Source: Laetmonice hystrix (Eukaryota). Taken from it: DNA of 64,000 nucleotides. Below the pieces are notes generated by a model. The model was not told the origin of the DNA. It ran no database searches and worked only from the letters and a program-made list of their open reading frames with translations. Position 1 is the stretch's first letter. Each line of letters begins with the position of its first letter. The translations under genes were made by a program, and so were the position numbers. Location of the stretch: contig OZ249436.1 in the NCBI GenBank assembly GCA_965235115.1, positions 31,994,001-32,058,000 on the forward strand, written 5' to 3'. Of the stretch, positions 1 through 64,000 are shown one piece after another.

Positions 1-553
1 TAAAAAATAAAAATAAAAAAAGATAGAGAGAAAGAAAGACAAAAAATAACACCGATAGTCAAACCACCGCGGGTCAGTGTTTTTGTGGACAGTGGCCATT
101 TCCAGGTCCATCAGATACAGTGGCCATTGCGGGGTCTGGCTAATGTACGCCCTCGGGCAGTGCCGCCGCCTCCCACGCCTTCCTAGTGTATCCACAGTCC
201 GTGGGTAATGAGAAGAGAAACAATATCCTTCGTTCGACCTTTACTGACATGATGGAATTCAATGTCTGTTCTACCATAATACCCGCGGATATTATATATC
301 TAGTGGAACCAGTATTAACTCCGTGTCTGTACAACAACTTGAGCTAACACACAAGAAACCCCCACCCCCGCTTTCTGCGAAAAGTGTGAAAGGTCGGGAA
401 CTAAAACAAAATACAGCAAATTCTGCTTACACTCTTACAGTGACATAATAATACCATTGTTCCACATAATGGAGGCTCATTCATATTTAGTTATCAGGCC
501 CTAGAAATAATTGGAAGAAAATGTTTGCAGCATATGACAGAGCGGTGACCCAC

Positions 554-619
554 CTGGCATCTGCTTCACTGTAAAACTCTCTGGCCACTATGTCTTCAAA
601 GAGTTCACCCCCTGTTACC
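554..619 (-). CDS. CaMKII: CaMKII coding exon 5 (66 nt): (L)VTGGELFEDIVAREFYSEADA(S). The gene continues beyond the left edge of the window.
   Basis: Translation matches the CaMKII kinase domain. Acceptor gtctgtttcag and donor AG|gtgggt are present. Phase 2 start joins exon 4 (TT|G). Confidence 0.98.
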
Positions 620-822
620 CTGAAACAGACAACAATAGCAATTGTTGATACACTGAGCACTGAAATACACACAGCAAAGTATTGTGAACGTAGGTTAAGG
701 TAAGTGTGTTACTTAAAACGCTCTGGGTCTTTTGAAAGTTGAAAGAATAAAATATATAAAACTCTTTTCAAAGAATTATTCTAATGTGCTGCATTCGACC
801 TAGCATGCGACTTAAGGAAAGG

Positions 823-891
823 TATGGTATTCCCAACTTCAATCAACTATGGTATTCCCAACTTCAATCAACTATGGTACTCCCAACTTCA
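823..891. repeat. 25-bp tandem repeat (tatggtattcccaacttcaatcaac), about 2.7 copies, in intron 4
   Basis: Direct repeats read from the sequence. Confidence 0.9.
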
Positions 892-959
892 TAAAACCAA
901 AGGACATTAATTTAGGTTGTAGATGACGATTGATAAAATAAGATAAGATATATACTTAC

Positions 960-1014
960 AAGTCAAAGACTAGGTAGTGAAAACCCTCATCTTGTATACT
1001 GTCATGAAGTCGAA
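960..1014 (-). CDS. CaMKII: CaMKII coding exon 4 (55 nt): (V)RLHDSIQDEGFHYLVFD(L)
   Basis: Acceptor cctgtctctctgtctttgcag and donor TT|gtaagt. In frame with exons 3 and 5. Confidence 0.98.
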
Positions 1015-3200
1015 CTGCAAAGACAGAGAGACAGGAAATCAGCGTCAGGCGAACAGTCTGGTGTTCTACATCGCGATCTAACATTACCATTTACGGCTAC
1101 TGACATACACCTAGCAATATATTTCATTTTATGAAACGGCTCCAGGTCTTAATTTAGCCTGGCCTTTTTACGGCACTGCCAATAGTTTCCTTGTACGCGT
1201 TTCAAAGGTCGACTTAAGGCGATATCCTCCTTGTATTCACACCGCGTATGTATTAAAAGTTGAATCGGTGCTAGCCAAACGGGTGTTTAATGTGGTTAAC
1301 AGCTCACTTTCGCTCGTCCTTTTATTTATCACATCAAATGACATACTCTCTCTTCCTTGTCATGACAGATTCTACTTAAGACCACATCAAAGGAACAAGA
1401 ACAAGTACTTTGGCCATTTTAGCCAATATATGAGTAAGACCATTCATTCTCAGTTAGTGATACTCACAGTAGTCCACCTCATTACAACCCATCTTTTATC
1501 CGGAGACCATATATTATACTTTCTTAATTAAAGTCATGGAAATCACGTGAAAATATTAGAAGCGCAGCCTCAAACACGTGGCAATATATTAATGATATTT
1601 TCCAGCTTTGGTTAGATATGAGCTCTGTATGAATGCAGCGTAAGGGCTGTGAGGTAATATTGATGCATCCAAACTTTCCAGTTTGAGGCAAGAAATAAAA
1701 TTTTAGATAAAACTTGACTTCACATAGTTCACTTTTAACATGAACCTAAATCATAAAACTCCAGAGTGTTTCTAAGGCACGTTCACGGATTTCATAATTA
1801 AGGACATTTTAGACAATAATACACCTGCCCCATTGTCCTTGAGACTGGGGTTTGCAGGTGCCGCGTAGCTATAGATCCGCTTTTACCCACCGAATTAACA
1901 AAGCTGATGTTCATGTCCTTCCCCTAATCAGGCATAATGACGTCCTAAGAACCACTGTTTCCATTTTTATATCCACCAACATTTCGAACCGAAATCTCAT
2001 TAGCGACCCTCATTGAAAACACGTTTCAAGGACCTGGCATGTGACATGGCCACTAGCCGTCCAACTACTTGACATCGTTCAGTGGCACGCACAGTTCGGC
2101 CATCACCTATAGATGGGACATGTACGCATGACAAATGATGGGCTCGATTACTTCAGCCCAGCCACGCGCTCCAACAGGTTCAACGTTCGATTACACAGAA
2201 GAAGAGAAAAGGGGGGCAGTGCTCCATTCGCCATCATATACTCCCCCCAGCGCATGCCCACTAGCTCGAGCTGTATGATAGCAGCCATGGCCCAGCGGAC
2301 AACGCCGGGAGTAGTACAGACGAGACACTGGTACCGGCCAATTAGATGTCATCGGAGTTGTCAGGGGGGAAAGGGAGCACTATTAACTGAACGGCAAGGT
2401 CACAATCAGAAAGCAAGGCAGGATAGAGTTTAACGACAGGCTCTTGGATTGGTTGAAATGATGACGCTAAATGTTCTTGTATTGCTGATGAAAGCACCTG
2501 CCGATCGTCTTATAGCTGGTTGTTGACAAAATAGTTGGCCTTGCATTGACTTGAACAGCCACTGAAATTCGTCGGTTCATTGCCCGAAAAAATTTCACTG
2601 GCTGTCTCAATCAGTGTTTGGGCTGTCGCTGTTTAAACATCATGCCAAGCTACATTTTGGTGGAGACGGGCTAAATACAGTCCCTAAAAACTGGAACACA
2701 TTTTGAGCAATAAATCATGTTTTCATATCAAGTCTCTTAAGCACCCTCTGTATTAAATGACGTCAGGCTTCCAGGTGCAATGCCTGACAACTTCAACCGT
2801 TTCCAAGAAAAGTACTTCAACGTGCGTGCTTCCAGACCTTTAAATGATTTGATATCAGTATGGCAACCTAGACAACAGAGAACCTGGTTGTAGTGAAATA
2901 TTGTCACGGCGCAAACATTTCACGCACACTGGTGGCAGTTCCAAACAGCAATGAAATCGTTTAATGGCTCCAGGCTTTTTGCTAGCCAAGGCAATTAGTA
3001 CGGGCCTCAGGCCTACTTGGTGAATGGCACCACCTCAATTTTAAGTTCATACCCTTCCAGTAACCTGGACTAGCATTTGACATTGCTACCATATTAATGA
3101 ATGGAGATCATGGGTGGAGTCTAGGGACACATGAAGCGAGTTCATGCCTATTAGGGTTAATCCATCATTATATTATCATACAGTTGAAATACATTACCAG

Positions 3201-3465
3201 GGCCCGGTTTTTTTGTTTACTTTTCCACCGTGAGCAAGGGTGAGCTGAGCTGAGCAAGGGTGAGCAGAAGCTCATACTCACCGTTTTGCTCACTGTTTTC
3301 GTTTTTTTCAGGTGTTTTCCCGCGAGCTTGCTCACCATGAGCACGCCTCATGGAAAAAAGCAACCGCAAAAAGCACGAAAACGGTGAGAATGAGCTCATG
3401 CTCACCCTTGCTCAGCTCAGCTCACCCTTGCTCACGGTGGAAAAATAAACAAAAAAAAACGGGCC
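3201..3465. mobile_element. MITE with about 90-bp terminal inverted repeats (ggcccgg..., tgagcaagggtgagctgagc subrepeats), PIF/Harbinger-like
   Basis: Left arm ggcccggtttttttgtttacttttccaccgtgagcaagggtgagctgagctgagcaagggtgagca is the near reverse complement of the right arm. Flanked by CAG and CTG. Confidence 0.85.
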
Positions 3466-5708
3466 CTGTACTACATTTCAACAAGAATGGGACCCTTTAA
3501 CTTAGTGCTTCGTTATGCACTACCAACAGCAAATTACATTATGCTGCATAGCCTTCATTCCAACATTTTCTTTTCTAATAGAATACAGAATTCTAAGTGC
3601 ACTAAACATAAAATTATCAAATCTGCATGATACGCAGAAATTTGATATAGTTATTGAAAAGGGAGTTATTAAAAATCACTACACGCCGACACAAGTCAAT
3701 ATAGATACAAATTATGACACGAAAAGAAAAACTATGAAAGTTACAATGGTATTACTGTAGAAATCACTGGTACATATGAACCTTGCTCTCATATTTTACG
3801 CTTACTCGATATAGGCTCTGACAGTGATCTAAAAAATCCCCCGATCGATGCACCTATAGGGAACCGGTTTGAGTTTGTACCTAAGGAAGCGGCGAAACAA
3901 ACAAAAGCCTAAAATAACTTTAAAGTCAACTATTTGTGGAGTTGTAGATATTTAAAGTGTCATGTAGCCAAAAAGGCCTGAAACTGTGCCCCGATTTCAT
4001 ATACTACTCATCAGTAGTCTGTTCAAATACTTGAAAGTGGGATCATATCCGAAAGCCATTAACGAAATTAATATCTACAACTACATATTCACATTTATCC
4101 TTTCGTTATTCTTATGGCATATAAAAGGGTGCTTTAAATTCCTCTTCCAATCTAAACAATTTGTATTACAACAAAATTTTCCCAGTAAAAGTCAAATTTC
4201 GCCTTTTCCAGCTTTCTAATTCTTTCTGAGGAATAGACTTTATGAAATGATCAGTTTGCCATTTTGCATGAGAAATAATTTTAATATTTTTATTTTAATA
4301 TTGGTCACCTAATGATTTTTACACAGCCTTTCTTCTTTATCTTTTTCTTTCAAAATATAAAAGCATTAATGTACAATAAGCTCCAATGCTGTTCCTCCTA
4401 CTAAAATGTATTTTTGAGCTGTTCCGAGATGACCATATCAATTAAATTACCGGTATGTTGACCAAAAACTCTTTCCTGGAACGGCATGCATGGAGTACAC
4501 TAGCAAATTCCTGGAATGTCATGGTAGATACTCCCCACCCGGCGCTGCAGCTTTGCCTGCCGTTTGGACCAACTCCAACTGGAACTGGAACTAAAGCTGC
4601 TGGAATCTGTGTTAAATGGACTGTGTTCTGATCGCATTGAAAGTGAAACCAGATCCAGCGAGTACACGTAGACTACTGCAAGTGCATTAAGAAACCCTAA
4701 CATCCCCCATTAGAGTTCATTAGACGCCTCAGATTACATCGCCTCTTGAGGTTTTAAATGATCTTTCAAAATGTACGTTCCATCCTAATATACAGCAAAT
4801 GTAAATTTTCCATTAAATAATATGAGTGAACCTGAGCTCCACTTGCCTTAATTAACAGATAAGGTAACATGAGGTCAATCTTACGCATTTTTTCCAAAGG
4901 TTATTTCTACCGAGAGGATACATGAGAAATTTAATTGCACCCCCCCCCCCCCCCACACACACACCTTTCTTCGGGATTATGAGCATCAACAACCTTTAAA
5001 ATTTATTACCCAGAACAAACGATGAATCAAATCAGTTTGGATCTAGACGTGAAGCTAGAATCGACGAGACTAGATACTGGCTAGTCTGTTTCTCCTCCGT
5101 TCAGAACTGTCTGTCCTGAACACGTCATCACAGCTACAGCACCAGCAGTCGTTCCGCCAACACAGGACAGACTTGGGCTGTGGGAAAGCAGCCTGCATGC
5201 CTAGTGGTAATTTCGTCGCTACGTTGGTCGTACAACTGCAGACGGCGGCAGCGGTGGCCGAGTGGTCGTGCCCACGTCATCAACCAAACCTCTCCGCCCA
5301 GCATCCCTGATGAACAAGTCTGACCACCATCTGTCATTTTACACCAAGTGCCCAGTTTTTGTGGCCATCCTTTTTTTCTCAGAAGCAGCTCTGGTTGACA
5401 CAGCGAAGCTTAACACAAGAACGCTCCAGAAATAGACCTGTGATCAGTTGTTGGGGTGGGATGAGGTCAAGGGGTTATTTACAGTGGCCCTCCTCTAACC
5501 GGTGGGGTTGGGGCTGGCTGGCGGGAGCCGCATGCACCCCCACCCTCCCCACCCGTCCAACCCTCGCCTTATTGATCCAAGCCGTTTGGAAGAGTGGCCT
5601 GTGAAAGACGCTGCCCATAATGAAACTTGAATTTGTATAAAGCAGTCATGTCAACAACTGATACTAAACGTCTTGTCTGGTGTTGCTCGTTATTCATCGT
5701 CGGTGGAC

Positions 5709-6197
5709 ATCAGTTCTTGACGCCTGAACACCAATATCTTGGTCCTCTATAGACTAGAATTAGACCAGATAATAAAATAATCAGTTCTCGACGCCTGAAC
5801 ACCAATATCTTGGTCCTCTATAGACTAGAATTAGACCAGATACATTATCAGTTTGTTCCGTAATTTCTCACAAAAATAAAATAATCAGGTCTCGACGCCT
5901 GAACACCAATATCTTGGTCCTCTATAGACTAGAATTAGACCAGATACATTATCAGTTTATTCCGTAATTTCTCACAAAAATAAAATAATCAGTTCTCGAC
6001 GCCTGAACACCAATATCTTGGTCCTCTATAGACTAGAATTAGACCAGATACATTATCCGTTTATTCCGTAATTTCTCAAAAAAAAAAAAAAATCAGTTCT
6101 CGACGCCTGAACACCAATATCTTGGTCCTCTATAGACTAGAATTAGACCAGATACATTATCCGTTTATTCCGTAATTTCTCACAAAAATAAAATCAG
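5709..6197. repeat. 104-bp tandem repeat, 4 full copies plus a truncated first copy
   Basis: Unit tcagttctcgacgcctgaacaccaatatcttggtcctctatagactagaattagaccagata... recurs at 5781, 5885, 5989 and 6093. Confidence 0.95.
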
Positions 6198-7658
6198 CTA
6201 CAACTGCTGTATATTTATGGAAGCCAGGTTGTATGAAGCCAAGCATATTATTTGAGTCTATGGACTGAAGGCCCAGGCTACTGAATGATCTAGTCCAGCA
6301 AGTCCTCTAGGCAGCTGTCCTATGTTAAGCGACAGAGGTCAAAGCAGGACAATGTCACACTATATCCCTGTGGAATGCTTCACCACAGCATAAAGCGAGA
6401 AGAACCTGGTTTATCATAATTCATTGTCAAACGAAACACTCGAGTCTAGTGTTTGAATACAGACGCCCATCCATACCGCCCATCCTGTAACCATGTGTGC
6501 CGGGGAACAGTTTATGATTGCTGCATACAAAATTGAACTGGTGCACCTGGATTAGCGTCAGCTACGGCATTTCGTGCCGTTCCAGCCTCCCCAGAGTGGG
6601 CACCACGGGATATTTTTCACTTGGACAGCTGCCGCTAAGCGCAGACCCACTCTGGTGTCTGCACGTGTGTTCCAAGCACAGCCGCAAACACCCGCGCCGA
6701 AACTATAGTATATACACGGGCAGAGCGAAACTCGAGCCCGAGAAATCAGTGGGAGATAAAGGATCAAGTATCGGCCCAGATCAAACCGTTAAGTTTTTCC
6801 TCCAATTATAACGAGTTATTCTTACTCACACCCCGGATATTATCAGAGGTCGTTAAGGACATGCACTACAGCTGTCAGCTGATCGACAGCAACAGCCCTG
6901 AGTGGGCCGAACTATCCTGTACGGATGCATGGCATTGTAACAGACACTTCTTGGGAAAATGCCAATTATTATACCGACAGCAGTACCATCCCTATATATC
7001 TCCCGGGTATGCCTGTTACATTCTTGTGTTAATAATGGGCGTGTCCCGTCATGATCACGGAGACCATGAAACCGTACCACAACAAGATATCAGACTGCAC
7101 CGTGCACAGTTTGTAGCGGCGGGAACATAACTAACTGCTCAGGCTGGTTTCTCTGTAACAATCATGACTATCCTGAATCATATGTTGGAAATTTGAGACC
7201 CTTCTTTGAATCTCAAGCAGACTGAGACAGGCAGCCAAGAAGTGTTCAACACAGCAGAGCTGCAAATATCACTGAGTGAAATATCATTCCTGCACAACAC
7301 TATTGTACGTTTACTGTACACGCCCAAATATAAGGTCATTGGTGAGCACTCACAGGACTGGTTGCATTCTTGTCATATAACCGAGGTTTTGTACTGACAC
7401 AAATAACCAGGACTTTCACGCCAAACACTGTTACAGGAAATGGTACACTACATGTATTCTACTGTATACATGTTCACAAAAACATATTAAAAGTTCCCTG
7501 GTTGATTCTGACATACTGGACTTTGACCACGTGCTAATCGGTCGACTCAGTTAGCACACGTGCCCAGACACTGCTATACCTAAAGTTGATGACAGTGATT
7601 CGAGTGTTCATGGCTCCTGGCGTCAGAGAGGTGTCTGAGAGGGCATGTCCATCCAGCC

Positions 7659-7832
7659 CTGGCCCTGGATTTTACTTTGCAAACCGAGTCTTAAGATTCA
7701 AATCTTAAAACTCTTGTGTCAGGGCTTCTGATTAGTCCTTCAAATGAAGTCAGCCAATGAGAGACCATAACACAAGTCAGTCTTAAAATTCAAGTCCTAA
7801 GATTGGTAAAATGACAAACTAAAATCCGGGCC
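7659..7832. mobile_element. MITE, same family as 33582-33763 but in opposite orientation; a small related element follows at about 7834-7911
   Basis: ggccc-type termini. Aligns by eye at about 90% identity to the reverse complement of 33582-33763. Confidence 0.85.
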
Positions 7833-10800
7833 TTGGGCCGGTTTTCAAAATTTACGTTCTTGCGCAAGCTTTAACTTAGCACTTCTAAATAAAGTTTCGA
7901 AAACCAGGCCATAACCTTGTCCTCAGTAAAAGTCATGACGCTATAGAACCACCAGCGACGTCCCCTCCATGCTGCTGCTGCTGATCCTCCCCTTTCCCTT
8001 CCCTTCCTCCTCCTCCTCCTCCTCCTTGCCAAGCCCTAGGCTCATTTTCTCATTTACAGATACCATCTGCTACATGCCGTTACCGACATATAAAAAATAC
8101 TTGTCATAGTAACCGGAGTATTTGCCCTGGTTGCCACCTGTGCCGCCACTATCCAGGTGGCCCTGTCTCATACCCTCCCCTATCTACTCCTCTATCTCCC
8201 TCCATCTTCTTCCTCCACTATCCCCTTTCCCCTTACCACCTCTATTTACTGGCTGCTTTTCTTATCTCCTAAGTGTCCAAGCCTTTTTAACGCAAGAGTT
8301 AATTGAGCAGGCCAAAAGTAATTAACGAGATTCTACATCATCCTGGCTCAAAATTTCCACGTGGACGTTCGGTTGTCCAGAGATCATCCACAGAAAAAGT
8401 AGGTCACGCTCAACCACAGGCTTGGACTGATGGCATTGAAGGGAACGTTGAGTTGAGGCCTGGACAGTAGCAAAAACCGCTCCATGTCAACAGGCCGCCT
8501 TGGCCGTCGGCCCAGCCGGCCACCACAGGCCTCCCGGATATATATCGTAGCCCGTGGCCGCCCACCGTCCTTTTTAAAGACGGTCCCCTCCGCTCACTCG
8601 AGGAATGACGACATCAGCTGCCGGCCAGGTATTCCTAGGGTCAAAGGTCACACTGTCAGAGCTGTCACGTGCACGTGGGACTCATACCTGCACGCAAGGC
8701 CAGGTCGTATCAGGTCCTGAGACACACCACGAGATCAGATGTTTTATCAGCTAAAATAGGATCTGGTAAAAACATGTCCATTTTATGCGGGCCATTTGCT
8801 ATCAAATAAGCTTTCTTTCGTCGTTGTTCTTTTTACTGTGTATCTGAGGAACAAAAAGAGTTCTTTTTATACGAGTATACAATATCATATCACGCATATA
8901 TATATGAATATTTTTTAACCCTTTTTCTGGAATGATTCATTCCTTGGAGCAGAACGTATTTTATTACCTCTAGAAACCAGCGTGAATGAACATACTTTTC
9001 ATTCTGCTTCTACAAACAACCCGCTGGCAAGAATATAAAGCGAAAGAAGTGGCAATGCAGAAAGCAATATTCTCTGAGGGGAAAAAGAAGTCGGTGGTCA
9101 TCATTATATAAAAGCACTAAGATGGAATGGTTTGGGATGGGATTGGCGGGGTTGGTGGGGTGGGGTTGGGGGCTGGTGGCCGGCGGTGGCCGTCTACCTG
9201 ACCGCTGCAGACGGCACAAGCAGACTAGCCTGTTTGTACCTAACTGCTCTAACCATCGTCCGTTTCTGTCACTCACGTAGCACTTAGGTCCCCGACAGTT
9301 GTCAGCCACTTTGCTGGCTGCCCGTCTGACCCCTTCCTATCAGGGAATTGGGACTCTGCCCCGGGATTCCAGACGTTGGGACCGTGGGGGGACACTTGGG
9401 GCAGTCGCCGACACTGGGACACTCCCCCGTAACTGAGCGGGAGTGTCCCCTTGGTGAGCAAACCAACCAGCCCCATCTCTGACCAAAATCAATGAATCCA
9501 CCAAGTGAAATGAAGACCTTCCTCCTGATGCAACGGGTCGATTGGCAAACTCCGTTTGGGGTGGGTTTTTTTTATTTTGTTTCATTTCAGTCTGGAAATT
9601 TTAAGCAATCAACTCCCAATAGAGCCGCTGTTTGTGTTTTTTTAATTGTTTTGCGACGACGTTCACTTGACCAGTTTGTTTCTCGTCACTTTCACCTGGT
9701 CAGAATCAAATGACGAAGACGAGTGGTAAACATCGGGCGAATCCTTCTATCCAAATCGGTTTGATAATGTAGTTTGTTTCTCTCTTTCTTAACAGTGTGG
9801 CCTCACAATCCAAGCATACTTTCCAGTAACTCCAGTAAATAATTTTGTATAAAAAAATGTAGGTTAAGTGCTTTAAAAGTCAAACACGCCAAGCCTTCCG
9901 ACAAATCGAAATTCACTCTACCTATATTTACATCTACGGAATTTCCCGGAGAAGTTAACTTTCATATAGTTCATACTACTGCTATAGAGAATTCTTCCAT
10001 GGTTCAAAGTCAGATCCATTAACGTGACGAACAGCACCATTTACAGCCACTGTCACCCTGGGATAGGCCAATCTGCAGCAGGATGATCAAAGAAACCTTA
10101 CAACAGTGTCGTACATAGGCCAAGGTCCAACTGCATCACGTGAAATTACCCATGCAGTCCGTCAGGCCGACAGCCATTACATTAAATCAAAACGATTGCT
10201 TCGCTCTCGCTCTTTTTCAAACTCGTCCATACACCATGGAGTTCTTTTACAATTACCGTATGCTGAAAAACATAATACTAACCGAACGCTTGCGGCAACT
10301 AGTATAGTAAACCACTGCCAAGATACAAGGAGGCACAGTGTCAAAACGCCAAATTGTCTACTGTCGCCGACTGGCATGAAAAACTGCGAAAATCTTTTTT
10401 TTACTAATAGGCATGAAATACTGATGGGTTCCCATTAATTTTAGAAGCAAAATTATATCTTTCTTAAGGTTAGCACCTTTTTCACAAGACAGCAATTAGT
10501 CCATGGAGAAGAACTGTGGGTACGGCTGATAGAAGTCAAGGTCTGCCTCCTAAAAAAAGCGGTAATGGCATCGTGGTCGGATAAACTAATTATTACTTGT
10601 GAAACACTGCACACACGGGATAATTTCAATCAAGGCAACCACGTCTGTGCCGTTCCTTCAAAACACGACATGGAGGTTTAGTGTTGCCGCTGCAACTTCT
10701 GTAAATCGGATTGACCACGGCAGGCTGACGGGCTGCACTCTCTCCAACACTGGCAATCATCTCAACAAATGTTGTGTGTACGGGAAGATATACGCACTGC

Positions 10801-11912
10801 GGCTAAGCGGATATAAACCAGGCCAAACAATACGTACCACTCTTTCTATAAACACCATGGTAAATTTCATATTACCGGTAACTGCATGTTGAGGGGGAAC
10901 TGACAACAAAATCCAATAAAATATATTACAATATTGGATCAGATATAAATGAAATATAAATGGTTTTTGTGTAAAATTCAGAGCGATCACCGACTCCTTG
11001 TCTTGCCCTGGTGTACGTGCAAGGAGCTCTTGTCAGCATGAATTCTAGCACGTGCTCAGTTCGTTACATTTCCCGAATGCCAATATTTATAGCCTCTCAT
11101 ACATGGATACCAAAGATGTTGGCCACGCTGCTGCTGCTGCTGCTAATCACCATCATCATCATTGCCATCATCAAAAAATCCTGATTGGTGTTGGCCTATA
11201 TCAGACCATCTCTGTGCTGAAAACAAGAGCAGCGATTAGGGCCAGAAAATGTTCCTGTAAGAGTACGACCACTGTGTCTGGAAACTTTCACACAACCTCA
11301 ACAACTAACTGTCTTGTTTGTTCCATGAATTCGCCGAGCCGCAGATGGCCAGCCGCTATTTCCTTGTGACCAGCCCCCACCGGCACTAACCCAAGATGCG
11401 CAGCCCAGGGTCACCTGGGGATAGTTACCTGTCATCGCTGTCTGGTTAGAAATGACATATGCTGCACTTATTAAGGTTAACTGCCCCACTTGGCCTGCCT
11501 TGCAATTCTTAGAGCATGGAGGAGAAACACGTACTTGAAAACAGCCTGGATATAGCAAGAGTAGTCAAAATGACCAATCCCCCATGCCCCCTCCCCTAAA
11601 AGTGTGCGCAGGTAATTGGTGCCTAAAATTAGCAACATCGGGCCGGTTGAGCAATGCTAGCCGCTAGACCAAGGCTGGAAAATATGTGGTCACTTCATAA
11701 AGAGCGGAGTATTCTGGGACTTATCAGGACGGCTGAAGTGAAAGTTTTGGTCCGGTAGTGGCCATGATGGAGGGGGTGGTGGTCCTATGAACGGTTTCCT
11801 CGCCACAGCCCACAGCTATGGGAACCTAACTTTAAATTAAGTGACAAAAAACAAATTGAATGAGGAAAAAAAAAGGATTTTGAAATTACTGAATTGATAA
11901 TTGATGCGATAA

Positions 11913-12360
11913 GGCTGAGTTCACATAGGAGTATACGGTATACGGTGTACGGTATTCGCTATTCGATATACGCTATACGGGCACGGCGAGTCACGCCCGC
12001 CAGTGTCTTAATTCCCGACATGAATTGAAAGGTGCCCCCCTGCCCCTTCCCTTGAACTGATTTCTTTGCAATTTTTAGAGTCAATACCCCTATATATCGG
12101 CCCTTAGATCTGAAAATTTAGTTAAAAAATATCAAGAACTGTGTAAATGGTGAACTTTTAAACACCGGCACTCCAAGGTATACGCTGCACTAAAATCGAA
12201 CACGCACGATTCCCACTATACTATACTATACGCCTTTTCGAATAGTGCCCTCTGATGTGACCCGGTATAATAAGATCCTATTGTACGATTTAAGCTATTC
12301 GCGTGCCCTGCAAAACGTGCACCGTATACCCGTGCCGTATACTCCTATGTGAACTCAGCC
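11913..12360. mobile_element. PIF/Harbinger (Tourist-like) MITE, 448 bp, TAA target-site duplication
   Basis: Perfect 26-bp TIR ggctgagttcacataggagtatacgg, with TAA on both sides (11910-11912 and 12361-12363). Confidence 0.92.
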
Positions 12361-14741
12361 TAATGGAACCGCCCATTGAGTTTCCATATTTTTAAACCTA
12401 TATTATATACCAGTTCGGTAACAAATACACTGTTCTCCCGACGGTGCATGCTGTCTCGTGCAGACGTGCTCCCGCCACAGGCCAAGGCCGACACTGACAC
12501 ATGGCAAGGACGCAGTCACTCGGGAACAATATTACATGACGGTTTGTCACGCTAAAAGGTCTCCGGATTACGGTGTAACTGTCACCACCCTTTACTCACG
12601 GCTCCCAGAAAGGCAGCGTAATGGCAGCAACATTCGGTGATTATGCGTCTAAACTGCACCATTACATTCGCTGACGATAGGTAATGTTCTTTAGAGGGAC
12701 CCGAGCAGTGACGTGCCCCGACATTCCGTGATCAGGCCAGGGCAATCCTACAAGTCCCCCTTCAACATTAAAATTGCAAGGCCCAGACAATTCATCCGTA
12801 ATACCCTGCAAGGCCATGATTTATTGTTTCTGTCTGCCATCGTTACCAGTGTCTGGTTACAGCAGTCTAAATCGGTCTGCTGGCTTATTCTGACAGGCCT
12901 GCCCACCACATTTCTCTCTCTTCCCCTACTGTCTCCTGCCACCACTTGCCTTCGTGGATCAATGACACCTGCTTACCCCCAAATACATATTCCTCTGTTT
13001 GAACCATGTGAAAACAGCATCTGCAATGGGAGGCAAGCCACAACCCTTCACTTAGCAGAATCACCTTGTCAGAGAATTATTAAACAATCATCAATCACCG
13101 CCAAGATGGGTTCCAACTGTGTCAGGATTTTCTTTTTCTGCACAAGAGCACTTTAGTTCAGATTGACTCGTATCCCGTCTCCTCTATATAGATTTACGCT
13201 AATTTCGGCAAAAGGAAATGGTTTTAAATTCCCATTTTCTAATGAGTGACACTTGATGCAGATGGATTTCTTAATGTAACTGACTGTAACCAGCGCATCC
13301 TTCATTATTGAAAGAGCAGCACATCCTTCAACCTGTGGTGTTCCCCTTAATCTCTGCGGTTTTCTTTATTGTTTCTCTGATGCATTGCATGTAGCTCAGC
13401 TACATGCAATTCCACCAGTCCAGTCTCGGTGCCGTTGCAAGGCCAGATTTTGAATTTGAGGAGTCACTGAAGAAGAAGCAGAATCTCAGTATCTTCGTCG
13501 TTGTCTCAATCTGTATGAAAGACTAAGTGTGAAAGTGAGACCAAGGCGGGGGAACCAGATGTATACAGCTGCGACTGCCACTGCCTGGGCTCCAGGACCA
13601 GCCAAGGGAGTTCAATATGGGCTATCTCCACCGTCACCCAACTTATCGGTACCGTGTAGGGGAATTGTTACGGAAGATGTCAAAACAAAGTCTGCCTCCA
13701 TCAGCTTCATGGATTTACATCCCATTCAGGGTCATTACAATGACAAGTCCATTTACTCGACTCTTGTAAATGAATTACAAATGCATTATAACTGTACAGC
13801 TTCAAATATTGGATTAAGTTTTTTTTCTTCTCTGACTAGACGTTGCACACACAGATGTGGATACCGGGAAAAGCAGGCAACGTAACAATTTCTAGGCACC
13901 GGGAAATCATATTGATACAATGTGTTTTGCCTCTTCTTGTGTCCTAACAAGAAAAGCTTTAAATGTTAAAAGATTAGGGTGTCCAGGAAAACCGTTTAAA
14001 GTTTTTTTTTCACCTTCCATAAACAACGCCACATGATATTTCTACCCTCTAATTTCCACATTTTTAAAACAACATCGTAGGCACACTCTACTTCTCTAGT
14101 ACGACAAACATGTCCGAGACTTGGCTGACTGGCCCAGCATCCAGGTATGATGGAATCCTTCAGTAAACCTTCACTCCCTCCCAGACTCATCCATTAAATT
14201 ATACACGGGACCTCAGCCTATTCTATATTATGCAAAGCCATGGTTTATCGGGCTGATTTCTCCCGTTACCACCAATAATAGATCAAAGTCGGAGATAAGT
14301 GTTGGTTGGTGGGATGTGATGGGTGGTGGTCGCCTGCCCCTCGCATTTCTGACGCTTATAGTGGTAGAGTAGGGAGATTGGTGATGATGGGGGTGTGGTG
14401 GTGGTGAGGGGGGGGGGGGCAAACTGCCATACCAACCAACGTCATCAGCCTGGGATCCACCGGATCCAATGCAGACACCATTCAATCAGGCCAGCAGCAG
14501 CACGGCCACTGCTTATAATCACGGCAGCCAAACGCACTTCTCAACAATTTCGCACTTCACCGAAATTACTTTCATTCCTGTATGTACACAACAGAAAGGC
14601 ACCATAGCTCATCATATACCAAAGCCTCTTTCGTAATTAACATGCTGTCATAAAACAAAAAGTTTACGAAAATTACTCAATACACCCATTAATCTCTCTC
14701 CCGTCGACTTTTGATTCTTCCTAATATTCTTCTGGGACCAG

Positions 14742-14906
14742 GGCCCGGTTTCAGAAAGGTTAGCATGATCTTAAGGCTCTGCTTAGCCTTTTAGGACCCC
14801 TGATTGGCTGGTCCTCTGCTGCTCAGCTTCATCCAGCCAATCAGGGGTCCTAAAAGGCTAAGCAGAGCTTAAATTAAGATCATGCTAACCTTTCTGAAAC
14901 CGGGCC
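14742..14906. mobile_element. Near-perfect palindromic MITE, 165 bp, CAG target-site duplication (Harbinger-like)
   Basis: About 70-bp arms ggcccggtttcagaaaggttagcatgatcttaa...tgattggctgg and their reverse complement. CAG on both sides. Confidence 0.92.
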
Positions 14907-16768
14907 CAGGGACCAAGACTACCATATTAGATAACATTACGACTTCGGACTCGACCCAATGCAACGCCGGAGGAATGAAGAACTCCTGAAAGGTGTAGGA
15001 CGTCAAGAACTGCTGAGTTTGCCGTAAATTACAACTTGCTGAGACGGCTTCCTGGCCGGGCCGCCAGCGAGCAGTGGAGACCACTCGTGTTGAGGTCCTG
15101 GCAGAGTGTGACAAGGAGAGATCCATTCCATGGCGAGGTGTAAGCGACATGACAGGTGCTCTTTGTGCCAGCTGACATCTCCTGGCAGCACGGAGACCTC
15201 GGCTTGGTTCTCCACCACTCGGGGAGGAGCATCAATCACATCAATACACACCCACTCCCAACACTACCACGACATCGGGCCCAGTGTCACACCATTCCCC
15301 ACCCACAGCGTCACAATGGCGCATTTTCTTATACAGGTTCCGGATTAAAGTTCACAACACCATTCTGCCCTGAACACACACCAACATGGGAGCATAGGTG
15401 CATTTCAAAGCTCAATCTTAGCTGTACGATATTGCTATGGTTAAAACCTCCAGCTGATATGGGGAAAACGGTCACACCAACCATTAATTGTCATGCGACA
15501 TTTATGTAGACACAACGGAATACCAACGACAGTGGGTCATGCCAGCTACGCATACTGTTCGTACCGCCAGCAGTCAGAAATCTGATAACCGTAGACCATA
15601 ACTTAGGTTTGGAGTACGACTCCTCCAATAAATCAACTACCGGACTCTATGGCCGGCTAGATGCATCCCGTCTACAACAGGACCCCAATGCCTCACCGTA
15701 CACTTTTTTCTTCCCAAGGGGGGAGGGGTAACAATACGCTACCTATACTTATGAAAATAGAACTTGTGCTTTTTAGACGCCTAGGTTCTTTTACCGACTT
15801 GAATAAAAGGACGCTGGTACATCCCTCTATTTCAATAAAAGATCAGTCAAAAATCTCCCTTTCTATCCACCCCCACCCTACCCATGCACAATAAGTTGGA
15901 ACACACATGAAAACCTGTCCTCGTCTTTCTTCCCGCTTGAGCCTCAGCGCAGAACCATCAAGGAATCTGCTGATAATCTGTGATTAATTCTACAATTTGG
16001 CATGCCTTAGTTATTTCTAGGACACGTAGAACTGTTCTCCATCTTTGGTTTGTAAGAAAACCTAATAATTACCACTGGAACACCATGTCATTAACGGCTA
16101 TCCGTCTTCAAAACCCTGATTATACAACAGGTACCAAGGACTAATTTAAGGAATGCGCGAAGGAAAGGCATAACGCTACAATTTCTTGATTCCTTCTACG
16201 ATGATGCGGACAAGTGGGGTTTGTTTTCTTTAAAAATTATATAGATCTAGTTTTTGTGGAAGGTACCTGTCCGAATAACCATGTCCCCATCTTATCAAAT
16301 CCACTGTAGCTTCTAATTACTAACATGTTCATTGTGTAATTACATGTATAAGGATAACAAATTACAAATACTCTCCATCCGATATAAAGGGATCTATTCT
16401 AATTACTGAAACACTTGTGACGATTGCCAACCTTGGTTAATTTTCTATCATGAGTGTCCATCCCAACCGAGGGTGGCCATGGTATAGGACAGCCATGGTA
16501 TAAGACGGCTATGGTATTGGACCTTTTGTTTCTGACCACCTCAAGTTCTGGGAGGTTGTGATAGAACGGTGATGGGGCAGCGACCACCGACCGGGGGACG
16601 GGGGTTAACTCCGGTTCTCTCCGCCAACAAGTCGCCCAGTGGGACGGTCTGGCAAGGAACATACAGCCGCTTATAATACAAACCACCTTCAAGCAGGGGC
16701 TGGGGTTAGGTGCGGTCAGGTGGGATCCGGTGATAGGGTGGTGCAAACAAGACAGAACTAAGAAAGCT

Positions 16769-17135
16769 GTGAGTGTGAGTGAATTGGAGGTTTTATGCCC
16801 TCTCGGCAGTATTCCAGCCATATTGAAGGCGATATGAACCATATAATTCAGTCAAGCAACCTATTGTAGGGGAGTCATGATGAGGATGAAGTGAGATAGA
16901 AACCTGCCACTGGGAGGCAATCCCCTATTCTTTTCGAAAAATGGCAAGGGTTCTTTATATATCCTCAATCGCAGAGACACGGCTGGACAACGCCTTTGAT
17001 GACCCAGTAGCGGAGCACTGGGGAGGTCCAGTGAGGAAAATGGTATTGGAAGGATCCAAATCTACCTGTGCCACGCAGCTGATTTTACAATCCGACAAGT
17101 TTTGAACCTGTGTCTCGACTGGAGGTGCTAGCATG
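16769..17135 (-). mobile_element. Decayed tRNA-derived SINE with a Nin/Deu-type central domain and a (cact)-like tail
   Basis: The minus strand shows a B-box-like ggttcaaaac. The core ccagtgctccgctactgggtcatcaaaggc...atataaagaacccttgccatttttcgaaaagaatagggg...gtggcaggtttc and the tail atatggctggaatactgccgagagggcataaaacctccaattcactcacactcac resemble molluscan/lophotrochozoan SINEs (recalled, not searched). Confidence 0.7.
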
Positions 17136-17515
17136 CATGTATGTATATCCAAACATCATCTCGGAGGATGGACACTTTTCTGGTGGTGGAACAAATGATT
17201 ACAAAATAATGAAATTGACACGTTGCTGGGACTGGGACAAACCTATTACCTGGAATGTTGTTCTAAATAAATTGCAGAGTTATTTTCAGGTTACCCTGGA
17301 GTAACCCATAGGGTTGACCCCATAGTTACACTAACAGAAATCCCATGGTTACACTAACAGAATATGTGATAAAGAGCTCATGTTAACTTCACTCTGACTT
17401 TACTCTGACTATTCTTCATTAACTGTAGGATTCAGTCTGACAGCTTCAACTGAACGGCTTCATTGCCTGCACGCACCATGCACGGTGTGAGACTTTCCGA
17501 CGTGACGCAACTGAC

Positions 17516-17600
17516 CTTTACTGGATGTCGTTCACAAAAGTACGTTACTCACCTGAAAATAGAAACAGAAACAGTCAATTACATAAGTCATGTGCCCACT
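17516..17600 (-). other. Candidate recursive splice site (junction 17553|17552) with a 37-nt cryptic exon (17552-17516)
   Basis: Sense strand reads aattgactgtttctgtttctattttcag|GTGAGTaacgt. Downstream donors are AAG|GTCAGT (17515) and ATG|GTGCGT (17476). Confidence 0.7.
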
Positions 17601-20600
17601 CTGCTTCGCAATGAAACATAAAGGAGATTACTGATGAAATAACACTATTCGCTCTCTTTGGTACATAAAAATAATATTTTCATTTAAGTTGGTAGAATTT
17701 GTGTAGCTGACAGAACGATAATCTGCCCACTGCTTATACTATTCCTTTCCCCCAGCATATTCTATTTTAATAACTCAATTTAAGCCCATCTGGGTTACAG
17801 CCCAAATTACGGTTTCAACATGTTTTCGCATACTGGAGGGACCTTGGACAAAGCTTGAGGGTGGCCTGTCTATTTATATCTCCCTATTATCCTAACTTGG
17901 AGATTGGATCAATTATCCTAATTGTCCATCGCTCAGCCATCTGGCTCACTGGTTGCCAGTCAGCATTGGTCAAAATCTCTTGTGATCACATATTTATACG
18001 CTTTCCTGCCAAACACGTTTTGGAAAATGTGAGGAAAAATGAGATACTTTGGTGTTATCTTGAGTCATTATTTTGGTGAATGGAATTGTTACTAATGATA
18101 ACGGTGAGTGATGCAAGGACTAATCATTTCATACGTTTTGTTGTGGTTAGTGTTATTTACGCTTTTCGTAACGGTTTACCGACCATCTAGCTTAGCCTCG
18201 TCTGAGTGGACGGAACTGGATCACTCACACAGAGACACCTGACTGATCGCTTCTGTCTCATCTCACTGAATCTGAGGCGAGGAGACAACGTTGTATCTTA
18301 AAGGTATGAAAATTTCATTTCAACAAATTCCTCCAAACAGCCAACGTATTCGCCGTTAGGTTCATGAATACGTTAATATTATATTTTAGAGATGCCGCAA
18401 TTTTGAGAAAAAATAAACTTAATCTTTTTTTTTTTTTTTTTTTGGGGGGGGGGGGGGTTGACGGATATAATAAGGACAATGACTAAGTACATAGTGCTAC
18501 ATTATCCACTTCTTTCTCCCAGATTCAAAAGCCGAAAATAACCTAATGCATGCAACATACATGTATATATTTAAACTCCCCTTCCCTCAGCGACCTTGGT
18601 ACGGTGACGTGTAACTATCGTCCTTAGTCGGTCCCAGGGATTCTGTTAGGACTACCAGCGAGGTGTATTTCGTGCGACAATCTGCTGGAAAAACGTCAAT
18701 CTCCCGAACACCCTGTCTAAACTGATCAGGCAGTCTCCAGCTCTCAGAGTGCGTCAGGTCACCGTCCATCAAACACACACACACAAGGTTATAATACATG
18801 GCCCTGTGTCAACATCTCTGGCCGTACAAACATGCGACGCAATCTTGTCGCGTTTGATGGAGGCCATTGTGGTATTACAGGAAGAGCCAAAAGCCACTGC
18901 ATGCATTTAATTTCGCAGGGCCACTGTTGGCTAAGTGGCGCTAAAGCTGCTGAATGGGCACCTGCCGGTGCCAGGCGGAGTGCACCATCAAATCCCCGGG
19001 CCCCAGTGGCCACGGCTGAGGGCTGACCACTAGGGAAACGTTACAGCCCCATGACGACGACAACTCGTTACCTGTGTCTGCTGAGGCAGCACTTGGGGCC
19101 TGCTAATGATGAAACGGACAACTTCCAATTAAACGATTTCTTGTCAGACATACTGTCAGGCAATCGGCTCATTAGGCAGCGAGCATGTGGGTCTTCTCGA
19201 AGGGTCATGCCCAAGTGTGGGTCTAATCGCCTTTCGTTGCCCTGCTCTGGACACCTAAAACTCACTCACTTTAACTCCTCAACTCACGATCAAGGTCAAA
19301 ACCCAATAAGAGCCCGGCCTTTAATGACATTTTGCCAGTTTCACGAATCTATAACCTTCAAGCACTTATGATTCTTACTCGACGTTACTAGATCTACTTG
19401 TACCAACGGGGTCGAATGGTTTTGTCAGACTTCAACTAATTAACAGTTATAAAACCTGAACGTGTCAACGTAAGCCAGAAATTCTACATTGAACATGACA
19501 GTAGGCCCCATATAGTATAAAAGTCCATTTTCTAAAGATGTTCCGGGGGAAAATGCTGGTTGTAAAGCTATAAGGTTAACTTCATGGACCAAAGCCTCTC
19601 GTTATGTCCATGCTTAATCCTTTCACTTAACTTGCAGAGATCGGATTTAATGCGATTCTTCAACCCGAATGGACAATTTAAGAGACCCCTTGGTTGTACT
19701 CATAATTACGATGTCATTCAGCCAAACAAGGCTTACGAAGTATTCTATAACAAGACTCTTTATACGGCAACATCAAGACCTGATGGTGATACTGACCACT
19801 GGTTCCCTCAACATGAACATAATTCAGCCGTATATTTAAGGCTCCTACTTTTGTAACATTCAATAAAGGTTTAAACACCCCATCAAAGGATTGCTCTTTT
19901 AAAAAGGGGAAGGGCGTTTTTCGTCCAGAATATAGAACATAATTGAGATGGTATTTTAAAACTGATTGCCTCTCTAGTTTACAAAATATTGATGAAGCAA
20001 CACATTAAGTTGAAACGCATGTACACGCCGTGCAGTCAGTTATCTTAATTGTATATCTTAGCGATGGAAATAGAGTCGATTACTGCTACAGCACAGTATT
20101 GTCAAAGTTTTAGACAAGCGCAGATTCATTTCAACACTTTAACAAGCTGATCGAAAGATATGCTGGCCCTTTTCACCTATGTCACCAACATTTTCAACCT
20201 ACCATCTCCACAAGTCATGCAGGATTTCAAAATGTTTCACATATAACATACAGGATCCTCATAAGACAAAATACCACATAGATCGAGTTTTCCTAAACCG
20301 ATACTTTGTACGTTTTGCTGTATTCACATTCAATACTGGGGCAGTAGAACCTCGTAGTATATAATTCTTACGACGCTGATTTCTTTAAGACCCAGCGTCG
20401 TGTTCTGCTCGCCTTCCATCTCGTTGTTCTGCACGTACTTTGCATAAATCTGCTGACTAAGAGCGGGACGCGATGCCTCCACAAAATCCTACCCGATCCC
20501 TGCTAAATGTTCATATTTCTAATACTTTCAGCGAGAGGCAAATGGCAGCGACCTGAGACAAGGAAATGGGACATATCAAGTTATATGTGGTTGCCTTTTT

Positions 20601-20899
20601 TTCTGCGATTGTGAATCAAACTTAACTCCGACTCATTATATTATATACATGTACCTGTGGTTAAAGTCGTCAAGCACCGACCTATCAAGTGACACTGATC
20701 AGTGCATACAGCGGTTTGACGTCTGCTCACGTGAACTGTAACTAAAGGCCCGAGTCCGCACGCTACTTTATGACCGACTTCATGACTGTCTACACACTCG
20801 TTACCACCGACCGTTGTCTGTTAAAGGTTCCCGTCTTATTTTCTTCATGCATCAAGGACTCCCCTAACAAAGATACGGGCCTTGGCGGCGCTTCTCCAC

Positions 20900-21035
20900 C
20901 AGAGGCCAAGTTTTTCCAAACTTATCTTCTTGGTTAAGCTCAGGATCAACGCTTCTGATTGGCTGGTCTGCAGGAACCAGCTAATCAGAAGCGTTAAGTC
21001 TTAAGTTTAAGCGAGTTTTGAAAAACTGGTCCCTG
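20900..21035. mobile_element. Degenerate palindromic MITE related to 14742-14906
   Basis: Core aacgcttctgattggctgg...ccagctaatcagaagcgtt, imperfect ggccaagtttttc/gaaaaactggtcc ends, CAG/CTG flanks. Confidence 0.7.
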
Positions 21036-21144
21036 TTGTATTTCGTAACACAACGTCCCTGGAATCCGATCATCTTAGCATGTCCGGTGGAACACCATCG
21101 AACACCAGATGCTCAATTTAGTCCTACACTACAGTGTAAAAAGT

Positions 21145-21175
<31 letters not shown>

Positions 21176-23853
21176 GGTCTGCGAGTCTGGATCAACATAC
21201 GCGACCACAGCGCCATCTTTTTCTTCAACTGTCTGTATCAGCTAGTAACCAAATTTTCCCCACGCCATCGTATGTATTCATGCTGGCCAGTCTCTTTTTT
21301 CTTCACAGGACTTCACGTGCTATCCCATAGCACTAGGTACCCGGAACCACATCTTATATCAACTATTCAATATTGGCATAATTACCCTTTATATTAACTG
21401 CGCCGTAAATGTAAGCCTGTCGTAAGCAAGTATGAATTCCCAACTGGAGAACACCTGAGCACCATTGGCACTGCGAAGTTTGGAAAGGTCAGGCCAAACT
21501 GCAGCTACCAATACCACCTTAACAATTCATCATATTCCTTGGCTTGTTTTTTGGCACATCCTAAGCTAAATTCATGACACAGTGTTCTCATAACGAAGCT
21601 AATGTTTCCTCTTGGAAGATTTTAAACAGGCACTTCCTGAAGGCCAAATTTGCTTTTCTCTGGCAAAACTTGTAATTGGCAGTGTAGGAGGCATGCAATC
21701 ATGTTACTCTATCTCCAAAATAGTCTTCATTGATGTAAATTTAATAAGTAAACAGTCTAAACAAGCTGATTTGAGGCACTGAATCAAAGTGGAAAATGTC
21801 AATTTCCTGCAGTAGGAGTCCTGAATATGGACTCCATGTGTCCTGGTATGCCCCTTGCAATGCTATCTGATATACTTTACATCCCCCTCTACACGAACTG
21901 CATGAGCTCATATTGTCAAACTGTCACTGCTCCCCTCCACATCTGATTGGACCGACCGTCTGCAGCCGTCGGCGCCAGTGTTTACGTTTATATCAAGAAA
22001 AGCGCACAATATCATTTAATACCTTGTCCTGGACTCCCTCCTCCAAAATCCAGGGTCTTTTCCCGTATAAACTTAAACGGGGACGTTTCTCGCAATATTT
22101 AATTAGCAGCTGTCGAACATGGCCTCGGTTAAATGTACCTTGTTTCAGTTTATGTTTTAACCATGCAGCTACAAAAACGTGTTTTGAAGCCTTACCATTC
22201 TGTGATGCACTGAAGTGCTTTAAATAGTCCAACAGTAAACAACTATAACATCTATAAATATCTCGATATTTATTTTATGTGACCTGTCACTACCTTTGCC
22301 TCAAGATACATTTAATACTTGTGTCATTTATTATACTTTGCAGCCTCAGATTCAATGAGCGGTTTTACAAAAGTACAACTTTAAAATAGCAATATTTTAT
22401 CTCCTAATTATAAATAAAGAACGAAATGGAGCTCCAAAAATGTTAACGATGTGAAACTTAAAAATCCGAAATAATACTTCCCCTTCGCCTAAATCCTGCA
22501 CTGTCTTCACTACTGGCACATTGATTGTAATGATGGTAATATTGTTGATGACAACACGAACTCCACACCCAGTGGGGATAGGAACGCAGAAATAAGCGAC
22601 CATTTTTTGGCCATTGCAAGCTGTCTTTTATTCATTTATAATTACCGCACACCCCAAGCCATGGCGCTGTGCTGTGATTATGCCCGCCTTTCTGTCGGCG
22701 GCGCTGTCAGCCAACCTCAACCAGTGAAACCGTGCCTCCCCCTTCCTCGTCTTTCTCCCATGTCTCCTGCGACGCCGACAATGGTGAGACGTGGCTGGAG
22801 GAGGCGTCGTCGTCCCGCCAGCATCCATCTGCCAATATCTCATTCTTAACCTCAGACAATGACAACTAATCAGGCAACAGGCTCGCCGCCACAATCATAA
22901 GTGTGGTCCGCCGCGCAATACCTGCGATATCTTGACAAGAACAGGTAGTGTACTAATTTCGGGACAATGTCAGACTGCCTGTTGGCATTGGCCATCTCCT
23001 GTTCAGATTTATCCAGCGGAGTGGGCTGGAAGGAATTAGCTTATTCATGAACGGAGGAAAACGTCGCTGTAACGAGCACAGGCTAGCGTTACAAAATACG
23101 GAGAGGTAGTCTGCAGAAAGATTTGGACTGACTCGAGCAGTGAGATGATTGGCGAGATGTGGCTAAATGTCTGTCTCGCCCCTGTCCCTTTGTTTAGAAT
23201 GAAGAATATCATCCCTAAAAATAATGATTTCATCAATAAATAGGGGGTTTCCCCACTCTGTTTGCTTCTATTATCTAAGTGAAAATGTATGGCAATGATA
23301 AATTGTATGCATAGTGATGATACTTTCTGGCTCCGCCACACAAAGAAGAGAACCTTATATCCAATCAAATATATCTGAACTATATCAGAAAGCATCTTTC
23401 TATTGTATCTCAGAAATATGACTTCAAAATCGACAGCACCCACAGTGCTGGAAAAAAATGCCTACCGTTTTTACGTTAGGCTACACTCACAAAAAATGAG
23501 ATTTCACAAAGAATTTCAACATTAAATTTTGTTTTTGACTATATCTTTGCGTCCCTTTTTCGACAACCGTCAAAACCTGGGTATTGCATCGAGTTTCATA
23601 GGCCAGGGTTGGGGGGGGGGGGGAAACGAATGATACCGATATTTTAGACCCCGTCATCACATCTTATACTGCTGCCTGCTGCAGCTGGCTGATCCAATCA
23701 GTAAGCTTGTAACAACCAGCCATCAGGCGAACCTTCACGCTAATGGTTCCGCTGCCTCAGGTACGTGATCTGAGGGCAATTCGGCCACTCTTCCTCGGCC
23801 TCGCATCACGGGTCTCCCAAGTATCACCCAGAATGCCTGTCACGACAATCGAA

Positions 23854-24095
23854 CTGCCCTTATTCTAACATCATTCAAACTGCATCCTTTTGGCTGCCCT
23901 TATTTTAACGTCATTCAAACTGCATTCTTTTGGCTGCCCTTATTCTAACGTCATTCAAAATGCATCCTTTTGGCTGCCCTTATTCTAACGTCATTCAAAC
24001 GGCATCCTTTTGGCTGCCCTTATTTTAACATCATTCAAACTGCATCATTTTGGCTGCCCTTATTCTAACATCATTCAAACTGCATCCCTTTGGCT
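23854..24095. repeat. 40-bp minisatellite, about 6 copies
   Basis: Unit ctgcccttattctaacatcattcaaactgcatccttttgg. Confidence 0.95.
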
Positions 24096-24494
24096 ATCGC
24101 TTCTGTTGTGAGGTAAGGTCGAAACCTTGATAATGTCCACACACAAAATAAAAAAAGAAATAAAATTCAAGCGCTGCTTTAGAGTCTTGGCCATGGAAAA
24201 CGACAGGGACCAAGGCAACACTGTCTCTTCTTGAACATCTTACAAATCACTGAGGGAAAACAGGTCGTATGTTGATAAACATCTAGCCTTATTACGTTCC
24301 AAAAAAACCGCGACGAAACCACTGATACGGTGGCCCCACCAGGTGTGCCGACAGAATGTGCCTGACGGGGCGAGAAACCAATTAAAGCAAGGCTTCTGGC
24401 GTCGTGTTGGAGCCGACAATCGGCTTCCACTTCCCCGCTACCTTCTAATGACACATGTCTTCTAACTTACAATCAGACCGTCAGACATTATATT

Positions 24495-24815
24495 ATAGGG
24501 TGGGCATAACAAAAATTGTCGAACTTCGACGTCAAATATTTCAAAAACCATACGTCACAAGCTTCTGAGAGGTTATAGGCGTAAATACCTTGATGTTCCT
24601 AACATTTCTTGACATTTCCAAAATGATATGTCAAAAATAGTCCCTCCATGAGATCAAGTTGAACCAGGTAGGACGTTATTACAACTAAATCAGGAACAAC
24701 ATTTTTGAGACACAATTTTAATTTAATTCACATCTAAGGACAATGTGAGATATCAACATGAATATTTCAACAGATGTTTAGCACACGAGGTTTTTTTAAA
24801 TGTCCACCCGATATA
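24495..24815. mobile_element. Possible decayed Tc1/mariner-type MITE
   Basis: Ends tatagggtgggcat and atgtccacccgatata are imperfect inverted repeats with TA flanks. Confidence 0.35.
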
Positions 24816-26001
24816 AGAACTTCTTCTTCAAGTACACACGTTGGTCTATGTCGGTGTAATTAGGATTTGTAGACCCAGACGTAAAATAATTATAAGGGAA
24901 AGAAAAAGATAGGGGCATACATGTTGTTTGTAGGTTTAATGTCTCGGTGGCTCAGGATGACATGCCATCAGTTTAGAATTGGGCCAGCCTCGGCCTGCGT
25001 GCGGACGTCGTGACTTATTACTGTCTTCAGACTAGAGACAGAGAAACACCAGCCGCCACAACCGTGCCTTTTTGGTCGTGCAAGATTAATTTTACAACGT
25101 ACAAATCTTGGAATTCTGATCTTTGCAAACGTAGACAGAGCAAAAGAACCCATCATAACTAAACAAGAAAAATCGTCACAAGCACCGACCAACAAGAATG
25201 CAGTGACGGGTATGATTTTTGTCAATGTTACTTTATTTCAGATTCTTTCATGCCGTCTGTGAGCACTGCTGTGAAGCGAACCTTTTGCTATCATTGAGCA
25301 CCGACAAACAAAGATGGAATTACCGACGCTATTTTTCACGAGAAATCACTACTTTATTTCATTGGCAATGCCTTGGGGCCCTTCCAAATATGGGAACGCG
25401 CTTCTCAGATTGTGTGCCATTCTAAATGTTGATGTTCAGGCGAGCAGGCGAGCAAGATTTAAATAATTTCAAGAATGATAGGATGCAGTCAGCTTTTTGT
25501 GAAGGTTATTGCAGAAAATCTACGCTTTGAGAGAAATCGACTCGTTTTAATGTTTACCCTCTGCTGTTACAGCATATATGTGGAGGAGACTTCTCTCAGG
25601 CAAAGAACAGAATTAACCTCAACTCTTTCCTTTGACCCCTTCAGGAAATACTGCGAAAATTGGACAATCCCTTTTATCCGGACAAAAACCTTTAAACCTT
25701 TTAAATGAGATTTGTCTAATTTAATTTGTCCACACGCAATATTTTGCCCCTTTCTCTGTACTGAAAGGTCAGTTTCCCATGTAGTTAGATCGGTCCCCAC
25801 ACGGGGGTGCCACTGACACATTTTGGTCTATTTATAGGTCGAGGATCAATGGCATTCGAAATGCAAAATCAGAGGTCAGTTGAACTGGAGGCCTGAGAGC
25901 ATTCCCACTTGTTCCAACAGGTATAACAGTCAGTCCTATAGATTTCTTGGAGTAACACCCAAGGTACGACACAAGACGGTAGACCAGAAACAACGATTCG
26001 T

Positions 26002-26250
26002 GTTCTTGAGCTGTGAACTTCCATGGTTCTTGAGATGTGAACTTCCATGGTTACTGAGTTATGAACGTCCATGGTTACTGAGCTGTGAACGTCCATGGTT
26101 CTTGAGCTGTGAACTTCCATGGTTACTGTGCTGCGAACTTCCATGGTTACTGAGCAGTAAACTTCCATGGTTGCTGAACTGTAAACTTCCATAGTTACTG
26201 CGCTGTAAACTTCCATGCTTACTGAGCTGTGATCTTCTATGGTTACTGAG
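26002..26250. repeat. 24-bp minisatellite, about 10 copies
   Basis: Unit gagctgtgaacttccatggttact. It explains the 8-aa periodic ORFs on both strands. Confidence 0.95.
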
Positions 26251-29200
26251 AAGCCAGAGACTCCAGGTTTCAAAACTTTAATACCATGAGAAGACATGGA
26301 TCTAATTTTTTAAATAGTTCAAACAATCTTAACAAATGCGTTTTAAGATTGTAAACTATAAGATAATTATTAATTTTCCTAAACTTATCTCTAACGGTGA
26401 TGCTTTAAATCAATTCTAAATACCATGAGTACGAAATGCCAACGTGCATAAAACCTTCATAAGATTATTTTGACATGACGATATAATAATTCATATGAAA
26501 ATCAATCGAAACCATGGGACACTGCAGTTGCTATTTTCGTCCTGTGGACGGCGGTCTCAGCTCATACAAATCAAGGCCTAGGGGGCCATCGTGTGTCTGT
26601 GCCACTGTGAATCAGATGACAACCCATCTCAATTCACATAAAGATGACGAAGGTTGAGTAAACTACATGGTTTATTCTCGTGTTCTGCTTCCCGCAGTCG
26701 GTGATCTCCGACCGCCGCCGGCACCGTGGGGAGCAGGAGGAGGGGAAGGAACAGGAGGAGCGGGAGCAGGAGGAGGAGCAGCAGCAGCATCCATCACTGC
26801 CGTCGTCCTGCCGGCTCGCCGAGCTCGGTCCGCCTGTGACAGTTCTAGGCCGGAGCTCGCCGCCAATAAGACGGATCACACACCGGTCCCAATCACACTA
26901 CATGTACAGCTAGACACCCGGCTCCACGACGACGACGGCGACTAAAGACAACGACAACGACGTATCTCTCCGAGAGCCCTCCCGATCTAATACTCATCCC
27001 TATGATGGAGAAACTTGCCAATCCCTCATCCTCCGTTCATCAGAAATCTCAAGGTCTCATCTTTCAATGTTTATGGGAACACACTGAGAAAAAACAGACA
27101 AGTTGACACACATCCCGCATTTAGGAAAATCTCAAGAAAACAGTCCCTGCTGTCTTCAATCCCCTCAGAAAAAATACTCTCCTTCGGTCAACAAGGGTCT
27201 GTGTTAGCTATCTAAATGTTCCCGATTCAGTAAAGCTGCCATGAGTTATCATCAACTGTTTTATGTGACCGCGATTATTTACACCAGCATTAGGTTATTT
27301 ACATCTATCACGCCATATTTGCTCTTCAGTCTATTTGTATTGAATTTGTCATGTCTACTCTGATATCTTTGTCTGAAAGTTATCCTTAAACTTACAATAA
27401 TAACAATATATAAATCCTTGTCTTTATTATGGTACACAAATTTATGTACACCTCCATCCAAGTCATATTTTACTATACCAGATATAAAGTATGGGTAATT
27501 TTGGTCATCAAACGTCAGTCCAAGTTATTCTGAGTTAACTATACGTGTACTTTAAGATTCCTAATTTAGAATGTCCCTACTTTATGTAGTTACTCTTGAC
27601 GGAGGCAGCAAACCTTCTTCCTCGGGTTCCATCTTATTGTGTTACTTTCAAAATGACCCGGTGTTTGGCGATCTTTGCGGTCCCTTCATCATGGACCTGT
27701 ATTACTCCCAGTGCAGCTGGGTGCAGCTCATCTCACCCGTACATCTCTTCCTACCATCTTTCTGATTTGAGAAGTCAAAGGTATGGTGATGAAGTGCTTA
27801 CAGGGACTTACTACACGATGATTCCAAGAACTGAGGTTCCTTTTCCTATCGACCAAAATTTACGTTTATATTACCAGACTACACATACCTTTCTTATCAT
27901 TGATGCCCATAATGATAACGATTCTACTACTGAGGGGCAAAGTCACTATCATTAATTATACAAGTGATAGATCTTCAGGGTGAACAAACTGATATTGAGA
28001 GGTGTTTCCCAAAAAATGACCCTACTTGAGACTAATTACACTAAGACAGAAACCCCAGTAATTGCTCAGGCGTTGTACTTTAGTTTGTATATTCGTGGAG
28101 CACACCTACACGTAAAACAAATTTGTGCACGATACAGGCACAAACATGTATGACTTGGTGATCATTTTAAAGATTACGGGCAATCGGACCTGCATCAGAA
28201 AAACGTCCCTCATCTTCAAAATAACATCCTCCATGGTACAAAGAATGTTTGAGCCAATTTGTATGCCTGCAGCATGACTTGCGCCTTTTTTCTTGTTAAA
28301 TTCTAACTCTAACCTGTTAAGTTTACAAAATAAGACAGTTCTTAGACAGGGCTAACATGACACTAAGAGGAGACTCGAACGAGGGTATCATATCCTGAGC
28401 CAAATTTATCAGAAGTAACTTGACTAGGCCAGCAGGTGTTTACACACAAAAAACTACCAGACCCACACGCTAGGACGAAATGGGCAAAACACGCTCGAAA
28501 CGAACATTCGTTCAAAACTGACACCATTGACATCAACCATGGGAGGCCACAGTTGGCTTTGACGCCTCAATGGATTCAACGCTTGTGAATGTTTCATGTT
28601 GTCACAGCAACAGTAGGCCACTACTAAAGGATGCGGTAAGCACAGGATAAACAGCTTTCTCTCTCTCTCTCGCTCAGGGTCGCACAATTGCAGTGATTAT
28701 TTGCTTAAGGGAGAAAGCTATGTATGCAGAGTGCATACACTAAAAAAAATTTGAGGAAAGGACCTTTCATTGTATTGGTATTTCCATAAAATTGATAACT
28801 TTGAGGAATTTACTGATATGATCCAAAATCTCGACACAGTTATGATGATACTGATGTCTAGACGTTTTCCAGCTATCTTTCTCCCTTACAAAGGGCACGT
28901 AACTACCAAGCTGTATCAATATTATTATCAACGCGAATATGGACTGTGTGGAACAAAATAGAAGATTCCACTCGGAGAAGCCACAAACAAACCTGACCAA
29001 ATATATGACAACCAGGAGTACGGGTATTAGCACTAGCAACACCTACTAACTGACCCAGATGTGTAAACCCTGTATCGACCCATAAATATGCTTCTGATGA
29101 TGATCCCCGCAGTAAAATCAATACATCTAACATGACGGCAAAACCGATTACGTCCCTGTTTATATATTACTCACGCAACAAAGATTCCTTTCATGAGAGA

Positions 29201-29563
29201 ACCATATAAATTGGCCTTTCCTAAGTAATGGTTTTGATGTATAAAGCTGTATACTTTAAGCTGACCGTTTTTTTAACATGAGACATCAAACACTGACTGC
29301 ACTTAGAAGGAGAGGTGAGGCACACGAAGTCCTGGCCGTACCACGAGTACAGACAAGACCCCATGGATCCTGTCTGTACGTTGATATTTAACCACTGGCT
29401 TTACCGACGTCGGGACGCCAGGGTGTCAATAGATCCCTTTCACCTGAGTAGACTGTGTAATCAGACACACCGCAAAAACCACTGTTGTATATTTCAAAAC
29501 CCTTCACTCTACTATCCCTACGGGTTCAAGCATCTTTTTTATTCACCCACTACGAAGCATTAA

Positions 29564-30043
29564 AGGGGCATATTATGAGGAAACGTTAAAAATCGGTATT
29601 TCATAGAACTTTTGCTGTTTTCATAAAGAGATCCTTCATTAAAATTGCTTAGTAAACAAAGACAGTCTTATCAGTTTCATTTTGCGTGAGAAATCGAAGT
29701 TTATTAAGCTCCCTTGCCCGCTTCTCTGCCAATTTTGTAAAATATTTTTTTCTGATGCCGGGCGATCGAGTGCCACTGCTGAATTGTTTACAACTAAACA
29801 AAGCACGTGACTAAGCACATTACACGGGTTGATGGGGGGTTGTCCGCCAAATTATGGCGGGAGATGTGCTATCGGGAGAAATCTATAGGTTTCGTCGTAT
29901 AGAACCTACTTGTGCTGCATACGCAGCGAAAACACGTCGGAGGGCAAAATGCTGTGGTAGGATTATTTACTTGGATCCCTAGTACACGGTCATGTTGGAT
30001 AATTGCCGGAAATCCTCAAAAACGTGTTTCATAGCATGCCCCT
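29564..30043. mobile_element. Non-autonomous DNA transposon with TTAA target-site duplication (Kolobok-like), 480 bp
   Basis: ttaa|aggggcatattatga ... tcatagcatgcccct|ttaa. AG..CT termini with a TTAA duplication fit Kolobok better than piggyBac. Confidence 0.8.
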
Positions 30044-30256
30044 TTAAGGTTTTGATAAACGATGTTCAAATACAGCTGGGAGCAACTGCAGCCTATTGAT
30101 TTGACCCTATTATACCAAGCTGTGTCCCTCCGGGCATCACAGCGAGTGTTCGGTTATCCAACACCTCTAGTTTATATCCAGTTGGCCACCTGTGGGTTCT
30201 GAAATAAAACGATGTCTGTACAAATAGCAAGGGCCTGTAGGACGTTTGAGCGAGTG

Positions 30257-31038
30257 GGACCCACAGACTGTGTCTGGAAGGTAATGGGAGACTTAGAGAG
30301 GATGGTTCAGTACGGTTCTGATGACACCTCCTGATATATTGCCTGGGTCATGGTGATACTCCAGTAGGGTCAGCACCAGAGACTGTCACCTCATAGACTG
30401 GTACAGGTAGGACCACCCAAGGACCCACAGACTGTGTCTGGAAGGTGATGGAAGACTTAGAGAGGATGGTTCAGTACGGTTCTGATGACACCTCCTGATA
30501 TATTGTCCGGGTCATGGTGACACTCCAGTAGGGTCAGCACCAGAGACTGTCACCTCACAGACTGGTACAGGTAGGACCACCCAAGGACCCACAGACTGTG
30601 TCTGGAAGGTAATGGGAGACATAGAGAGGATGGTTCAGTACGGTTCTGATGACACCTCCTGATATATTGTCCGGGTCATGGTGATCCTCCAGTAGGGTCA
30701 GCACCAGAGACTGTCACCTCACGGACTGGTTACAGGGTTACAGGTAGGACCACCCGAGGACCCACAGACTGTGTCTGGAAGGTAATGGGAGACTACAGAG
30801 AGGATGGTTTAGTACGGTTCTGATGACACCTCCTGATATATTGTCCGGGTCATGGTGACACTCCAGTAGGGTCAGCACCAGAGACTGTCACCTCACAGAC
30901 TGGTACAGGTAGGACCACCCAAGGACCCACAGACTGTGTCTGGAAGGTGATGGGAGACTTAGAGAGGATGGTTCAGTACGGTTCTGATGACACCTCCTGA
31001 TATATTGTCCGGGTCATGGTGACACTCCAGTAGGGTCA
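30257..31038. repeat. About 164-bp tandem repeat, about 4.7 highly similar copies
   Basis: Unit start ggacccacagactgtgtctggaaggt at 30257, 30421, 30585, 30758 and 30923. Confidence 0.96.
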
Positions 31039-31242
31039 ACATTAGTGACTCACTGTCACTTTACACTACTAATAATCAACCACGGTAAACCAGTGTAATA
31101 CAGACACTAAATATCAACTTGTCACCTTTCCTGCCAAGTGTTACTACTACCTTTCTGGGAGATTATTCACAGTGATTTGATAGTGTCACGATTACACATG
31201 CTACCAAGATGTTTCCCGGCCAAGCCTCTTGACAAAAGGTTA

Positions 31243-31373
31243 GGGCAGGTTCACACTGCGGATTTCCCCTGGGTAATATCCGGGTCAGGGGTGGTGAGCT
31301 GTATGTGAAGATACCAGCTCACCACCACTGACCCGGGTATTACCAGGGGAAAATCCTCAGTGTGAACCTGCCC
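31243..31373. mobile_element. Palindromic Harbinger/Tourist-like MITE, 131 bp, TTA target-site duplication
   Basis: Termini gggcaggttcacactg and cagtgtgaacctgccc with about 60-bp arms. TTA on both sides. Confidence 0.92.
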
Positions 31374-31817
31374 TTAGGCTTGACAAAAGGTTAACGACGG
31401 CAGGCCGAGTTTAAGGGCCTGGAGCCCTCCAACATCACGAGGGCCTGAAGACAGCCAATCGAACCACCGCCCAAATATCACGCTTCACTTCAGATAATCT
31501 TTTTATTTGTAGGGGGAGGGGATGGCAGCTGCATCAGACTAAAAATAGATTCCTCGCTACACTCGATCTCATTTCCTGCACTCACTCTAAATTGTCATTC
31601 CAGGTCTCATCACGATTTCTAAGTGTGTTCAATCAGTGCTAATGCTAATGCTTCGTTGGCCTCTTGAATTTTCATCTGGGTTTCACCTTCAGTTCACCCG
31701 ACTAAATGTCAATGTGTTTACTTTGCCTTCTCGAAACTAGTATCTCATTCAAAGTGACAACCTTTCCGTCGTGTTACAAACAGGAGAAGTTTTGTGAATG
31801 CTTACCTAAGACGGAAC

Positions 31818-31988
31818 AAGCCGACCGATGTCCTAATCATGTGACTGGTATTTTATGTTTTATTGAAATGGTCAGTACGGAGAAAATACTCACGACCCTG
31901 AAAGCCGACCGATGTCCTAATCATGTGACTGGTATTTTATATTTTATTGAAATGATCAGTACGGAGAAAATACTCACGACCCTGAAAG
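31818..31988. repeat. 84-bp direct duplication (2 copies)
   Basis: aagccgaccgatgtcctaatcatgtgactgg...tactcacgaccctga at 31818 and 31902. Confidence 0.93.
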
Positions 31989-32017
31989 ATCTTCAATCAT
32001 ATAGGCCTATTACTTAC

Positions 32018-32115
32018 CACAAAACTGAGACTCGGCTTTCTTTGCATCGAATAAAATAAACGTCACTCACCTGAAAGATAAAAGAAATTATCACAAATAA
32101 GATATGGTTAAAGTG
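32018..32115 (-). other. Candidate recursive splice site (junction 32071|32070) with a 53-nt cryptic exon (32070-32018)
   Basis: Sense strand reads ctttaac (branch-like)...ttatttgtgataatttcttttatctttcag|GTGAGTgacgt. Downstream donor GTG|GTAAGT at 32017. Confidence 0.75.
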
Positions 32116-32376
32116 AGGTAACAATATTCAATGTTTGTAGCCATGTCGGCTAAAATATAGTGAGATAATACATTTCTATCTTCTTCTTTTTTAATCATAG
32201 TGAAATTACAGGTATAGATTATGTACCTCTAAAAGGACAACACTTGATATTTCTGCAGATTATTTTGCAGATCTTACTTACAATGATACACAAAATGACA
32301 GTTGGATACGCATCCCTAGTTTATGGGGTGCTGCGGGCCACAGAGACAATTGCCACCGTGGCCGCAACGCCGACCC

Positions 32377-32786
32377 ATACTGTTGCTATATTATGTGGGA
32401 CAGACAGACCCAATTCGAATCATCAATATACTGTTGCTATATTATTTGGGACAGACAGACCCAATTGGAATCATCAATATACTGTTGCTATATTATTTGG
32501 GACAGACAGACCCAATTCGAATCATCAATATACTGTTGCTATATTATGTGGGACAGACAGACCCAATTGGAATCATCAATATACTGTTGCTATATTATTT
32601 GGGACAGACAGACCCAATTCGAATCATCAATATACTGTTGCTATATTATTTGGGACAGACAGACCCAATTCGAATCATCAATATACTGTTGCTATATTAT
32701 TGGGGACAGACAGACCCAATTCGAATCATCAATATACTGTTGCTACATTATGTGGGACAAACAGACCCAACTCGAATCATCAATAC
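32377..32786. repeat. 51-bp minisatellite, about 8 copies
   Basis: Unit atactgttgctatattatttgggacagacagacccaattcgaatcatcaat. Confidence 0.96.
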
Positions 32787-33581
32787 ACAGACAGACCCGC
32801 TTCGAATCATCAACTGCTGCGGTTGAGGATACTACATGTCAGTATATTGTACAGACGCCACCAGTGCCATTTAATATGCTTCTGCCCTCAATGTTTTTTT
32901 TGGCATTTTTATTCTACCTGTCTGGATGTTGGGGTTAATGTGATTGGGTGGTAGGAAGACGCTAAAAAACAATTCTTTTTACACCCTAATATTCCGACTC
33001 ACACACATGTATACATAATACAAACATAATGCAAATGGGTATACCGTTGTCAATTAGGTTAACAGCTTTACATACTCCAATAACTAGGTTCACTTACTAC
33101 ATGAGGATTTACGCTACCAGAAAAATATCTGATTGACCTGTAAGTTCCACTACACTGTCCAGAGCTGGAACTTTACAAACTGCAAATGCAAAAAGTGTCT
33201 TGTCCAGCTCTAACGGATACTTTGGATATTTTATTTTCTAAACAAGATTTTCAGAACAATGAATGTGTTTTTTTACAATTTGCTCCTAAATATGCAAGCG
33301 ACCGTCACCAGGGAAATACGGTTCTGTTCTCATAATAATTTCCTTATCAAAAGGCTATTATGAGAGAAATGCTTGCATTTTACACCTTTATGGGTTAAAT
33401 TGGATAAAGACAATCTTTCATGATACTTTTGTAAGAAAATGTGAAAATGTGTATTTTAAAGCAGAGTTTTGTAAGAAAATGTAAAAATGTGTATTTCTAA
33501 ATATTTGCTGCATTGTGTAATACAATTATGCCATCAAAACTGAACGGCAAGCAAAGATGAAGGTACCCCTAAAAATTACTT

Positions 33582-33763
33582 CTGGGCCCGGTTTTTAGTT
33601 CGTCATTTTACCAATCTTAAGACTGGGATTTTAAGACTGACTTGTGTTATGGTCTCTCATTGGCTGACTTCATTTGAAGGACCAATCAGAAGCTCTGAAA
33701 CAAGGGTTCAGTCTTAAGATTTGAATCTTAAGACTCGGTTTGCAAACTAAAAACCAGGGCCAG
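33582..33763. mobile_element. MITE (Harbinger-like, CWG flanks); inverted partner of 7659-7832
   Basis: Termini ctgggcccggtttttagtt and aactaaaaaccagggccag, with internal tcttaaga palindromes. Confidence 0.87.
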
Positions 33764-34989
33764 GGCTTTTATGTTGCACTTTGCTCCCACTGCGGCCAGA
33801 CACATTTTGTTAATCTTTACCCCGATTGCCACCTCTTCTGGGCCTGGCGATTAAAATGCTCCTACCGGAAGTTTAAATGGCAGATTCAGGTTTTCCCCCT
33901 GGACCTTATTGCAACCCCCAGGAGCATCACGATCCGAGGTTTGGCAACCACTGTTCCCACATTCCTCCTTGAACATTTTTCAACATGGCCGCGTGATGTT
34001 TTCACACCCATCGGAACCCATGACGTGATTGAAGTAGGACGATGGGACTTTCCAGACGAACCATTAAGCAATGGCGGCTTATAAACGGCCCAATCCTGCC
34101 TTCAGAGAAGTGTCGCATGTAGAACCAACACTGTACAGTCTTCTCTCGGCTCTATTACTGTGGCAGAGATCCGTCATGAAATAACATGAGCCAAGCCTCT
34201 CTTCATATCCTGGCGGCTCGCTTTGCCAATCTGCCCCTGTCAATGGTTACAACCTGCGACCACTGTCAGTTTCTACCACCAGTACTCCGGTACCTGCGGG
34301 TATTACGGAGGATTACCAGTCTCCGGCCGGGTAAGCTTGGGGTGGGCTGGGGGTATTAATCCTACCAGATCACCCGCACACTCCCCTGGATTTCTCTAAA
34401 TCCTTATCACGGTCCACCAGAATCAATGTTGCAATATTGACCAAATAAAGGCGGTGGATTAGAGGAGACTTGGCGTGGGGGTTGAACTGTGCGGAATATT
34501 AGCCTCGACCATCAGACCATCAATCTCTGTCACCCAAACCAAGTCAATCTCACGACATGTCTCATGAATCGGGCAGGTTTGTGGCAAACAACAAACCAGA
34601 CCTGATCGAGTCGAGTTTCCACTGGAATAAGGTTTCCTATGGAAAAAAACCGATATCTGTGGTCGGGGAAATATTCTAGGAAAAGTCATCTTGACCTACA
34701 AACATGTAGGCCTACCCCCCAATTATTAATTTCTCGTCCACCCCAATCCTATAATAAATGTATTGCGTATATATTCGTGGTCCACATATCATCAGCATAT
34801 ATTACTTGGCCTGTATTATAACCTTCAGCCAACGAAACACCCTATACTTATTCATATTCTATTCATATTTAACACAAGTAAAACATCTTTTATACATTAG
34901 CTTTTATCTAATACGGTACATACAATCTGCCTCATGTTTTCATATTAACCGTACATTCATCAGACACTGGCAGGCCGACATGAACAGTT

Positions 34990-35270
34990 CAGTCTGATCC
35001 AACAACGAGAATAACCCTTTCAAGTGAACAAAATGGCTTGATCCAGCAAGAGGAAACTGATCGGAAGGCAGACCTAATGATTTGATCCAACAGGAGGCGG
35101 ACAGTTGAGCGGGCGGACGAAACAAGCCGATCAAACAAGTGTCTACCGGCGGAGCCGACAAACCCACTGCTTCGATCCAGCAGGGATTTATTCAGCAGCA
35201 GACTTTATGGCTTGATCCAACATGGTAACCGTTCTGCAGGCCCAACATGATGGCTTGAGTCAACAGGCTG
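34990..35270. repeat. Degenerate minisatellite of about 43 bp
   Basis: A (g)gcttgatccaacagg-like motif recurs about 6 times at roughly regular spacing. Confidence 0.55.
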
Positions 35271-37685
35271 ATAACTATTCTATGAGGAGACTTGATGCAA
35301 TAAAGGCACCTTCGTCTCCGGATCTAAGATGGCCTCCTGGATGACGGGGGTGGATGGTTCCTGTGGGTTTGTCAGCTCCAGGTTTGTCAGAGCAAACATC
35401 GCGACCGCTGACAAATACAACCTGCCACCGTGGAGCAGGGAGGAGGAGGAGGAGGAGAAGGAGGCTGTGGGAGGAAGGGTGTGCACTCTCCTCCTCCTCC
35501 TCCTCCTCCACGGTCTGACCTTCCCTCATCCTCCTGCTCGCTGACCCACACGTTATTGTCTGTATCGTGCAGATTTGCATGGTTTTATGTCTGCAATATT
35601 CAATTTCCTCCTTTTGTGTGCTTGACAGAACACTTGCATGCATTTGTATGATAACTGCCCATTCTGCCCCATGCTTGGTTGAAGCCACTTTCCATCACAT
35701 TCATATTATTCAGATGTGGAGCACTTGACTGTGAAATGGGAAAAATGTGCACCAGTAACAAATGTAAGGCCATAAAACCAATGTAAACTATTCATCATAG
35801 TACCAGTGCTGAGAGAAGCGGCTTAATTACACTTGCATGAGTGGCAAATATATGTTTGATGACTTGGCTCTATTTTTGACTCTTCCTTTTTACGGGACCT
35901 GATACTAGTCTATAGATCAATAATTTGGCGGTTTAGGTCTGTCTGCTATCTCCATCTACATCCCGCTCGTCTGTCCGCTCTGCCGTGTGTAGGTGTGTGT
36001 GTGTGTGGGGGGGTGCATCCATTCATCTGGCTTTGATCCCACCCAGTGGAAAGCTGTGATCGCGGCCTCGTGCTGCAGGTATCAAGCCTCCGGAATCACT
36101 CACCCGTTGGGCTCATTTTCAATTACAAATCCATCAACACTCCCTTCCTATCATCTCCCCCCTCCCTCCCCCCCCCCCAACCCGTGTCTCTAAAGATGGA
36201 CGAGGCGATGCCAATTTATTCTTCATTATCATTTCTGTTTACCTATGACAACCTGCATCGACTTTGTTACCATTTTCTAATTAATTCCATTATCAATCTC
36301 TCCTTGGTGTTAACGGGTACCGACCCTGAAAAACAAAACCTCTGGAAAACAATTACTCCCGGGCGTTATCTTTTCCTGGTGGCACCCTCGCCAATCCCTT
36401 GATGAATTCGGAATTATGATGATATTGACCGATAGCGATGACCACTTCTGCCTCCCCCTACAATCTACCCATGGACTTCTGTTCTCATCTGACACGCGTG
36501 TTTACCCAGCACTAGTGTCCTGAATGGCCGTGGGTGGCGCTGGCGTTATTTGTAATGCCACCTGGGTGTGGTCAGGAACGGTAAGCCCAAACAGCCTACC
36601 AGTACCAACCAAGGACGGCGACCCTACCTTGATTTGAGACAGATCTCATCCCGGAGTGCACTAACTGAGGCTGCTGTACACAGCAGGCGCTAATACCCGA
36701 CAAAACCCGAGACCTGTCACTGCCTGTCAGTGTCAGCAGTCGTACACCTCCGACTTGATATATTAGCCAATGTATAGCACGGTAGTCAACATCTGCCAAC
36801 GATCATCTTTTTATACGATAGGTAATGGTACACTAATGTATCACAGTTCAGTTCTGGGAAAAAAATAACCAACATACTTTTGAAGTCTATTCTCTGGACA
36901 CTGTTTGCCAAATGCAATCTTTCTACCTGGTTGATTTTAACTGGAATCCTGGTTTTGTTTTCTAACCATGGGTTCATACAGTACTGCCGACATAAAGTCA
37001 GCATCCCTAGCAAATGTTGTTTGGTTTCTATACTATATTTTAAAATGGAAATAATCTGAAGAAAGCAACTATGGTTGCAAGAGAGGGCATAACCATGGGT
37101 TTACCCAATCCTCCAAGAGCTGACAGCGACACACGCAACAGTTGATGGAATGCCATGAACCAATCATCCCGAGGGACAACGTGATATTTTATCAAACTGA
37201 CCTCTTAATAAGGTCGAGGTCACTCGAGGGTCATACAAAGATGAAACCCCAGGAACTCTCACGTTGCATTGCAAAGCCGCTCGCCAAGCCTTGGAAACCC
37301 TAAGATTCCCAATCTACCACATTTTTCCCCACCAAGACAATCGGTAAAAGGAGCCTGTCTACTGCCCAACATTCTGCTCGAGCGTGAGCGGCGCAGCAGA
37401 CCTTTCGCCCTTCCAAGACAGCCACTACACCTTAAAATCCTCTTCAGAACTGACCCCACGTTTCTCTCCCTATGAAGGCCAAGTTTTACATGCCAAAACA
37501 GCCTCGCGTTGTTCCACTAAGTGCCAGCTCTCACGCCAAGAACCGATACTCACCCTCACCAGGCCCTCAAACAGGCCACACACAGAGGGCACACTTCATA
37601 CCACCAGGCGTTTCACACCAGCGGCACAGAGCACACACTCCAATTCACCTGTCCAACCACACTAACTGGACACAACACATACTAT

Positions 37686-38078
37686 ACACACCCCAGTCTA
37701 ACAGTATCCCTCCATACACAGCGCACACCCAGCCCAGTCTAACAGTATCCCTCAATACAGGACACACCCACCCCAGTCTAACAGTATCCCTCAACATACA
37801 GGACACACACACCCCAGTCTAACAGTATCCATCAACACACAGGGCACCAGCCCCGCTCTAACAGTATCCCTCAACATACAGGGTGCACTCACCCCAGTCT
37901 GACAGTATCCCTCAACATACAGAACACAGTCACACCCACCCCAGTCTAAAAGTATCCCTCAACACAGCGCACACCCAACCCACCCAAACAGTATCCCTGA
38001 ACACACAGGACACGCCCAACCCAGTCTAACAGTATCCCTGAACACACAGGACACACCCACCCCCGTCCAACAGTATCT
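37686..38078. repeat. 40-45-bp minisatellite, about 9-10 diverged copies
   Basis: Core accccagtctaacagtatccctcaaca with variable CA-rich spacers. Confidence 0.93.
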
Positions 38079-41000
38079 CCATGTAGGGAAATTCAAGGCG
38101 TCAGTACACATGGCACATACTTCGGCTTCATCGTCTCATATATCGTTGAAAATATCCTGCACAATTTCACGAGATTTTCGGGTGTAGTAAATGAAATAAA
38201 GTCTTTAATTACTCTTTTTCATTTCCGTTATACTCTTTTCGCTACCTTGTATGAAATAAGAACATGATTCAAGAGCCTATAATGCTATAATCAAGAGGTA
38301 ACCACCAGTACATTGTATACGTTACTCGCTGATCATGAATGCCCGCGGTAACACGCCAGTATTAACCCTCGCTGGAATCCACTCCCCATTACCACGGCCA
38401 TGAATAAGATACACTACGAATGCGCGAGATTTCCATTCCACATATGTCACTTTCCCCCCTTCCTATTCTCGTTTTAAACAACTAATAGTGTGAGCCAGTA
38501 AATCCTCCATCAAAGATTCAGCTTTACCGGTCGTCCAAACTCGTCGGGCCTCAGTTTACCATCTTCTTGGACTCTGTCGCATTGTTAATTATCGTCCAAT
38601 TTTCCCAAGTTTTCCCATTTGTTGCCGCTGCACTGTTTACTCAACTCCCGAGTACCTAATAAATTCTTGCATTCTAGCATTCTATGGATGACACACTGCC
38701 AATGGAAATATTGCTTTTCAGTGACCAGCGTATTTGCTCTCAGTTTTCCTTGCCCGGTGGATGATTAAACTGGACGGCTACCCCAGGGGATATGTGTCTT
38801 TGGACCGTAGTACTTACACGGGGCCCATCCTGGCGTATCTCCACATAGACAAGTCGCAAATGACTCCTTGTAACTTTAGCAATTGTGATTTTCGCTATGG
38901 CTGTACAGTTACAGTTAGAGTAGTCCCTAATTATAAATTTCGTTAAGTACAGTAGTTGATTTTATATGATCGTTAGCACAACCTGGCATATCAAGTAATC
39001 ATTAGTGAGGACAAAGGAAAGATATCCCCAGTCAGTAACACTGACCGGCTATCTTTCGGTGTATCACTTTTTGTAACTGCCCTCTAACAACAGATCTCAC
39101 TATCATCACTGTGTTTCTGAGTCCCTACCTTTGGAGATTTGTCAGGATCGGGGCCTGCCATGGTAATCATTATACCAATTGATTATCAAATTACCAATCT
39201 TTATACCGCTTCTCAAGGGGAAGACTATCTTTGTTGTAATCTCAACATCTAGACGGCTACAAATTCCAGTCAAAATATTGAAAAGAATGTTTTGAAATGT
39301 CCTTCGTTGTATGTGCAGTGAAAATACCAAATCATATTTCGATGTGGGGCAATCCAACAATAACCGAGTTTAAAATAGGAATATTCAGTTAAAAATGGCG
39401 GCAATCTATTAGATTCCCGCAGAATTAGTCATCCTGTTATATTATTATATTATTTATTACAAGAATACTTCCTCCCACACTGACGGTTACGAGTAAATGC
39501 ATTCCATGCGACTCTCAAACCTTCCTTACTCAAGTCTAGATCAAATCTGGTTATTGGCTGTGCAATAACGCATCACACTTTTAAGTAGTCTATCTTCTCT
39601 CCCAGCTCAGATAATGAAGGAAGGAGCAGCCGTTTACGATTTTTAAGCTCTACTTTTAGGAACATTTGAATTGTTTGGGTGTTAACCTATTCATGCAGAA
39701 TTAATGAAAACGTTGATTCGGAGAACTGGCACGCAGATGTCTTAAGTGCACATTCTATGTCATCGTTTTTCGTCTCTATTCAATAATAAATCACCGTTTT
39801 TTTGAGTGGGCCTCGCTTCCTGTTTTTACTTGACGATCCCCTTATATACATACGCATACAGACACAAGCGATAACCTAAACACACAACCAGTACTCATAG
39901 AGAGCACCGATGGTGACGAGATACAAAGAGCCCCTCCATCTTTCGCTGCAGTCAATGTACCAGGGAATGTCTGACCAGGCAGGCAGCGGCCCGCACGCCA
40001 CCAACGCCTGCCACCTTCTCGACTCCCTGCTCCCTCCCAGGATAAGGTTTCTCGGTTTCCACTTGGGAAACGTCCGATATCCTCCGGGCCTCTTACTGGA
40101 TTTCAAACCGAAAGAACCCCGTCTCTTGGCCGTTAGGAGCTTTGAGTCTATTCTTAGTAGCCGGTTAGCCACACGGATATTTTCTCTGGTTCCTCTGGGT
40201 ATGTAATGGAACTAACAGATGAGAGCTCAATAACGCAAGAGCAACGAACAATTCATCCATTAATGTTTTTTATAAAGCACCATTTCACACCACAGAAATC
40301 CCTTTACAAAAAATTATACACGATTAATCACTTCACTTTCCACCGGGAAACTGTCTTGGTGTCGCCTTTTCCTCCAGAGGAAGAACCCCTCTATTGTACA
40401 TTATTTTTAATTAACGTTCAACCCTCAAATACAACTAAAAGTAGAAAAAAACTTGAACTGATCGTATTTATCTTTACTATTTCTACCAATAACCCAGTTT
40501 TTGATGTTTTTCTTTCATTAAGCAAGCCTGGAAGTCCGGGGAGGTGGAGCAGAAGCCAAGGCTGAACAGCTGAAACCCTTAACATCAAAGCCGGTTTGTT
40601 ATGTAAGTCTGTGAGGTGTGCACCGGCGCATCACGGCTGGTACGTGCGAGCGAAAGGTCAGACTCTAAGTGACTCATCCAGCCATCTGCTCCCTTCGCCA
40701 GCCCATCTTATCTCAGCCTCCCAGGACCCCAGATCATGAAGGACCCTCTATATACAGGTGGGTGAGGATGCTCCTGAGGCAGGCGGGAAGGCGGCCTGGC
40801 GTGCGATACAGCACCTCATCACCTCTGCTCATCTCTTGTACGTTGCGCCTAGGTTTGATGACCAAGGTGAGTGTGTACTAAGGCCGCTGCCAATTGATGG
40901 AGATCAGGCTGATGGAGCTATCACCCGCCTAGCAAGCCGACTACAGCGCGGCGGCCGCGGCTGAAGCAGCAGCTGCTGATGCTGTTGTGAGGCAGTGGCC

Positions 41001-42513
41001 GTCGTTAGATGCCAGAGCAGCATGTGATGCGGACAGCACTCATCCCATTAATATGTCTGCAGGCACCGGGGGCTTCCCAAGTCTGGCTGTTGCTAGGCAA
41101 CGGTAAACTCTGAGCCTGTGAGGTGAGGAGGCTGGTGAGGATTGATGAAGGAGGCAGAGACGGTGAGCCGGGAAGGTGGGGACTAGACAGCCGCGGGGAA
41201 GGCAGAGCAGGATGTGGCGGGAAGGTGGGCCTCCGTGGCCTCCTTATAAGGCGGCCACGTGGGGCGGGCCAGCGCCCTGTGATTACTACTACACGGCCCG
41301 CCTGGCCCCTCGACCGGCCGGCCGGCTCCCACCCCACCCAACCCCCTGACGTTCCCAAATCGTCTAACTGATGTCTTCATCACTCCAAATGACCATTCAC
41401 TCACCTTGACACCACCAATCCCACGGCGCGGCAGTATTACTGAGATAATTTGTCAGAAATAAGAGAACAAGATATCGCATCAACCGTTCACATGTCCGAA
41501 CCAATGAGCTGTTATATCAAAGTCGTGCACAGATCGGGAGAGTGGCGCTAATAACTACCACCCAGGGAGTATAAGGTGAAACAGACTACCTCAATCACGT
41601 CCCATGAAATCATTAATAAACTGGATTAGAAGCCCTGTGCAGCGTGATATTTCCTTAAGCAAACACCAGCAAGGTGAGGGTTAATATGTACCCATGCCGG
41701 TCAGACTTTAGTTGAGTATGACGTAATATATAGGCCTAGCTCATTGTATTCATTATATAACCGCTGTAACCCGGTCATTTTTAGCTTCTGTCCACTTGTC
41801 TTATAATTAGGTGTAGTAAAAAATTAATCGCGTCCCATGACAACACCGATTTATATATTAACCAAAATGGCCACTAAAATCAAAAATGGCCACCAGACAA
41901 CGTCGTGACGTCACCAATGGTCATAATGACCCGTGAAGATAAGGGCAAGTATTCAGCAAGACAAACCGGTCCTCTGACCTCTTTAATTCTATTAACGAAC
42001 AATACAGCTTTGGTCACATTTATACAGCATCATCCACATTTCTAAAAAAATATATATCCCGAAAAACAATCTTCGAAAATCAACACCTTATCAAAATGTG
42101 TTAACCTATCTGGAAAGCCACTTTCTGTTTCTGTTTTATATTCACTGACACTCGACCGAGTCCTCACAAAAAGAAAACTCAGACACAAATATCCGGTTTC
42201 GCCAACAAAAACTGGGGAGAATACCTGAAGTTCACAAGACCACGAGACTGATAGGAAGTCAGGAGCCTTGGGTCTTGTGACATGTTTTTGTCGGTATGAT
42301 CTGGCGGGTCAGCCGCCTGCTCATAGCTGACCCGGGAAGAGCCTCCCCCCCCCTCCTCCGCCCGCCATCTCTCGGTAGGCAGCATGGCCTACAGCTGAGA
42401 TGCACCGGGGTGGCCTCATTTTTCTGTCCACGGTGATCCCATACCTGCCGGGTGAGCAGAGTAAGAGCAGGGTGAGCAAGTGAACGGTCACAGAACCCAC
42501 CTGTGTGTATCAG

Positions 42514-42657
42514 GTGTGGTGGCTGCGGCGGTGGTGGTGGCGGTGGCGGTGGTGGTGGTGGTGGCTGCGGCGGTGGTGGTGGTGGTGGCTGCGGCGGTGG
42601 TGGTGGTGGTGGCTGCGGCGGCAGTGGTGGTGGTGGTGGTGGTGGTGGTGGTCCTGG

Positions 42658-42711
<54 letters not shown>
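42514..42711. repeat. Compound triplet repeat: (GGT/GGC)n followed by (TGC)18; (CAG)18-(CAC/CGC)n on the sense strand
   Basis: Read directly from the sequence. Confidence 0.97.
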
Positions 42712-42713
<2 letters not shown>

Positions 42714-45700
42714 CTTCCTGGATTCCACCCCCTCTCTTTTTGCCCAGACTTTACCATCCGCTGTTCAAGATCTCTTCAGGTTAAGTGGGAGGCCAGACGT
42801 GCCAATGCACCCAGTTCTTCTCCTTAGGTCACTCCACCCCCATTCTTCCTCTGCATATTGGCGGCCCGATATTTACATAAATTGTTTCTCTGCCACTCTA
42901 TAACAAGGCCACATTTTGCGGCAAACAAAGTGCAAGCAGCGACAAATTTTCTTTGTCTACCACTTGTTCGAAATTACCGAAAACGCTACAAGTTTCCTAT
43001 TTTACTTCAGTTCAGTCAATTGTTACAAGACTTCAATTTACGGACGTTACATAAATGGCAGTCACACACTTACTTTTTCCTAAAAAAATACGTTATAAAT
43101 ATTACATCCTTTCTAATATTCCATCCTCTTCTATTTCCTAGAATTCCGGCTTATTTCGTCCAATGTTTGTACTTTTGTAAATCTCAATGACGGTGCACCT
43201 TTTAGGCTGAAATATCCCGATAATTACGATGCGACCTCGTTTTACATCCATGGATTCCGCCATTTTCATATTATACTATATCATTCAGACTGGCTGGGTG
43301 CCCATATATTTGCCGGTATATCTGACCAATGCCGGGTTCGGCTTAGTAAATCAATCCTACGCCTCGTCTCTCAGTCAATAAACAATATCTGAAGTCAATC
43401 CCTGCCATCCCAGGCATCAGCCAACAACATTACGGGCGACCCTTGATACATTAACATGGCAAGGCCGCACCTGGGCGTATGATACCTTTGTAAGTGTTAT
43501 TGAACCCCTCATCAAATTCACCCTCAACAGATGGCTTTTCTATCCTAATCAATCCTGCACTTATCTACAGGTCCCACCTGAAACATAAACGTGCCGGGCT
43601 GTGTTTGCAATCTACGGTACACGCAGCAGTATGTACCTGAAGCTGGTCTCATGACAATGGCCTGCTTCCCAAGCCTGTACAAAAAGCTAGCTGAAGGCCA
43701 CAATAGGCTTCATTAACGGCGAGTAGTGGCCGCCTCGTGCGCTAACCCTGCTCCAATGTGGCCCTTGATCGGACTGCACTAATCACGTGCGTGCCGCCGT
43801 GTCACTATCCCTTTGGTATCACACCATGAAAAAGGGCGTGGGGGAATATTAACTGTAGGGGTTGACAAGTTAGAACCAAACTTCAAACGCCGCGGCTTTT
43901 CTAACGGAGCCTGGGTCACAAAGACAAAGGCGAGCTGGGGTCTAAGACAGCCACCATGTCTGCGACTCAACCTATAACATTGCCGTGTGATTCGGCAGCT
44001 TGAGTTTCTATGCACTGGAAGCAGTTTCGATCCTACAGCCCTCTGAATTGACTGACTCTCAAAGAACCCATACACGACGTGCACCAACGGCACCAAACGT
44101 TATTCTGTATCAGTGTATGTCAAACGGTACGTTCAGTCACAACAAATTTATTTGCGTTGATACAAGAATGATTCTCATTTTTATATATCCCACTGACTTG
44201 CCCCTCATGATCCATATAACAGTGTCCGTCTCCATGCGACCCAGCCTTATACCAAAAATCCTCATGACACAAAATCTACTCCCCACATCAGATCGTCCCT
44301 CCACTGCCGCCATCGGTAACTGTAATCTCCCGTAGCTCCCCACATTGCAGTGAAAATCAATTAACCCAGTTTGGCTTCAATAATCCACTAAAAACGGGAT
44401 CTTCGCCAGATGAAAGTCCCCTGGCATACACGCCGCCTGGTGGTGGCATTCACTCGACGTGTTTACCTGTCACAATACAGACTTCCGAGAGAAGATTTTG
44501 TCCAGCACCAAATCTGGCCTGAGCGTAGGTTTGCTAATCACCAGTGGTGCTGGCCAATCGAGGAACCCTACTTCTCCAAGAAAACGTTTCCATACTAAAA
44601 GCTGGTTTGCTTCGCTACTGGAATGTGGGCTGACAGATGTTTACTTCGAGCTGGCCTAACATTGAGGAGGCTAAGTGGTCAAAGAGAGCCATAGACACCC
44701 AACAACCAACCGACCATCCAAGTGTCCATAGCCTAGCGACTCGCCATTTGTCGATACACTCCACGGCAGCAATGTTTCCTCTCATACTCAATGACGCCAT
44801 CTATTATATTATTCAAAATAGTTGTTTTCCAACCTTAGCAAGCCAAGATTGACCATGTCATCACGCCAATACTGATTACTTCGGCTAAACCCTTAAAATG
44901 CCATGACACGGAGGGAGATGTAGAAGATTTGCAAGTCTTTTGTAATTTTGGGCATTTGTATTTTGCAAACATGAAGTATTCACCCATTCCTGTTCCAATG
45001 ATTTAAGGCCATGATTTCTCATACTTATAAAAGGGTTCCAGAAATTATAAACTTACTCCTAGTGGAGACCTGGAGGTCTGTATGTTTAATTGTGTCTGCC
45101 ACGGTGGTTCTTGAATCTGATGTGATCAAAACAACTTACGCGAACTCAGTGCATCTTGATCAACCTTGGCAGTCGTGCAATACTAGAGAACATTCCCCTC
45201 CCCCAAACTACCATCATTTTCTCCATCCTGCAATGCCACTGAAGTCCAATACAGCTATCAGACCATGTACAAACCCCTCCTTGTGCCCTCCGTGCCCCAT
45301 CATTTACAAAAACATCAAAGAGATGATGAAGTCCGACAACAACCGCCACATCTTTAATCGACATTCAAAAGACCTTGAGCTGTAAGATCTCTAACCTTGG
45401 CCCTGAGAAGAAATCGCCGGATAGTTTCTTGCAGCTGGGACAGCCGGCACCGGGCCAGCAGCTGCTCCCGGACACGGCCACCTTGCCCGACATCAGCAGC
45501 AGTCGAGCATCTGGCAACAGATGCAGGGCTCTCCCCGTCTTTAGTAGAGTTTGTACCCGCAACATCCAAAACAGGTAATCCTGGCATCTCCTGGTCTAAA
45601 CAATCCCGCCACAGGCAAACTGACTTATTTCAGTAAGATAGGACCCCATTATTTTCAATTTTTCTTTTCCACACTGATATAAACCCATGTCATGACACGT

Positions 45701-46881
45701 TTCATTCAGAAGCAATTAGGACATATCTGATAGAAATTACTTGGGGCAAGCTCTGAATGTGCGGCCCCTGGCCTGAGATATCAGTTCCTGACCGAGGTTA
45801 AATGATTCTACACTAAGCTACCCTACTTCCAGCCCCAAATATTACCACCCCAACTTTTTCAAAAACAGAGATTAAAGATTAGTGAATCTAGCACCGAGGG
45901 CTAGATTCCTCGGTCACAATTACGATTTATAAGCCTATTTCTTGATATCTCAGAATGATAATCACGCAATCATAATGCTTCAAAATCACATCAGTCTTAA
46001 ATTTAAACCAGTATCAAGTGCAAGTGATCCAAACATCTAGTTATAAAGCTGGGTTATGATGTAATTTAAGGACGAGAACTTATGAAAGGGGCCCCAAAAC
46101 ATGAATAGTATGTGAATTGGCAATACGTGAGCCACATATTTGGCTGCAGGCGAATGGGCTGTTGGTGGACCCAATCGCCATAGAAACACACAATGGAAGT
46201 GGTCGGGATGTGGGCACCAGACCCTGCTGCCGGCTAGTACACTGTCTAGACGTTAGCACTAACCTTATTGTATGTGTTTGTGCATAATATGAATACATAA
46301 TGTCGCAACACCTAAACACATCCCACGGATTACAGCGCCTCCAACTGAAATAGGTCATTAAAACGCTCTCGTTCTCAGGAGATATAAACAATTCCCAACG
46401 TAAAACCTTGAATTATACATCAAGTAGTTTCTTTGAAGTATATGTGTTCTGGCCCTCAGAGACATGCATGTCAGTACTGTCTGAGTGGGGAAAAAATCTA
46501 CTGAATAATAATATAAAAATATCAGGGCATATGTCATGAGCTCTGTCCCCTACATGTACAAGTACAAGGGAAGACAAGTACAAGTATCTCATGATGCAGA
46601 GATCATTAAAGCATATAACGTATCTATGTTGTGAACTTAACTGTTGGAAAAGGAGAGATCCCTAGAATTCTTGAAGCTCAACAGTCCCCTGTGTTCCATG
46701 GTTGATACCACAGTCAACCGTTCCAGAATTCCATACACCATTCAGCATGGCAAATTTTAGCCATGTGGGAATAAAAAGGGCGAGGGAGTAGCCTTGAGAT
46801 GGTCCTCCCCAGCCCTAAGACCAACCATACGTCTCCCCAAAAGCCACTAAGCATTCCTTGAAGTGAGTTGTTGAGACCTAA

Positions 46882-47337
46882 GCCAGGAACCCATGTGTAC
46901 GTAGGCCTTGTGGGGCGTAATGCATACTGCGTATTGATGTGTGCGTGATATCAGAGATTACCACGTAACCAAGGTCACAGAACTTTCGCTGACATTTAGA
47001 AAAAGTATATAGGTTAAATAATATAGTGCCTATGATCAGTGTGTGAAATTAAGGGGGAAAAAAGCTGCCGATCAGAAGCGTGATGCGTATTCAAACGACG
47101 ACCGAGGAGTTCTGGTGATTACGCATTAAGCCAGGAATCCATGTGTGCGTAGTGCGTAATGCGTGTTTTCATTGTTTTGATTACGCACCACACAATAAGC
47201 AATACACACTATGGACACATGGATTCATGGCTTTACACATTGCGCAATACGCAATACATGCACATGGAAACACATGTAAATTTCAGTAATTGTTTGCGCA
47301 CTATGCACTACGCACTATGTACACTTGAATTCCTGCC
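46882..47337. mobile_element. Decayed Harbinger-like MITE with a related shorter copy nested inside (47130-47231)
   Basis: Outer ends taa|gccaggaacccatgtgtac and gtacacttgaattcctgcc|tta. Inner ends taa|gccaggaatccatgtgt and acacatggattcatggc. Confidence 0.65.
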
Positions 47338-50300
47338 TTAATAAACCAGACGTTCTCCAAGGGTCCCTTCCACAAGCCAGCCAAGCATGCCTTTACGTCA
47401 ACTCAGGGCGCCTTCTCTCAGGCTGAGCAAGGGCCCCCTCCTAAAGCCAGGCAAGCAGTTTCTCCCAAGACCAGGCAAGAGTCCCTTCACCTGGCCATTT
47501 TCTCTCCAGCCAAGGGTCCACTCCCAAGGCCTGCCAAGCGCCTCTCCCCTATCCCTGCCAGCAAAGACTTCTCTTCCGAGGCAAGCCAAGAGTTCCTTCC
47601 CCTAGACCAGCCACCCTTTCCTTCCTCAGGCCACCCAAGTGCCCCCCGCCCCCTCGCCAAGCTCTGCCCCTTCTCGGCAAGCTTATAGTTCCATCGTCCA
47701 GGCCCGGCAAACCTGCCTTCATATCCCCACCTTACACGCAGCATCAGTCTTTGCCTTATCCCGCCACTAACATTTGTGAGCACGATGCCGCAATTTTGTC
47801 AGCACCCTCTCACAAATGGTCGTGCATCTAGTGATGTGTTGCCTGCAGACGGCGTTATAGCATACCTGAACAGGACCAGAGAATGAAGCCTGCTATTGCT
47901 ACCCATCCTGCTTCAAACAGTTATCATTGCACTGTGCTGCTGGCATACATTAGCAGGCCCGGTGAATAATTCAGCGCAGCGGCGCTCACCACTGGCGTAT
48001 TGATTGGGCTGGCACGGCTCCATCCATCAGCAGTGCCCGCTTCCATCATCAACAGTAGCAGCAGCAGCCGACACTTTAGATTATAACCTCAGATTAAAAC
48101 AAATACACATAGACGACGCTGCCGCTGCAGTGTCCCACCCCTATCCAGACTAACAAGTCTAATTTTGAGGTTCCGAAAACAGTTCCTCGGCATGTGGCAG
48201 CAACCAGTCTGGCTCCATACGAGATATCTCATCAAGCATTAACACAGTGCGCTCCGACAGGATGCCTTTGAACTCCTGCTTTTATTAAGGGCTTAAAAAC
48301 TTACAAGAAGACTCAAATTTAACGCGGCCACAACAACTCAACCACTTTCAGGTGGGAAATAAGTGAATGGTGAACTGTTTCATTCGGTATCGATTCTCCG
48401 GGAAACAGCATAGATAGAGGTTGCTGAGCCCTGAACAGATTCGCGTCTCAGATGCAAATTTTTGAAGGCAGAAAAATGACGGTGAAATGTCTTTAAACGC
48501 ACCATATCAGCAGGTCCTAATGTACAAAATCCCAGAACGGTTCACAGATGTTTCAATATAAAAGATGATCATACCGGCCATCCCAGGGTCATCAAGAAAC
48601 TACGTACCAAATTCAGATGGATACTTCCAAAGACAAGTGTAGGGTTATCTTTCCGAATCATGAGCAAACAATGTGTCCAACACTTAAGGTCCCCATGAAT
48701 CACTACTTGTGTCAACGGTGATTAGTAAATCTTAGTTTATGTAACGACCCGTATCCTTCATTTTGGATGTAGATAGTGATACAATATAACTACATTGTAC
48801 TAATTCTGCTACACCAGCCTGTACAACAACATCAGAGATGTTGACATTCATACATTCATCTCTTGTAATGAAAGACCCAGTAGCAACTTCTGATATGACT
48901 ATTATGAGATAGTCTTTTATCAAATTTTTCACATTATTTAACTTTGAAAGTCCACCAGAAGAAAAAAAAACTAAAATCTTGGCACCATGACTTTAACTTT
49001 AAAAAAAGAAGATTATTAAGGTATGTTCTGAATGGCTTCTATTCGCTAAAGCGAACAGTACACTGCTGTCTCTGGACTCAACATGGAGCTGAGATCAATA
49101 CAGTCCATATGGACTGGTTCCTGTCCGATTGTCAATATCCATTACAGGATTAACTTACACGACATACTGAAACATAAAACCACCCTGTGTATCATCACTG
49201 GTAGCTGCTTCCATGATAAACCAACACACCGAATCAACTATTGATTGCCGGGCACGAGGATACCAATCGTCTTTGTCTAAATCAAAACTCCAAGTGACAT
49301 CATATCAAGTTATTGTATATATTCCAGCTTGAATGTCATTATTCCATTTACACCTCAACAAACTATCATACACGTATATGATAAGAGGGAAATCGTCTGC
49401 CAATTTAAATTAAAATCTTGATATCTAAGGCATGAAATGAATCAGAGGTTACAGAATTTTCCTTTATAGTGCTCAAAGGTACATCACCTGGTACCTGACA
49501 GTACTTTATATAAATTAAAAACAAGTGAACCCTCAATTTTCTTTTTAATGAAGTAAAAAACTAAAAGCAATTGATAAAAGACATCCTTTGCTTGATTAAG
49601 TTGATTTGTCTGTACGTGCCTCTAACACCAAGCACCGGGACGTGTCGTTGAGTATGTCCCTTCAGACCCGCTATTGAATTTGTTCTGGCTTGTGTCACAG
49701 GTATCTACTCTGCACCTGGTTACCACAACGAGGGGGCCAAATGGTATTAAGATCGATTTTTCTTCGATGGACAACAAAGTCAAGTCAAGCCCCAGTGTTA
49801 GGTAGGATGCCCATGGGGGTCGCACCAATCAGGTTTCTTTTCACTGTGTCTCACCACACACCAAAGGAATACGTGCGTCTTTCTTCATGCTACAAACTCT
49901 GTTGTTTCCTCAATACTGACACTGCCATACAAGCCTACAGACGTTTCACAATTAAACTAAAACAAATCTTCAAATGAGGCACGCACTACACTCCTCCTGC
50001 TTACCAGTGACGTTTTTGCCAGAGTCAGAAACGCGGGTAGATTGCTGCACGAGTACAAAGCGTCATTTGATATACTACTCAGAGACGGTCTCGACTCTAA
50101 CATCAACATTACGGCCCACGACGACACGAAAGGTGTACTTTCAACCGTAACCTGACTTGGTAACACTGTGACAGTAACGTTTTCTTTTTCAATACGGTCA
50201 TCAAGTATGTTTGATAATTAAACTAACATTGACAAGCAATCAGTGTACTGATCCAAGTCCAGACTTCCTCCCAAGAAATCCTGGCAGAACTGGAGCCTTT

Positions 50301-53300
50301 CTCAAAAGAGCCGGTCCATCACACTATGACCTACTTGTAATAGGAAACCCGAACCCAAAAAAATCATTGGTCTACATCCTGAATTCCAGACCTACTTTTT
50401 CCACTCAGCTATTTTTGCCGTTTTTCAATTTTCGTAACTGTAAATGCTGGTTCAATGCGAGATTTGCACTTGGGAGTAAAATATGAACTATGCAACCTCT
50501 CCCGCATCAAAGGACCCTTTTCAGGCATGTTTGTAGGCCGCTGCCACTGCCTCAAGACCCGGACGTAGCGGCGCGCCATCCGGTAGTGACAATGCGCCGG
50601 TGACTGACCGCTTCCCCTGCCCTACAGATTACACCGCCTGACAGAGGCTGGGAGACGGCGGGGGGCGGGGGATGGGGGGCGGGGGGGGGCAGGGGGCGGG
50701 GGGGGGGGGGGCTCGCCATCATTGTATCCGCACCATGCGCTGCAGCCACCGCCAGAAAAACACTGTAAATTATTGATATCACTGTTCAGTGCTGACTGCT
50801 ATTTATTTCACCAAGCCCGGACGTTTTCGTATTGGACACTATTATACTCCATCACAATCCAGTGTGACGCGGCGCTAAAATACTGCAAATGTTGCCACAG
50901 CAGGTCTCAATTCGTCTGTCAAAGTCTTCGCCAGTGTCAGTATAGTTCTTCCATATTTTATTTTCTCCCTTTTTTCTTGCATCTTACCACATCAATCTTT
51001 ACTCTATGAAACATTAATACTACCGTCTTGTGTTTATGATATATCCGCCCAGGATATGAAATAAAGGCTCCTGCTGTGAACTGAATGAGGTAATTTGTAG
51101 GTCGAAAGCGCCAATTGGCAAGAAAATAAACTGCATCCCGAACCATTTGGTCTACATTACCACAACATGACAATACGAATGGATCTGGGGCTATACTTAG
51201 AAACTAAAGTTTTAATATTTTAGCTGGCAGTCATGTTAGAAATTGGGTACGTAGAACTTTACATTCTACATCTTAATTTTTCTGTTTGTCCTATGACCAC
51301 TGATGACGTGACCAGTTTTCTCTCTTGTCTACTTATTGATGGACTCTAGGTACACCTGTTAGCTCATCAATAAAGTATACATTCTGGTAGATTTATTAGA
51401 TAATCGATTTGTAACGACATTGGCCCATGGTAGAAACACGTTACATTAAAAGTAAACGTCCAGCCCCCCCCCCCCCCAACCCCCATGTTTTTCCACATTT
51501 TGGCTTGTGATTTACGACTATCTAACAGTATTATTAATGCATGTGGATCCGTACTACTTATACCACAAAACGTTTTCCGGGGGGAAATCCTGCGATATTA
51601 CTGACGACATGAAGTGTAATCATTGGGTTTAAAACGACCCAGCATGCACCCAACTACATCTGCCTGCTCAGCCTGGCCACACACTGTGCAGGCCAGCACA
51701 ATGCAATGTGTACATTTAATTGCAAGCGTTCATAATAATACATTGTCCCCCTTCTTCACTGGTTTCCTGGTTACTGACGTCAATGAGGGAGACTATAGGA
51801 ATGCCAGAGTATTACTTCCCGGGCGCCCTCAATGAGCTTTGTGTGCCCGGGCCGCCATTGGTCCCTGCTACACTCTGCTCGGCTGGACATCTTGCCAACA
51901 GCCCGCCTTGCCTGCACTACTCAAATAAAATCTCAATATATGATTCGAATTCAATGGGGTCGATTCAAAGGACTGGCTCCAGCAATATAACGATGAGTTC
52001 ATTAACGATGTAATTTAGACGGCTTTTTGAAATCTTTTACAGAAGTGGTTTTTAAGAAACATAAAAGTATGAATATACTACAATGGGAAAGGGTTACTGC
52101 TTTTATGCTGAAATGGAATGCTAGCTGTTATGTAGCTAGGTGTTTCCATCTGGGAAAAATGGCATCTGACTATATGAGTAACAGCTGTATCTATTGATAG
52201 TTGAAGGTCTCCAATCGTAATGGATTTTTGTGTGTGTGTCATTTAACCCAACCTACTAACCCATTTTATCTTCCTATGCAACAAGATTGTCCTATTTCCT
52301 GACAGAAAAATGTGACCTCAACGACATCCGGTGCGTATGTGACCGGATATATATTTAAATTGCGACCAGTTCCGTGAAGGTGGGCTGTTTACCTTATTAA
52401 ACATGCAGAGGACCTTACCTTACAGCACAATGCTGTTAGACTAATGGCTACACATTAGCCTAAATATGGACTGTGTACGGCGCCATTCTAGAAGATCTCT
52501 TCACCTAGCTCGTCTACACTGTTCAATACTGTTAATCAATACCCAGCCCAGCCAGCTTCGGCCCTGTTCTGGCAAAGAAAACTGCATTCAGATTCACTAT
52601 CATTATCATAGGCATGCTAGATTCTTGATGCAAAGGGGAAAAACAGACTTTCACAAATATCCATCAAATGTTCTGTTAATGCTGATCAGCGCTGCCAAAT
52701 TTGTATAAATTTAATTTTTGGTTAATATTTTTTATAGTACTTGTCCTTTTTCTTGTCCCTTTTTTTATCTTTACAAGTCTTCATGCGGCGAAACACCTTC
52801 CGACAGACGGTCTCTGAGATATTACCTTAATAACTGCCAGACTGTCACATAATTAATCTTCGTTTTTAAGAACAGATGCGAACGGTTTCCAGTAATGATG
52901 TGTCTGATCAGATGGATTAGAAGATATCTACGTCATATCTAAAACATATGAGCACAGACAGTATTGCTGCATTATAAACACCTGGATGAGGAAACTTCCA
53001 GGGGTGTTATCATCAGACAGTACAGTGCGCGATTTAGGTACACATCACAGTAATTTCACAGTTGGAGGAACAGTTAGGTGCTCAGCTGGGCCTAGTCATC
53101 ACTGGCTATGTACAGCCGTTCTCGCCGAGTTTCCCCCACAGAACTAGGTCACTGCATGACCTACACCCAGTTTATTGATGATAACAGTTTGACTTTTTGC
53201 AGAGTCCCTTTGTAAGAACACAAAGACGTAAAAGTTCATGTTCATGACAATCTCTAGAAAATCCTGACCTGACCCCTCCATCTGAAAAAATCGCAACTTT

Positions 53301-53874
53301 TTTGATGTGCAAAGTCTCCTTAACTGTCTGGGAGCCAATCTTGATCAAATGTATTTATGAAGTGAAAGGCGACCCCAGCAGCTGTGTCAAGAAGAATGAA
53401 TATTTTTGGTCTCACACATCAACTTCACCATTTGAAATGATGCTCCTTTAAAATCCCCTAAATGCATTTCCAGTGCGGCATCTTATTTGCATCCTGTTCG
53501 TTTTCTTCCAAGCATTTGCTCGCACATGAAAAAAAGACGTCCTCGGGACCACCAGGCATTTCCCAGTTTCAACTCATTCTCCAGAAATGCATTTCTGCAC
53601 TGTTATTTCTACATTCTCTCAGCACTGCAACGGTGCTGCGCTGTGTGCAGACGTGCAGCTGAGTGGCGGTATAGCTCTTTTCCACGGGACTAATCACAAA
53701 ACCTCGTATTAGATAGGGCTGTGGCAATCACCCCCCAGGGCCTGAGGATCGCGCCGATCCCTATCTGATGATCTAACATTCATAGGACCTCAGGTTACTG
53801 GAAAAGTGCTGACATCAGCAAAAATGTCGGCTGGCCCCCTCAGCGAGCAATGGCCTATTTTCCCAGTGGCCTCA

Positions 53875-53897
53875 GCCGCCGCCGCCGCCGCCGCCGC

Positions 53898-53952
<55 letters not shown>
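53875..53952. repeat. (GCC)8(GCT)18 triplet repeat; CAG/CGG-type on the sense strand
   Basis: Read directly from the sequence. Confidence 0.97.
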
Positions 53953-56900
53953 ACACACGCGCACATTCTCGATCCCTGGAAGTTTACGTCACTGGGCAGA
54001 CCGTGCCACAAGCTGAAGCTGTGACGAAAGCCATTGCTTAGGTCTGGACAAACATCCACCTTAGTAGGCGCTCAATGAGCGGGTCACAGAATGGCCCCTC
54101 TAGTCTGAGGTGTGGGCGGCGAGCAGTGGAAACCACAGCCCAATCTGAATTGATCAGTAAAATCCACATATCCTTGAGTCAACCGTGCACCTCGCAGCAG
54201 GCTTATCTTGATGACACTGAGCTCAGCTTGAGGGTGGGGAGGCGGGAGTGTGTGGCGTCATTACTCGGCCTGCCTGACGTGTATGGGACTTGTACAGCTG
54301 GGGTGGAGAGCCTGGGCTCCAAGGTCACAATAGCTCCTTGTGGGAAGCCTTCCTCAGGCCCGCCTACTCTCTGATGCCAACACCATGGGTCAATCCCCCG
54401 CAGACATGGAATATCTCCTTTGACATTACAGCTGAACGGCACGCTCCCTTCTTTTATCTCAGCCTCCGGTCCTGTTGTGCGGGCTATAACTGGTGGTGGT
54501 CGGTGAAGGCATTCAACGATTCTATACGACCGTTATTTCTGCCTTCATTTCATCTTCACATCGAATTTACATCACCAGCGTTAATATATTACACTACATG
54601 TACATATGTTTAATCATAGACCTTGACGTTTTCCATATGAAACGTCAATTAAAAGGATGCGGCCCTTCTCTGTGGCCACATGACGTTACGGTTAATCCCG
54701 GGTCAAAGAAACAGGTTTAAACACCCAACGCTCACATTCCCCTTATTATACCTAATACAGCACCCGATGCAAAGAGTGAGCCAAATGAAGGCTGTGGAAG
54801 AAAGACTGTGGTTCTTTGAGACTGTTGCTAAGGTGGTGATCGAGAGTTGTGCTCGTCAAAGAGCCGACTGTTTGCCAGTGGCCAGCATGCCGATTGATGC
54901 CAGGCGGTCGCTCAATCCGACCACTGTCGTGACAGAAATAGTCCACAGGGAATACCAGGCCTTCTACATGAATAGGAACAGGATACTGGTAGCCTACATA
55001 CACCTACTGCCACCGCTGCAGGCTGATTCTTAACGCTGCCCACTCTTGCCGCAATTGGGCATGCTATACATGAGCTGAAGCCTCCAGCTTTCAACATTTT
55101 ACGTCCTGATTTATTTCTGACTCAGGCCCGTTGGAAAAGAACGGGCCATCTTTCGATAAAATCTGGGATTTTCTCTGCAAATTCCCGCCACAAAACACAA
55201 AAAGTGTTTATAATTAAATGACATCCTGCCGAGAGCACTCCCAGGTGTGTGACAGCTTTCAGTGACTCAGTGTGAACACCCACCCTACGCCCACAAAGTA
55301 CTGCCGTAATGACTTGGAAACAGTGAATCCATTTAGGTAAGGCCTGATTTGAAATTCTACAATCCATGCTGAGGTCACCTGGCTATCTATTACATCCAGG
55401 ACACATACAGGTAACCTTACTCACTCTGTGTTGACACTAGCTCCTTATTAAGGCCAAGGTGCGGCCCAGGTACCAAAGTCCAGAGTTGAACGGTGACCAA
55501 GGGCATTTAATTCGAAGAACTGGCTCCTGAAATTGTCTAGGCCTGCATCACGTTCAAAATGTACGAATGTGCACAGCTCTAGCATTTTCAATAACAATAC
55601 TAGAACACTCAACGTAATAAATTAATTCCTTGTACTCGGTCTCTCTCTATCCTCCTCCATCAAAATGTTCCTTTACAATGACAGAACAGAGTTCTTAACC
55701 CTGGACGGATCAGAGGAGCCCAGACGTTCGTTTTAGAAGCACCTAGGATGAGGAACATCTCAGAAACAGCCATTCATCATGGTTACAGCTCCACACAACC
55801 CTGTATCAAAACAGCAATACTTCACAGTCGGCATTCCAGGAACAAGTACCATACCCCTCATCCTCTCTGGCTCTTCTGGTGAATTTCACAAACACAAGAC
55901 AGTATAGTCTTATCTTGAGAATAGAGAATAAAAGTAAAGACAATGTAGTATAATAGGGCCACTTTATCAGCGTAATAGTGGAAATCAATGGACTACAGTC
56001 TATGTTACTAGTACTAGTAGTAGTATTTGGGAATCTTGAGAAGGGAAGCCATCCATTGATATCAAGTACTTTCGGAGATAGATGATAAGGACACACTAGT
56101 GGCCAGTTCATCACATGTATGTCATGTATGTACCCAGTTGGTGTGAACAAAGAACTCTATACATACATTGAAAGAATCTATTGTTTGAAGGTCAACATAT
56201 TCCAGAACTACCTCAATGTTGTCTTGAGCGGTTAGTCTCACTGCACTGTGCAGCAAGCACTGGCCTTCACGAGAACGACAAACGACTGAGTATGATTGAG
56301 AAACTGCTGGAAATAATTTATGTTAACCCATCTCCATGAGGAGGCACAGATCTATTAAACATATAGACACTTAGTTAGCAATTCTTAATCCTTCAACCAT
56401 AGAAACTGGCGATATTCTTTTAACAAATAAATTCTCCAACCTCAAATTTTTTTCTCGGTTCATAATTGCGTTCTTTGTTTTATTTATGTTCTTTTTTTTC
56501 AGGCTCATTTTGGCTGTACGAGACAAAACATAGATCCTGTGACCTATAGCCAACGTTGCAGAAATTGTAACCCTAGTATCTGTCACACAATGTACTCGGC
56601 TCTTAATATCATAATATTAATAATACATAGCTCGGGAAGTCCTGCCTAATTTAGAGCAAACTGTACCCTATTGAAACATATTTAACAATAATAGGTATAA
56701 CCTCAATCTTTCCCCTCTGGTACTGCTATATATAGCTGATAGAAAAAATCTTATAAATGTTTTATGCCGATACAAGCAATATTGAGTTATATCGACGTGC
56801 TAATTCTTCTGGGGCCATGAGACAGGCTCTATGCTGATCTCTAAAAGCATCTCGAACGCCATCCTGAACAGAGCGCTGGCTGGCACACTACCACAAGGCC

Positions 56901-57496
56901 TGCTGGCAGCAATTCTAGCTGGGGTTTTATGTGCAGCATGAATGGCCACAGCAGGTACTTTGATGTTCCAAGATTGACGTCCATATCTGCAATCATATCG
57001 ACTATCGGCAGGCAGTCCTCAGCCAGCTTGGTAACAAAGTTATCTATCCTCTGTAGACAGACCAAAGCTGTAATCTCGTCGCGTAATCCGCTCTATACTA
57101 CCCCTCCACAAGCAGACTGCACCACCGTCATTATATACACTAGAACATTTCTTTTCCCACTATTAGTTCCCAACCGTATACTACTGACACAGTTTCTGAG
57201 CGTGGGGCATGAAACGACTGTCAGTTCTATGTCAACAGACTACTGGGACATGGACAGGCCAACTGTCCTCACTGACCCAGAAACGATTTGCTCCACTAAC
57301 ATTCTACATGATTCTAGCCAATGTCTTTATAAAAACAACTATCTCTACATTGGTGCGAGTTGCATCAATACAACACTTTGACTTGTGCACACAATTTCAG
57401 TTTGCTGTTATTAGAAGATTGGGCCTGGTCTAGTAGATCAAATAAATTCACTGAAAGATGGTAAACGTTATGACTAAGACATGTATCTGCAGGGAT

Positions 57497-58062
57497 CAGG
57501 GGATGGCTGATTCGTGTTGCCCGTCAAGCCCTGTAGTTTTCGCATTACGGAAAACACGAACAGAACCGTGGAATGTGGGACTTTGGTGCAGTCTGCATGG
57601 CAAAGGAGAATTTTTCCTTTTTCTGTGCACTTTTGTGAAACTTCAATTGATTTTACTTGTTTGTGATATGTCTTGGTCGTCGGTCATGTTTGGAACCATT
57701 ACTTATATACAAGAAGTATACAAGAAAGCTGACAGCCCTTAATTAATATCAAGCAGGAACAGTAGATTGCATTAAGTTTATGCAAAATGGATTTTTTTTT
57801 ATTTCTAAACAGAATTCCCCCCAAAACAGGAGTAAAACAGAATTTAGCAGAATTTGGAATCTTTGGAAAGTATACAGAAATTGGCAAAAGATAATGCATA
57901 GACTGCGGGGCCCGACGCCCTGGGCAACTTGACAGAATGGTCAGCCTAGTCCAACAGACTAAAGACAATAGCCCGTTTGCTAACTAGTGCTCTGACCCAA
58001 CATTGACTTGTAGTCCACCTGTCCTGTGGCAAGTGATTGGTTTGAAATATCGGCCACCCCTG
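57497..58062. mobile_element. Possible decayed hAT-like non-autonomous element
   Basis: Imperfect TIRs caggggatggctgat and atcggccacccctg. No target-site duplication is recognisable. Confidence 0.4.
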
Positions 58063-58647
58063 AACTGGAATGTCATTTAACAACATTCTCGGGTGGATAA
58101 CGTTAACTTAGTTTTGCCTCACCACACACATACATGGAATGTCATTCAGTCGAATATCTGACACGGACCAGAGTGGTCCACCATTGGAAAACCGGGAAGG
58201 TTAAGTCCTGTAATAATTTCAAATTACATCCAAATGAACATCATAAATCAGAGTGCAGACACCGTTTTCTTGAGACTTGTTCTTTTAAATGTCCCATTGG
58301 GTTATCAAGGGTTTGATGTATTACACTACCGGCCTGGGCTATTTAAAACAAAACAACCCACCACTTTGTCTTCTTGAGAAGAGCAGGACATCTTGTCTTG
58401 GACTGAATAAACTTGTCATGATAAAGTGCCTTCTTTCAAGATGGCCAATAGATCTATGTCCACAAGATGTGAAAAAAGTGATCACTCACTCTTTCAAAGT
58501 TTTAGTACTTAGCCATGTATAAACCATTTTACAAAAGGTAAACCCTGGATCAACACTTTCACCCACGACCAAGAAACTGTACACTTCAAACTGAGTTCTG
58601 CCGGTTTTGTAAAAATTCTCAAGGTACTGGTCAAAGCAAGAACTTAC

Positions 58648-58707
58648 CTATATTAGGATGTTTTAACAACCTGCAAATTCGGGCCTCTCTTTCAAGCTTC
58701 TGATGAT
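58648..58707 (-). CDS. CaMKII: CaMKII coding exon 3 (60 nt): (D)HQKLEREARICRLLKHPNI(V)
   Basis: Acceptor cttgtctttccag and donor TAG|gtaagt. Translation matches CaMKII. Confidence 0.98.
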
Positions 58708-60073
58708 CTGGAAAGACAAGTTAAAAAGTAGTGTATAACTAGGCAAATGCAGCATTAAGTCTAAGTTAATAAAAGGTTAAAATAGATAAAAAAACAAAAA
58801 AACATGTACCTAAATGCTGACAGGCTCACAAATTTTTACTCGTTCGTTTTCAATTAAATGTTCAATCTGCCTCAGGTACTTCATAGATACTTCATCTCAG
58901 AATTTTTTCCCCAGAAACTCATCATTTTGCTAGCCTGAAACATTATACTAGGTTCAGACACTCATGTACTGCTTGCAAATTCTCAGCTGAAAAGCTGAAA
59001 GGAAAATTCTCAGCTGAAAAGCTGAAAGGAATTCTGAGGAACCAAAGGCTATGGGAGTGTACATCAGGTGACTTTCCTTCATATGACAGACCTTGTTTCT
59101 CTCAACCTGCTGGCGCACGACAATTGTCGGCTCAAATTATGAGGAGCGCATCATTAAGTTAATGGATTTTCAAGCATCTGAACTAATTAAATGACAGACT
59201 CCTTGAATCATAGAGTTAATATTATTAACTCTATGACTTAATAACAATCCACTTTTCTGACTATGTCTCATCTTTGCATAAGCACTAGCGATCCATCAAT
59301 CCACATATGGGTCCACAGCCATTTTACCTGCAACCTTTAAACAGGTAGCCACAAGCATGTACTGTACCATATTAAACTTTATCTCAAGATATTTAGGGCC
59401 AGAAAAATTGATTCCACTTTGATCAGCAATAGTCGGGGGTTTGTCCCAAGTGTGTATTTTTAGTCTGTATTTCTTTCAAGATATAAGGCTAAACCCAAAG
59501 CTTTATAAATGAGGCACTTTCTGACCTAGTTTAATGCTGGCCCAGTTTCACCAAGTGTTGATTTTCTCCTATGCCCTGCGCTAGTTCTCTATACTCAGGG
59601 CAATATTACATTTAATCAATGTCAAATATAAAATCAAATCGTCTTCTGTTAGAAATGTTGGGAGAAACACCGATATATTCAATAAGAACTTGTATCAGAT
59701 TACCATTTATCATTTCGCTAATGAAAAGATAAGCAAAAACATAAATTATAAAGCAAGAAATATGCTTTTGAATGGGATAGAAAGCAGAGCCTGAAGTAGT
59801 AATGCTCAATATTCTCTAGAATTCAAAACTCTGTACAGACTGCATCACCAAGTTGTTTTACACTGATAACTGCAGGTACTTATTAACCATCAATAATAAC
59901 AATTGAATATACCAGTATTGCTCCAGATGGCATGGTGACACGCCCACTAGCCCGGTGATAACGCCCAACCCAGGTGTCAAGGCCGACCTAAGTGTGACCA
60001 CTGCACTAGCATGTGATCCCCTCCAATAAACATGATTATCATTTACACAGCAAGGACAAAATCATAAGCTTAC

Positions 60074-60168
60074 CTCTGGCGGACAACTTTTTGGTGTTGA
60101 TTATTTTGGCAGCGAACTCCAAACCTGTAGACTTCTGCACGCATCGTCGGACGATAGAAAATGCACCC
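60074..60168 (-). CDS. CaMKII: CaMKII coding exon 2 (95 nt): (K)[31 protein letters not shown](D)
   Basis: Acceptor ttttttgtatttttag and donor GAG|gtaagc. Contains the Gly-rich loop and the AAK catalytic lysine. Confidence 0.98.
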
Positions 60169-60597
60169 CTAAAAATACAAAAAAATGAGGCATCACATCA
60201 GGCTCAACTCGACCGAGCGCGGCGCTAGGTGCGCGAGGCGGCGGCGGCGAGCTCGCTGCAAGCCCCAGGTACCGCAAGGCGCAGCACCTACTACAAAAAC
60301 CTCCATTTTGAAATCTTTGTCCCGGCGAATTCCAAATTGTTACTCGTGTTTAAAACCTGACAATGCTAACAATCTATATCAGGGAATGCTATGGTGGACG
60401 ACTGGTGACAGCTGTTGTATGTGGATTATGTATGAAAGATCCATCTCTGTCGGCATCACAAGATCCTGACGGTAGCCGTGTAAAATGTCGGCACCCTGAC
60501 AAGCCGACATTCAGCGTCGGATATTTCATGAAATCCGCCATCTAGGTCTTCAAAAGGCTCACGAACACAAAGAACGATATGTATTGTCCATACTTAC

Positions 60598-60662
60598 TTG
60601 CCAAGTTCTTCTTTTAAATCATACAAATCGCTAAATTTTGCAGTTGTTGTTAGAGATGCCAT
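60598..60662 (-). CDS. CaMKII: CaMKII coding exon 1 (65 nt): MASLTTTAKFSDLYDLKEELG(K)
   Basis: caaaATGG start context and donor AA|gtaagt. N-terminus typical of invertebrate CaMKII. Confidence 0.97.
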
Positions 60663-61070
60663 TTTGAAATGAAAATGTATTCCTATGTATGCAATGTTGA
60701 TTGAGGCATGAATCCCGCAGGTTCGCGCTGCGTCACGAGACCTCGGCGAGAAGGAACATGGCGGCGCCCACGTAAAGTCAAGTATTTATTTTAGGAGACT
60801 TCATCATTCGGAATTATTCGCTCCAAAAGGTAAGGTAGAATGCTAGATTAACCCAGACCACAAGAACTGCTGTGTATATTTAATTAGTTGAATATATCGA
60901 ACATGGCAGAGATCAAAAACCTCAGAAAAACGCTTTGTTGTTGTTGACAGATCTGCTCGGTTCCTCGCCGTAGCAAGCCTACCAAACAACAACACTCAGA
61001 ACACAGACACTGAGACAGAGCAAAACAGTTCTAGCATTCACTCCAGTAGTACGCTATCCTTATATTCTAA
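60663..61070 (-). promoter_or_regulatory. Putative CaMKII 5' UTR and core promoter region
   Basis: CpG-rich patch at 60715-60775 with a YY1-like aacatggcggcg and a CRE-like tgacgca. TATA-like aatataag near 61060 and Inr-like tcagt near 61010. The transcription start cannot be fixed from sequence alone. Confidence 0.5.
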
Positions 61071-61989
61071 GCACTAATAGTCGCTACATTTATGTGCTAC
61101 TTTCAGCTACAAACAAAAGATCGAACTGGAGAAGATTAGTAAGTTCCATTCAACAATTTCAGGGCGGGCAAGTTTACCTCAAATGACCTTGACCTTTTGA
61201 CAGCGGTGTTTACGCTGGTGGGGGGGTGGGGGTGGGGGGGGGGGGGGGTAACTGGTTTTGTGGTTTCCGTATCAGTGCAACCATCATAGACAGCCTGGTG
61301 TGTGGTAAAGATAAGTCTAAAGTAAATAGGTTGGAGTCTAACTTGTTCTCTATGGTCTGGATTGAATGAGGACTTTAGTTTAGGTTAGGATTAACAACTC
61401 TGTCAACTGTCTTAGGCTAAGAGTAAGACTTAGTCTTAGGAGTAGGTCAGCATTCAAATTAATCGGTTGTCCGAGACAACCTAAAATGTTGTCGGACAAC
61501 CCTACCTTTCCGGCAAGGTTGTCCGATGGACAACCTCCTTTTTTTGGTCTGGAACAGTCAGAGTGGGCCGACCACCTGCCTGATCGACTCACTCTGAGTG
61601 GGCAATGATAGGTGACATATTCCTCGCGCTCTTCAGTGTGGAGTCGCAAATTTCACACTGAAGAGCTCGAGGACGTTCCAAGCATTGTGGTACAATTCTG
61701 GACAACCAGAAATTCCTGCGGACAACCAAGGTTCCATACCTTATACCATATACCTTACTCTGCTGATACTACTCATCAGACTCAGTCAGAGTGAATTTGG
61801 CTTGGGGGCTTAGGCTAAACTAAGATCATATTATATTCCACCCTTTTGTTTTGATAACTTAGGACCGTCAACTTATAACCTAAAACTTAAATCAATCATG
61901 GGTCACATTCATCTTTTTGGTAGAAAAACAGTTTTTATAGACCAACAATATAGACCCTTTTTTGCGGGTTACTGTGAGGACCTGGATGA

Positions 61990-63376
61990 TGACGTCAATT
62001 GTGCTGACACTTGTGGCCCGTCTTACTAAGAATTTTGTCCCCAAGTAGCAACATCCCCGAATCGAGGATGTCTTGGGAACGTTCTCTCCCCTAGTGAAAA
62101 CTAGCAGGGTGCCACACCCACCCTGCTCTTTTGAAGAGCACCCAGCCTTTTTGAAGAGCACCCTCATTCCCTGCCCCTGTCAGACAGTGCCCTGCCTCTG
62201 TTAGCAGCACCTTGCCACCCGCATTGCCCCAAATTTTTCCAGGAAATGACCCAGCTGTCGTTATACACACTCCTCAAAGAAGCAGGTCAGTCATTATAAA
62301 CATATACGCACAGGTTTGCACTTAAAAGACCATTGTTTGCCTAAATGAAGGGGTACCGCTTGGCGGATAAATGCGGTTGCGTAAAAGAGTGCTCACATGA
62401 AAATGCTCCGAAATGGTAATACATAAAATAATATGTTTATTTAGCACTAATATGACTTTAGGCAGTACCCAGGGGCGAGCGGAGTTTTATCTAGATCTAT
62501 ATTGGAAGAGTAGATACTACGGCTTTGTTTCAGCAGGCCAAAGAATAATTATTGGAGAAAATGTGAGCGCCGGGAATTACCTGTTGACAGGTCACTTAGC
62601 AATGCCTATTGTTTAGACGACCATGGGGATATTGTTGCGTCGGTAGACATAATAGAAAAGCATATGGGGATATTGTGACGTCACAATGGAAGTTTTTATA
62701 AACAGATCAGGTTCTAAATATACGGTCTGGCAGGCTGCATTTTTTACCTCGTCAGACTGGCTGTCATTGTCCTCAAATATTGTTACCTAGAGCCTGTCAA
62801 ATTCCGCGATTGTTGCCAGGAACCTAGTTTCAAATCGCCAATCGACCTATGGGTAGTTTTAAAGCATTTATTCAGGAATGTGCACATTCTCACGTTTTTA
62901 GTAGTTATGTAGCTAGGCAGTTAATGCCATAAAAAAAACTTTGATTTTTTTTGTTCAAGTGTTTTGAAGCAATAATTGTTGTGACTGTAGGCCTACATAT
63001 ATACAGTTTGAAGATGTCAGAAGATTTCATGGGTATGGTTACCAAATCAGGCAACCATTACCAATATGGTATGGCTTTTCTTTTGTATAGTGCACTGTCC
63101 TGGAGTACTTGAAGTTGTTATCCTTACTTATATTTACTTGTGTACTGAAATTAAAGTTTTTTTCAAAATTGTATTTTTAAGAACTTTTTCCCCAAACGTT
63201 GTTCAGCTTTATTATTACTCATCATTAATTGCATAGATATATTTAAAATTATCTGTCTGAGCTTCAGAAGAGGCGTTAGCATACCGAATATGTCCCTTTA
63301 GCCGAGCATGTGCGTGTGCAGAAAAGCAGTGCGCGGCAATTGATACAAAATTTACGGCTACTACATTATGACGTCA
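61990..63376. promoter_or_regulatory. Three full CRE palindromes (TGACGTCA) upstream of CaMKII
   Basis: Exact matches at 61990-61997, 62676-62683 and 63369-63376. Confidence 0.45.
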
Positions 63377-64000
63377 CTATCAGATAGTACGCCAGTCATC
63401 GCCATGCCGGGAAGGACACAGGTTGTTTGAAAAAATGCGGGGCGGTGTGGCAAATAGGTGGTGCGCGGCTAAAGGGACATATACGGTATATGGTCGTGTC
63501 TCACGAATTTGGCCAAATTTGCGTTACGTGTGGTCAGCCGAAAATTTCACAAAAGTACATCATCTGCTTTGTCACATTGGCCAGGGAAGTAATTCCTGTT
63601 AACAATCTTATATGAATGATGATGAAGATCAAATTAGAAGAAATTGAAGATCAAATCAGATGAAGATGAGATCAGATGAAGTAGTTTTTGTGATGTTTCC
63701 TGCTGACCACACATAACGCTAATTTGGCCAAATTCATGAGACTCGACCATATATGTAAATTTGAGGGACTATTATAAAAACGTTCCCACAAAAAGATTGT
63801 ATCAGTGTACATGTATAAGATTGATGTCCAGATCTTTACCGCAATGTACATTTTGATGGTGGCTCTTTTTACCTGTCTAAACATCAGTATTCACTAGAAT
63901 TTAGTAGAAATAATATAAGTATTAAAAAATCTTTTAACAAATATAGGATACTTATGTTCAGACAAAATATGTGTTAGACATCAAACGGTTTGTTGTAAGT

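Follow-up and report, generated by a model that had tools for sequence, protein, structure and literature searches.

The window analyzed was a 64,000-nt stretch of the Laetmonice hystrix genome (GCA_965235115.1, contig OZ249436.1, positions 31,994,001 to 32,058,000), which carries a CaMKII gene on its minus strand. Coding exon 1 (60598..60662, starting MASLTTTAKFSDLYDLKEELG...) was assigned from its translation and its AA/GTAAGT donor (slash, splice junction), exon 2 (60074..60168) on evidence including a weak Pkinase match (E 0.005), and exon 3 (58648..58707) ends in ATAG followed by a GTAAGT donor, with the TAG end in phase 1. Exon 4 (960..1014) starts at 1014 after ...ctttgcag, and exon 5 was located at 554..619. 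The intron between exons 3 and 4 occupies 1015..58647 on the minus strand (57,633 nt). An earlier note on this DNA had numbered this 57.6-kb intron as intron 3, which is correct because exons 1 and 2 were found in the window upstream of exon 3; exon 3 is the exon-side source of every donor regenerated within it. The other located CaMKII introns are all about 14 kb or less, and none contains a YAG/GTRAGT-type motif. Exon 6 is duplicated, and the gene is alternatively spliced there, elsewhere than in intron 3. Second copies of exons 2–5 were searched for within intron 3 and none was found, nor was any convincing coding ORF; the eight ORFs of at least 150 aa in the window were repeat-derived or featureless in appearance.

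YAG/GTRAGT occurs twice on the sense strand of the 57,633-nt intron 3 and not at all on its antisense strand. The two occurrences, at 32071/32070 (RS1) and 17553/17552 (RS2), are those that the earlier note had singled out by eye, and the architecture it described (branch-like motif, pyrimidine tract, AG-free zone and TTTCAG abutting GTGAGT) was confirmed at both, so that an acceptor with branch, pyrimidine tract and YAG runs straight into a 5′ splice site. The RS1 acceptor (32071..32110, minus strand) contains a branch-like CTTTAAC with its A at 32108 (−38; weaker candidates at −21 and −18), a T-rich tract and TTTCAG; its junction reads ...tttcttttatctttcag/GTGAGTGA, with 13/15 pyrimidines and an AG-free zone of 77 nt. 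The RS2 acceptor (17553..17580, minus strand) contains a branch-like AATTGAC, a T-rich tract and TTTCAG, with the junction ...gtttctgtttctattttcag/GTGAGTAA, 13/15 pyrimidines and an AG-free zone of 44 nt; its branch-like A lies at 17575 (−23), where a branch had been proposed. Joining exon 3 to the GTGAGT of RS1 (32065..32070) or of RS2 (17547..17552) regenerates TAG/GTGAGT, as had also been proposed, scoring 10.6 bits in each case, and the predicted three-piece division was reproduced with segments of 26,577, 14,518 and 16,538 nt. All bit scores rest on an approximate donor-score matrix that was not trained on Laetmonice hystrix. With the pattern shortened to YAG/GTRAG, intron 3 contains three sense and one antisense matches, and 7 of 1,939 sense YAGs, RS1 and RS2 included, combine a tract of at least 13/15 with an AG-free zone of at least 40 nt. 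A repeat origin of the two sites was rejected, their neighbourhoods being single-copy in the genome and not repeat-borne. A search of RNA data with 23000–32900 listed no match and speaks neither for nor against use of the sites. Runs X1–X3 (one sample, one study), which behave as genomic DNA contigs, were aligned to 13000–32900: collinear pieces between 13000 and 29584 were among the matches listed, of which one crosses RS2 (17152–18388) and none spans the whole 13000–32900, and the X1–X3 contigs showed scattered letter differences from the window.

A second donor, new here, follows each site, at +53 for RS1 and +37 for RS2. GTG/GTAAGT (32012..32017, 9.7 bits) would close a cryptic RS-exon 1 of 53 nt (32018..32070), and AAG/GTCAGT (17510..17515, 8.4 bits; a further donor at +76 scores 7.1 bits) would close a cryptic RS-exon 2 of 37 nt (17516..17552), all on the minus strand; inclusion of either would bring a stop at codon 3. 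Donors of at least 8 bits thus lie within +30..80 at both sites, against an intron 3 background of 3.3% of 50-nt windows, and both fall within about 100 nt of the junction by the approximate matrix. The regenerated donor outscores the RS-exon donor at each site (10.6 vs 9.7 and 8.4 bits), the margin at RS1 being small for an approximate matrix. The optional third site of the earlier note, at 43578 or 47866, which would have given a four-piece intron, was not supported, owing to weak donors and a poor branch or tract. Site 47865 (47866) has the donor GTATGC (regenerated 7.0 vs 10.6 bits) and no donor of 5 bits or more before +130, and site 43577 (43578), with the donor GTGGGA (6.8 bits), has a poor tract and lacks a branch-like motif. 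Site 31805 (TAG/GTAAGC, 265 nt after RS1) was also rejected, with no branch-like motif and no donor of 5 bits or more before +108.

Genome-wide, Y10-N-CAG/GTRAGT was found 49 times for its 2 hexamers and 59 times for 8 control hexamers (24.5 vs 7.4 per hexamer, p 2e-9). Sequence was taken for the first 30 of 50 TTTTCAGGTGAGT matches and for 30 of the 59 control matches. Near-duplicates of other matches (L032, L083, L100) and L084, which is RS2 itself, were left out of the counts; L113 and L116, already in set B, were left out of the validation set and retained in the pooled 48. A strong donor lay 30–80 nt downstream in 14/29 strict matches of the GTAAGT set (background about 5%). The 30–80 window was picked after this first set had been viewed, and the test was then fixed in advance for the validation set, where 6/17 had such a donor (p 1e-4 to 2e-4). 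Pooled strict matches gave 20/48 and controls 3/30 (Fisher p 0.002), with RS-exon-like lengths of 35–79 nt (median 51), and 28/48 strict matches had no strong downstream donor. A matrix-free donor pattern, devised after all sets were seen, gave 18/48 vs 1/30 in controls and, for T-rich tracts, 17/33 vs 0/12 in T-rich controls. In a looser TTTTCAG/GTGAGT set, a downstream donor was present in only 5/27, and the motif also begins an apparently coding exon (L082/L083).

Strand preference was analyzed in 4 of 10 planned 100-kb regions, which leaves the comparison underpowered. Relaxed sites other than the index sites were 6 on the same strand vs 1 on the opposite strand (one-sided p ~0.06, calculated by hand), and strict ones were 3 vs 0, all 3 in the region of an ephrin gene; in the other three of the four regions no strict site beyond the index was found. 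Flanking GTRAGT counts (sense/antisense) were 32/32, 36/16 and 33/26, with 55/36 in the control, and GTRAGT together with AATAAA gave no consistent strand asymmetry in the flanks. For the C1 and C2 index sites, 18 candidate host-gene exons from both regions yielded no Pfam match, and the C6 index site has MORC exons on its own strand some 13 kb downstream. The first intron of the ephrin gene (Pfam PF00812) is 119 kb long and contains four strict sites in sense orientation, the index match included, which divide it into segments of 31.4, 21.7, 23.8, 16.9 and 25.3 kb; the opposite strand of this 140-kb region has no strict site.

Recursive splicing has been demonstrated by experiment in flies and vertebrates (PMC6224609). 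Drosophila ratchet points (Burnette 2005, Duff 2015 and Joseph 2018, as cited in PMC8605326 and PMC6110457) occur in genes such as Ubx, kuz, Bx and Ten-m (PMC8605326, PMC6110457) and have a cryptic RS-exon of about 50 nt that is normally skipped (PMC8605326); weakening of the ratchet donor in kuz and Bx switches splicing to inclusion of the RS-exon. As in Drosophila, the acceptors described here abut a consensus donor in a long intron and on the sense strand only (2 vs 0 in 57.6 kb, and absent from the shorter CaMKII introns located), there are several sites per intron (two in fly kuz), a second donor within 100 nt delimits an out-of-frame cryptic exon of about 50 nt, and the ratchet donor is stronger than the cryptic one; the median of 51 nt among strict matches agrees with the fly length (PMC8605326). 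Unlike the fly sites, these belong to a probable annelid and are known here from DNA sequence alone, and the segments measure 14–31 kb, the first CaMKII segment still being 26.6 kb, whereas fly recursive segments average 9.1 kb (PMC6110457). Mitochondrial gene order points to an annelid, in keeping with the spiralian placement in the earlier note. Searching a fly supplement, itself a weak check, did not turn up CaMKII.

Recursive sites accompanied by RS-exons are also known in vertebrates (Sibley 2015, as cited in PMC6224609; PMC6110456; PMC8797253), and they share the exon-definition mechanism with donor competition, the long introns and a AGGTAAGT-like motif with a pyrimidine tract. Skipped intronic sites number 197 in flies vs 10 in vertebrates, an approximately twentyfold difference that has been tied to repression by the exon-junction complex (PMC6224609). 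Unlike vertebrates, with about 10 fully skipped sites, Laetmonice hystrix has at least tens of strict sites and is closer to flies. For human CAMK2 and EFNA5, entries were found in a 36,870-row putative list only and not in the searched tables of detected sites. Computational work shows an excess of ratchet-point sites in the large introns of several insects (fly, mosquito, bee, beetle) and of sea urchin, with ratios from 4 to more than 20 (PMC2773006, Table 2), and the long introns of vertebrates have no such bulk enrichment (ratio ≤1.5; PMC2773006). From the excess in insects and sea urchin, ratchet points were to be expected in the present genome. As in that survey, the evidence here is a strand-biased motif excess; unlike it, a spiralian was included and the downstream cryptic donor was tested.

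RS1 and RS2 are best read as probable Drosophila-type intronic ratchet points with cryptic RS-exons, with a probability of roughly 0.8. The earlier proposal of recursive sites and stepwise removal of the intron is well supported at the sequence level, by more than that note had seen (RS-exon donors, genomic recurrence, the ephrin ladder), and lost its four-piece version; we infer stepwise removal, use of RS1 and RS2 in RNA, and their conservation across species. By analogy with flies (PMC8605326, PMC6224609), the RS1 acceptor and the donor downstream of it would define the 53-nt cryptic exon during passage of the polymerase, exon 3 would be spliced to 32070 with release of a 26.6-kb lariat, and the new junction would restore TAG/GTGAGT. 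Since the regenerated donor (10.6 bits) exceeds the cryptic ones (9.7 and 8.4), cryptic exon 1 would leave with the next 14.5-kb piece when exon 3 joins 17552, and a third step would repeat the scheme from RS2 to exon 4, removing 16.5 kb through a branch expected near 1039–1045 and leaving a plain exon 3–exon 4 junction in the final mRNA. Where a cryptic donor won instead, codon 3 of the RS-exon would be a stop, and the transcript would probably be degraded. The ratchet layout appears to be in use across long introns of the Laetmonice hystrix genome, and the balance tips slightly towards a genome-wide fly-like system with cryptic RS-exons of about 50 nt that cuts the long introns of CaMKII, ephrin and other genes in 15–30 kb steps. 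Tens of candidate ratchet sites are seen at strict thresholds, and by rough extrapolation the genome would perhaps contain low hundreds in all.

The predicted stops bear on another reading, in which the units of 53 and 37 nt serve chiefly as regulated poison (or micro) exons: the acceptor is used, the downstream donor prevails in some tissues, the stop lowers CaMKII mRNA through NMD, and stepwise removal is a side effect or absent. Both units are complete exons with good downstream donors, both lengths shift the frame, and both bring an immediate premature stop that GTGAGT in phase 1 does not force (chance ~0.04, calculated by hand), in a gene with alternative splicing at its duplicated exon 6. 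An ordinary poison exon, however, needs no perfect donor at its start, and both units have one; moreover, the regenerated donor outscores the downstream donor at both sites, one intron of the ephrin gene has the layout at four places, and fly exons of this kind are normally skipped (PMC8605326). We consider a mainly regulatory role unlikely.

That RS1 and RS2 arose by chance in this long, AT-rich intron and have no function is very improbable. The chance of at least two such acceptors directly abutting GTRAGT was estimated at 1e-5 (strict thresholds) to 2e-4 (moderate thresholds), assuming independence and with thresholds fixed only after the sites were seen. GTRAGT is frequent on the sense strand of intron 3 (38 vs 8 antisense), C-rich and some T-rich genomic matches resemble background, and the empirical background, in which 910,367 bases from other strands and regions gave 0 strict motifs, bounds P(≥2) at <0.016, no tighter. 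Against chance stand four independent features that coincide at RS1 and at RS2 (a branch-like motif, a tract preceded by no AG over its AG-free zone, a perfect donor and, at a fly-like distance, another donor), as well as the genome-wide excess, the validation fixed in advance and the ephrin ladder. In principle, exon 4 could be joined by first exons that lie inside the intron, but it is scarcely credible that the GTGAGTs are ordinary donors of unrecognised exons from internal promoters, whether alternative first or non-coding ones, or that the acceptors are those of a nested or trans-spliced transcript. Each site is preceded by what resembles the end of an intron (44–77 nt without AG, a T tract and a branch-like motif), the second donor some 50 nt further on is not predicted by this reading, and the intron holds neither a second copy of exons 2–5 nor a convincing coding ORF.

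The mechanism itself is known, and ratchet points in an annelid CaMKII gene are likely an extension of recursive splicing to a group for which no report was found; Spiralia are absent from the cross-animal comparisons cited above. Exact nucleotides are now given in a plasticity gene (CaMKII) and an axon-guidance gene (ephrin). If the ratchet points are real, the two stop-bearing CaMKII RS-exons could double as a switch on kinase level, and an annelid with the fly-like layout would polarise the difference between flies and vertebrates, Spiralia being the third great bilaterian branch. If the genome-wide reading is also true, abundant cryptic-exon recursive splicing would be ancestral to protostomes at least, and vertebrates would be the lineage in which it was reduced.

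The minus-strand gene, which we take to be CaMKII from its translated exons, has exon 1 at 60662–60598, exon 2 at 60168–60074, exon 3 at 58707–58648, exon 4 at 1014–960 and exon 5 at 619–554; two short exons gave weak Pkinase matches in Pfam, and the gene's remaining exons were found within 100 kb downstream of the window. The window corresponds to C1:31994001–32058000. Intron 3 (1015–58647) is 57,633 nt long, and the remaining located introns are ~14 kb or shorter. Upstream of CaMKII, ~19–28 kb beyond window position 64000, lie minus-strand exons (L002–L003) that may resemble those of an annexin, as judged from a motif. Exon 6 is present as two tandem homologous copies ~100 nt apart on the minus strand (locus L011), HCIQQILEGV... 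and HCMQQILESV..., ~5370–5440 and 5540–5615 bases beyond window position 1, which are probably mutually exclusive. Exons 6A and 6B of CaMKII-delta are mutually exclusive in mouse and human (available parts of PMC12060085), and the duplication here may be ancient or convergent relative to that pair.

An earlier note had picked out 32071|32070 (RS1) and 17553|17552 (RS2) as candidate ratchet points of intron 3, and both were borne out as given; its weaker sites at 47865 and 43577 lacked the full feature set, as did a further candidate at 31805. On the sense strand of the intron YAG|GTRAGT occurs only at RS1 and RS2, and it is absent antisense. Both sites are among the 7 best acceptors of 1,939 sense YAGs, have branch-like adenosines at −38 (RS1) and −23 (RS2), and lie in neighbourhoods that are each single-copy. 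Over 1015–58647, GTRAGT was counted 38 times sense versus 8 antisense and AATAAA 36 versus 40; strong full-donor windows were near equal by strand (3.3% versus 3.5%).

Interspersed repeats were located at ~29560–30260, 14330–14990, 16320–17300 and 30930–31590, with summed contig depth of up to ~600,000 at 29600–30263 versus ~30–70 in unique sequence. Minisatellite arrays were found at 30257–31038 (period 164), 32377–32785 (period 51), 31818–31988 (period 84), 5771–6194 (period 104), 23854–24095 (period 40), 26007–26250 (period 24) and 37689–38077 (period 41). The 51- and 84-bp arrays lie on either side of RS1, no more than ~300 nt away on the upstream side and ~80 nt on the downstream side, and the site and its cryptic exon are uninterrupted by them.

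Downstream of both RS1 and RS2 lies another donor, a feature absent from the earlier note: GTG|GTAAGT at +53 after RS1 and AAG|GTCAGT at +37 after RS2. With an approximate matrix not trained on this species, the donors regenerated by joining exon 3 to either site scored 10.6 bits versus 9.7 (RS1) and 8.4 (RS2) for the downstream donors. In flies, ratchet points are described as starting ~50-nt cryptic exons that have to be recognised and are afterwards left out, since the downstream donor loses the competition with the regenerated one (available parts of PMC8605326 and PMC6224609). Either cryptic exon, if included after exon 3, would translate as Gly-Glu-stop; that they are regulated poison exons is unlikely, and such a role would be compatible with ratchet function.

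The probability of two such coincidences was estimated at 1e-5 to 2e-4, assuming independence and with thresholds chosen with the sites already seen; a more cautious bound of 0.016 came from scanning other strands and regions, 910 kb in total, where no strict motif occurred. Across the assembly (627 Mb, 35 contigs), Y10-N-CAG had 49 matches when followed by GTRAGT, 19 with GTRATG and 59 with eight control hexamers together, or 24.5 per hexamer for GTRAGT versus 7.4 for controls. Matches arising by chance or as ordinary exon ends are not expected to carry a second donor at a fixed distance. Donors of at least 8 bits at +30 to +80 were found in 14 of 29 GTAAGT matches versus 4–5% of background windows, in 3 of 30 controls, and in 5 of 27 of a looser TTTTCAG|GTGAGT set. 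Because this +30 to +80 interval had been picked with the first set already seen, the matrix, threshold and interval were fixed before the GTGAGT set was analyzed, in which 6 of 17 had a second donor (p 1e-4 to 2e-4). Pooled, the counts were 20/48 versus 3/30 controls (Fisher p 0.002), with putative cryptic exons of 35–79 nt (median 51). A matrix-free donor pattern, devised with the data already seen, occurred in 18/48 versus 1/30 controls, its signal sitting in T-rich tracts (17/33; C-rich, 1/15; T-rich controls, 0/12). More than half of the matches are missing a strong second donor, and these may be chance occurrences, the beginnings of exons or sites whose donors are weaker. For RS1 and RS2 themselves, chance juxtaposition is improbable.

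Several matches form same-strand pairs 28–70 kb apart (twice on C3, and on C8 and C30), as expected if introns are multi-site. Near-identical copies at C1:15934599 (L082) and 15962320 (L083) have an acceptor, then GTGAGT, then an open frame which, read by eye, we take to resemble aldehyde dehydrogenase; a coding exon with a perfect donor at its start, an expressed counterpart of the cryptic exons, is possible.

Motifs other than the genome-wide match for which each region was chosen were counted in four of ten intended 100-kb regions. Relaxed motifs numbered 6 on the strand of that match versus 1 opposite, and strict motifs 3 versus 0; all 3 were in a region of C11 carrying an ephrin gene (PF00812), with no additional strict site in the other three regions. 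A putative ephrin signal-peptide exon was seen at C11:18388255 after a 40-kb extension. The first intron (G000:C11:18269114–18388154, minus strand, L161–L173; 119,041 nt) has four strict sense sites, at 18356730, 18334989, 18311232 and 18294373, one of them the ascertainment match, and 0 antisense. They divide it into segments of 31.4, 21.7, 23.8, 16.9 and 25.3 kb, and every site has a donor-like motif downstream (+31 to +55, 5.2–10.5 bits). This ladder is a cleaner test case than CaMKII. On C6 (12476001–12516000, minus strand, L151–L154), cryptochrome/photolyase-like, ribosomal protein L13 and MORC genes form a tight same-strand cluster; ~13 kb upstream of the MORC exons there is a strong ratchet-like site.

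The sequence itself shows how the sites are built and that this layout recurs non-randomly. RS1 and RS2 are, at the level of sequence, real and non-random, with every sequence feature of a Drosophila-type ratchet point. By analogy, we put at roughly 0.8 the probability that they work as such and that intron 3 is removed stepwise. On the model drawn from flies and vertebrates, the cryptic exon would be recognised by exon definition, exon 3 would splice to 32070, regenerating TAG|GTGAGT, this donor would re-splice to 17552 and then exon 4, and the mRNA would keep no trace of the steps. That the sites are internal first exons or belong to nested transcripts is very improbable.

On one strand of the mitochondrial contig, nad3, trnS1, nad2, cox1, trnN and cox2 occur in that order, which we take to be the common annelid order; annelid affinity is probable. 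A single mitochondrial gene order is dominant in annelids (110/149 species; PMC10405356, whose available parts do not spell out the order itself). Ratchet-point enrichment is described as present in four insects and sea urchin and absent in vertebrates (available parts of PMC2773006). Among the openly accessible papers that the literature searches listed, as judged from their listings and the openings of their abstracts, no report of recursive splicing in CaMKII or any spiralian was found. CAMK2 and EFNA5 appear only in a putative-site table among the searched supplement tables of PMC6110456; CaMKII and Ephrin were not found by name in the searched supplement of PMC6110457, where gene naming may differ, nor Camk or Efna in the available main text of PMC8797253. 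In a lineage for which no report was found, RS1 and RS2 probably represent a known kind of feature.

Follow-up and report, generated by a model that had tools for sequence, protein, structure and literature searches.

The locus described here raises the question of whether the very long third intron of a CaMKII gene is removed in a single step or in pieces, through an intronic site at which an acceptor is fused directly to a donor. The site lies at positions 17552/17553 of the window, by which we mean the whole 64,000-nt stretch of DNA that was analysed. Its sequence suggests a recursive splice site (ratchet point), the second of two in CaMKII intron 3, and one that is probably used. The earlier note had proposed a ratchet point at this position; its anatomy and its strand bias, the size of the intron, and the lengths of the segments agree with that proposal, while the two-donor layout attached to it was over-read.

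The gene, which lies on the minus strand, is CaMKII, and five of its coding exons fall within the window (Table 1). In an exon-by-exon comparison that took in nine of the 120 listed proteins, all 88 residues of exons 2–5 are identical in Octopus CaMKII, and 86, 80, and 76 of the 88 residues match in Lottia, Ixodes, and Clunio, respectively, so that the host is probably a spiralian. Exons 3 and 4 exactly fill the 39 residues that separate exons 2 and 5 and, since they supply all of these residues, no coding exon is missing inside intron 3. The homologous proteins leave no space for an extra coding exon at the place of the cryptic exon described below, and positions 58648 and 1014 are genuine CaMKII exon ends. 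The two candidate sites, at 32070 and 17552, split the intron into segments of 26,577, 14,518, and 16,538 nt.

Table 1. Exons of the CaMKII gene, its third intron, and the candidate splice signals within that intron (window positions).
Feature	Positions	Strand	Length (nt)	Remarks
CaMKII coding exon 1	60598..60662	-	65	starts at ATG
CaMKII exon 2	60074..60168	-	95	residues 17-47 of PDB chain 3kl8_A, E 1.3e-12
CaMKII exon 3	58648..58707	-	60	upstream partner of the intron
CaMKII intron 3	1015..58647	-	57,633	phase 1, GT...AG
Upstream sister module CAG/GTGAGTGACGT at 32070	32012..32072	-
Branch-point-like TTGAC	17574..17578	-		A at 17575 (-23); from sequence
AG-free zone and pyrimidine tract	17555..17598	-	44	16/20 pyrimidines ahead of CAG
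Candidate 3' splice site CAG	17553..17555	-
Candidate ratchet-point donor GTGAGT	17547..17552	-
In-frame TAA	17545..17547	-		read as Gly, Glu, stop when exon 3 is joined in phase 1
CGT at +9..+11 of the ratchet donor	17542..17544	-		opens the CGTTCC motif, which is complementary to U6
Candidate cryptic RS-exon, short form	17516..17552	-	37	frame-shifting
Downstream donor AAG/GTCAGT (+37)	17510..17515	-		8/9 positions match the consensus, the C at +3 does not
Candidate cryptic RS-exon, long form	17477..17552	-	76	frame-shifting, doubtful
Further downstream donor ATG/GTGCGT (+76)	17471..17476	-		7/9, near chance level
CaMKII exon 4	960..1014	-	55	downstream partner of the intron
CaMKII exon 5	554..619	-	66	residues 87-107 of 3kl8_A, E 3.2e-8

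A TTGAC branch motif, an AG-free zone, a fused junction, and two downstream donors had been reported for the site, and all of these elements are in place on the minus strand. The junction reads tgtttctgtttctattttcag/GTGAGT, in which 17553 is the last base of the acceptor, and thereby combines 3' and 5' splice motifs around AG/GT with a pyrimidine tract, as recursive sites do. A further candidate branch adenosine is found at 17588 (-36). The site also resembles recursive sites in its placement, in sense orientation inside a very long intron and several kilobases from its neighbours. Once exon 3 is joined, the donor would become TAG/GTGAGT; in its genomic context, CAG/GTGAGT is a perfect donor, matching all nine positions of a crude nine-position score. 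Such a donor might simply end an alternative first exon that starts from an internal promoter and is joined to exon 4 in a shortened transcript. A stop codon lies eight codons ahead of the junction in the phase that exon 4 requires, however, and coincidence would have to account, twice over, for the branch motif, the pyrimidine tract, the AG-free zone, and the downstream donor, which makes this explanation very improbable. Conversely, the strong acceptor and the in-frame stop that immediately follows it would suit use of the acceptor alone, with an alternative last exon starting there and cutting the transcript short, but neither AATAAA nor ATTAAA occurs in the 1,553 nt downstream and the fused donor is left unexplained; of the explanations considered here, this is the one to which we give the least credence.

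The last exon bases in front of the two downstream donors are 17516 for the +37 donor and 17477 for the +76 donor. By the crude nine-position score, both of these donors (8/9 and 7/9) are weaker than the ratchet donor (9/9), in agreement with the weaker donor that ends the short cryptic exon of recursive sites. A donor that scores as well as the +37 donor sits 30–90 nt behind 1.8% of the intron positions, and one that scores as well as the +76 donor behind 13.6%. Of the two alternative downstream donors described in the earlier note, the first is notable, while the second, of a strength that chance gives in about 14% of cases, was read too generously; this weak +76 donor may owe its presence to chance. 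The non-consensus C at +3 of the +37 donor counts against the ratchet reading, as does the commonness of GTRAGT on the sense strand.

Retention of either form of the cryptic exon leads to Gly-Glu-stop and ends the protein after 75 residues. The same observation could describe a regulated poison exon, in which inclusion of the 37- or 76-nt exon stops CaMKII after those 75 residues and mRNA decay lowers the level of the kinase in some cells. The premature stop or frameshift on inclusion that such an exon calls for is present here, the in-frame stop falls at the third codon in the 37- and 76-nt exons and in the 53-nt exon at 32070 alike, and layouts with a zero-length exon have been tied to decay in rat tropomyosin (cited in the available part of PMC2773006). 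However, the stop arises largely because the donor consensus is read in phase 1, and a perfect donor at the first base, present in both exons, would serve no need of a poison exon. Moreover, the donor at +1 (9/9) is stronger than the downstream donors (8 and 7), an arrangement that predicts skipping in flies according to the accessible text of PMC8605326. We regard a poison exon as improbable.

A 77-nt stretch free of AG precedes the sister site at 32070, which carries the same GTGAGT donor as 17552; its candidate cryptic exon of 53 nt (32070-32018) is followed by the donor GTG/GTAAGT at 32017. The flanks of the two sites had been called unrelated, and this is upheld by the comparison, in which the only likeness is a 17-nt stretch at the junction (16/17 identical, E 0.25-0.32); the site at 17552 is accordingly not a duplication of that at 32070. 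Within 31805-31988 (minus strand), just past the 32070 cryptic exon, each copy of an 84-nt two-copy tandem repeat bears the splice-like ctttcag-g-gtc-GTGAGT, and this repeat is followed at 31805 by a weaker TAG/GTAAGC with 14/20 pyrimidines and a 25-nt AG-free zone. This may be a mirage-like copy or else a third site of lesser strength.

The frequency with which such modules arise by chance was examined by defining a full module as a strong acceptor fused to GTGAGT with a donor 30–90 nt downstream. Intron 3 holds two full modules in the sense orientation (32070 and 17552) and none in the antisense orientation. Among simulated introns, two modules occurred together in 1 of 400 sequences of Markov order 2 and in none of 400 of order 5 (1/800 overall), and at least one module occurred in 11/400 (order 2) and 9/400 (order 5), that is, in 2–3%. 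The intron contains 1,939 YAG trinucleotides, 35 of which are strong acceptors; GTRAGT directly follows a YAG in two cases, both of them on strong acceptors (Fisher p 3.2e-4). For a strong acceptor fused to GTRAG, two sense and no antisense occurrences stand against 0.14 and 0.07 expected, from 150 simulations each. The two sites rank at the top of the 12 sense YAG/GT candidates and are the only ones that match at all four of positions +3 to +6, although under looser criteria sense (12) and antisense (10) candidates are alike. The thresholds were fixed after the sites had been seen and the window was chosen among many, so these chance figures overstate the case.

The hexamer GTRAGT itself occurs 36–37 times in the sense and eight times in the antisense orientation of 1015-58647 (binomial p 2.5e-5). 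This sense excess was considered as a signal and rejected, as it mostly reflects strand composition: the sense count fits the order-1 and order-2 expectation (34–38), and the antisense count of eight is below its own expectation of 14–20. In the longest (26.6-kb) segment, weaker YAG/GTATG sites with good pyrimidine tracts are found at 47865 and 42444 (minus strand); the antisense strand holds comparable sites, and these two are therefore not above chance.

These figures bear most directly on the possibility that 17552 is a chance or decayed motif, never or only noisily used, and that the intron is excised in a single step. At least one module is seen in 9–11 of 400 simulations, a figure inflated by window selection; with many windows scanned, single-module cases of this kind are bound to be picked, which argues against the ratchet reading. 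The second allele is without visible constraint, and only 6% of long fly introns are recursive in the available portion of Duff et al. (10.1101/006163). On the other hand, two complete sense modules with typical spacing in one intron were obtained in only one of the 800 simulations, and beyond the donor consensus both sites share RACGT, whose CGT is found in none of the 34 other GTRAGT sites (Fisher p 0.0016). Taken with these observations, a chance origin is unlikely, and we return to the ratchet reading below.

A further concern was that the motif might lie inside a dispersed repeat present at many loci. When this was examined, DNA depth over 17418-18376 was found to be 31–78, the single-copy level, and the ratchet reading came through unharmed; this depth derives from three public runs of one sample that behave as genomic DNA contigs and are possibly the assembly's own source, and thus not independent. 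A search of public sequencing runs with 15500-18500 listed these three and no RNA run, which does not bear on expression. The site (17470-17600) is also outside all 30 tandem-repeat rows. A repeat-borne or 'mirage' copy of the gene's own junctions was rejected on the basis of the single-copy depth, the absence of a tandem array, and the absence of a long match in the window. Nearby, 16733-17417 is a high-copy dispersed repeat whose summed contig depth climbs to 26,880 and which begins some 60 nt further downstream than the +76 donor, and a lower-copy repeat lies near 16459-16595. An exact 23-nt pattern across the site gave no matches in metagenome contigs, a search of low power for an animal intron, and Rfam gave no matches within the window. 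Among 15 of the 23 joints in the DNA contigs, none falls at 17552, 17516, or 17477, as is expected for DNA.

The same contigs reveal a second allele. Its listed differences fall at 17466, 17489, 17582, and 17758 (a further 47 rows over 4.1 kb are unlisted), and they spare the branch motif, the tract, AG/GT, and the donor hexamers. Over 17152-18408, the allelic difference is about 0.7–1.0%, and the contigs carry a 17-nt insertion at 17358 within a 23-nt minisatellite. The 71-nt core is unchanged in the second allele, an outcome with a probability of 0.48–0.60 anyway, given 9–13 differences in 1,257 nt; in the block 17470-17600, two differences are listed, against 0.9–1.4 expected. The second allele shows no sign of constraint at the site.

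RNA folding was considered as well. The idea of a stable fold overall was discarded (z -0.63, with 42 of 200 shuffles as good). A helix of 12 bp plus 4 bp is predicted between 17573-17590, the branch region, and 17498-17516, at the +37 donor (minus strand), with a duplex energy of -16.9 kcal/mol. Its pairing probability is about 0.7 in the 181- and 301-nt folds and 0.31 in the 501-nt fold. The 12-bp helix is mildly unusual, stacked helices of at least 12 being found in 13 of 318 intron tiles, and is window-dependent; the second allele disrupts one of its G-C pairs, at 17582. If formed, the predicted helix would hide both signals and would count against the ratchet reading.

By analogy with fly ratchet points, on which all of the splicing steps are modelled, the intron would be removed in three steps: exon 3 would be spliced to 32070, re-spliced to 17552, and re-spliced again to 1014. 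The short cryptic exon, mainly in its 37-nt form, would be recognised by exon definition, and this recognition would activate the acceptor at 17553. Exon 3 would then be joined to 17552, either directly or after the first step at 32070, and the donor TAG/GTGAGT would be regenerated. The regenerated donor would beat the weaker GTCAGT and GTGCGT and be spliced to exon 4 at 1014, leaving an mRNA without trace of the event, while rare use of a downstream donor would give a stop-containing transcript that would be degraded.

One shared feature lies outside this scheme. The CGT at +9 to +11 of the ratchet donor recurs at the same positions of the 32070 donor (32060-32062) and of the +37 donor (17505-17507, minus strand). 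It is present in only three of the 136 donor-like sites of the intron, namely both ratchet donors and the +37 donor. Three in 136 is no excess overall (1.4 expected), but all three belong to the five donors of the modules (p 2.4e-5); none of the five constitutive donors has it. The pattern was noticed post hoc and on three sites. CGTTCC at +9 to +14 pairs with positions 38-33 of human U6 and promotes donor use at STAT3 exon 21, according to the available text of Kramarek et al. (PMC11162779), and it is conceivable, speculatively, that the CGT adds pairing to U6 snRNA. The ratchet donors match this motif at 4/6 positions (5/6 with G-U) and the +37 donor at 4/6, while 4/6 matches are found at 2.7% of intron positions and at 2 of the 34 other GTRAGT sites.

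Several observations temper this idea. In the accessible part of PMC8283771, U6 is described as favouring U at +8, contrary to the A found at this position in the CGT-bearing donors here. In fly ratchet points, CGT at +9 to +11 was found in none of the 47 rows, out of 539, that were inspected by eye (PMC6110457 S1 Table), and five of the 16 possible AGT-NN-CGT words were absent from the 539 rows of this table as available, in which a control word was found. The CGT of the +37 donor is also inside the predicted 12-bp helix with the branch region. For STAT3 exon 21, the pairing is reported to have been demonstrated with suppressor U6 at a tandem donor that is weak and non-canonical, in contrast to the sequence coincidence at three sites with strong donors described here, for which the human U6 sequence was used. 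Among the papers listed by a literature search on recursive splicing and U6 snRNA, none deals with this by title or abstract. We put forward, as a doubtful proposal, that the ratchet donors of this intron are marked by extended U6 pairing and that the choice between re-splicing and a poison exon may be set at the hand-over to U6 and not by U1 competition alone. The mechanism of recursive splicing is itself already known; the shared +9 to +11 motif is the sole element here that might add to it.

Among known systems, the site likely works like a Drosophila ratchet point with a cryptic RS-exon. The sources compared here were available in part, and the comparisons hold within those parts. Fly ratchet points (kuz, Bx, Ubx, and luna) likewise consist of a strong acceptor fused to GTRAGT in a constitutive intron of more than 50 kb, with segments near 16 kb, a branch A at a distance like the -23 seen here, and a short out-of-frame exon with a weaker donor. 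Fly recursive segments span 2.6–63.6 kb with a median of 16.4 kb (16,368 nt), and the branch points of recursive sites in flies are found between -36 and -21 (Duff et al., 10.1101/006163); the segments of 26.6, 14.5, and 16.5 kb and the branch A at -23 fall within these values, which argues for the ratchet reading. In the normal fly layout, an out-of-frame cryptic RS-exon of about 50 nt has the weaker donor and is skipped by donor competition (Joseph et al., PMC8605326). The likeness to kuz extends to two evenly spaced points in an intron 3 of about 50 kb. The fly sites differ in being known from junction, sawtooth, and lariat reads and from conservation, whereas the CaMKII site is a prediction from genomic sequence, and its host is probably a spiralian, unlike Drosophila. 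CaMKII was not found in the available part of the fly ratchet table (PMC6110457 S1 Table), a weak negative.

In its mode of prediction, the site is closest to the RP-sites of other invertebrates, which were predicted from sequence as a sense-over-antisense excess in introns of more than 50 kb. This excess was found in all five invertebrates examined by Shepard et al. (PMC2773006), and amounts to 4- to 22-fold in sea urchin, bee, beetle, and fly. In its accessible text, that survey covers four insects and a sea urchin, includes no spiralian, and does not treat cryptic exons; the density here is two sites in 57.6 kb. The vertebrate RS-exon sites share exon definition, competing donors, and stop-containing cryptic exons with the model proposed for the present one (Sibley 2015, via PMC8605326 and PMC6110457), and only nine fully suppressed intronic recursive sites are noted for mammals in the summaries given by PMC8605326 and PMC6110457. 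Among the papers listed, a literature search found no report of recursive splicing in a CaMKII gene, and none in annelids or molluscs, most subscription papers lying outside the search; three papers that mention recursive splicing and either annelids or molluscs once each deal, by title and abstract, with other matters. Flies and vertebrates have proven cases of recursive splicing, and for other insects and a sea urchin such cases have been predicted; if the one in this probably spiralian CaMKII gene were confirmed, it would fill the third branch of the bilaterians.

Follow-up and report, generated by a model that had tools for sequence, protein, structure and literature searches.

Two candidate recursive splice sites in a long CaMKII intron and the stop codons beside them

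At two places in a very long intron, a splice acceptor is fused directly to a splice donor, and the letters that follow the donor would close the reading frame at once if the RNA downstream were kept. We asked whether these two sites could serve recursive splicing, in which an intron is removed piecewise, and whether the stop was built into them as an off-switch. We favor the answer, at a probability of roughly 0.6, that both belong to the ordinary class of recursive splice sites (ratchet points) known from flies and vertebrates and that the stop is a by-product.

Architecture of the locus

Judged from its sequence, the host gene of both sites is CaMKII. It is encoded on the minus strand of the window, by which we mean the whole 64,000-nt stretch of DNA that was analysed. 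Exon 2 finds solved CaMKII chains as its best PDB matches (best E 1.3e-12), together with a weak, below-cut-off match to Pkinase. The coding nucleotides of exons 1-3 sum to 220, so intron 3 is phase 1. The sites lie 46% and 71% of the way along this intron, not near its thirds, and the TAG at the end of exon 3 supplies positions -3 to -1 of the donor regenerated at each.

Table 1. Features of the CaMKII gene, the two sites and their candidate cryptic exons (positions in the window)
Feature	Position	Strand	Remarks
CaMKII exon 1, coding part	60598..60662	-	65 nt from ATG; one open frame with exons 2-5
CaMKII exon 2	60074..60168	-	95 nt; PDB matches to CaMKII
CaMKII exon 3	58648..58707	-	60 nt; phase 1; 3' end TAG
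Intron 3	1015..58647	-	57,633 nt; segments cut by the sites 26,577 / 14,518 / 16,538 nt
Weaker third candidate	47860..47888	-	16/20 pyrimidines; CAG then GTATGC; weak donor, poor downstream donor
Site 1 acceptor	32071..32111	-	branch-point-like pentamer at -41; 15/20 pyrimidines; AG-free zone 77 nt; CAG
Site 1 donor GTGAGT + GACGT	32060..32070	-	TGA 32065-32063 in frame if exon retained
Candidate cryptic RS-exon 1	32018..32070	-	53 nt, frameshifting; use predicted
Competing donor GTAAGT of RS-exon 1	32012..32017	-	consensus over +1..+7
Site 2 acceptor	17553..17578	-	branch-point-like pentamer at -26; 16/20 pyrimidines; AG-free zone 44 nt; CAG
Site 2 donor GTGAGT + AACGT	17542..17552	-	TAA 17547-17545 in frame if exon retained
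Candidate cryptic RS-exon 2	17516..17552	-	37 nt; donor GTCAGT at 17515
CaMKII exon 4	960..1014	-	55 nt; same open frame
CaMKII exon 5	554..619	-	66 nt; same open frame

A preliminary description of this DNA read TTTCAG|GTGAGT followed by R-A-C-G-T at both minus-strand sites, and the sequence bears this out: TTTCAG has its 3' end at 32071 in site 1 and at 17553 in site 2, and position +1 of the donor falls at 32070 and 17552. Acceptor strength was assessed by a heuristic (pyrimidine count, branch-like pentamer and AG-free zone) rather than by MaxEntScan; by the same measures the true acceptors of the CaMKII gene have 14-17/20 pyrimidines and AG-free zones of 29-41. The downstream donors that had been described, at +53 for site 1 and at +37 and +76 for site 2, are also present. 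Within 100 nt, site 1 has GTAAGT (+53) and site 2 only GTCAGT (+37) and weaker motifs, one of which would give a 76-nt form of RS-exon 2 that ends at 17477 on a weak donor. There is no GTRAG donor within 600 nt downstream of site 2, so RS-exon 2 is the more poorly defined of the two cryptic exons.

In all three DNA runs of the same organism (one sample from one study; positions 6400-23700 compared), site 2 falls within a contig of ~1.3 kb at single-copy depth, and the variants listed for the contigs of this sample include none at site 2. Of the two sites, these contigs span site 2 alone. We rejected a repeat origin of the sites, which share no repeat family and whose flanks give no in-register alignment. 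RNA structure around them was likewise rejected (z-scores 0.20, -0.65, -0.68 and 0.23), and known RNA families gave 0 matches at gathering score.

Recursive splice sites or chance

CAG|GTRAGT occurs only twice in the window, counting both strands, and the two matches are the two sites. As a bare 9-nt core this is within chance (2 seen against 1.07 expected; two or more in 30 of 100 shuffles). Significance comes only when acceptor strength is added, under thresholds fixed post hoc with the sites already known: 35 AGs on the sense strand then qualify as strong acceptor-like, and 2 of them sit directly on GTRAGT where 0.0225 are expected (P 2.5e-4). On the antisense strand the count is 0/40. Only the two sites, out of 37 sense GTRAGT motifs in the introns, are preceded by AG, and the same two have the highest upstream pyrimidine counts. 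An acceptor this strong on GTRAGT is improbable by chance, and thus both sites are plausible recursive splice sites; together with their cryptic exons they make plausible candidates on sequence grounds. The sense-strand excess of GTRAGT itself (37 vs 8) was considered as a selected signal, but an order-1 Markov model already expects 38.0 on that strand.

We consider it unlikely that site 1, site 2 or the pair arose by chance and goes unused by the cell. This reading gains from the ordinary frequency of the core motif, from a sense strand as rich in GTRAGT as its composition predicts, and from a window that was picked for its unusual look, but it has to accommodate the small P value reached once acceptor strength is counted, the orientation of both sites with the CaMKII gene, and the 53-nt cassette with a consensus donor at site 1.

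If the two are ordinary recursive splice sites, each acceptor and a donor 37-76 nt downstream would define a cryptic exon, and exon 3 would be joined onto the site. The end of exon 3 and GTGAGT would then regenerate a strong donor able to outcompete the cryptic exon's own. Where the regenerated donor wins, the 57.6-kb intron would be removed stepwise, as three or perhaps four pieces, leaving a normal mRNA; where it loses, the cryptic exon would be kept, the frame broken and the mRNA decayed, as has been published for RS-exons generally.

Recursive splicing itself is established in flies and vertebrates. The Drosophila intronic ratchet points described in PMC8605326 and PMC6110457 (kuz, Bx, Ubx-RP) also join an acceptor directly to GTRAGT within a long intron and can number more than one per intron, and inclusion of their cryptic exons would break the frame. 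These exons are short and out-of-frame (Ubx-RP 53 nt and chinmo 56 nt, against 53 nt here); by the account in PMC8605326, fly RS-exons are ~50 nt and usually out-of-frame, which the 53-nt exon fits. Fly segments are given in PMC6110457 as typically 9-15 kb, and those of 14.5 and 16.5 kb here are close. Use of the present sites is predicted from sequence. No CaMKII row was found by name in the fly supplements, a weak search because the rows carry FlyBase numbers.

Against recursive use, the first segment, at 26.6 kb, is long, and the spacing of the sites departs from thirds. The weaker third candidate, if used, would divide it into 10.8 and 15.8 kb.

In humans, the supplement of PMC6110456 lists for CAMK2D a 52.5-kb intron between exons of ~60 and ~55 nt with one putative AGGT site, and the exon sizes suggest that this intron is orthologous to intron 3; the rows searched of the junction-read table in that supplement include none for CAMK2. 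By titles and abstract openings, we found no work on recursive splicing in annelids or molluscs, so a confirmed case in this probable spiralian CaMKII would extend the range of the mechanism.

Shared letters beyond the donor

The two sites also resemble each other for 5 nt past the donor core, as the preliminary description had pointed out. The similarity is there and, for a single pair, moderately unusual: a +7 purine plus identical +8..+11 has P 0.0014, and any shared run of at least 4 in +7..+16 has P 0.025, values that speak against an incidental origin. For comparison we used 88 fly recursive sites and a set of look-alike motifs from public contigs, which comprises at least 120 matches at no fewer than 119 loci; the 114 with 120 nt of sequence downstream fall into 89 clusters, and the set mixes organisms, many of them probably not animals. 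As a general recognition element, ACGT gains no support from this comparison: RACGT at +7..+11 occurs in 0/88 fly rows and, among the matches listed, in 0/89 clusters, compared with 2/2 here. Most likely the two examples share ACGT by coincidence, although RACGT may have a lineage-specific role. A DNA-level reading of TGACGT as a CRE-like motif would fit only site 1 and leave the position unexplained.

The shared letters could instead extend pairing with U6 snRNA (+7 purine-U40, +9 C-G38, +10 G-C37, +11 U-A36), an idea that we regard as doubtful. It would help the regenerated donor to beat the cryptic donor immediately upon completion of the first splicing step, with an exon junction complex expected just upstream. 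The register of the donor on U6 and pairing out to +9/+10 are described in PMC8283771, and PMC6224609 reports that in human cells the exon junction complex has a repressive effect on regenerated donors. With a U6 sequence taken from PMC5467268 and the termite U6 in PMC10256727, which may differ from the host's own, both sites pair at 6/8 of positions +7..+14, compared with 3, 3, 3, 5 and 3 for the five true donors of the gene. Their in-register energies rank 2 and 4 among 51 GTRAGT motifs (P ~0.005, post hoc), and CGT, which has a background of 1.3%, recurs at +9..+11 of the donor that lies at +37 from site 2.

Several results count against such an extension, itself a post hoc idea. Given that the two sites share a 5-mer, a 4/5 match to U6 has P ~0.06, and duplex energy in free register is not significant (P 0.10). 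A motif at 37553 without an obvious acceptor pairs better than either site (7/8). In fly cells, recursive splicing was free of repression by the exon junction complex. Fly sites mostly have a pyrimidine at +7 (63/88) and show R.CG in 2/88, and the clusters, among the matches listed, average 3.28 pairs against 3.26 in controls, with CGT in 0/89. Judged from their entries, the publications listed include no U6-extension account of recursive sites; if true, the account would add a novel principle by which regenerated donors prevail over cryptic exons.

The in-frame stop and possible exon retention

Because intron 3 is phase 1, retaining the exon at site 1 or site 2 would add Gly-Glu-stop, the stop falling at +6..+8, as had been claimed. 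The preliminary description saw in this a fail-safe that turns failed re-splicing into a substrate of nonsense-mediated decay (NMD). The first part agrees with the sequence: either retained exon would place its stop at codon 76, ahead of many further junctions, in line with the published behavior of RS-exons. This stop lies >50 nt before a downstream junction, the exon 4/5 and later junctions following it, which is the position expected of a poison exon under the 50-nt rule for decay substrates (PMC6110456). The second part, a motif built for the stop, is unsupported. Vertebrate RS-exons (Sibley 2015, as cited in PMC5126111, PMC8605326 and PMC6224609) likewise bring a premature stop and decay upon inclusion; PMC6110456 gives 158/232, or 68%, in human. 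The idea of a "binary switch" is already published. Decay after RS-exon inclusion is thus a published fail-safe, to which a stop inside the motif adds little. The available text of the vertebrate RS-exon papers does not claim the donor's own +6..+8 letters as a selected stop, and our literature search found no earlier account of a stop codon lying within a donor motif.

The stop is redundant: each of the three exons (53, 37 and 76 nt) shifts the frame anyway and would meet its next stop at nt 96, 33 and 33, respectively. It is also common: in intron 3 it follows 10/23 other sense GTGAGT motifs (P 0.22 for both sites) and 13/35 control GTRAGT motifs. We found no enrichment outside the locus in samples not split by phase, with a +6..+8 stop in 14/88 fly recursive sites with AG|GTRAGT and, among the matches listed, in 19/89 look-alike clusters (control 20%) and in 5/26 of those with a downstream donor. 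The weaker candidates, 20 other YAG|GTR sites with at least 12/20 upstream pyrimidines, had been said to stop within 4-6 codons as well, which holds for only three (49715, 47865 and 43577); the remaining 17 run on to stops at codons 7-63, and in the background 16% have stopped by codon 5 and 25% have done so by codon 7. The stop is thus no commoner than beside look-alike motifs, and the motif is probably not purpose-built as an off-switch and the stop probably incidental. As a by-product, it would need little: its T closes the donor consensus, a +7 purine would be compatible with U1/U6 pairing, and only the A at +8 would be free.

Selection of the letters after the donor for a stop that matches the phase and closes the cryptic exon after two codons, whether as fail-safe or tunable off-switch, is in our view improbable. 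Both sites do carry the stop, and the two together reach P ~0.04 on an intron-wide background (20% after AGT). The letter that completes it, A at +8, is the one position that is unpaired with U6 and is not known to pair with U1 either. Against other GTRAGT motifs of the same intron, however, P is only 0.16-0.22; the aberrant peptide would be shortened by just 30, 9 and 9 codons; and the weaker candidates behave like background, as do the 88 fly sites and, among the matches listed, the 89 clusters. These outside samples come from other lineages and are not split by phase, so an effect specific to phase-1 introns or to this lineage may exist. A lineage-specific extension with two purposes, in which +7 and +9..+11 lengthen the U6/donor helix and the unpaired +8 A completes a stop that destroys messages where the regenerated donor loses, has an equally slim chance. 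If true, it would mean a recursive-site signature unlike that of the fly and the first spiralian-type gene with recursive splicing.

It is just as improbable that site 1 serves chiefly as a regulated poison cassette, in which some cells include the 53-nt exon to lower CaMKII mRNA and the other outcome is recursive skipping. The strong acceptor, the donor at 32017 with consensus over +1..+7, and published accounts of inclusion set by donor competition in flies and vertebrates agree with such a cassette. On the other hand, fly intronic RS-exons are said in PMC8605326 to be always skipped, site 2 has no comparable donor, and the cassette does not need an immediate stop. At published dual-outcome sites, one site can lead to a zero-length outcome or else to an mRNA bound for decay, as proposed here for ordinary recursive splice sites; regulated inclusion is a feature of the published ones. 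Finally, an alternative last exon opened by site 1, yielding a stable short mRNA from an intronic poly(A) signal and no decay substrate, is very improbable: AATAAA does occur at +123, +207 and +564 past site 1, but the first two copies lie inside an 84-nt tandem repeat, the motif is common (36 on the sense strand) and absent within 600 nt of site 2, and the product would be only a 75-residue fragment.

Candidate recursive splice sites in a long CaMKII intron

The first five exons of the CaMKII gene lie on the minus strand of the window and, once joined, form one open frame. Exons 1–3 contain 220 coding nt, and intron 3 (57,633 nt) is therefore in phase 1. Human CAMK2D has a 52.5-kb intron with flanking exons of matching size and one putative AGGT site in a first-pass table (PMC6110456); the great length of the intron here may be an ancient trait. 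Sense GTRAGT motifs in intron 3 number 37, in agreement with the Markov expectation (38), versus 8 in antisense, which is below its own expectation (20; P = 0.002).

Features of the window discussed in the text
Feature	Position	Strand	Remark
CaMKII exon 1 (from ATG)	60662-60598	minus	
CaMKII exon 2	60168-60074	minus	best match solved CaMKII chains, E 1.3e-12
CaMKII exon 3	58707-58648	minus	
Intron 3	1015-58647	minus	
CaMKII exon 4	1014-960	minus	
CaMKII exon 5	619-554	minus	
Site 1, donor +1	32070	minus	
Site 2, donor +1	17552	minus	
Weaker acceptor-donor fusion	47865	minus	would give intron segments of 10.8, 15.8, 14.5 and 16.5 kb
Donor-like motif	37540-37553	minus	adjoins 41-nt tandem array
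Tandem array near site 1	30257-31038		164 nt
Tandem array near site 1	31818-31988		84 nt
Tandem array near site 1	32377-32785		51 nt
Inverted-repeat element	14733-14915		168 nt skipped by same-organism DNA contigs
High-copy stretch	11899-12361		461 nt skipped by same-organism DNA contigs
Inverted-repeat element	3183-3482		
Inverted-repeat element	31242-31374		
Inverted-repeat element	63487-63753		
Dispersed repeat, first copy	7655-7832		orientation opposite to second copy
Dispersed repeat, second copy	33585-33767		

CAG|GTRAGT has only two matches in the window, sites 1 and 2, both in the gene's own orientation. At each, TTTCAG precedes the GTGAGT donor (counted from +1) and R-A-C-G-T follows it, as the preliminary description stated. 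The core motif alone does not exceed chance (1.07 matches expected versus 2; at least two in 30 of 100 shuffles); the case for recursive sites rests on acceptor strength. Upstream of the AG, 15 of 20 positions at site 1 and 16 of 20 at site 2 are pyrimidines, the AG-free zones span 77 and 44 nt, respectively, and branch-like pentamers precede both acceptors, making them equally as good as the true CaMKII acceptors (n = 4; 14–17 of 20 pyrimidines, AG-free zone 29–41 nt). Among 35 acceptor-like AGs on the sense strand, 0.0225 would be expected directly on GTRAGT versus 2 seen (P = 2.5e-4, an optimistic value since the acceptor thresholds were set after the sites were known); none of the 40 antisense AGs is so placed. 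A consensus donor follows site 1 at +53; site 2 is followed by a GTCAGT at +37, with no GTRAG within 600 nt downstream. The two sites do not represent two copies of the same repeat, and site 2 lies within DNA contigs of single-copy depth. Anatomically they match the ratchet points known from flies, with their cryptic RS-exons (PMC8605326, PMC6110457). Sites 1 and 2 are a candidate addition to already known recursive splice sites.

The immediate stop after a retained site

Retention of the candidate cryptic exon (RS-exon) at either site would read Gly-Glu-stop, with the stop at +6 to +8. That the motif is purpose-built for this stop, as had been proposed, is not borne out by the other donor motifs of the intron, redundancy, weaker candidates or outside samples. 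The same stop follows 10 of 23 other sense GTGAGT motifs of intron 3 and 13 of 35 other sense GTRAGT motifs, so that its chance of occurring at both sites is 0.22 or 0.16; on the plain after-AGT background (20%) it is about 0.04. The excess of AA or GA after the non-site GTGAGT motifs (10/23) over that background is possibly due to short-period repeats. The immediate stop is also redundant, because the 53-nt (site 1) and 37- and 76-nt (site 2) candidate exons all frameshift into further stops, which lie at nt 96, 33 and 33, respectively, counted from the first nucleotide of each exon. Weaker candidates, said to stop within 4–6 codons, do so within 6 codons in 3 of 20 cases, whereas 16% would be expected to have stopped by codon 5, and 25% by codon 7, from the background alone.

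Among the 539 candidate fly sites tabulated in PMC6110457 (S1 table), string searches yield 88 AG|GTRAGT strings, 14 of them (16%) with the +6 to +8 stop, which is no excess. Public contigs scanned for CAG and GTGAGT behind a pyrimidine tract, all positions past +6 being left free, gave at least 119 loci, forming 89 clusters among the matches listed. A donor lies 25–110 nt downstream in 26 of these 89 (12% expected; P = 6e-6), so that some members of the set are real recursive-like sites. The stop is present in 19 of the 89 listed clusters and in 5 of the 26 with a downstream donor, versus 20% in shifted controls. Intron phases are not separated in the fly or contig samples, and a phase-1-only effect would therefore be diluted. 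Two groups of related contigs, one of six (L004, L013, L027, L041, L072, L087) and one of three (L005, L015, L039), each share an acceptor-donor fusion and a downstream donor at a constant spacing, +63 in all four of the six that were listed and +53 in both of the three that were listed; these are apparently recursive-like sites shared in other animals' DNA.

The stop is thus most likely a by-product. The idea of a retained exon as a decay substrate stands as far as the premature stop in the sequence and published decay of RS-exons in general are concerned; it does not extend to a special design. A premature stop is reported in 68% of human RS-exons, with decay after their inclusion (PMC6110456), and a review (PMC5126111) covers the idea of a switch. 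The original observation is largely real; its interpretation is partly known already and partly unsupported.

By analogy with fly and vertebrate work, exon 3 would be spliced first onto site 1, and the regenerated donor would be reused onto site 2 and next onto exon 4, giving normal mRNA. Rare retention of a cryptic exon would produce a decay substrate, by frameshift as much as by the immediate stop, with the stop and ACGT as by-products. We consider this the most likely mechanism, with a probability of roughly 0.6.

Shared letters beyond the donor core

The exact R-A-C-G-T sharing has P = 0.0014, and any shared four-letter run near the sites P = 0.025, each for one pair; over at least 35 comparable observations, a coincidence of this kind would probably turn up somewhere. 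An unlikely alternative to the by-product reading is that these letters extend donor pairing with U6 snRNA. When +5 G is set opposite U6 C42 (PMC8283771), and the U6 sequence is taken from PMC5467268 and PMC10256727, the letters at +7, +9, +10 and +11 pair and +8 A alone does not. Six of the eight positions from +7 to +14 pair at each site, compared with 3, 3, 3, 5 and 3 at the true CaMKII donors, and by in-register energy the two sites stand second and fourth among 51 motifs (P = 0.005), although with a free register P is 0.10. The +37 donor of site 2 also has CGT at its +9 to +11. Repression of regenerated donors by the junction complex in human cells would provide a rationale for such help, but was not found in fly cells (PMC6224609). 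The reading is, however, post hoc, and a match this good is expected for 6% of shared 5-mers. Of the 88 fly S1 strings, 63 have a pyrimidine at +7 and 2 carry R.CG, and the listed contig clusters show no excess of U6 pairs (mean 3.28 versus 3.26 in controls). Still slightly less probable is a dual-purpose extension in this lineage, in which +7 and +9 to +11 would form the U6 helix and +8 A complete the stop. A general recognition role for ACGT is not supported, given the absence of RACGT at +7 to +11 from the 88 fly strings (one has RACG, then A) and the 89 listed clusters, and the shared ACGT forms no notable RNA structure.

Repeats and signals around the sites

The donor-like motif at 37540-37553 has near-perfect U6 pairing (7 of 8 at +7 to +14) and no obvious upstream acceptor. 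Near site 1, the 84-nt unit contains TTTCAG, a GTGAGT six letters past its AG, and AATAAA, signals that would act as decoys just downstream of the cryptic exon. The two stretches skipped by same-organism contigs are consistent with polymorphic insertions.

Follow-up and report, generated by a model that had tools for sequence, protein, structure and literature searches.

Intron 3 of a CaMKII gene contains, at positions 32071/32070 of the window (the whole 64,000-nucleotide stretch of DNA analysed here), a candidate recursive splice site, or ratchet point, accompanied by a cryptic exon of 53 nucleotides. We consider it likely that the site works as a ratchet point whose exon is mostly skipped. 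The broader proposition, that 32070 is a used element of the recursive type, with an exon that is either mostly skipped or mostly included as a poison exon, appears highly probable. The intron itself is probably removed stepwise, in the manner of long fruit-fly introns, and the existence of a genome-wide class of sites with the ratchet layout is well supported by its sequence signature. The features on which the argument turns are collected in Table 1.

Table 1. Candidate ratchet points of CaMKII intron 3 and neighbouring coding exons, in window coordinates
Feature	Position	Strand	Remarks
tttaac, branch-point-like motif	32107..32112	minus	candidate branch A at 32108 (position -38); matches YTRAY; putative branch use
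AG-free zone, 77 nt	32073..32149	minus	seen in sequence
Polypyrimidine tract and CAG acceptor, ttcttttatctttcag	32071..32086	minus	second-best of the 3,756 sense AGs of intron 3, with a score of 10.4
GTGAGT abutting the acceptor (tttcag|GTGAGT at 32071/32070)	32065..32070	minus	putative donor regenerated after the joining of exon 3
Cryptic exon, 53 nt, not a multiple of 3	32018..32070	minus	predicted
Downstream donor GTG|GTAAGT, GT at 32017, ending the cryptic exon	32012..32017	minus	+53 from the acceptor
CaMKII coding exon 1, starting at ATG	60662-60598	minus	tblastn
CaMKII coding exon 2	60168-60074	minus	tblastn
CaMKII coding exon 3, 60 nt, terminal TAG, upstream partner	58648..58707	minus	tblastn of stored homologues
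CaMKII intron 3, 57,633 nt, phase 1	1015..58647	minus	exon mapping
CaMKII coding exon 4, 55 nt, downstream partner	960..1014	minus	tblastn
Sister candidate ratchet point: ttgac branch-like motif, tract, CAG|GTGAGT at 17553/17552	17516..17580	minus	top acceptor of 3,756
Weaker downstream donor AAG|GTCAGT of 17552	17510..17515	minus	U1 pairing -6.5 kcal/mol

All the elements of the candidate site lie on the minus strand of the window. A preliminary description of this DNA, which left the strand unstated, had listed a tttaac motif with its A at 32108, an AG-free zone of 77 nucleotides, a tract, GTGAGT, and a GTAAGT donor 53 nucleotides further on: every one of them is present. The excerpted text of PMC8605326 describes the fly layout as a tandem of acceptor and donor, with a cryptic RS-exon whose own donor is found about 50 nucleotides downstream. 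At 32071/32070, the acceptor directly abuts a donor in the form AG|GTRAG, and GTG|GTAAGT follows at +53. Acceptors were scored with a matrix trained on 17 host-gene acceptors, which considers positions -20 to -3 only and is blind to the bases past the AG. The score of the 32070 site, 10.4, compares with 1.6 to 10.1 for the 17 training acceptors, and its AG-free zone with zones of 15 to 77 nucleotides at the same acceptors; a YTRAY motif stands at -38. Finally, the site is located within a long intron, in sense orientation, both site and gene being on the minus strand.

The 251 bases around the site have a single match in the assembly (627 Mb in 35 contigs), in a search that passes over common words. 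Contigs from three sequencing runs of one sample and one study, of unrecorded kind, cover all 30 bins of the interval 17200-32500 with an even depth outside repeats, as with DNA, and neither splicing nor constraint can be read in them; among the 15 joints and 18 loose ends listed for this interval, none falls at 32070, 32018 or 17552. Repeats border the site on both sides (31818-31988 and 32377-32785), namely an 84-bp duplication and a 51-bp array of 8 copies, and a weaker AG|GTAAGC, ranked 142 and without a downstream donor, is found at 31805.

The neighbourhood also offers material for a reading in which the junction has a single role: CAG|GTGAGT would be the donor of an upstream exon of 79 nucleotides, whose acceptor would be at 32150, or the acceptor would open an alternative last exon ending after the AATAAA at +122 or +206. 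There is indeed an AG preceded by TTTT at 32151-32150, and AATAAA occurs at +122, +206 and +563. The acceptor at 32150, however, obtains a score of 0.2 and ranks 245 of 3,766, the 79-nucleotide exon is without an open frame, the first two AATAAA belong to the 84-bp tandem duplication, and both variants leave the donor at +53 unexplained, all of which makes a single role very unlikely. The possibility that an alternative first coding exon ends at 32070 was rejected by eye, since the in-frame stretch upstream hits a stop before any ATG.

The host gene was assigned from several matches. CaMKII coding exons 1 to 5 were mapped within the window by tblastn of stored homologues, the top solved-structure matches of an exon in the flanking DNA are CaMKII, and the CaMKII association domain lies about 60 kb past the window, on the same strand. 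CaMKII has a neuronal role. Over its first 317 residues, the protein shares 91-96% identity with proteins of molluscs, annelids and nemerteans, and 88-92% with those of insects; the comparison was confined to the kinase and regulatory part because the exon model loses its frame in the linker, after about residue 317, with some linker-exon boundaries being wrong. In a tree that contains no deuterostome or other outgroup and does not assign the gene to a phylum, the protein falls in an open fork shared with sequences of annelids, nemerteans and molluscs, while those of insects are placed elsewhere. The second-longest modelled intron of the gene has 13,987 nucleotides, compared with the 57,633 of intron 3, and G exceeds C on the CaMKII strand in 28 of the first 30 two-kilobase bins.

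The preliminary description called 32070 the strongest ratchet point. This stands when the full layout is considered: no other site of intron 3 combines a tract, an AG-free zone, a branch motif and a GTRAG at +30..70. It does not stand for the acceptor alone, since a sister site at 17552, with an AG-free zone of 44 nucleotides and a cryptic exon of 37, has a slightly better score (11.4 versus 10.4). These two acceptors are the best of the 3,756 AGs on the sense strand of the intron, and GTGAGT directly follows both, when a GTRAG follows only 5 of the 3,756. If ranks were random, the probability that both top AGs are followed by GTRAG would be about 1.4e-6, in what is a post hoc test. The antisense strand has 3 AGs out of 3,098 that score as high or higher (11 or more), none of them followed by GTRAG, and its best AG|GTRAG ranks only 457. 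No AG|GTRAGT occurs in six further introns of the gene, which measure 6-14 kb.

Could such an arrangement be due to chance? A functionless T-rich stretch may happen to end in CAG ahead of GTGAGT, with a GTAAGT nearby; the antisense count indicates that strong acceptors alone do arise randomly, and 32070 was picked as the best site of a 64-kb window. On the other hand, the same intron holds two such sites, both in sense orientation, and none of 150 fourth-order Markov copies of intron 3 reaches even the first and loosest feature level. The Markov model is short of pyrimidine runs and probably understates chance, and we therefore gave more weight to control patterns taken from the real genome.

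Four main patterns were compared. Class A, defined by Y10-N-YAG|GTRAGT, has 66 matches in the genome, all of which were examined, and which yield 63 distinct sites once near-duplicates are collapsed. Control class C is its purine-tract version: 14 of the 54 matches were left out (13 tandem copies and 1 repeat copy), and the remaining 40 yield 39 distinct sites. In control class D, the donor is replaced by the non-donor |GTRACT; 5 of the 25 matches, in poly-C, were left out and 20 were examined. Class B, a looser pattern with one purine in the tract, is the one that includes 32070; 6 of its 36 matches and 32070 itself were left out, and the other 29 yield 28 distinct sites. Class A outnumbers its |GTRACT control by 66 to 25, and by 43 distinct sites to 12 when at least 6 T are required in the tract, but raw counts alone are only modestly telling because the purine-tract patterns give 54 matches (two tandem arrays accounting for 13) and, for the GTRACT counterpart, 26. 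A gapped version of the pattern, with 241 matches versus 114 for its control, was swamped by tandem repeats and set aside.

The surroundings of the class A sites were then compared with those of the controls. At +30..70, a range set after a first look at the class data, GTRAG is found in 24 of the 63 sites (background 0.07, binomial p=3e-12), versus 4 of the 39 purine-tract sites (Fisher p=0.0016) and 1 of the 20 GTRACT sites (p=0.003). This peak is unique: the other non-overlapping ranges of 41 nucleotides hold from 1 to 12 of the 63. At bases that the search did not select, these downstream donors have a G at -1 in 17 cases out of 24 and a T at +6 in 18 out of 24, for backgrounds of 0.23 and 0.24. 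A branch motif occurs at -45..-16 in 33 of the 63 sites (background 0.24, p=1e-6), and the AG-free zone has a median of 37 nucleotides, versus 22 in the GTRACT control (p=0.002). With cut-offs that are post hoc (at least 6 T in the tract, at least 35 nucleotides free of AG), all features come together in 13 of the 63 class A sites, and in none of the 20 and none of the 39 control sites. The cryptic exons of class A have a median length of 48 nucleotides, and 31 of the 43 T-rich sites have flanks in which G exceeds C, as on the CaMKII sense strand. Neighbouring pairs of exon-like segments were seen around 7 of the 63 class A sites and 9 of the 39 purine-tract sites (p=0.16), with a crude exon finder that recovers 9 of 16 known exons. 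Strong downstream donors at +35..+65 also accompany other candidate ratchet sites, among them L027, L034, L035, L044, L102, L106, L119 and L120.

Class B, to which 32070 belongs, presents a different picture. Its raw count is 36, versus 28 for its control; downstream donors are found in 5 of its 28 sites, which is not an enrichment (p=0.21), the branch motif in 5 of the 28, and all four features in none of the 28. By eye, 17 of the 28 sites examined are T-rich, versus 5 among the 28 control matches listed. Since this excess of T-rich tracts comes without an excess of donors or branch motifs, class B is probably a mixture that contains many chance matches. The lack of donor enrichment in the site's own class, as well as the 25 and 28 genome-wide matches of the control patterns, thus speak for chance; the absence of the full layout from both sets of controls speaks against it, and we hold an accidental origin of the site to be quite unlikely.

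If 32070 is a ratchet point, its operation can be pictured as follows. As in Drosophila and in the vertebrate model, from which the whole order of steps is borrowed, U1 bound to the donor at 32017 would define the 53-nucleotide exon and recruit the acceptor at 32071. The two candidate sites would split the intron into segments of 26.6, 14.5 and 16.5 kb. The joining of exon 3 to 32070 would remove the first of these and create the donor TAG|GTGAGT, with a TAG instead of the genomic CAG because exon 3 ends in TAG. This donor would next reach across 14.5 kb to the sister site at 17552, and a last step of 16.5 kb would lead to exon 4. Under this proposal donors are reused step by step, and therefore neither cryptic exon would normally remain in the mRNA.

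The reading as a ratchet point, put forward in the preliminary description together with a regenerated donor that outcompetes the downstream one, is favoured by the mid-intron position, the co-oriented gene, the Drosophila layout, and the enrichment of the layout class in the genome; the competition between donors, for its part, comes out as a near tie. Pairing with U1 was estimated with a U1 5' end taken from the same genome and a crude duplex model in which the register is not fixed. At 32070, the regenerated donor obtains -11.4 kcal/mol versus -10.7 for the downstream donor, the own donor of intron 3 being at -10.5; at 17552, the two values are -12.2 and -6.5 kcal/mol. In all 24 class A sites that have a downstream donor, the donor at the genomic junction pairs with U1 at least equally well, a result that is due in part to selection and uses the genomic, not the true regenerated, context. 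With such near-equal pairing at 32070, skipping of the exon is therefore plausible but not assured, and some leak to the donor at 32017 is likely because both donors are of similar strength.

Transcripts that leak in this way would carry an immediate stop. Translated after exon 3, the 53-nucleotide exon reads Gly-Glu-stop, which ends the kinase at residue 75, and inclusion of the sister exon likewise gives Gly-Glu-stop, with the same last residue. This immediate stop rules out a coding microexon in CaMKII, and a premature stop on inclusion is what characterizes a poison cassette exon. One can conceive that the segment acts mostly as a poison exon that is included: the downstream donor would win often, or under regulation, the stop after residue 75 would send the CaMKII mRNA to decay, and the initial GTGAGT may serve as an off-switch, as in expressed RS-exons. 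The close match between the donor at 32017 and the regenerated one is in line with this, as are the stop itself and the frequent inclusion of mammalian RS-exons reported in the excerpted text of PMC8605326; that 14 of 29 exon lengths of the class are divisible by 3 is a hint that some are expressed. An ordinary poison exon needs no initial donor, yet both top acceptors of intron 3 have one; moreover, the downstream donor of the sister site is far weaker than the regenerated one, and the 24 class A comparisons, subject to the selection and genomic context just mentioned, go the same way. We regard a mainly included poison exon as unlikely, and keep the mostly skipped exon of a ratchet point as the preferred reading. 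More speculatively, the balanced donors at 32070 might work as a switch, tunable between full-length CaMKII and a transcript destined for decay.

On sequence criteria, 32070 fits the Drosophila intronic ratchet points, of which it is a candidate member, and probably works like them. According to excerpts of PMC6110457, 63-70% of the Drosophila introns over 40 kb hold ratchet sites, often near their midpoints. The fly ratchet points with cryptic RS-exons described in the excerpts of PMC8605326 and PMC6110457 (Ubx-RP, kuz, Bx) share with 32070 the tandem acceptor and donor, an intron over 40 kb, a near-central place, a very strong acceptor, a donor about 50 nucleotides further on, an out-of-frame cryptic exon, and recurrence across the genome. 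They differ in that, in these excerpts, the ratchet donor is generally stronger than the donor of the cryptic exon, whereas the two are almost equal at 32070. The host here is also a non-insect, grouping with spiralians, and its site is known from sequence alone. A search of the fly recursive-site supplements for CaMKII, with the names and identifiers tried, gave no entry.

The RS-exons of long neural genes in vertebrates (Sibley 2015; Blazquez 2018, as cited in the excerpts of PMC8605326 and PMC6110457) resemble 32070 in their exon-definition layout and in the premature stop that inclusion produces, and CaMKII, given its neuronal role, is a comparable host. According to the same excerpts, no more than nine intronic sites have been definitively noted as fully suppressed in mammals, in which RS-exons that are included predominate; the class described here, in contrast, is of the short-exon intronic type, has at least tens of sites, and is visible from sequence alone. 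A computational survey (PMC2773006) reports that RP sites are enriched in the large introns of insects and sea urchin, with, as here, a sense-strand excess of fused acceptor and donor motifs in large invertebrate introns; in the part of it excerpted, the table contains no spiralian, and downstream donors or cryptic exons are not examined. We found no title or abstract on recursive splicing in annelids, molluscs or spiralians, in a literature search whose coverage leaves most subscription journals outside. We suggest, tentatively, that this genome could use exon-defined recursive splicing of the Drosophila type at tens to a few hundred sites, two of them in CaMKII intron 3.

The mechanism of recursive splicing being already known, a single site such as 32070 is unsurprising: what it adds is the lineage, and a signal at the level of a class in the genome of an invertebrate that is not an insect. 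Confirmation by RNA would make it likely that the exon-defined ratcheting of long introns is an old bilaterian feature; together with insects and vertebrates, ratcheting with short cryptic exons would then be found in the three main bilaterian branches. CaMKII provides a simple test case: a single intron carries both sites, and loss of the regenerated donor is predicted to yield a product with a stop.

A few observations concern the gene and its surroundings. Over positions 1-64000 of the window, the sense strand of CaMKII is richer in donor hexamers than its complement, with 25 GTGAGT versus 5 and 15 GTAAGT versus 6. Neighbouring exons are presumably annexin-like (L004:9234-9665, minus) and KLF/Sp zinc-finger-like (L010:6098-6811, plus). 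Exon 6 of CaMKII exists in two tandem versions of 73 nucleotides, 100 nucleotides apart and with differing peptides (L013:4386-4631, minus; -5369..-5441 and -5542..-5614 relative to the window). Mutually exclusive exons 6A and 6B are described for mouse and human CAMK2D in the excerpted text of PMC12060085, and the arrangement is either ancient and shared, or the product of a repeated duplication. Within intron 3, a very high-copy element occupies about 29560-30030, where the summed contig depth is approximately 10,000 times the single-copy level; by eye, its ends are imperfect inverted repeats bounded by TTAA, as in a MITE. The intron also contains long triplet runs (GGT, CTG, GCC, GCT), at 42530-42711 and 53875-53952.
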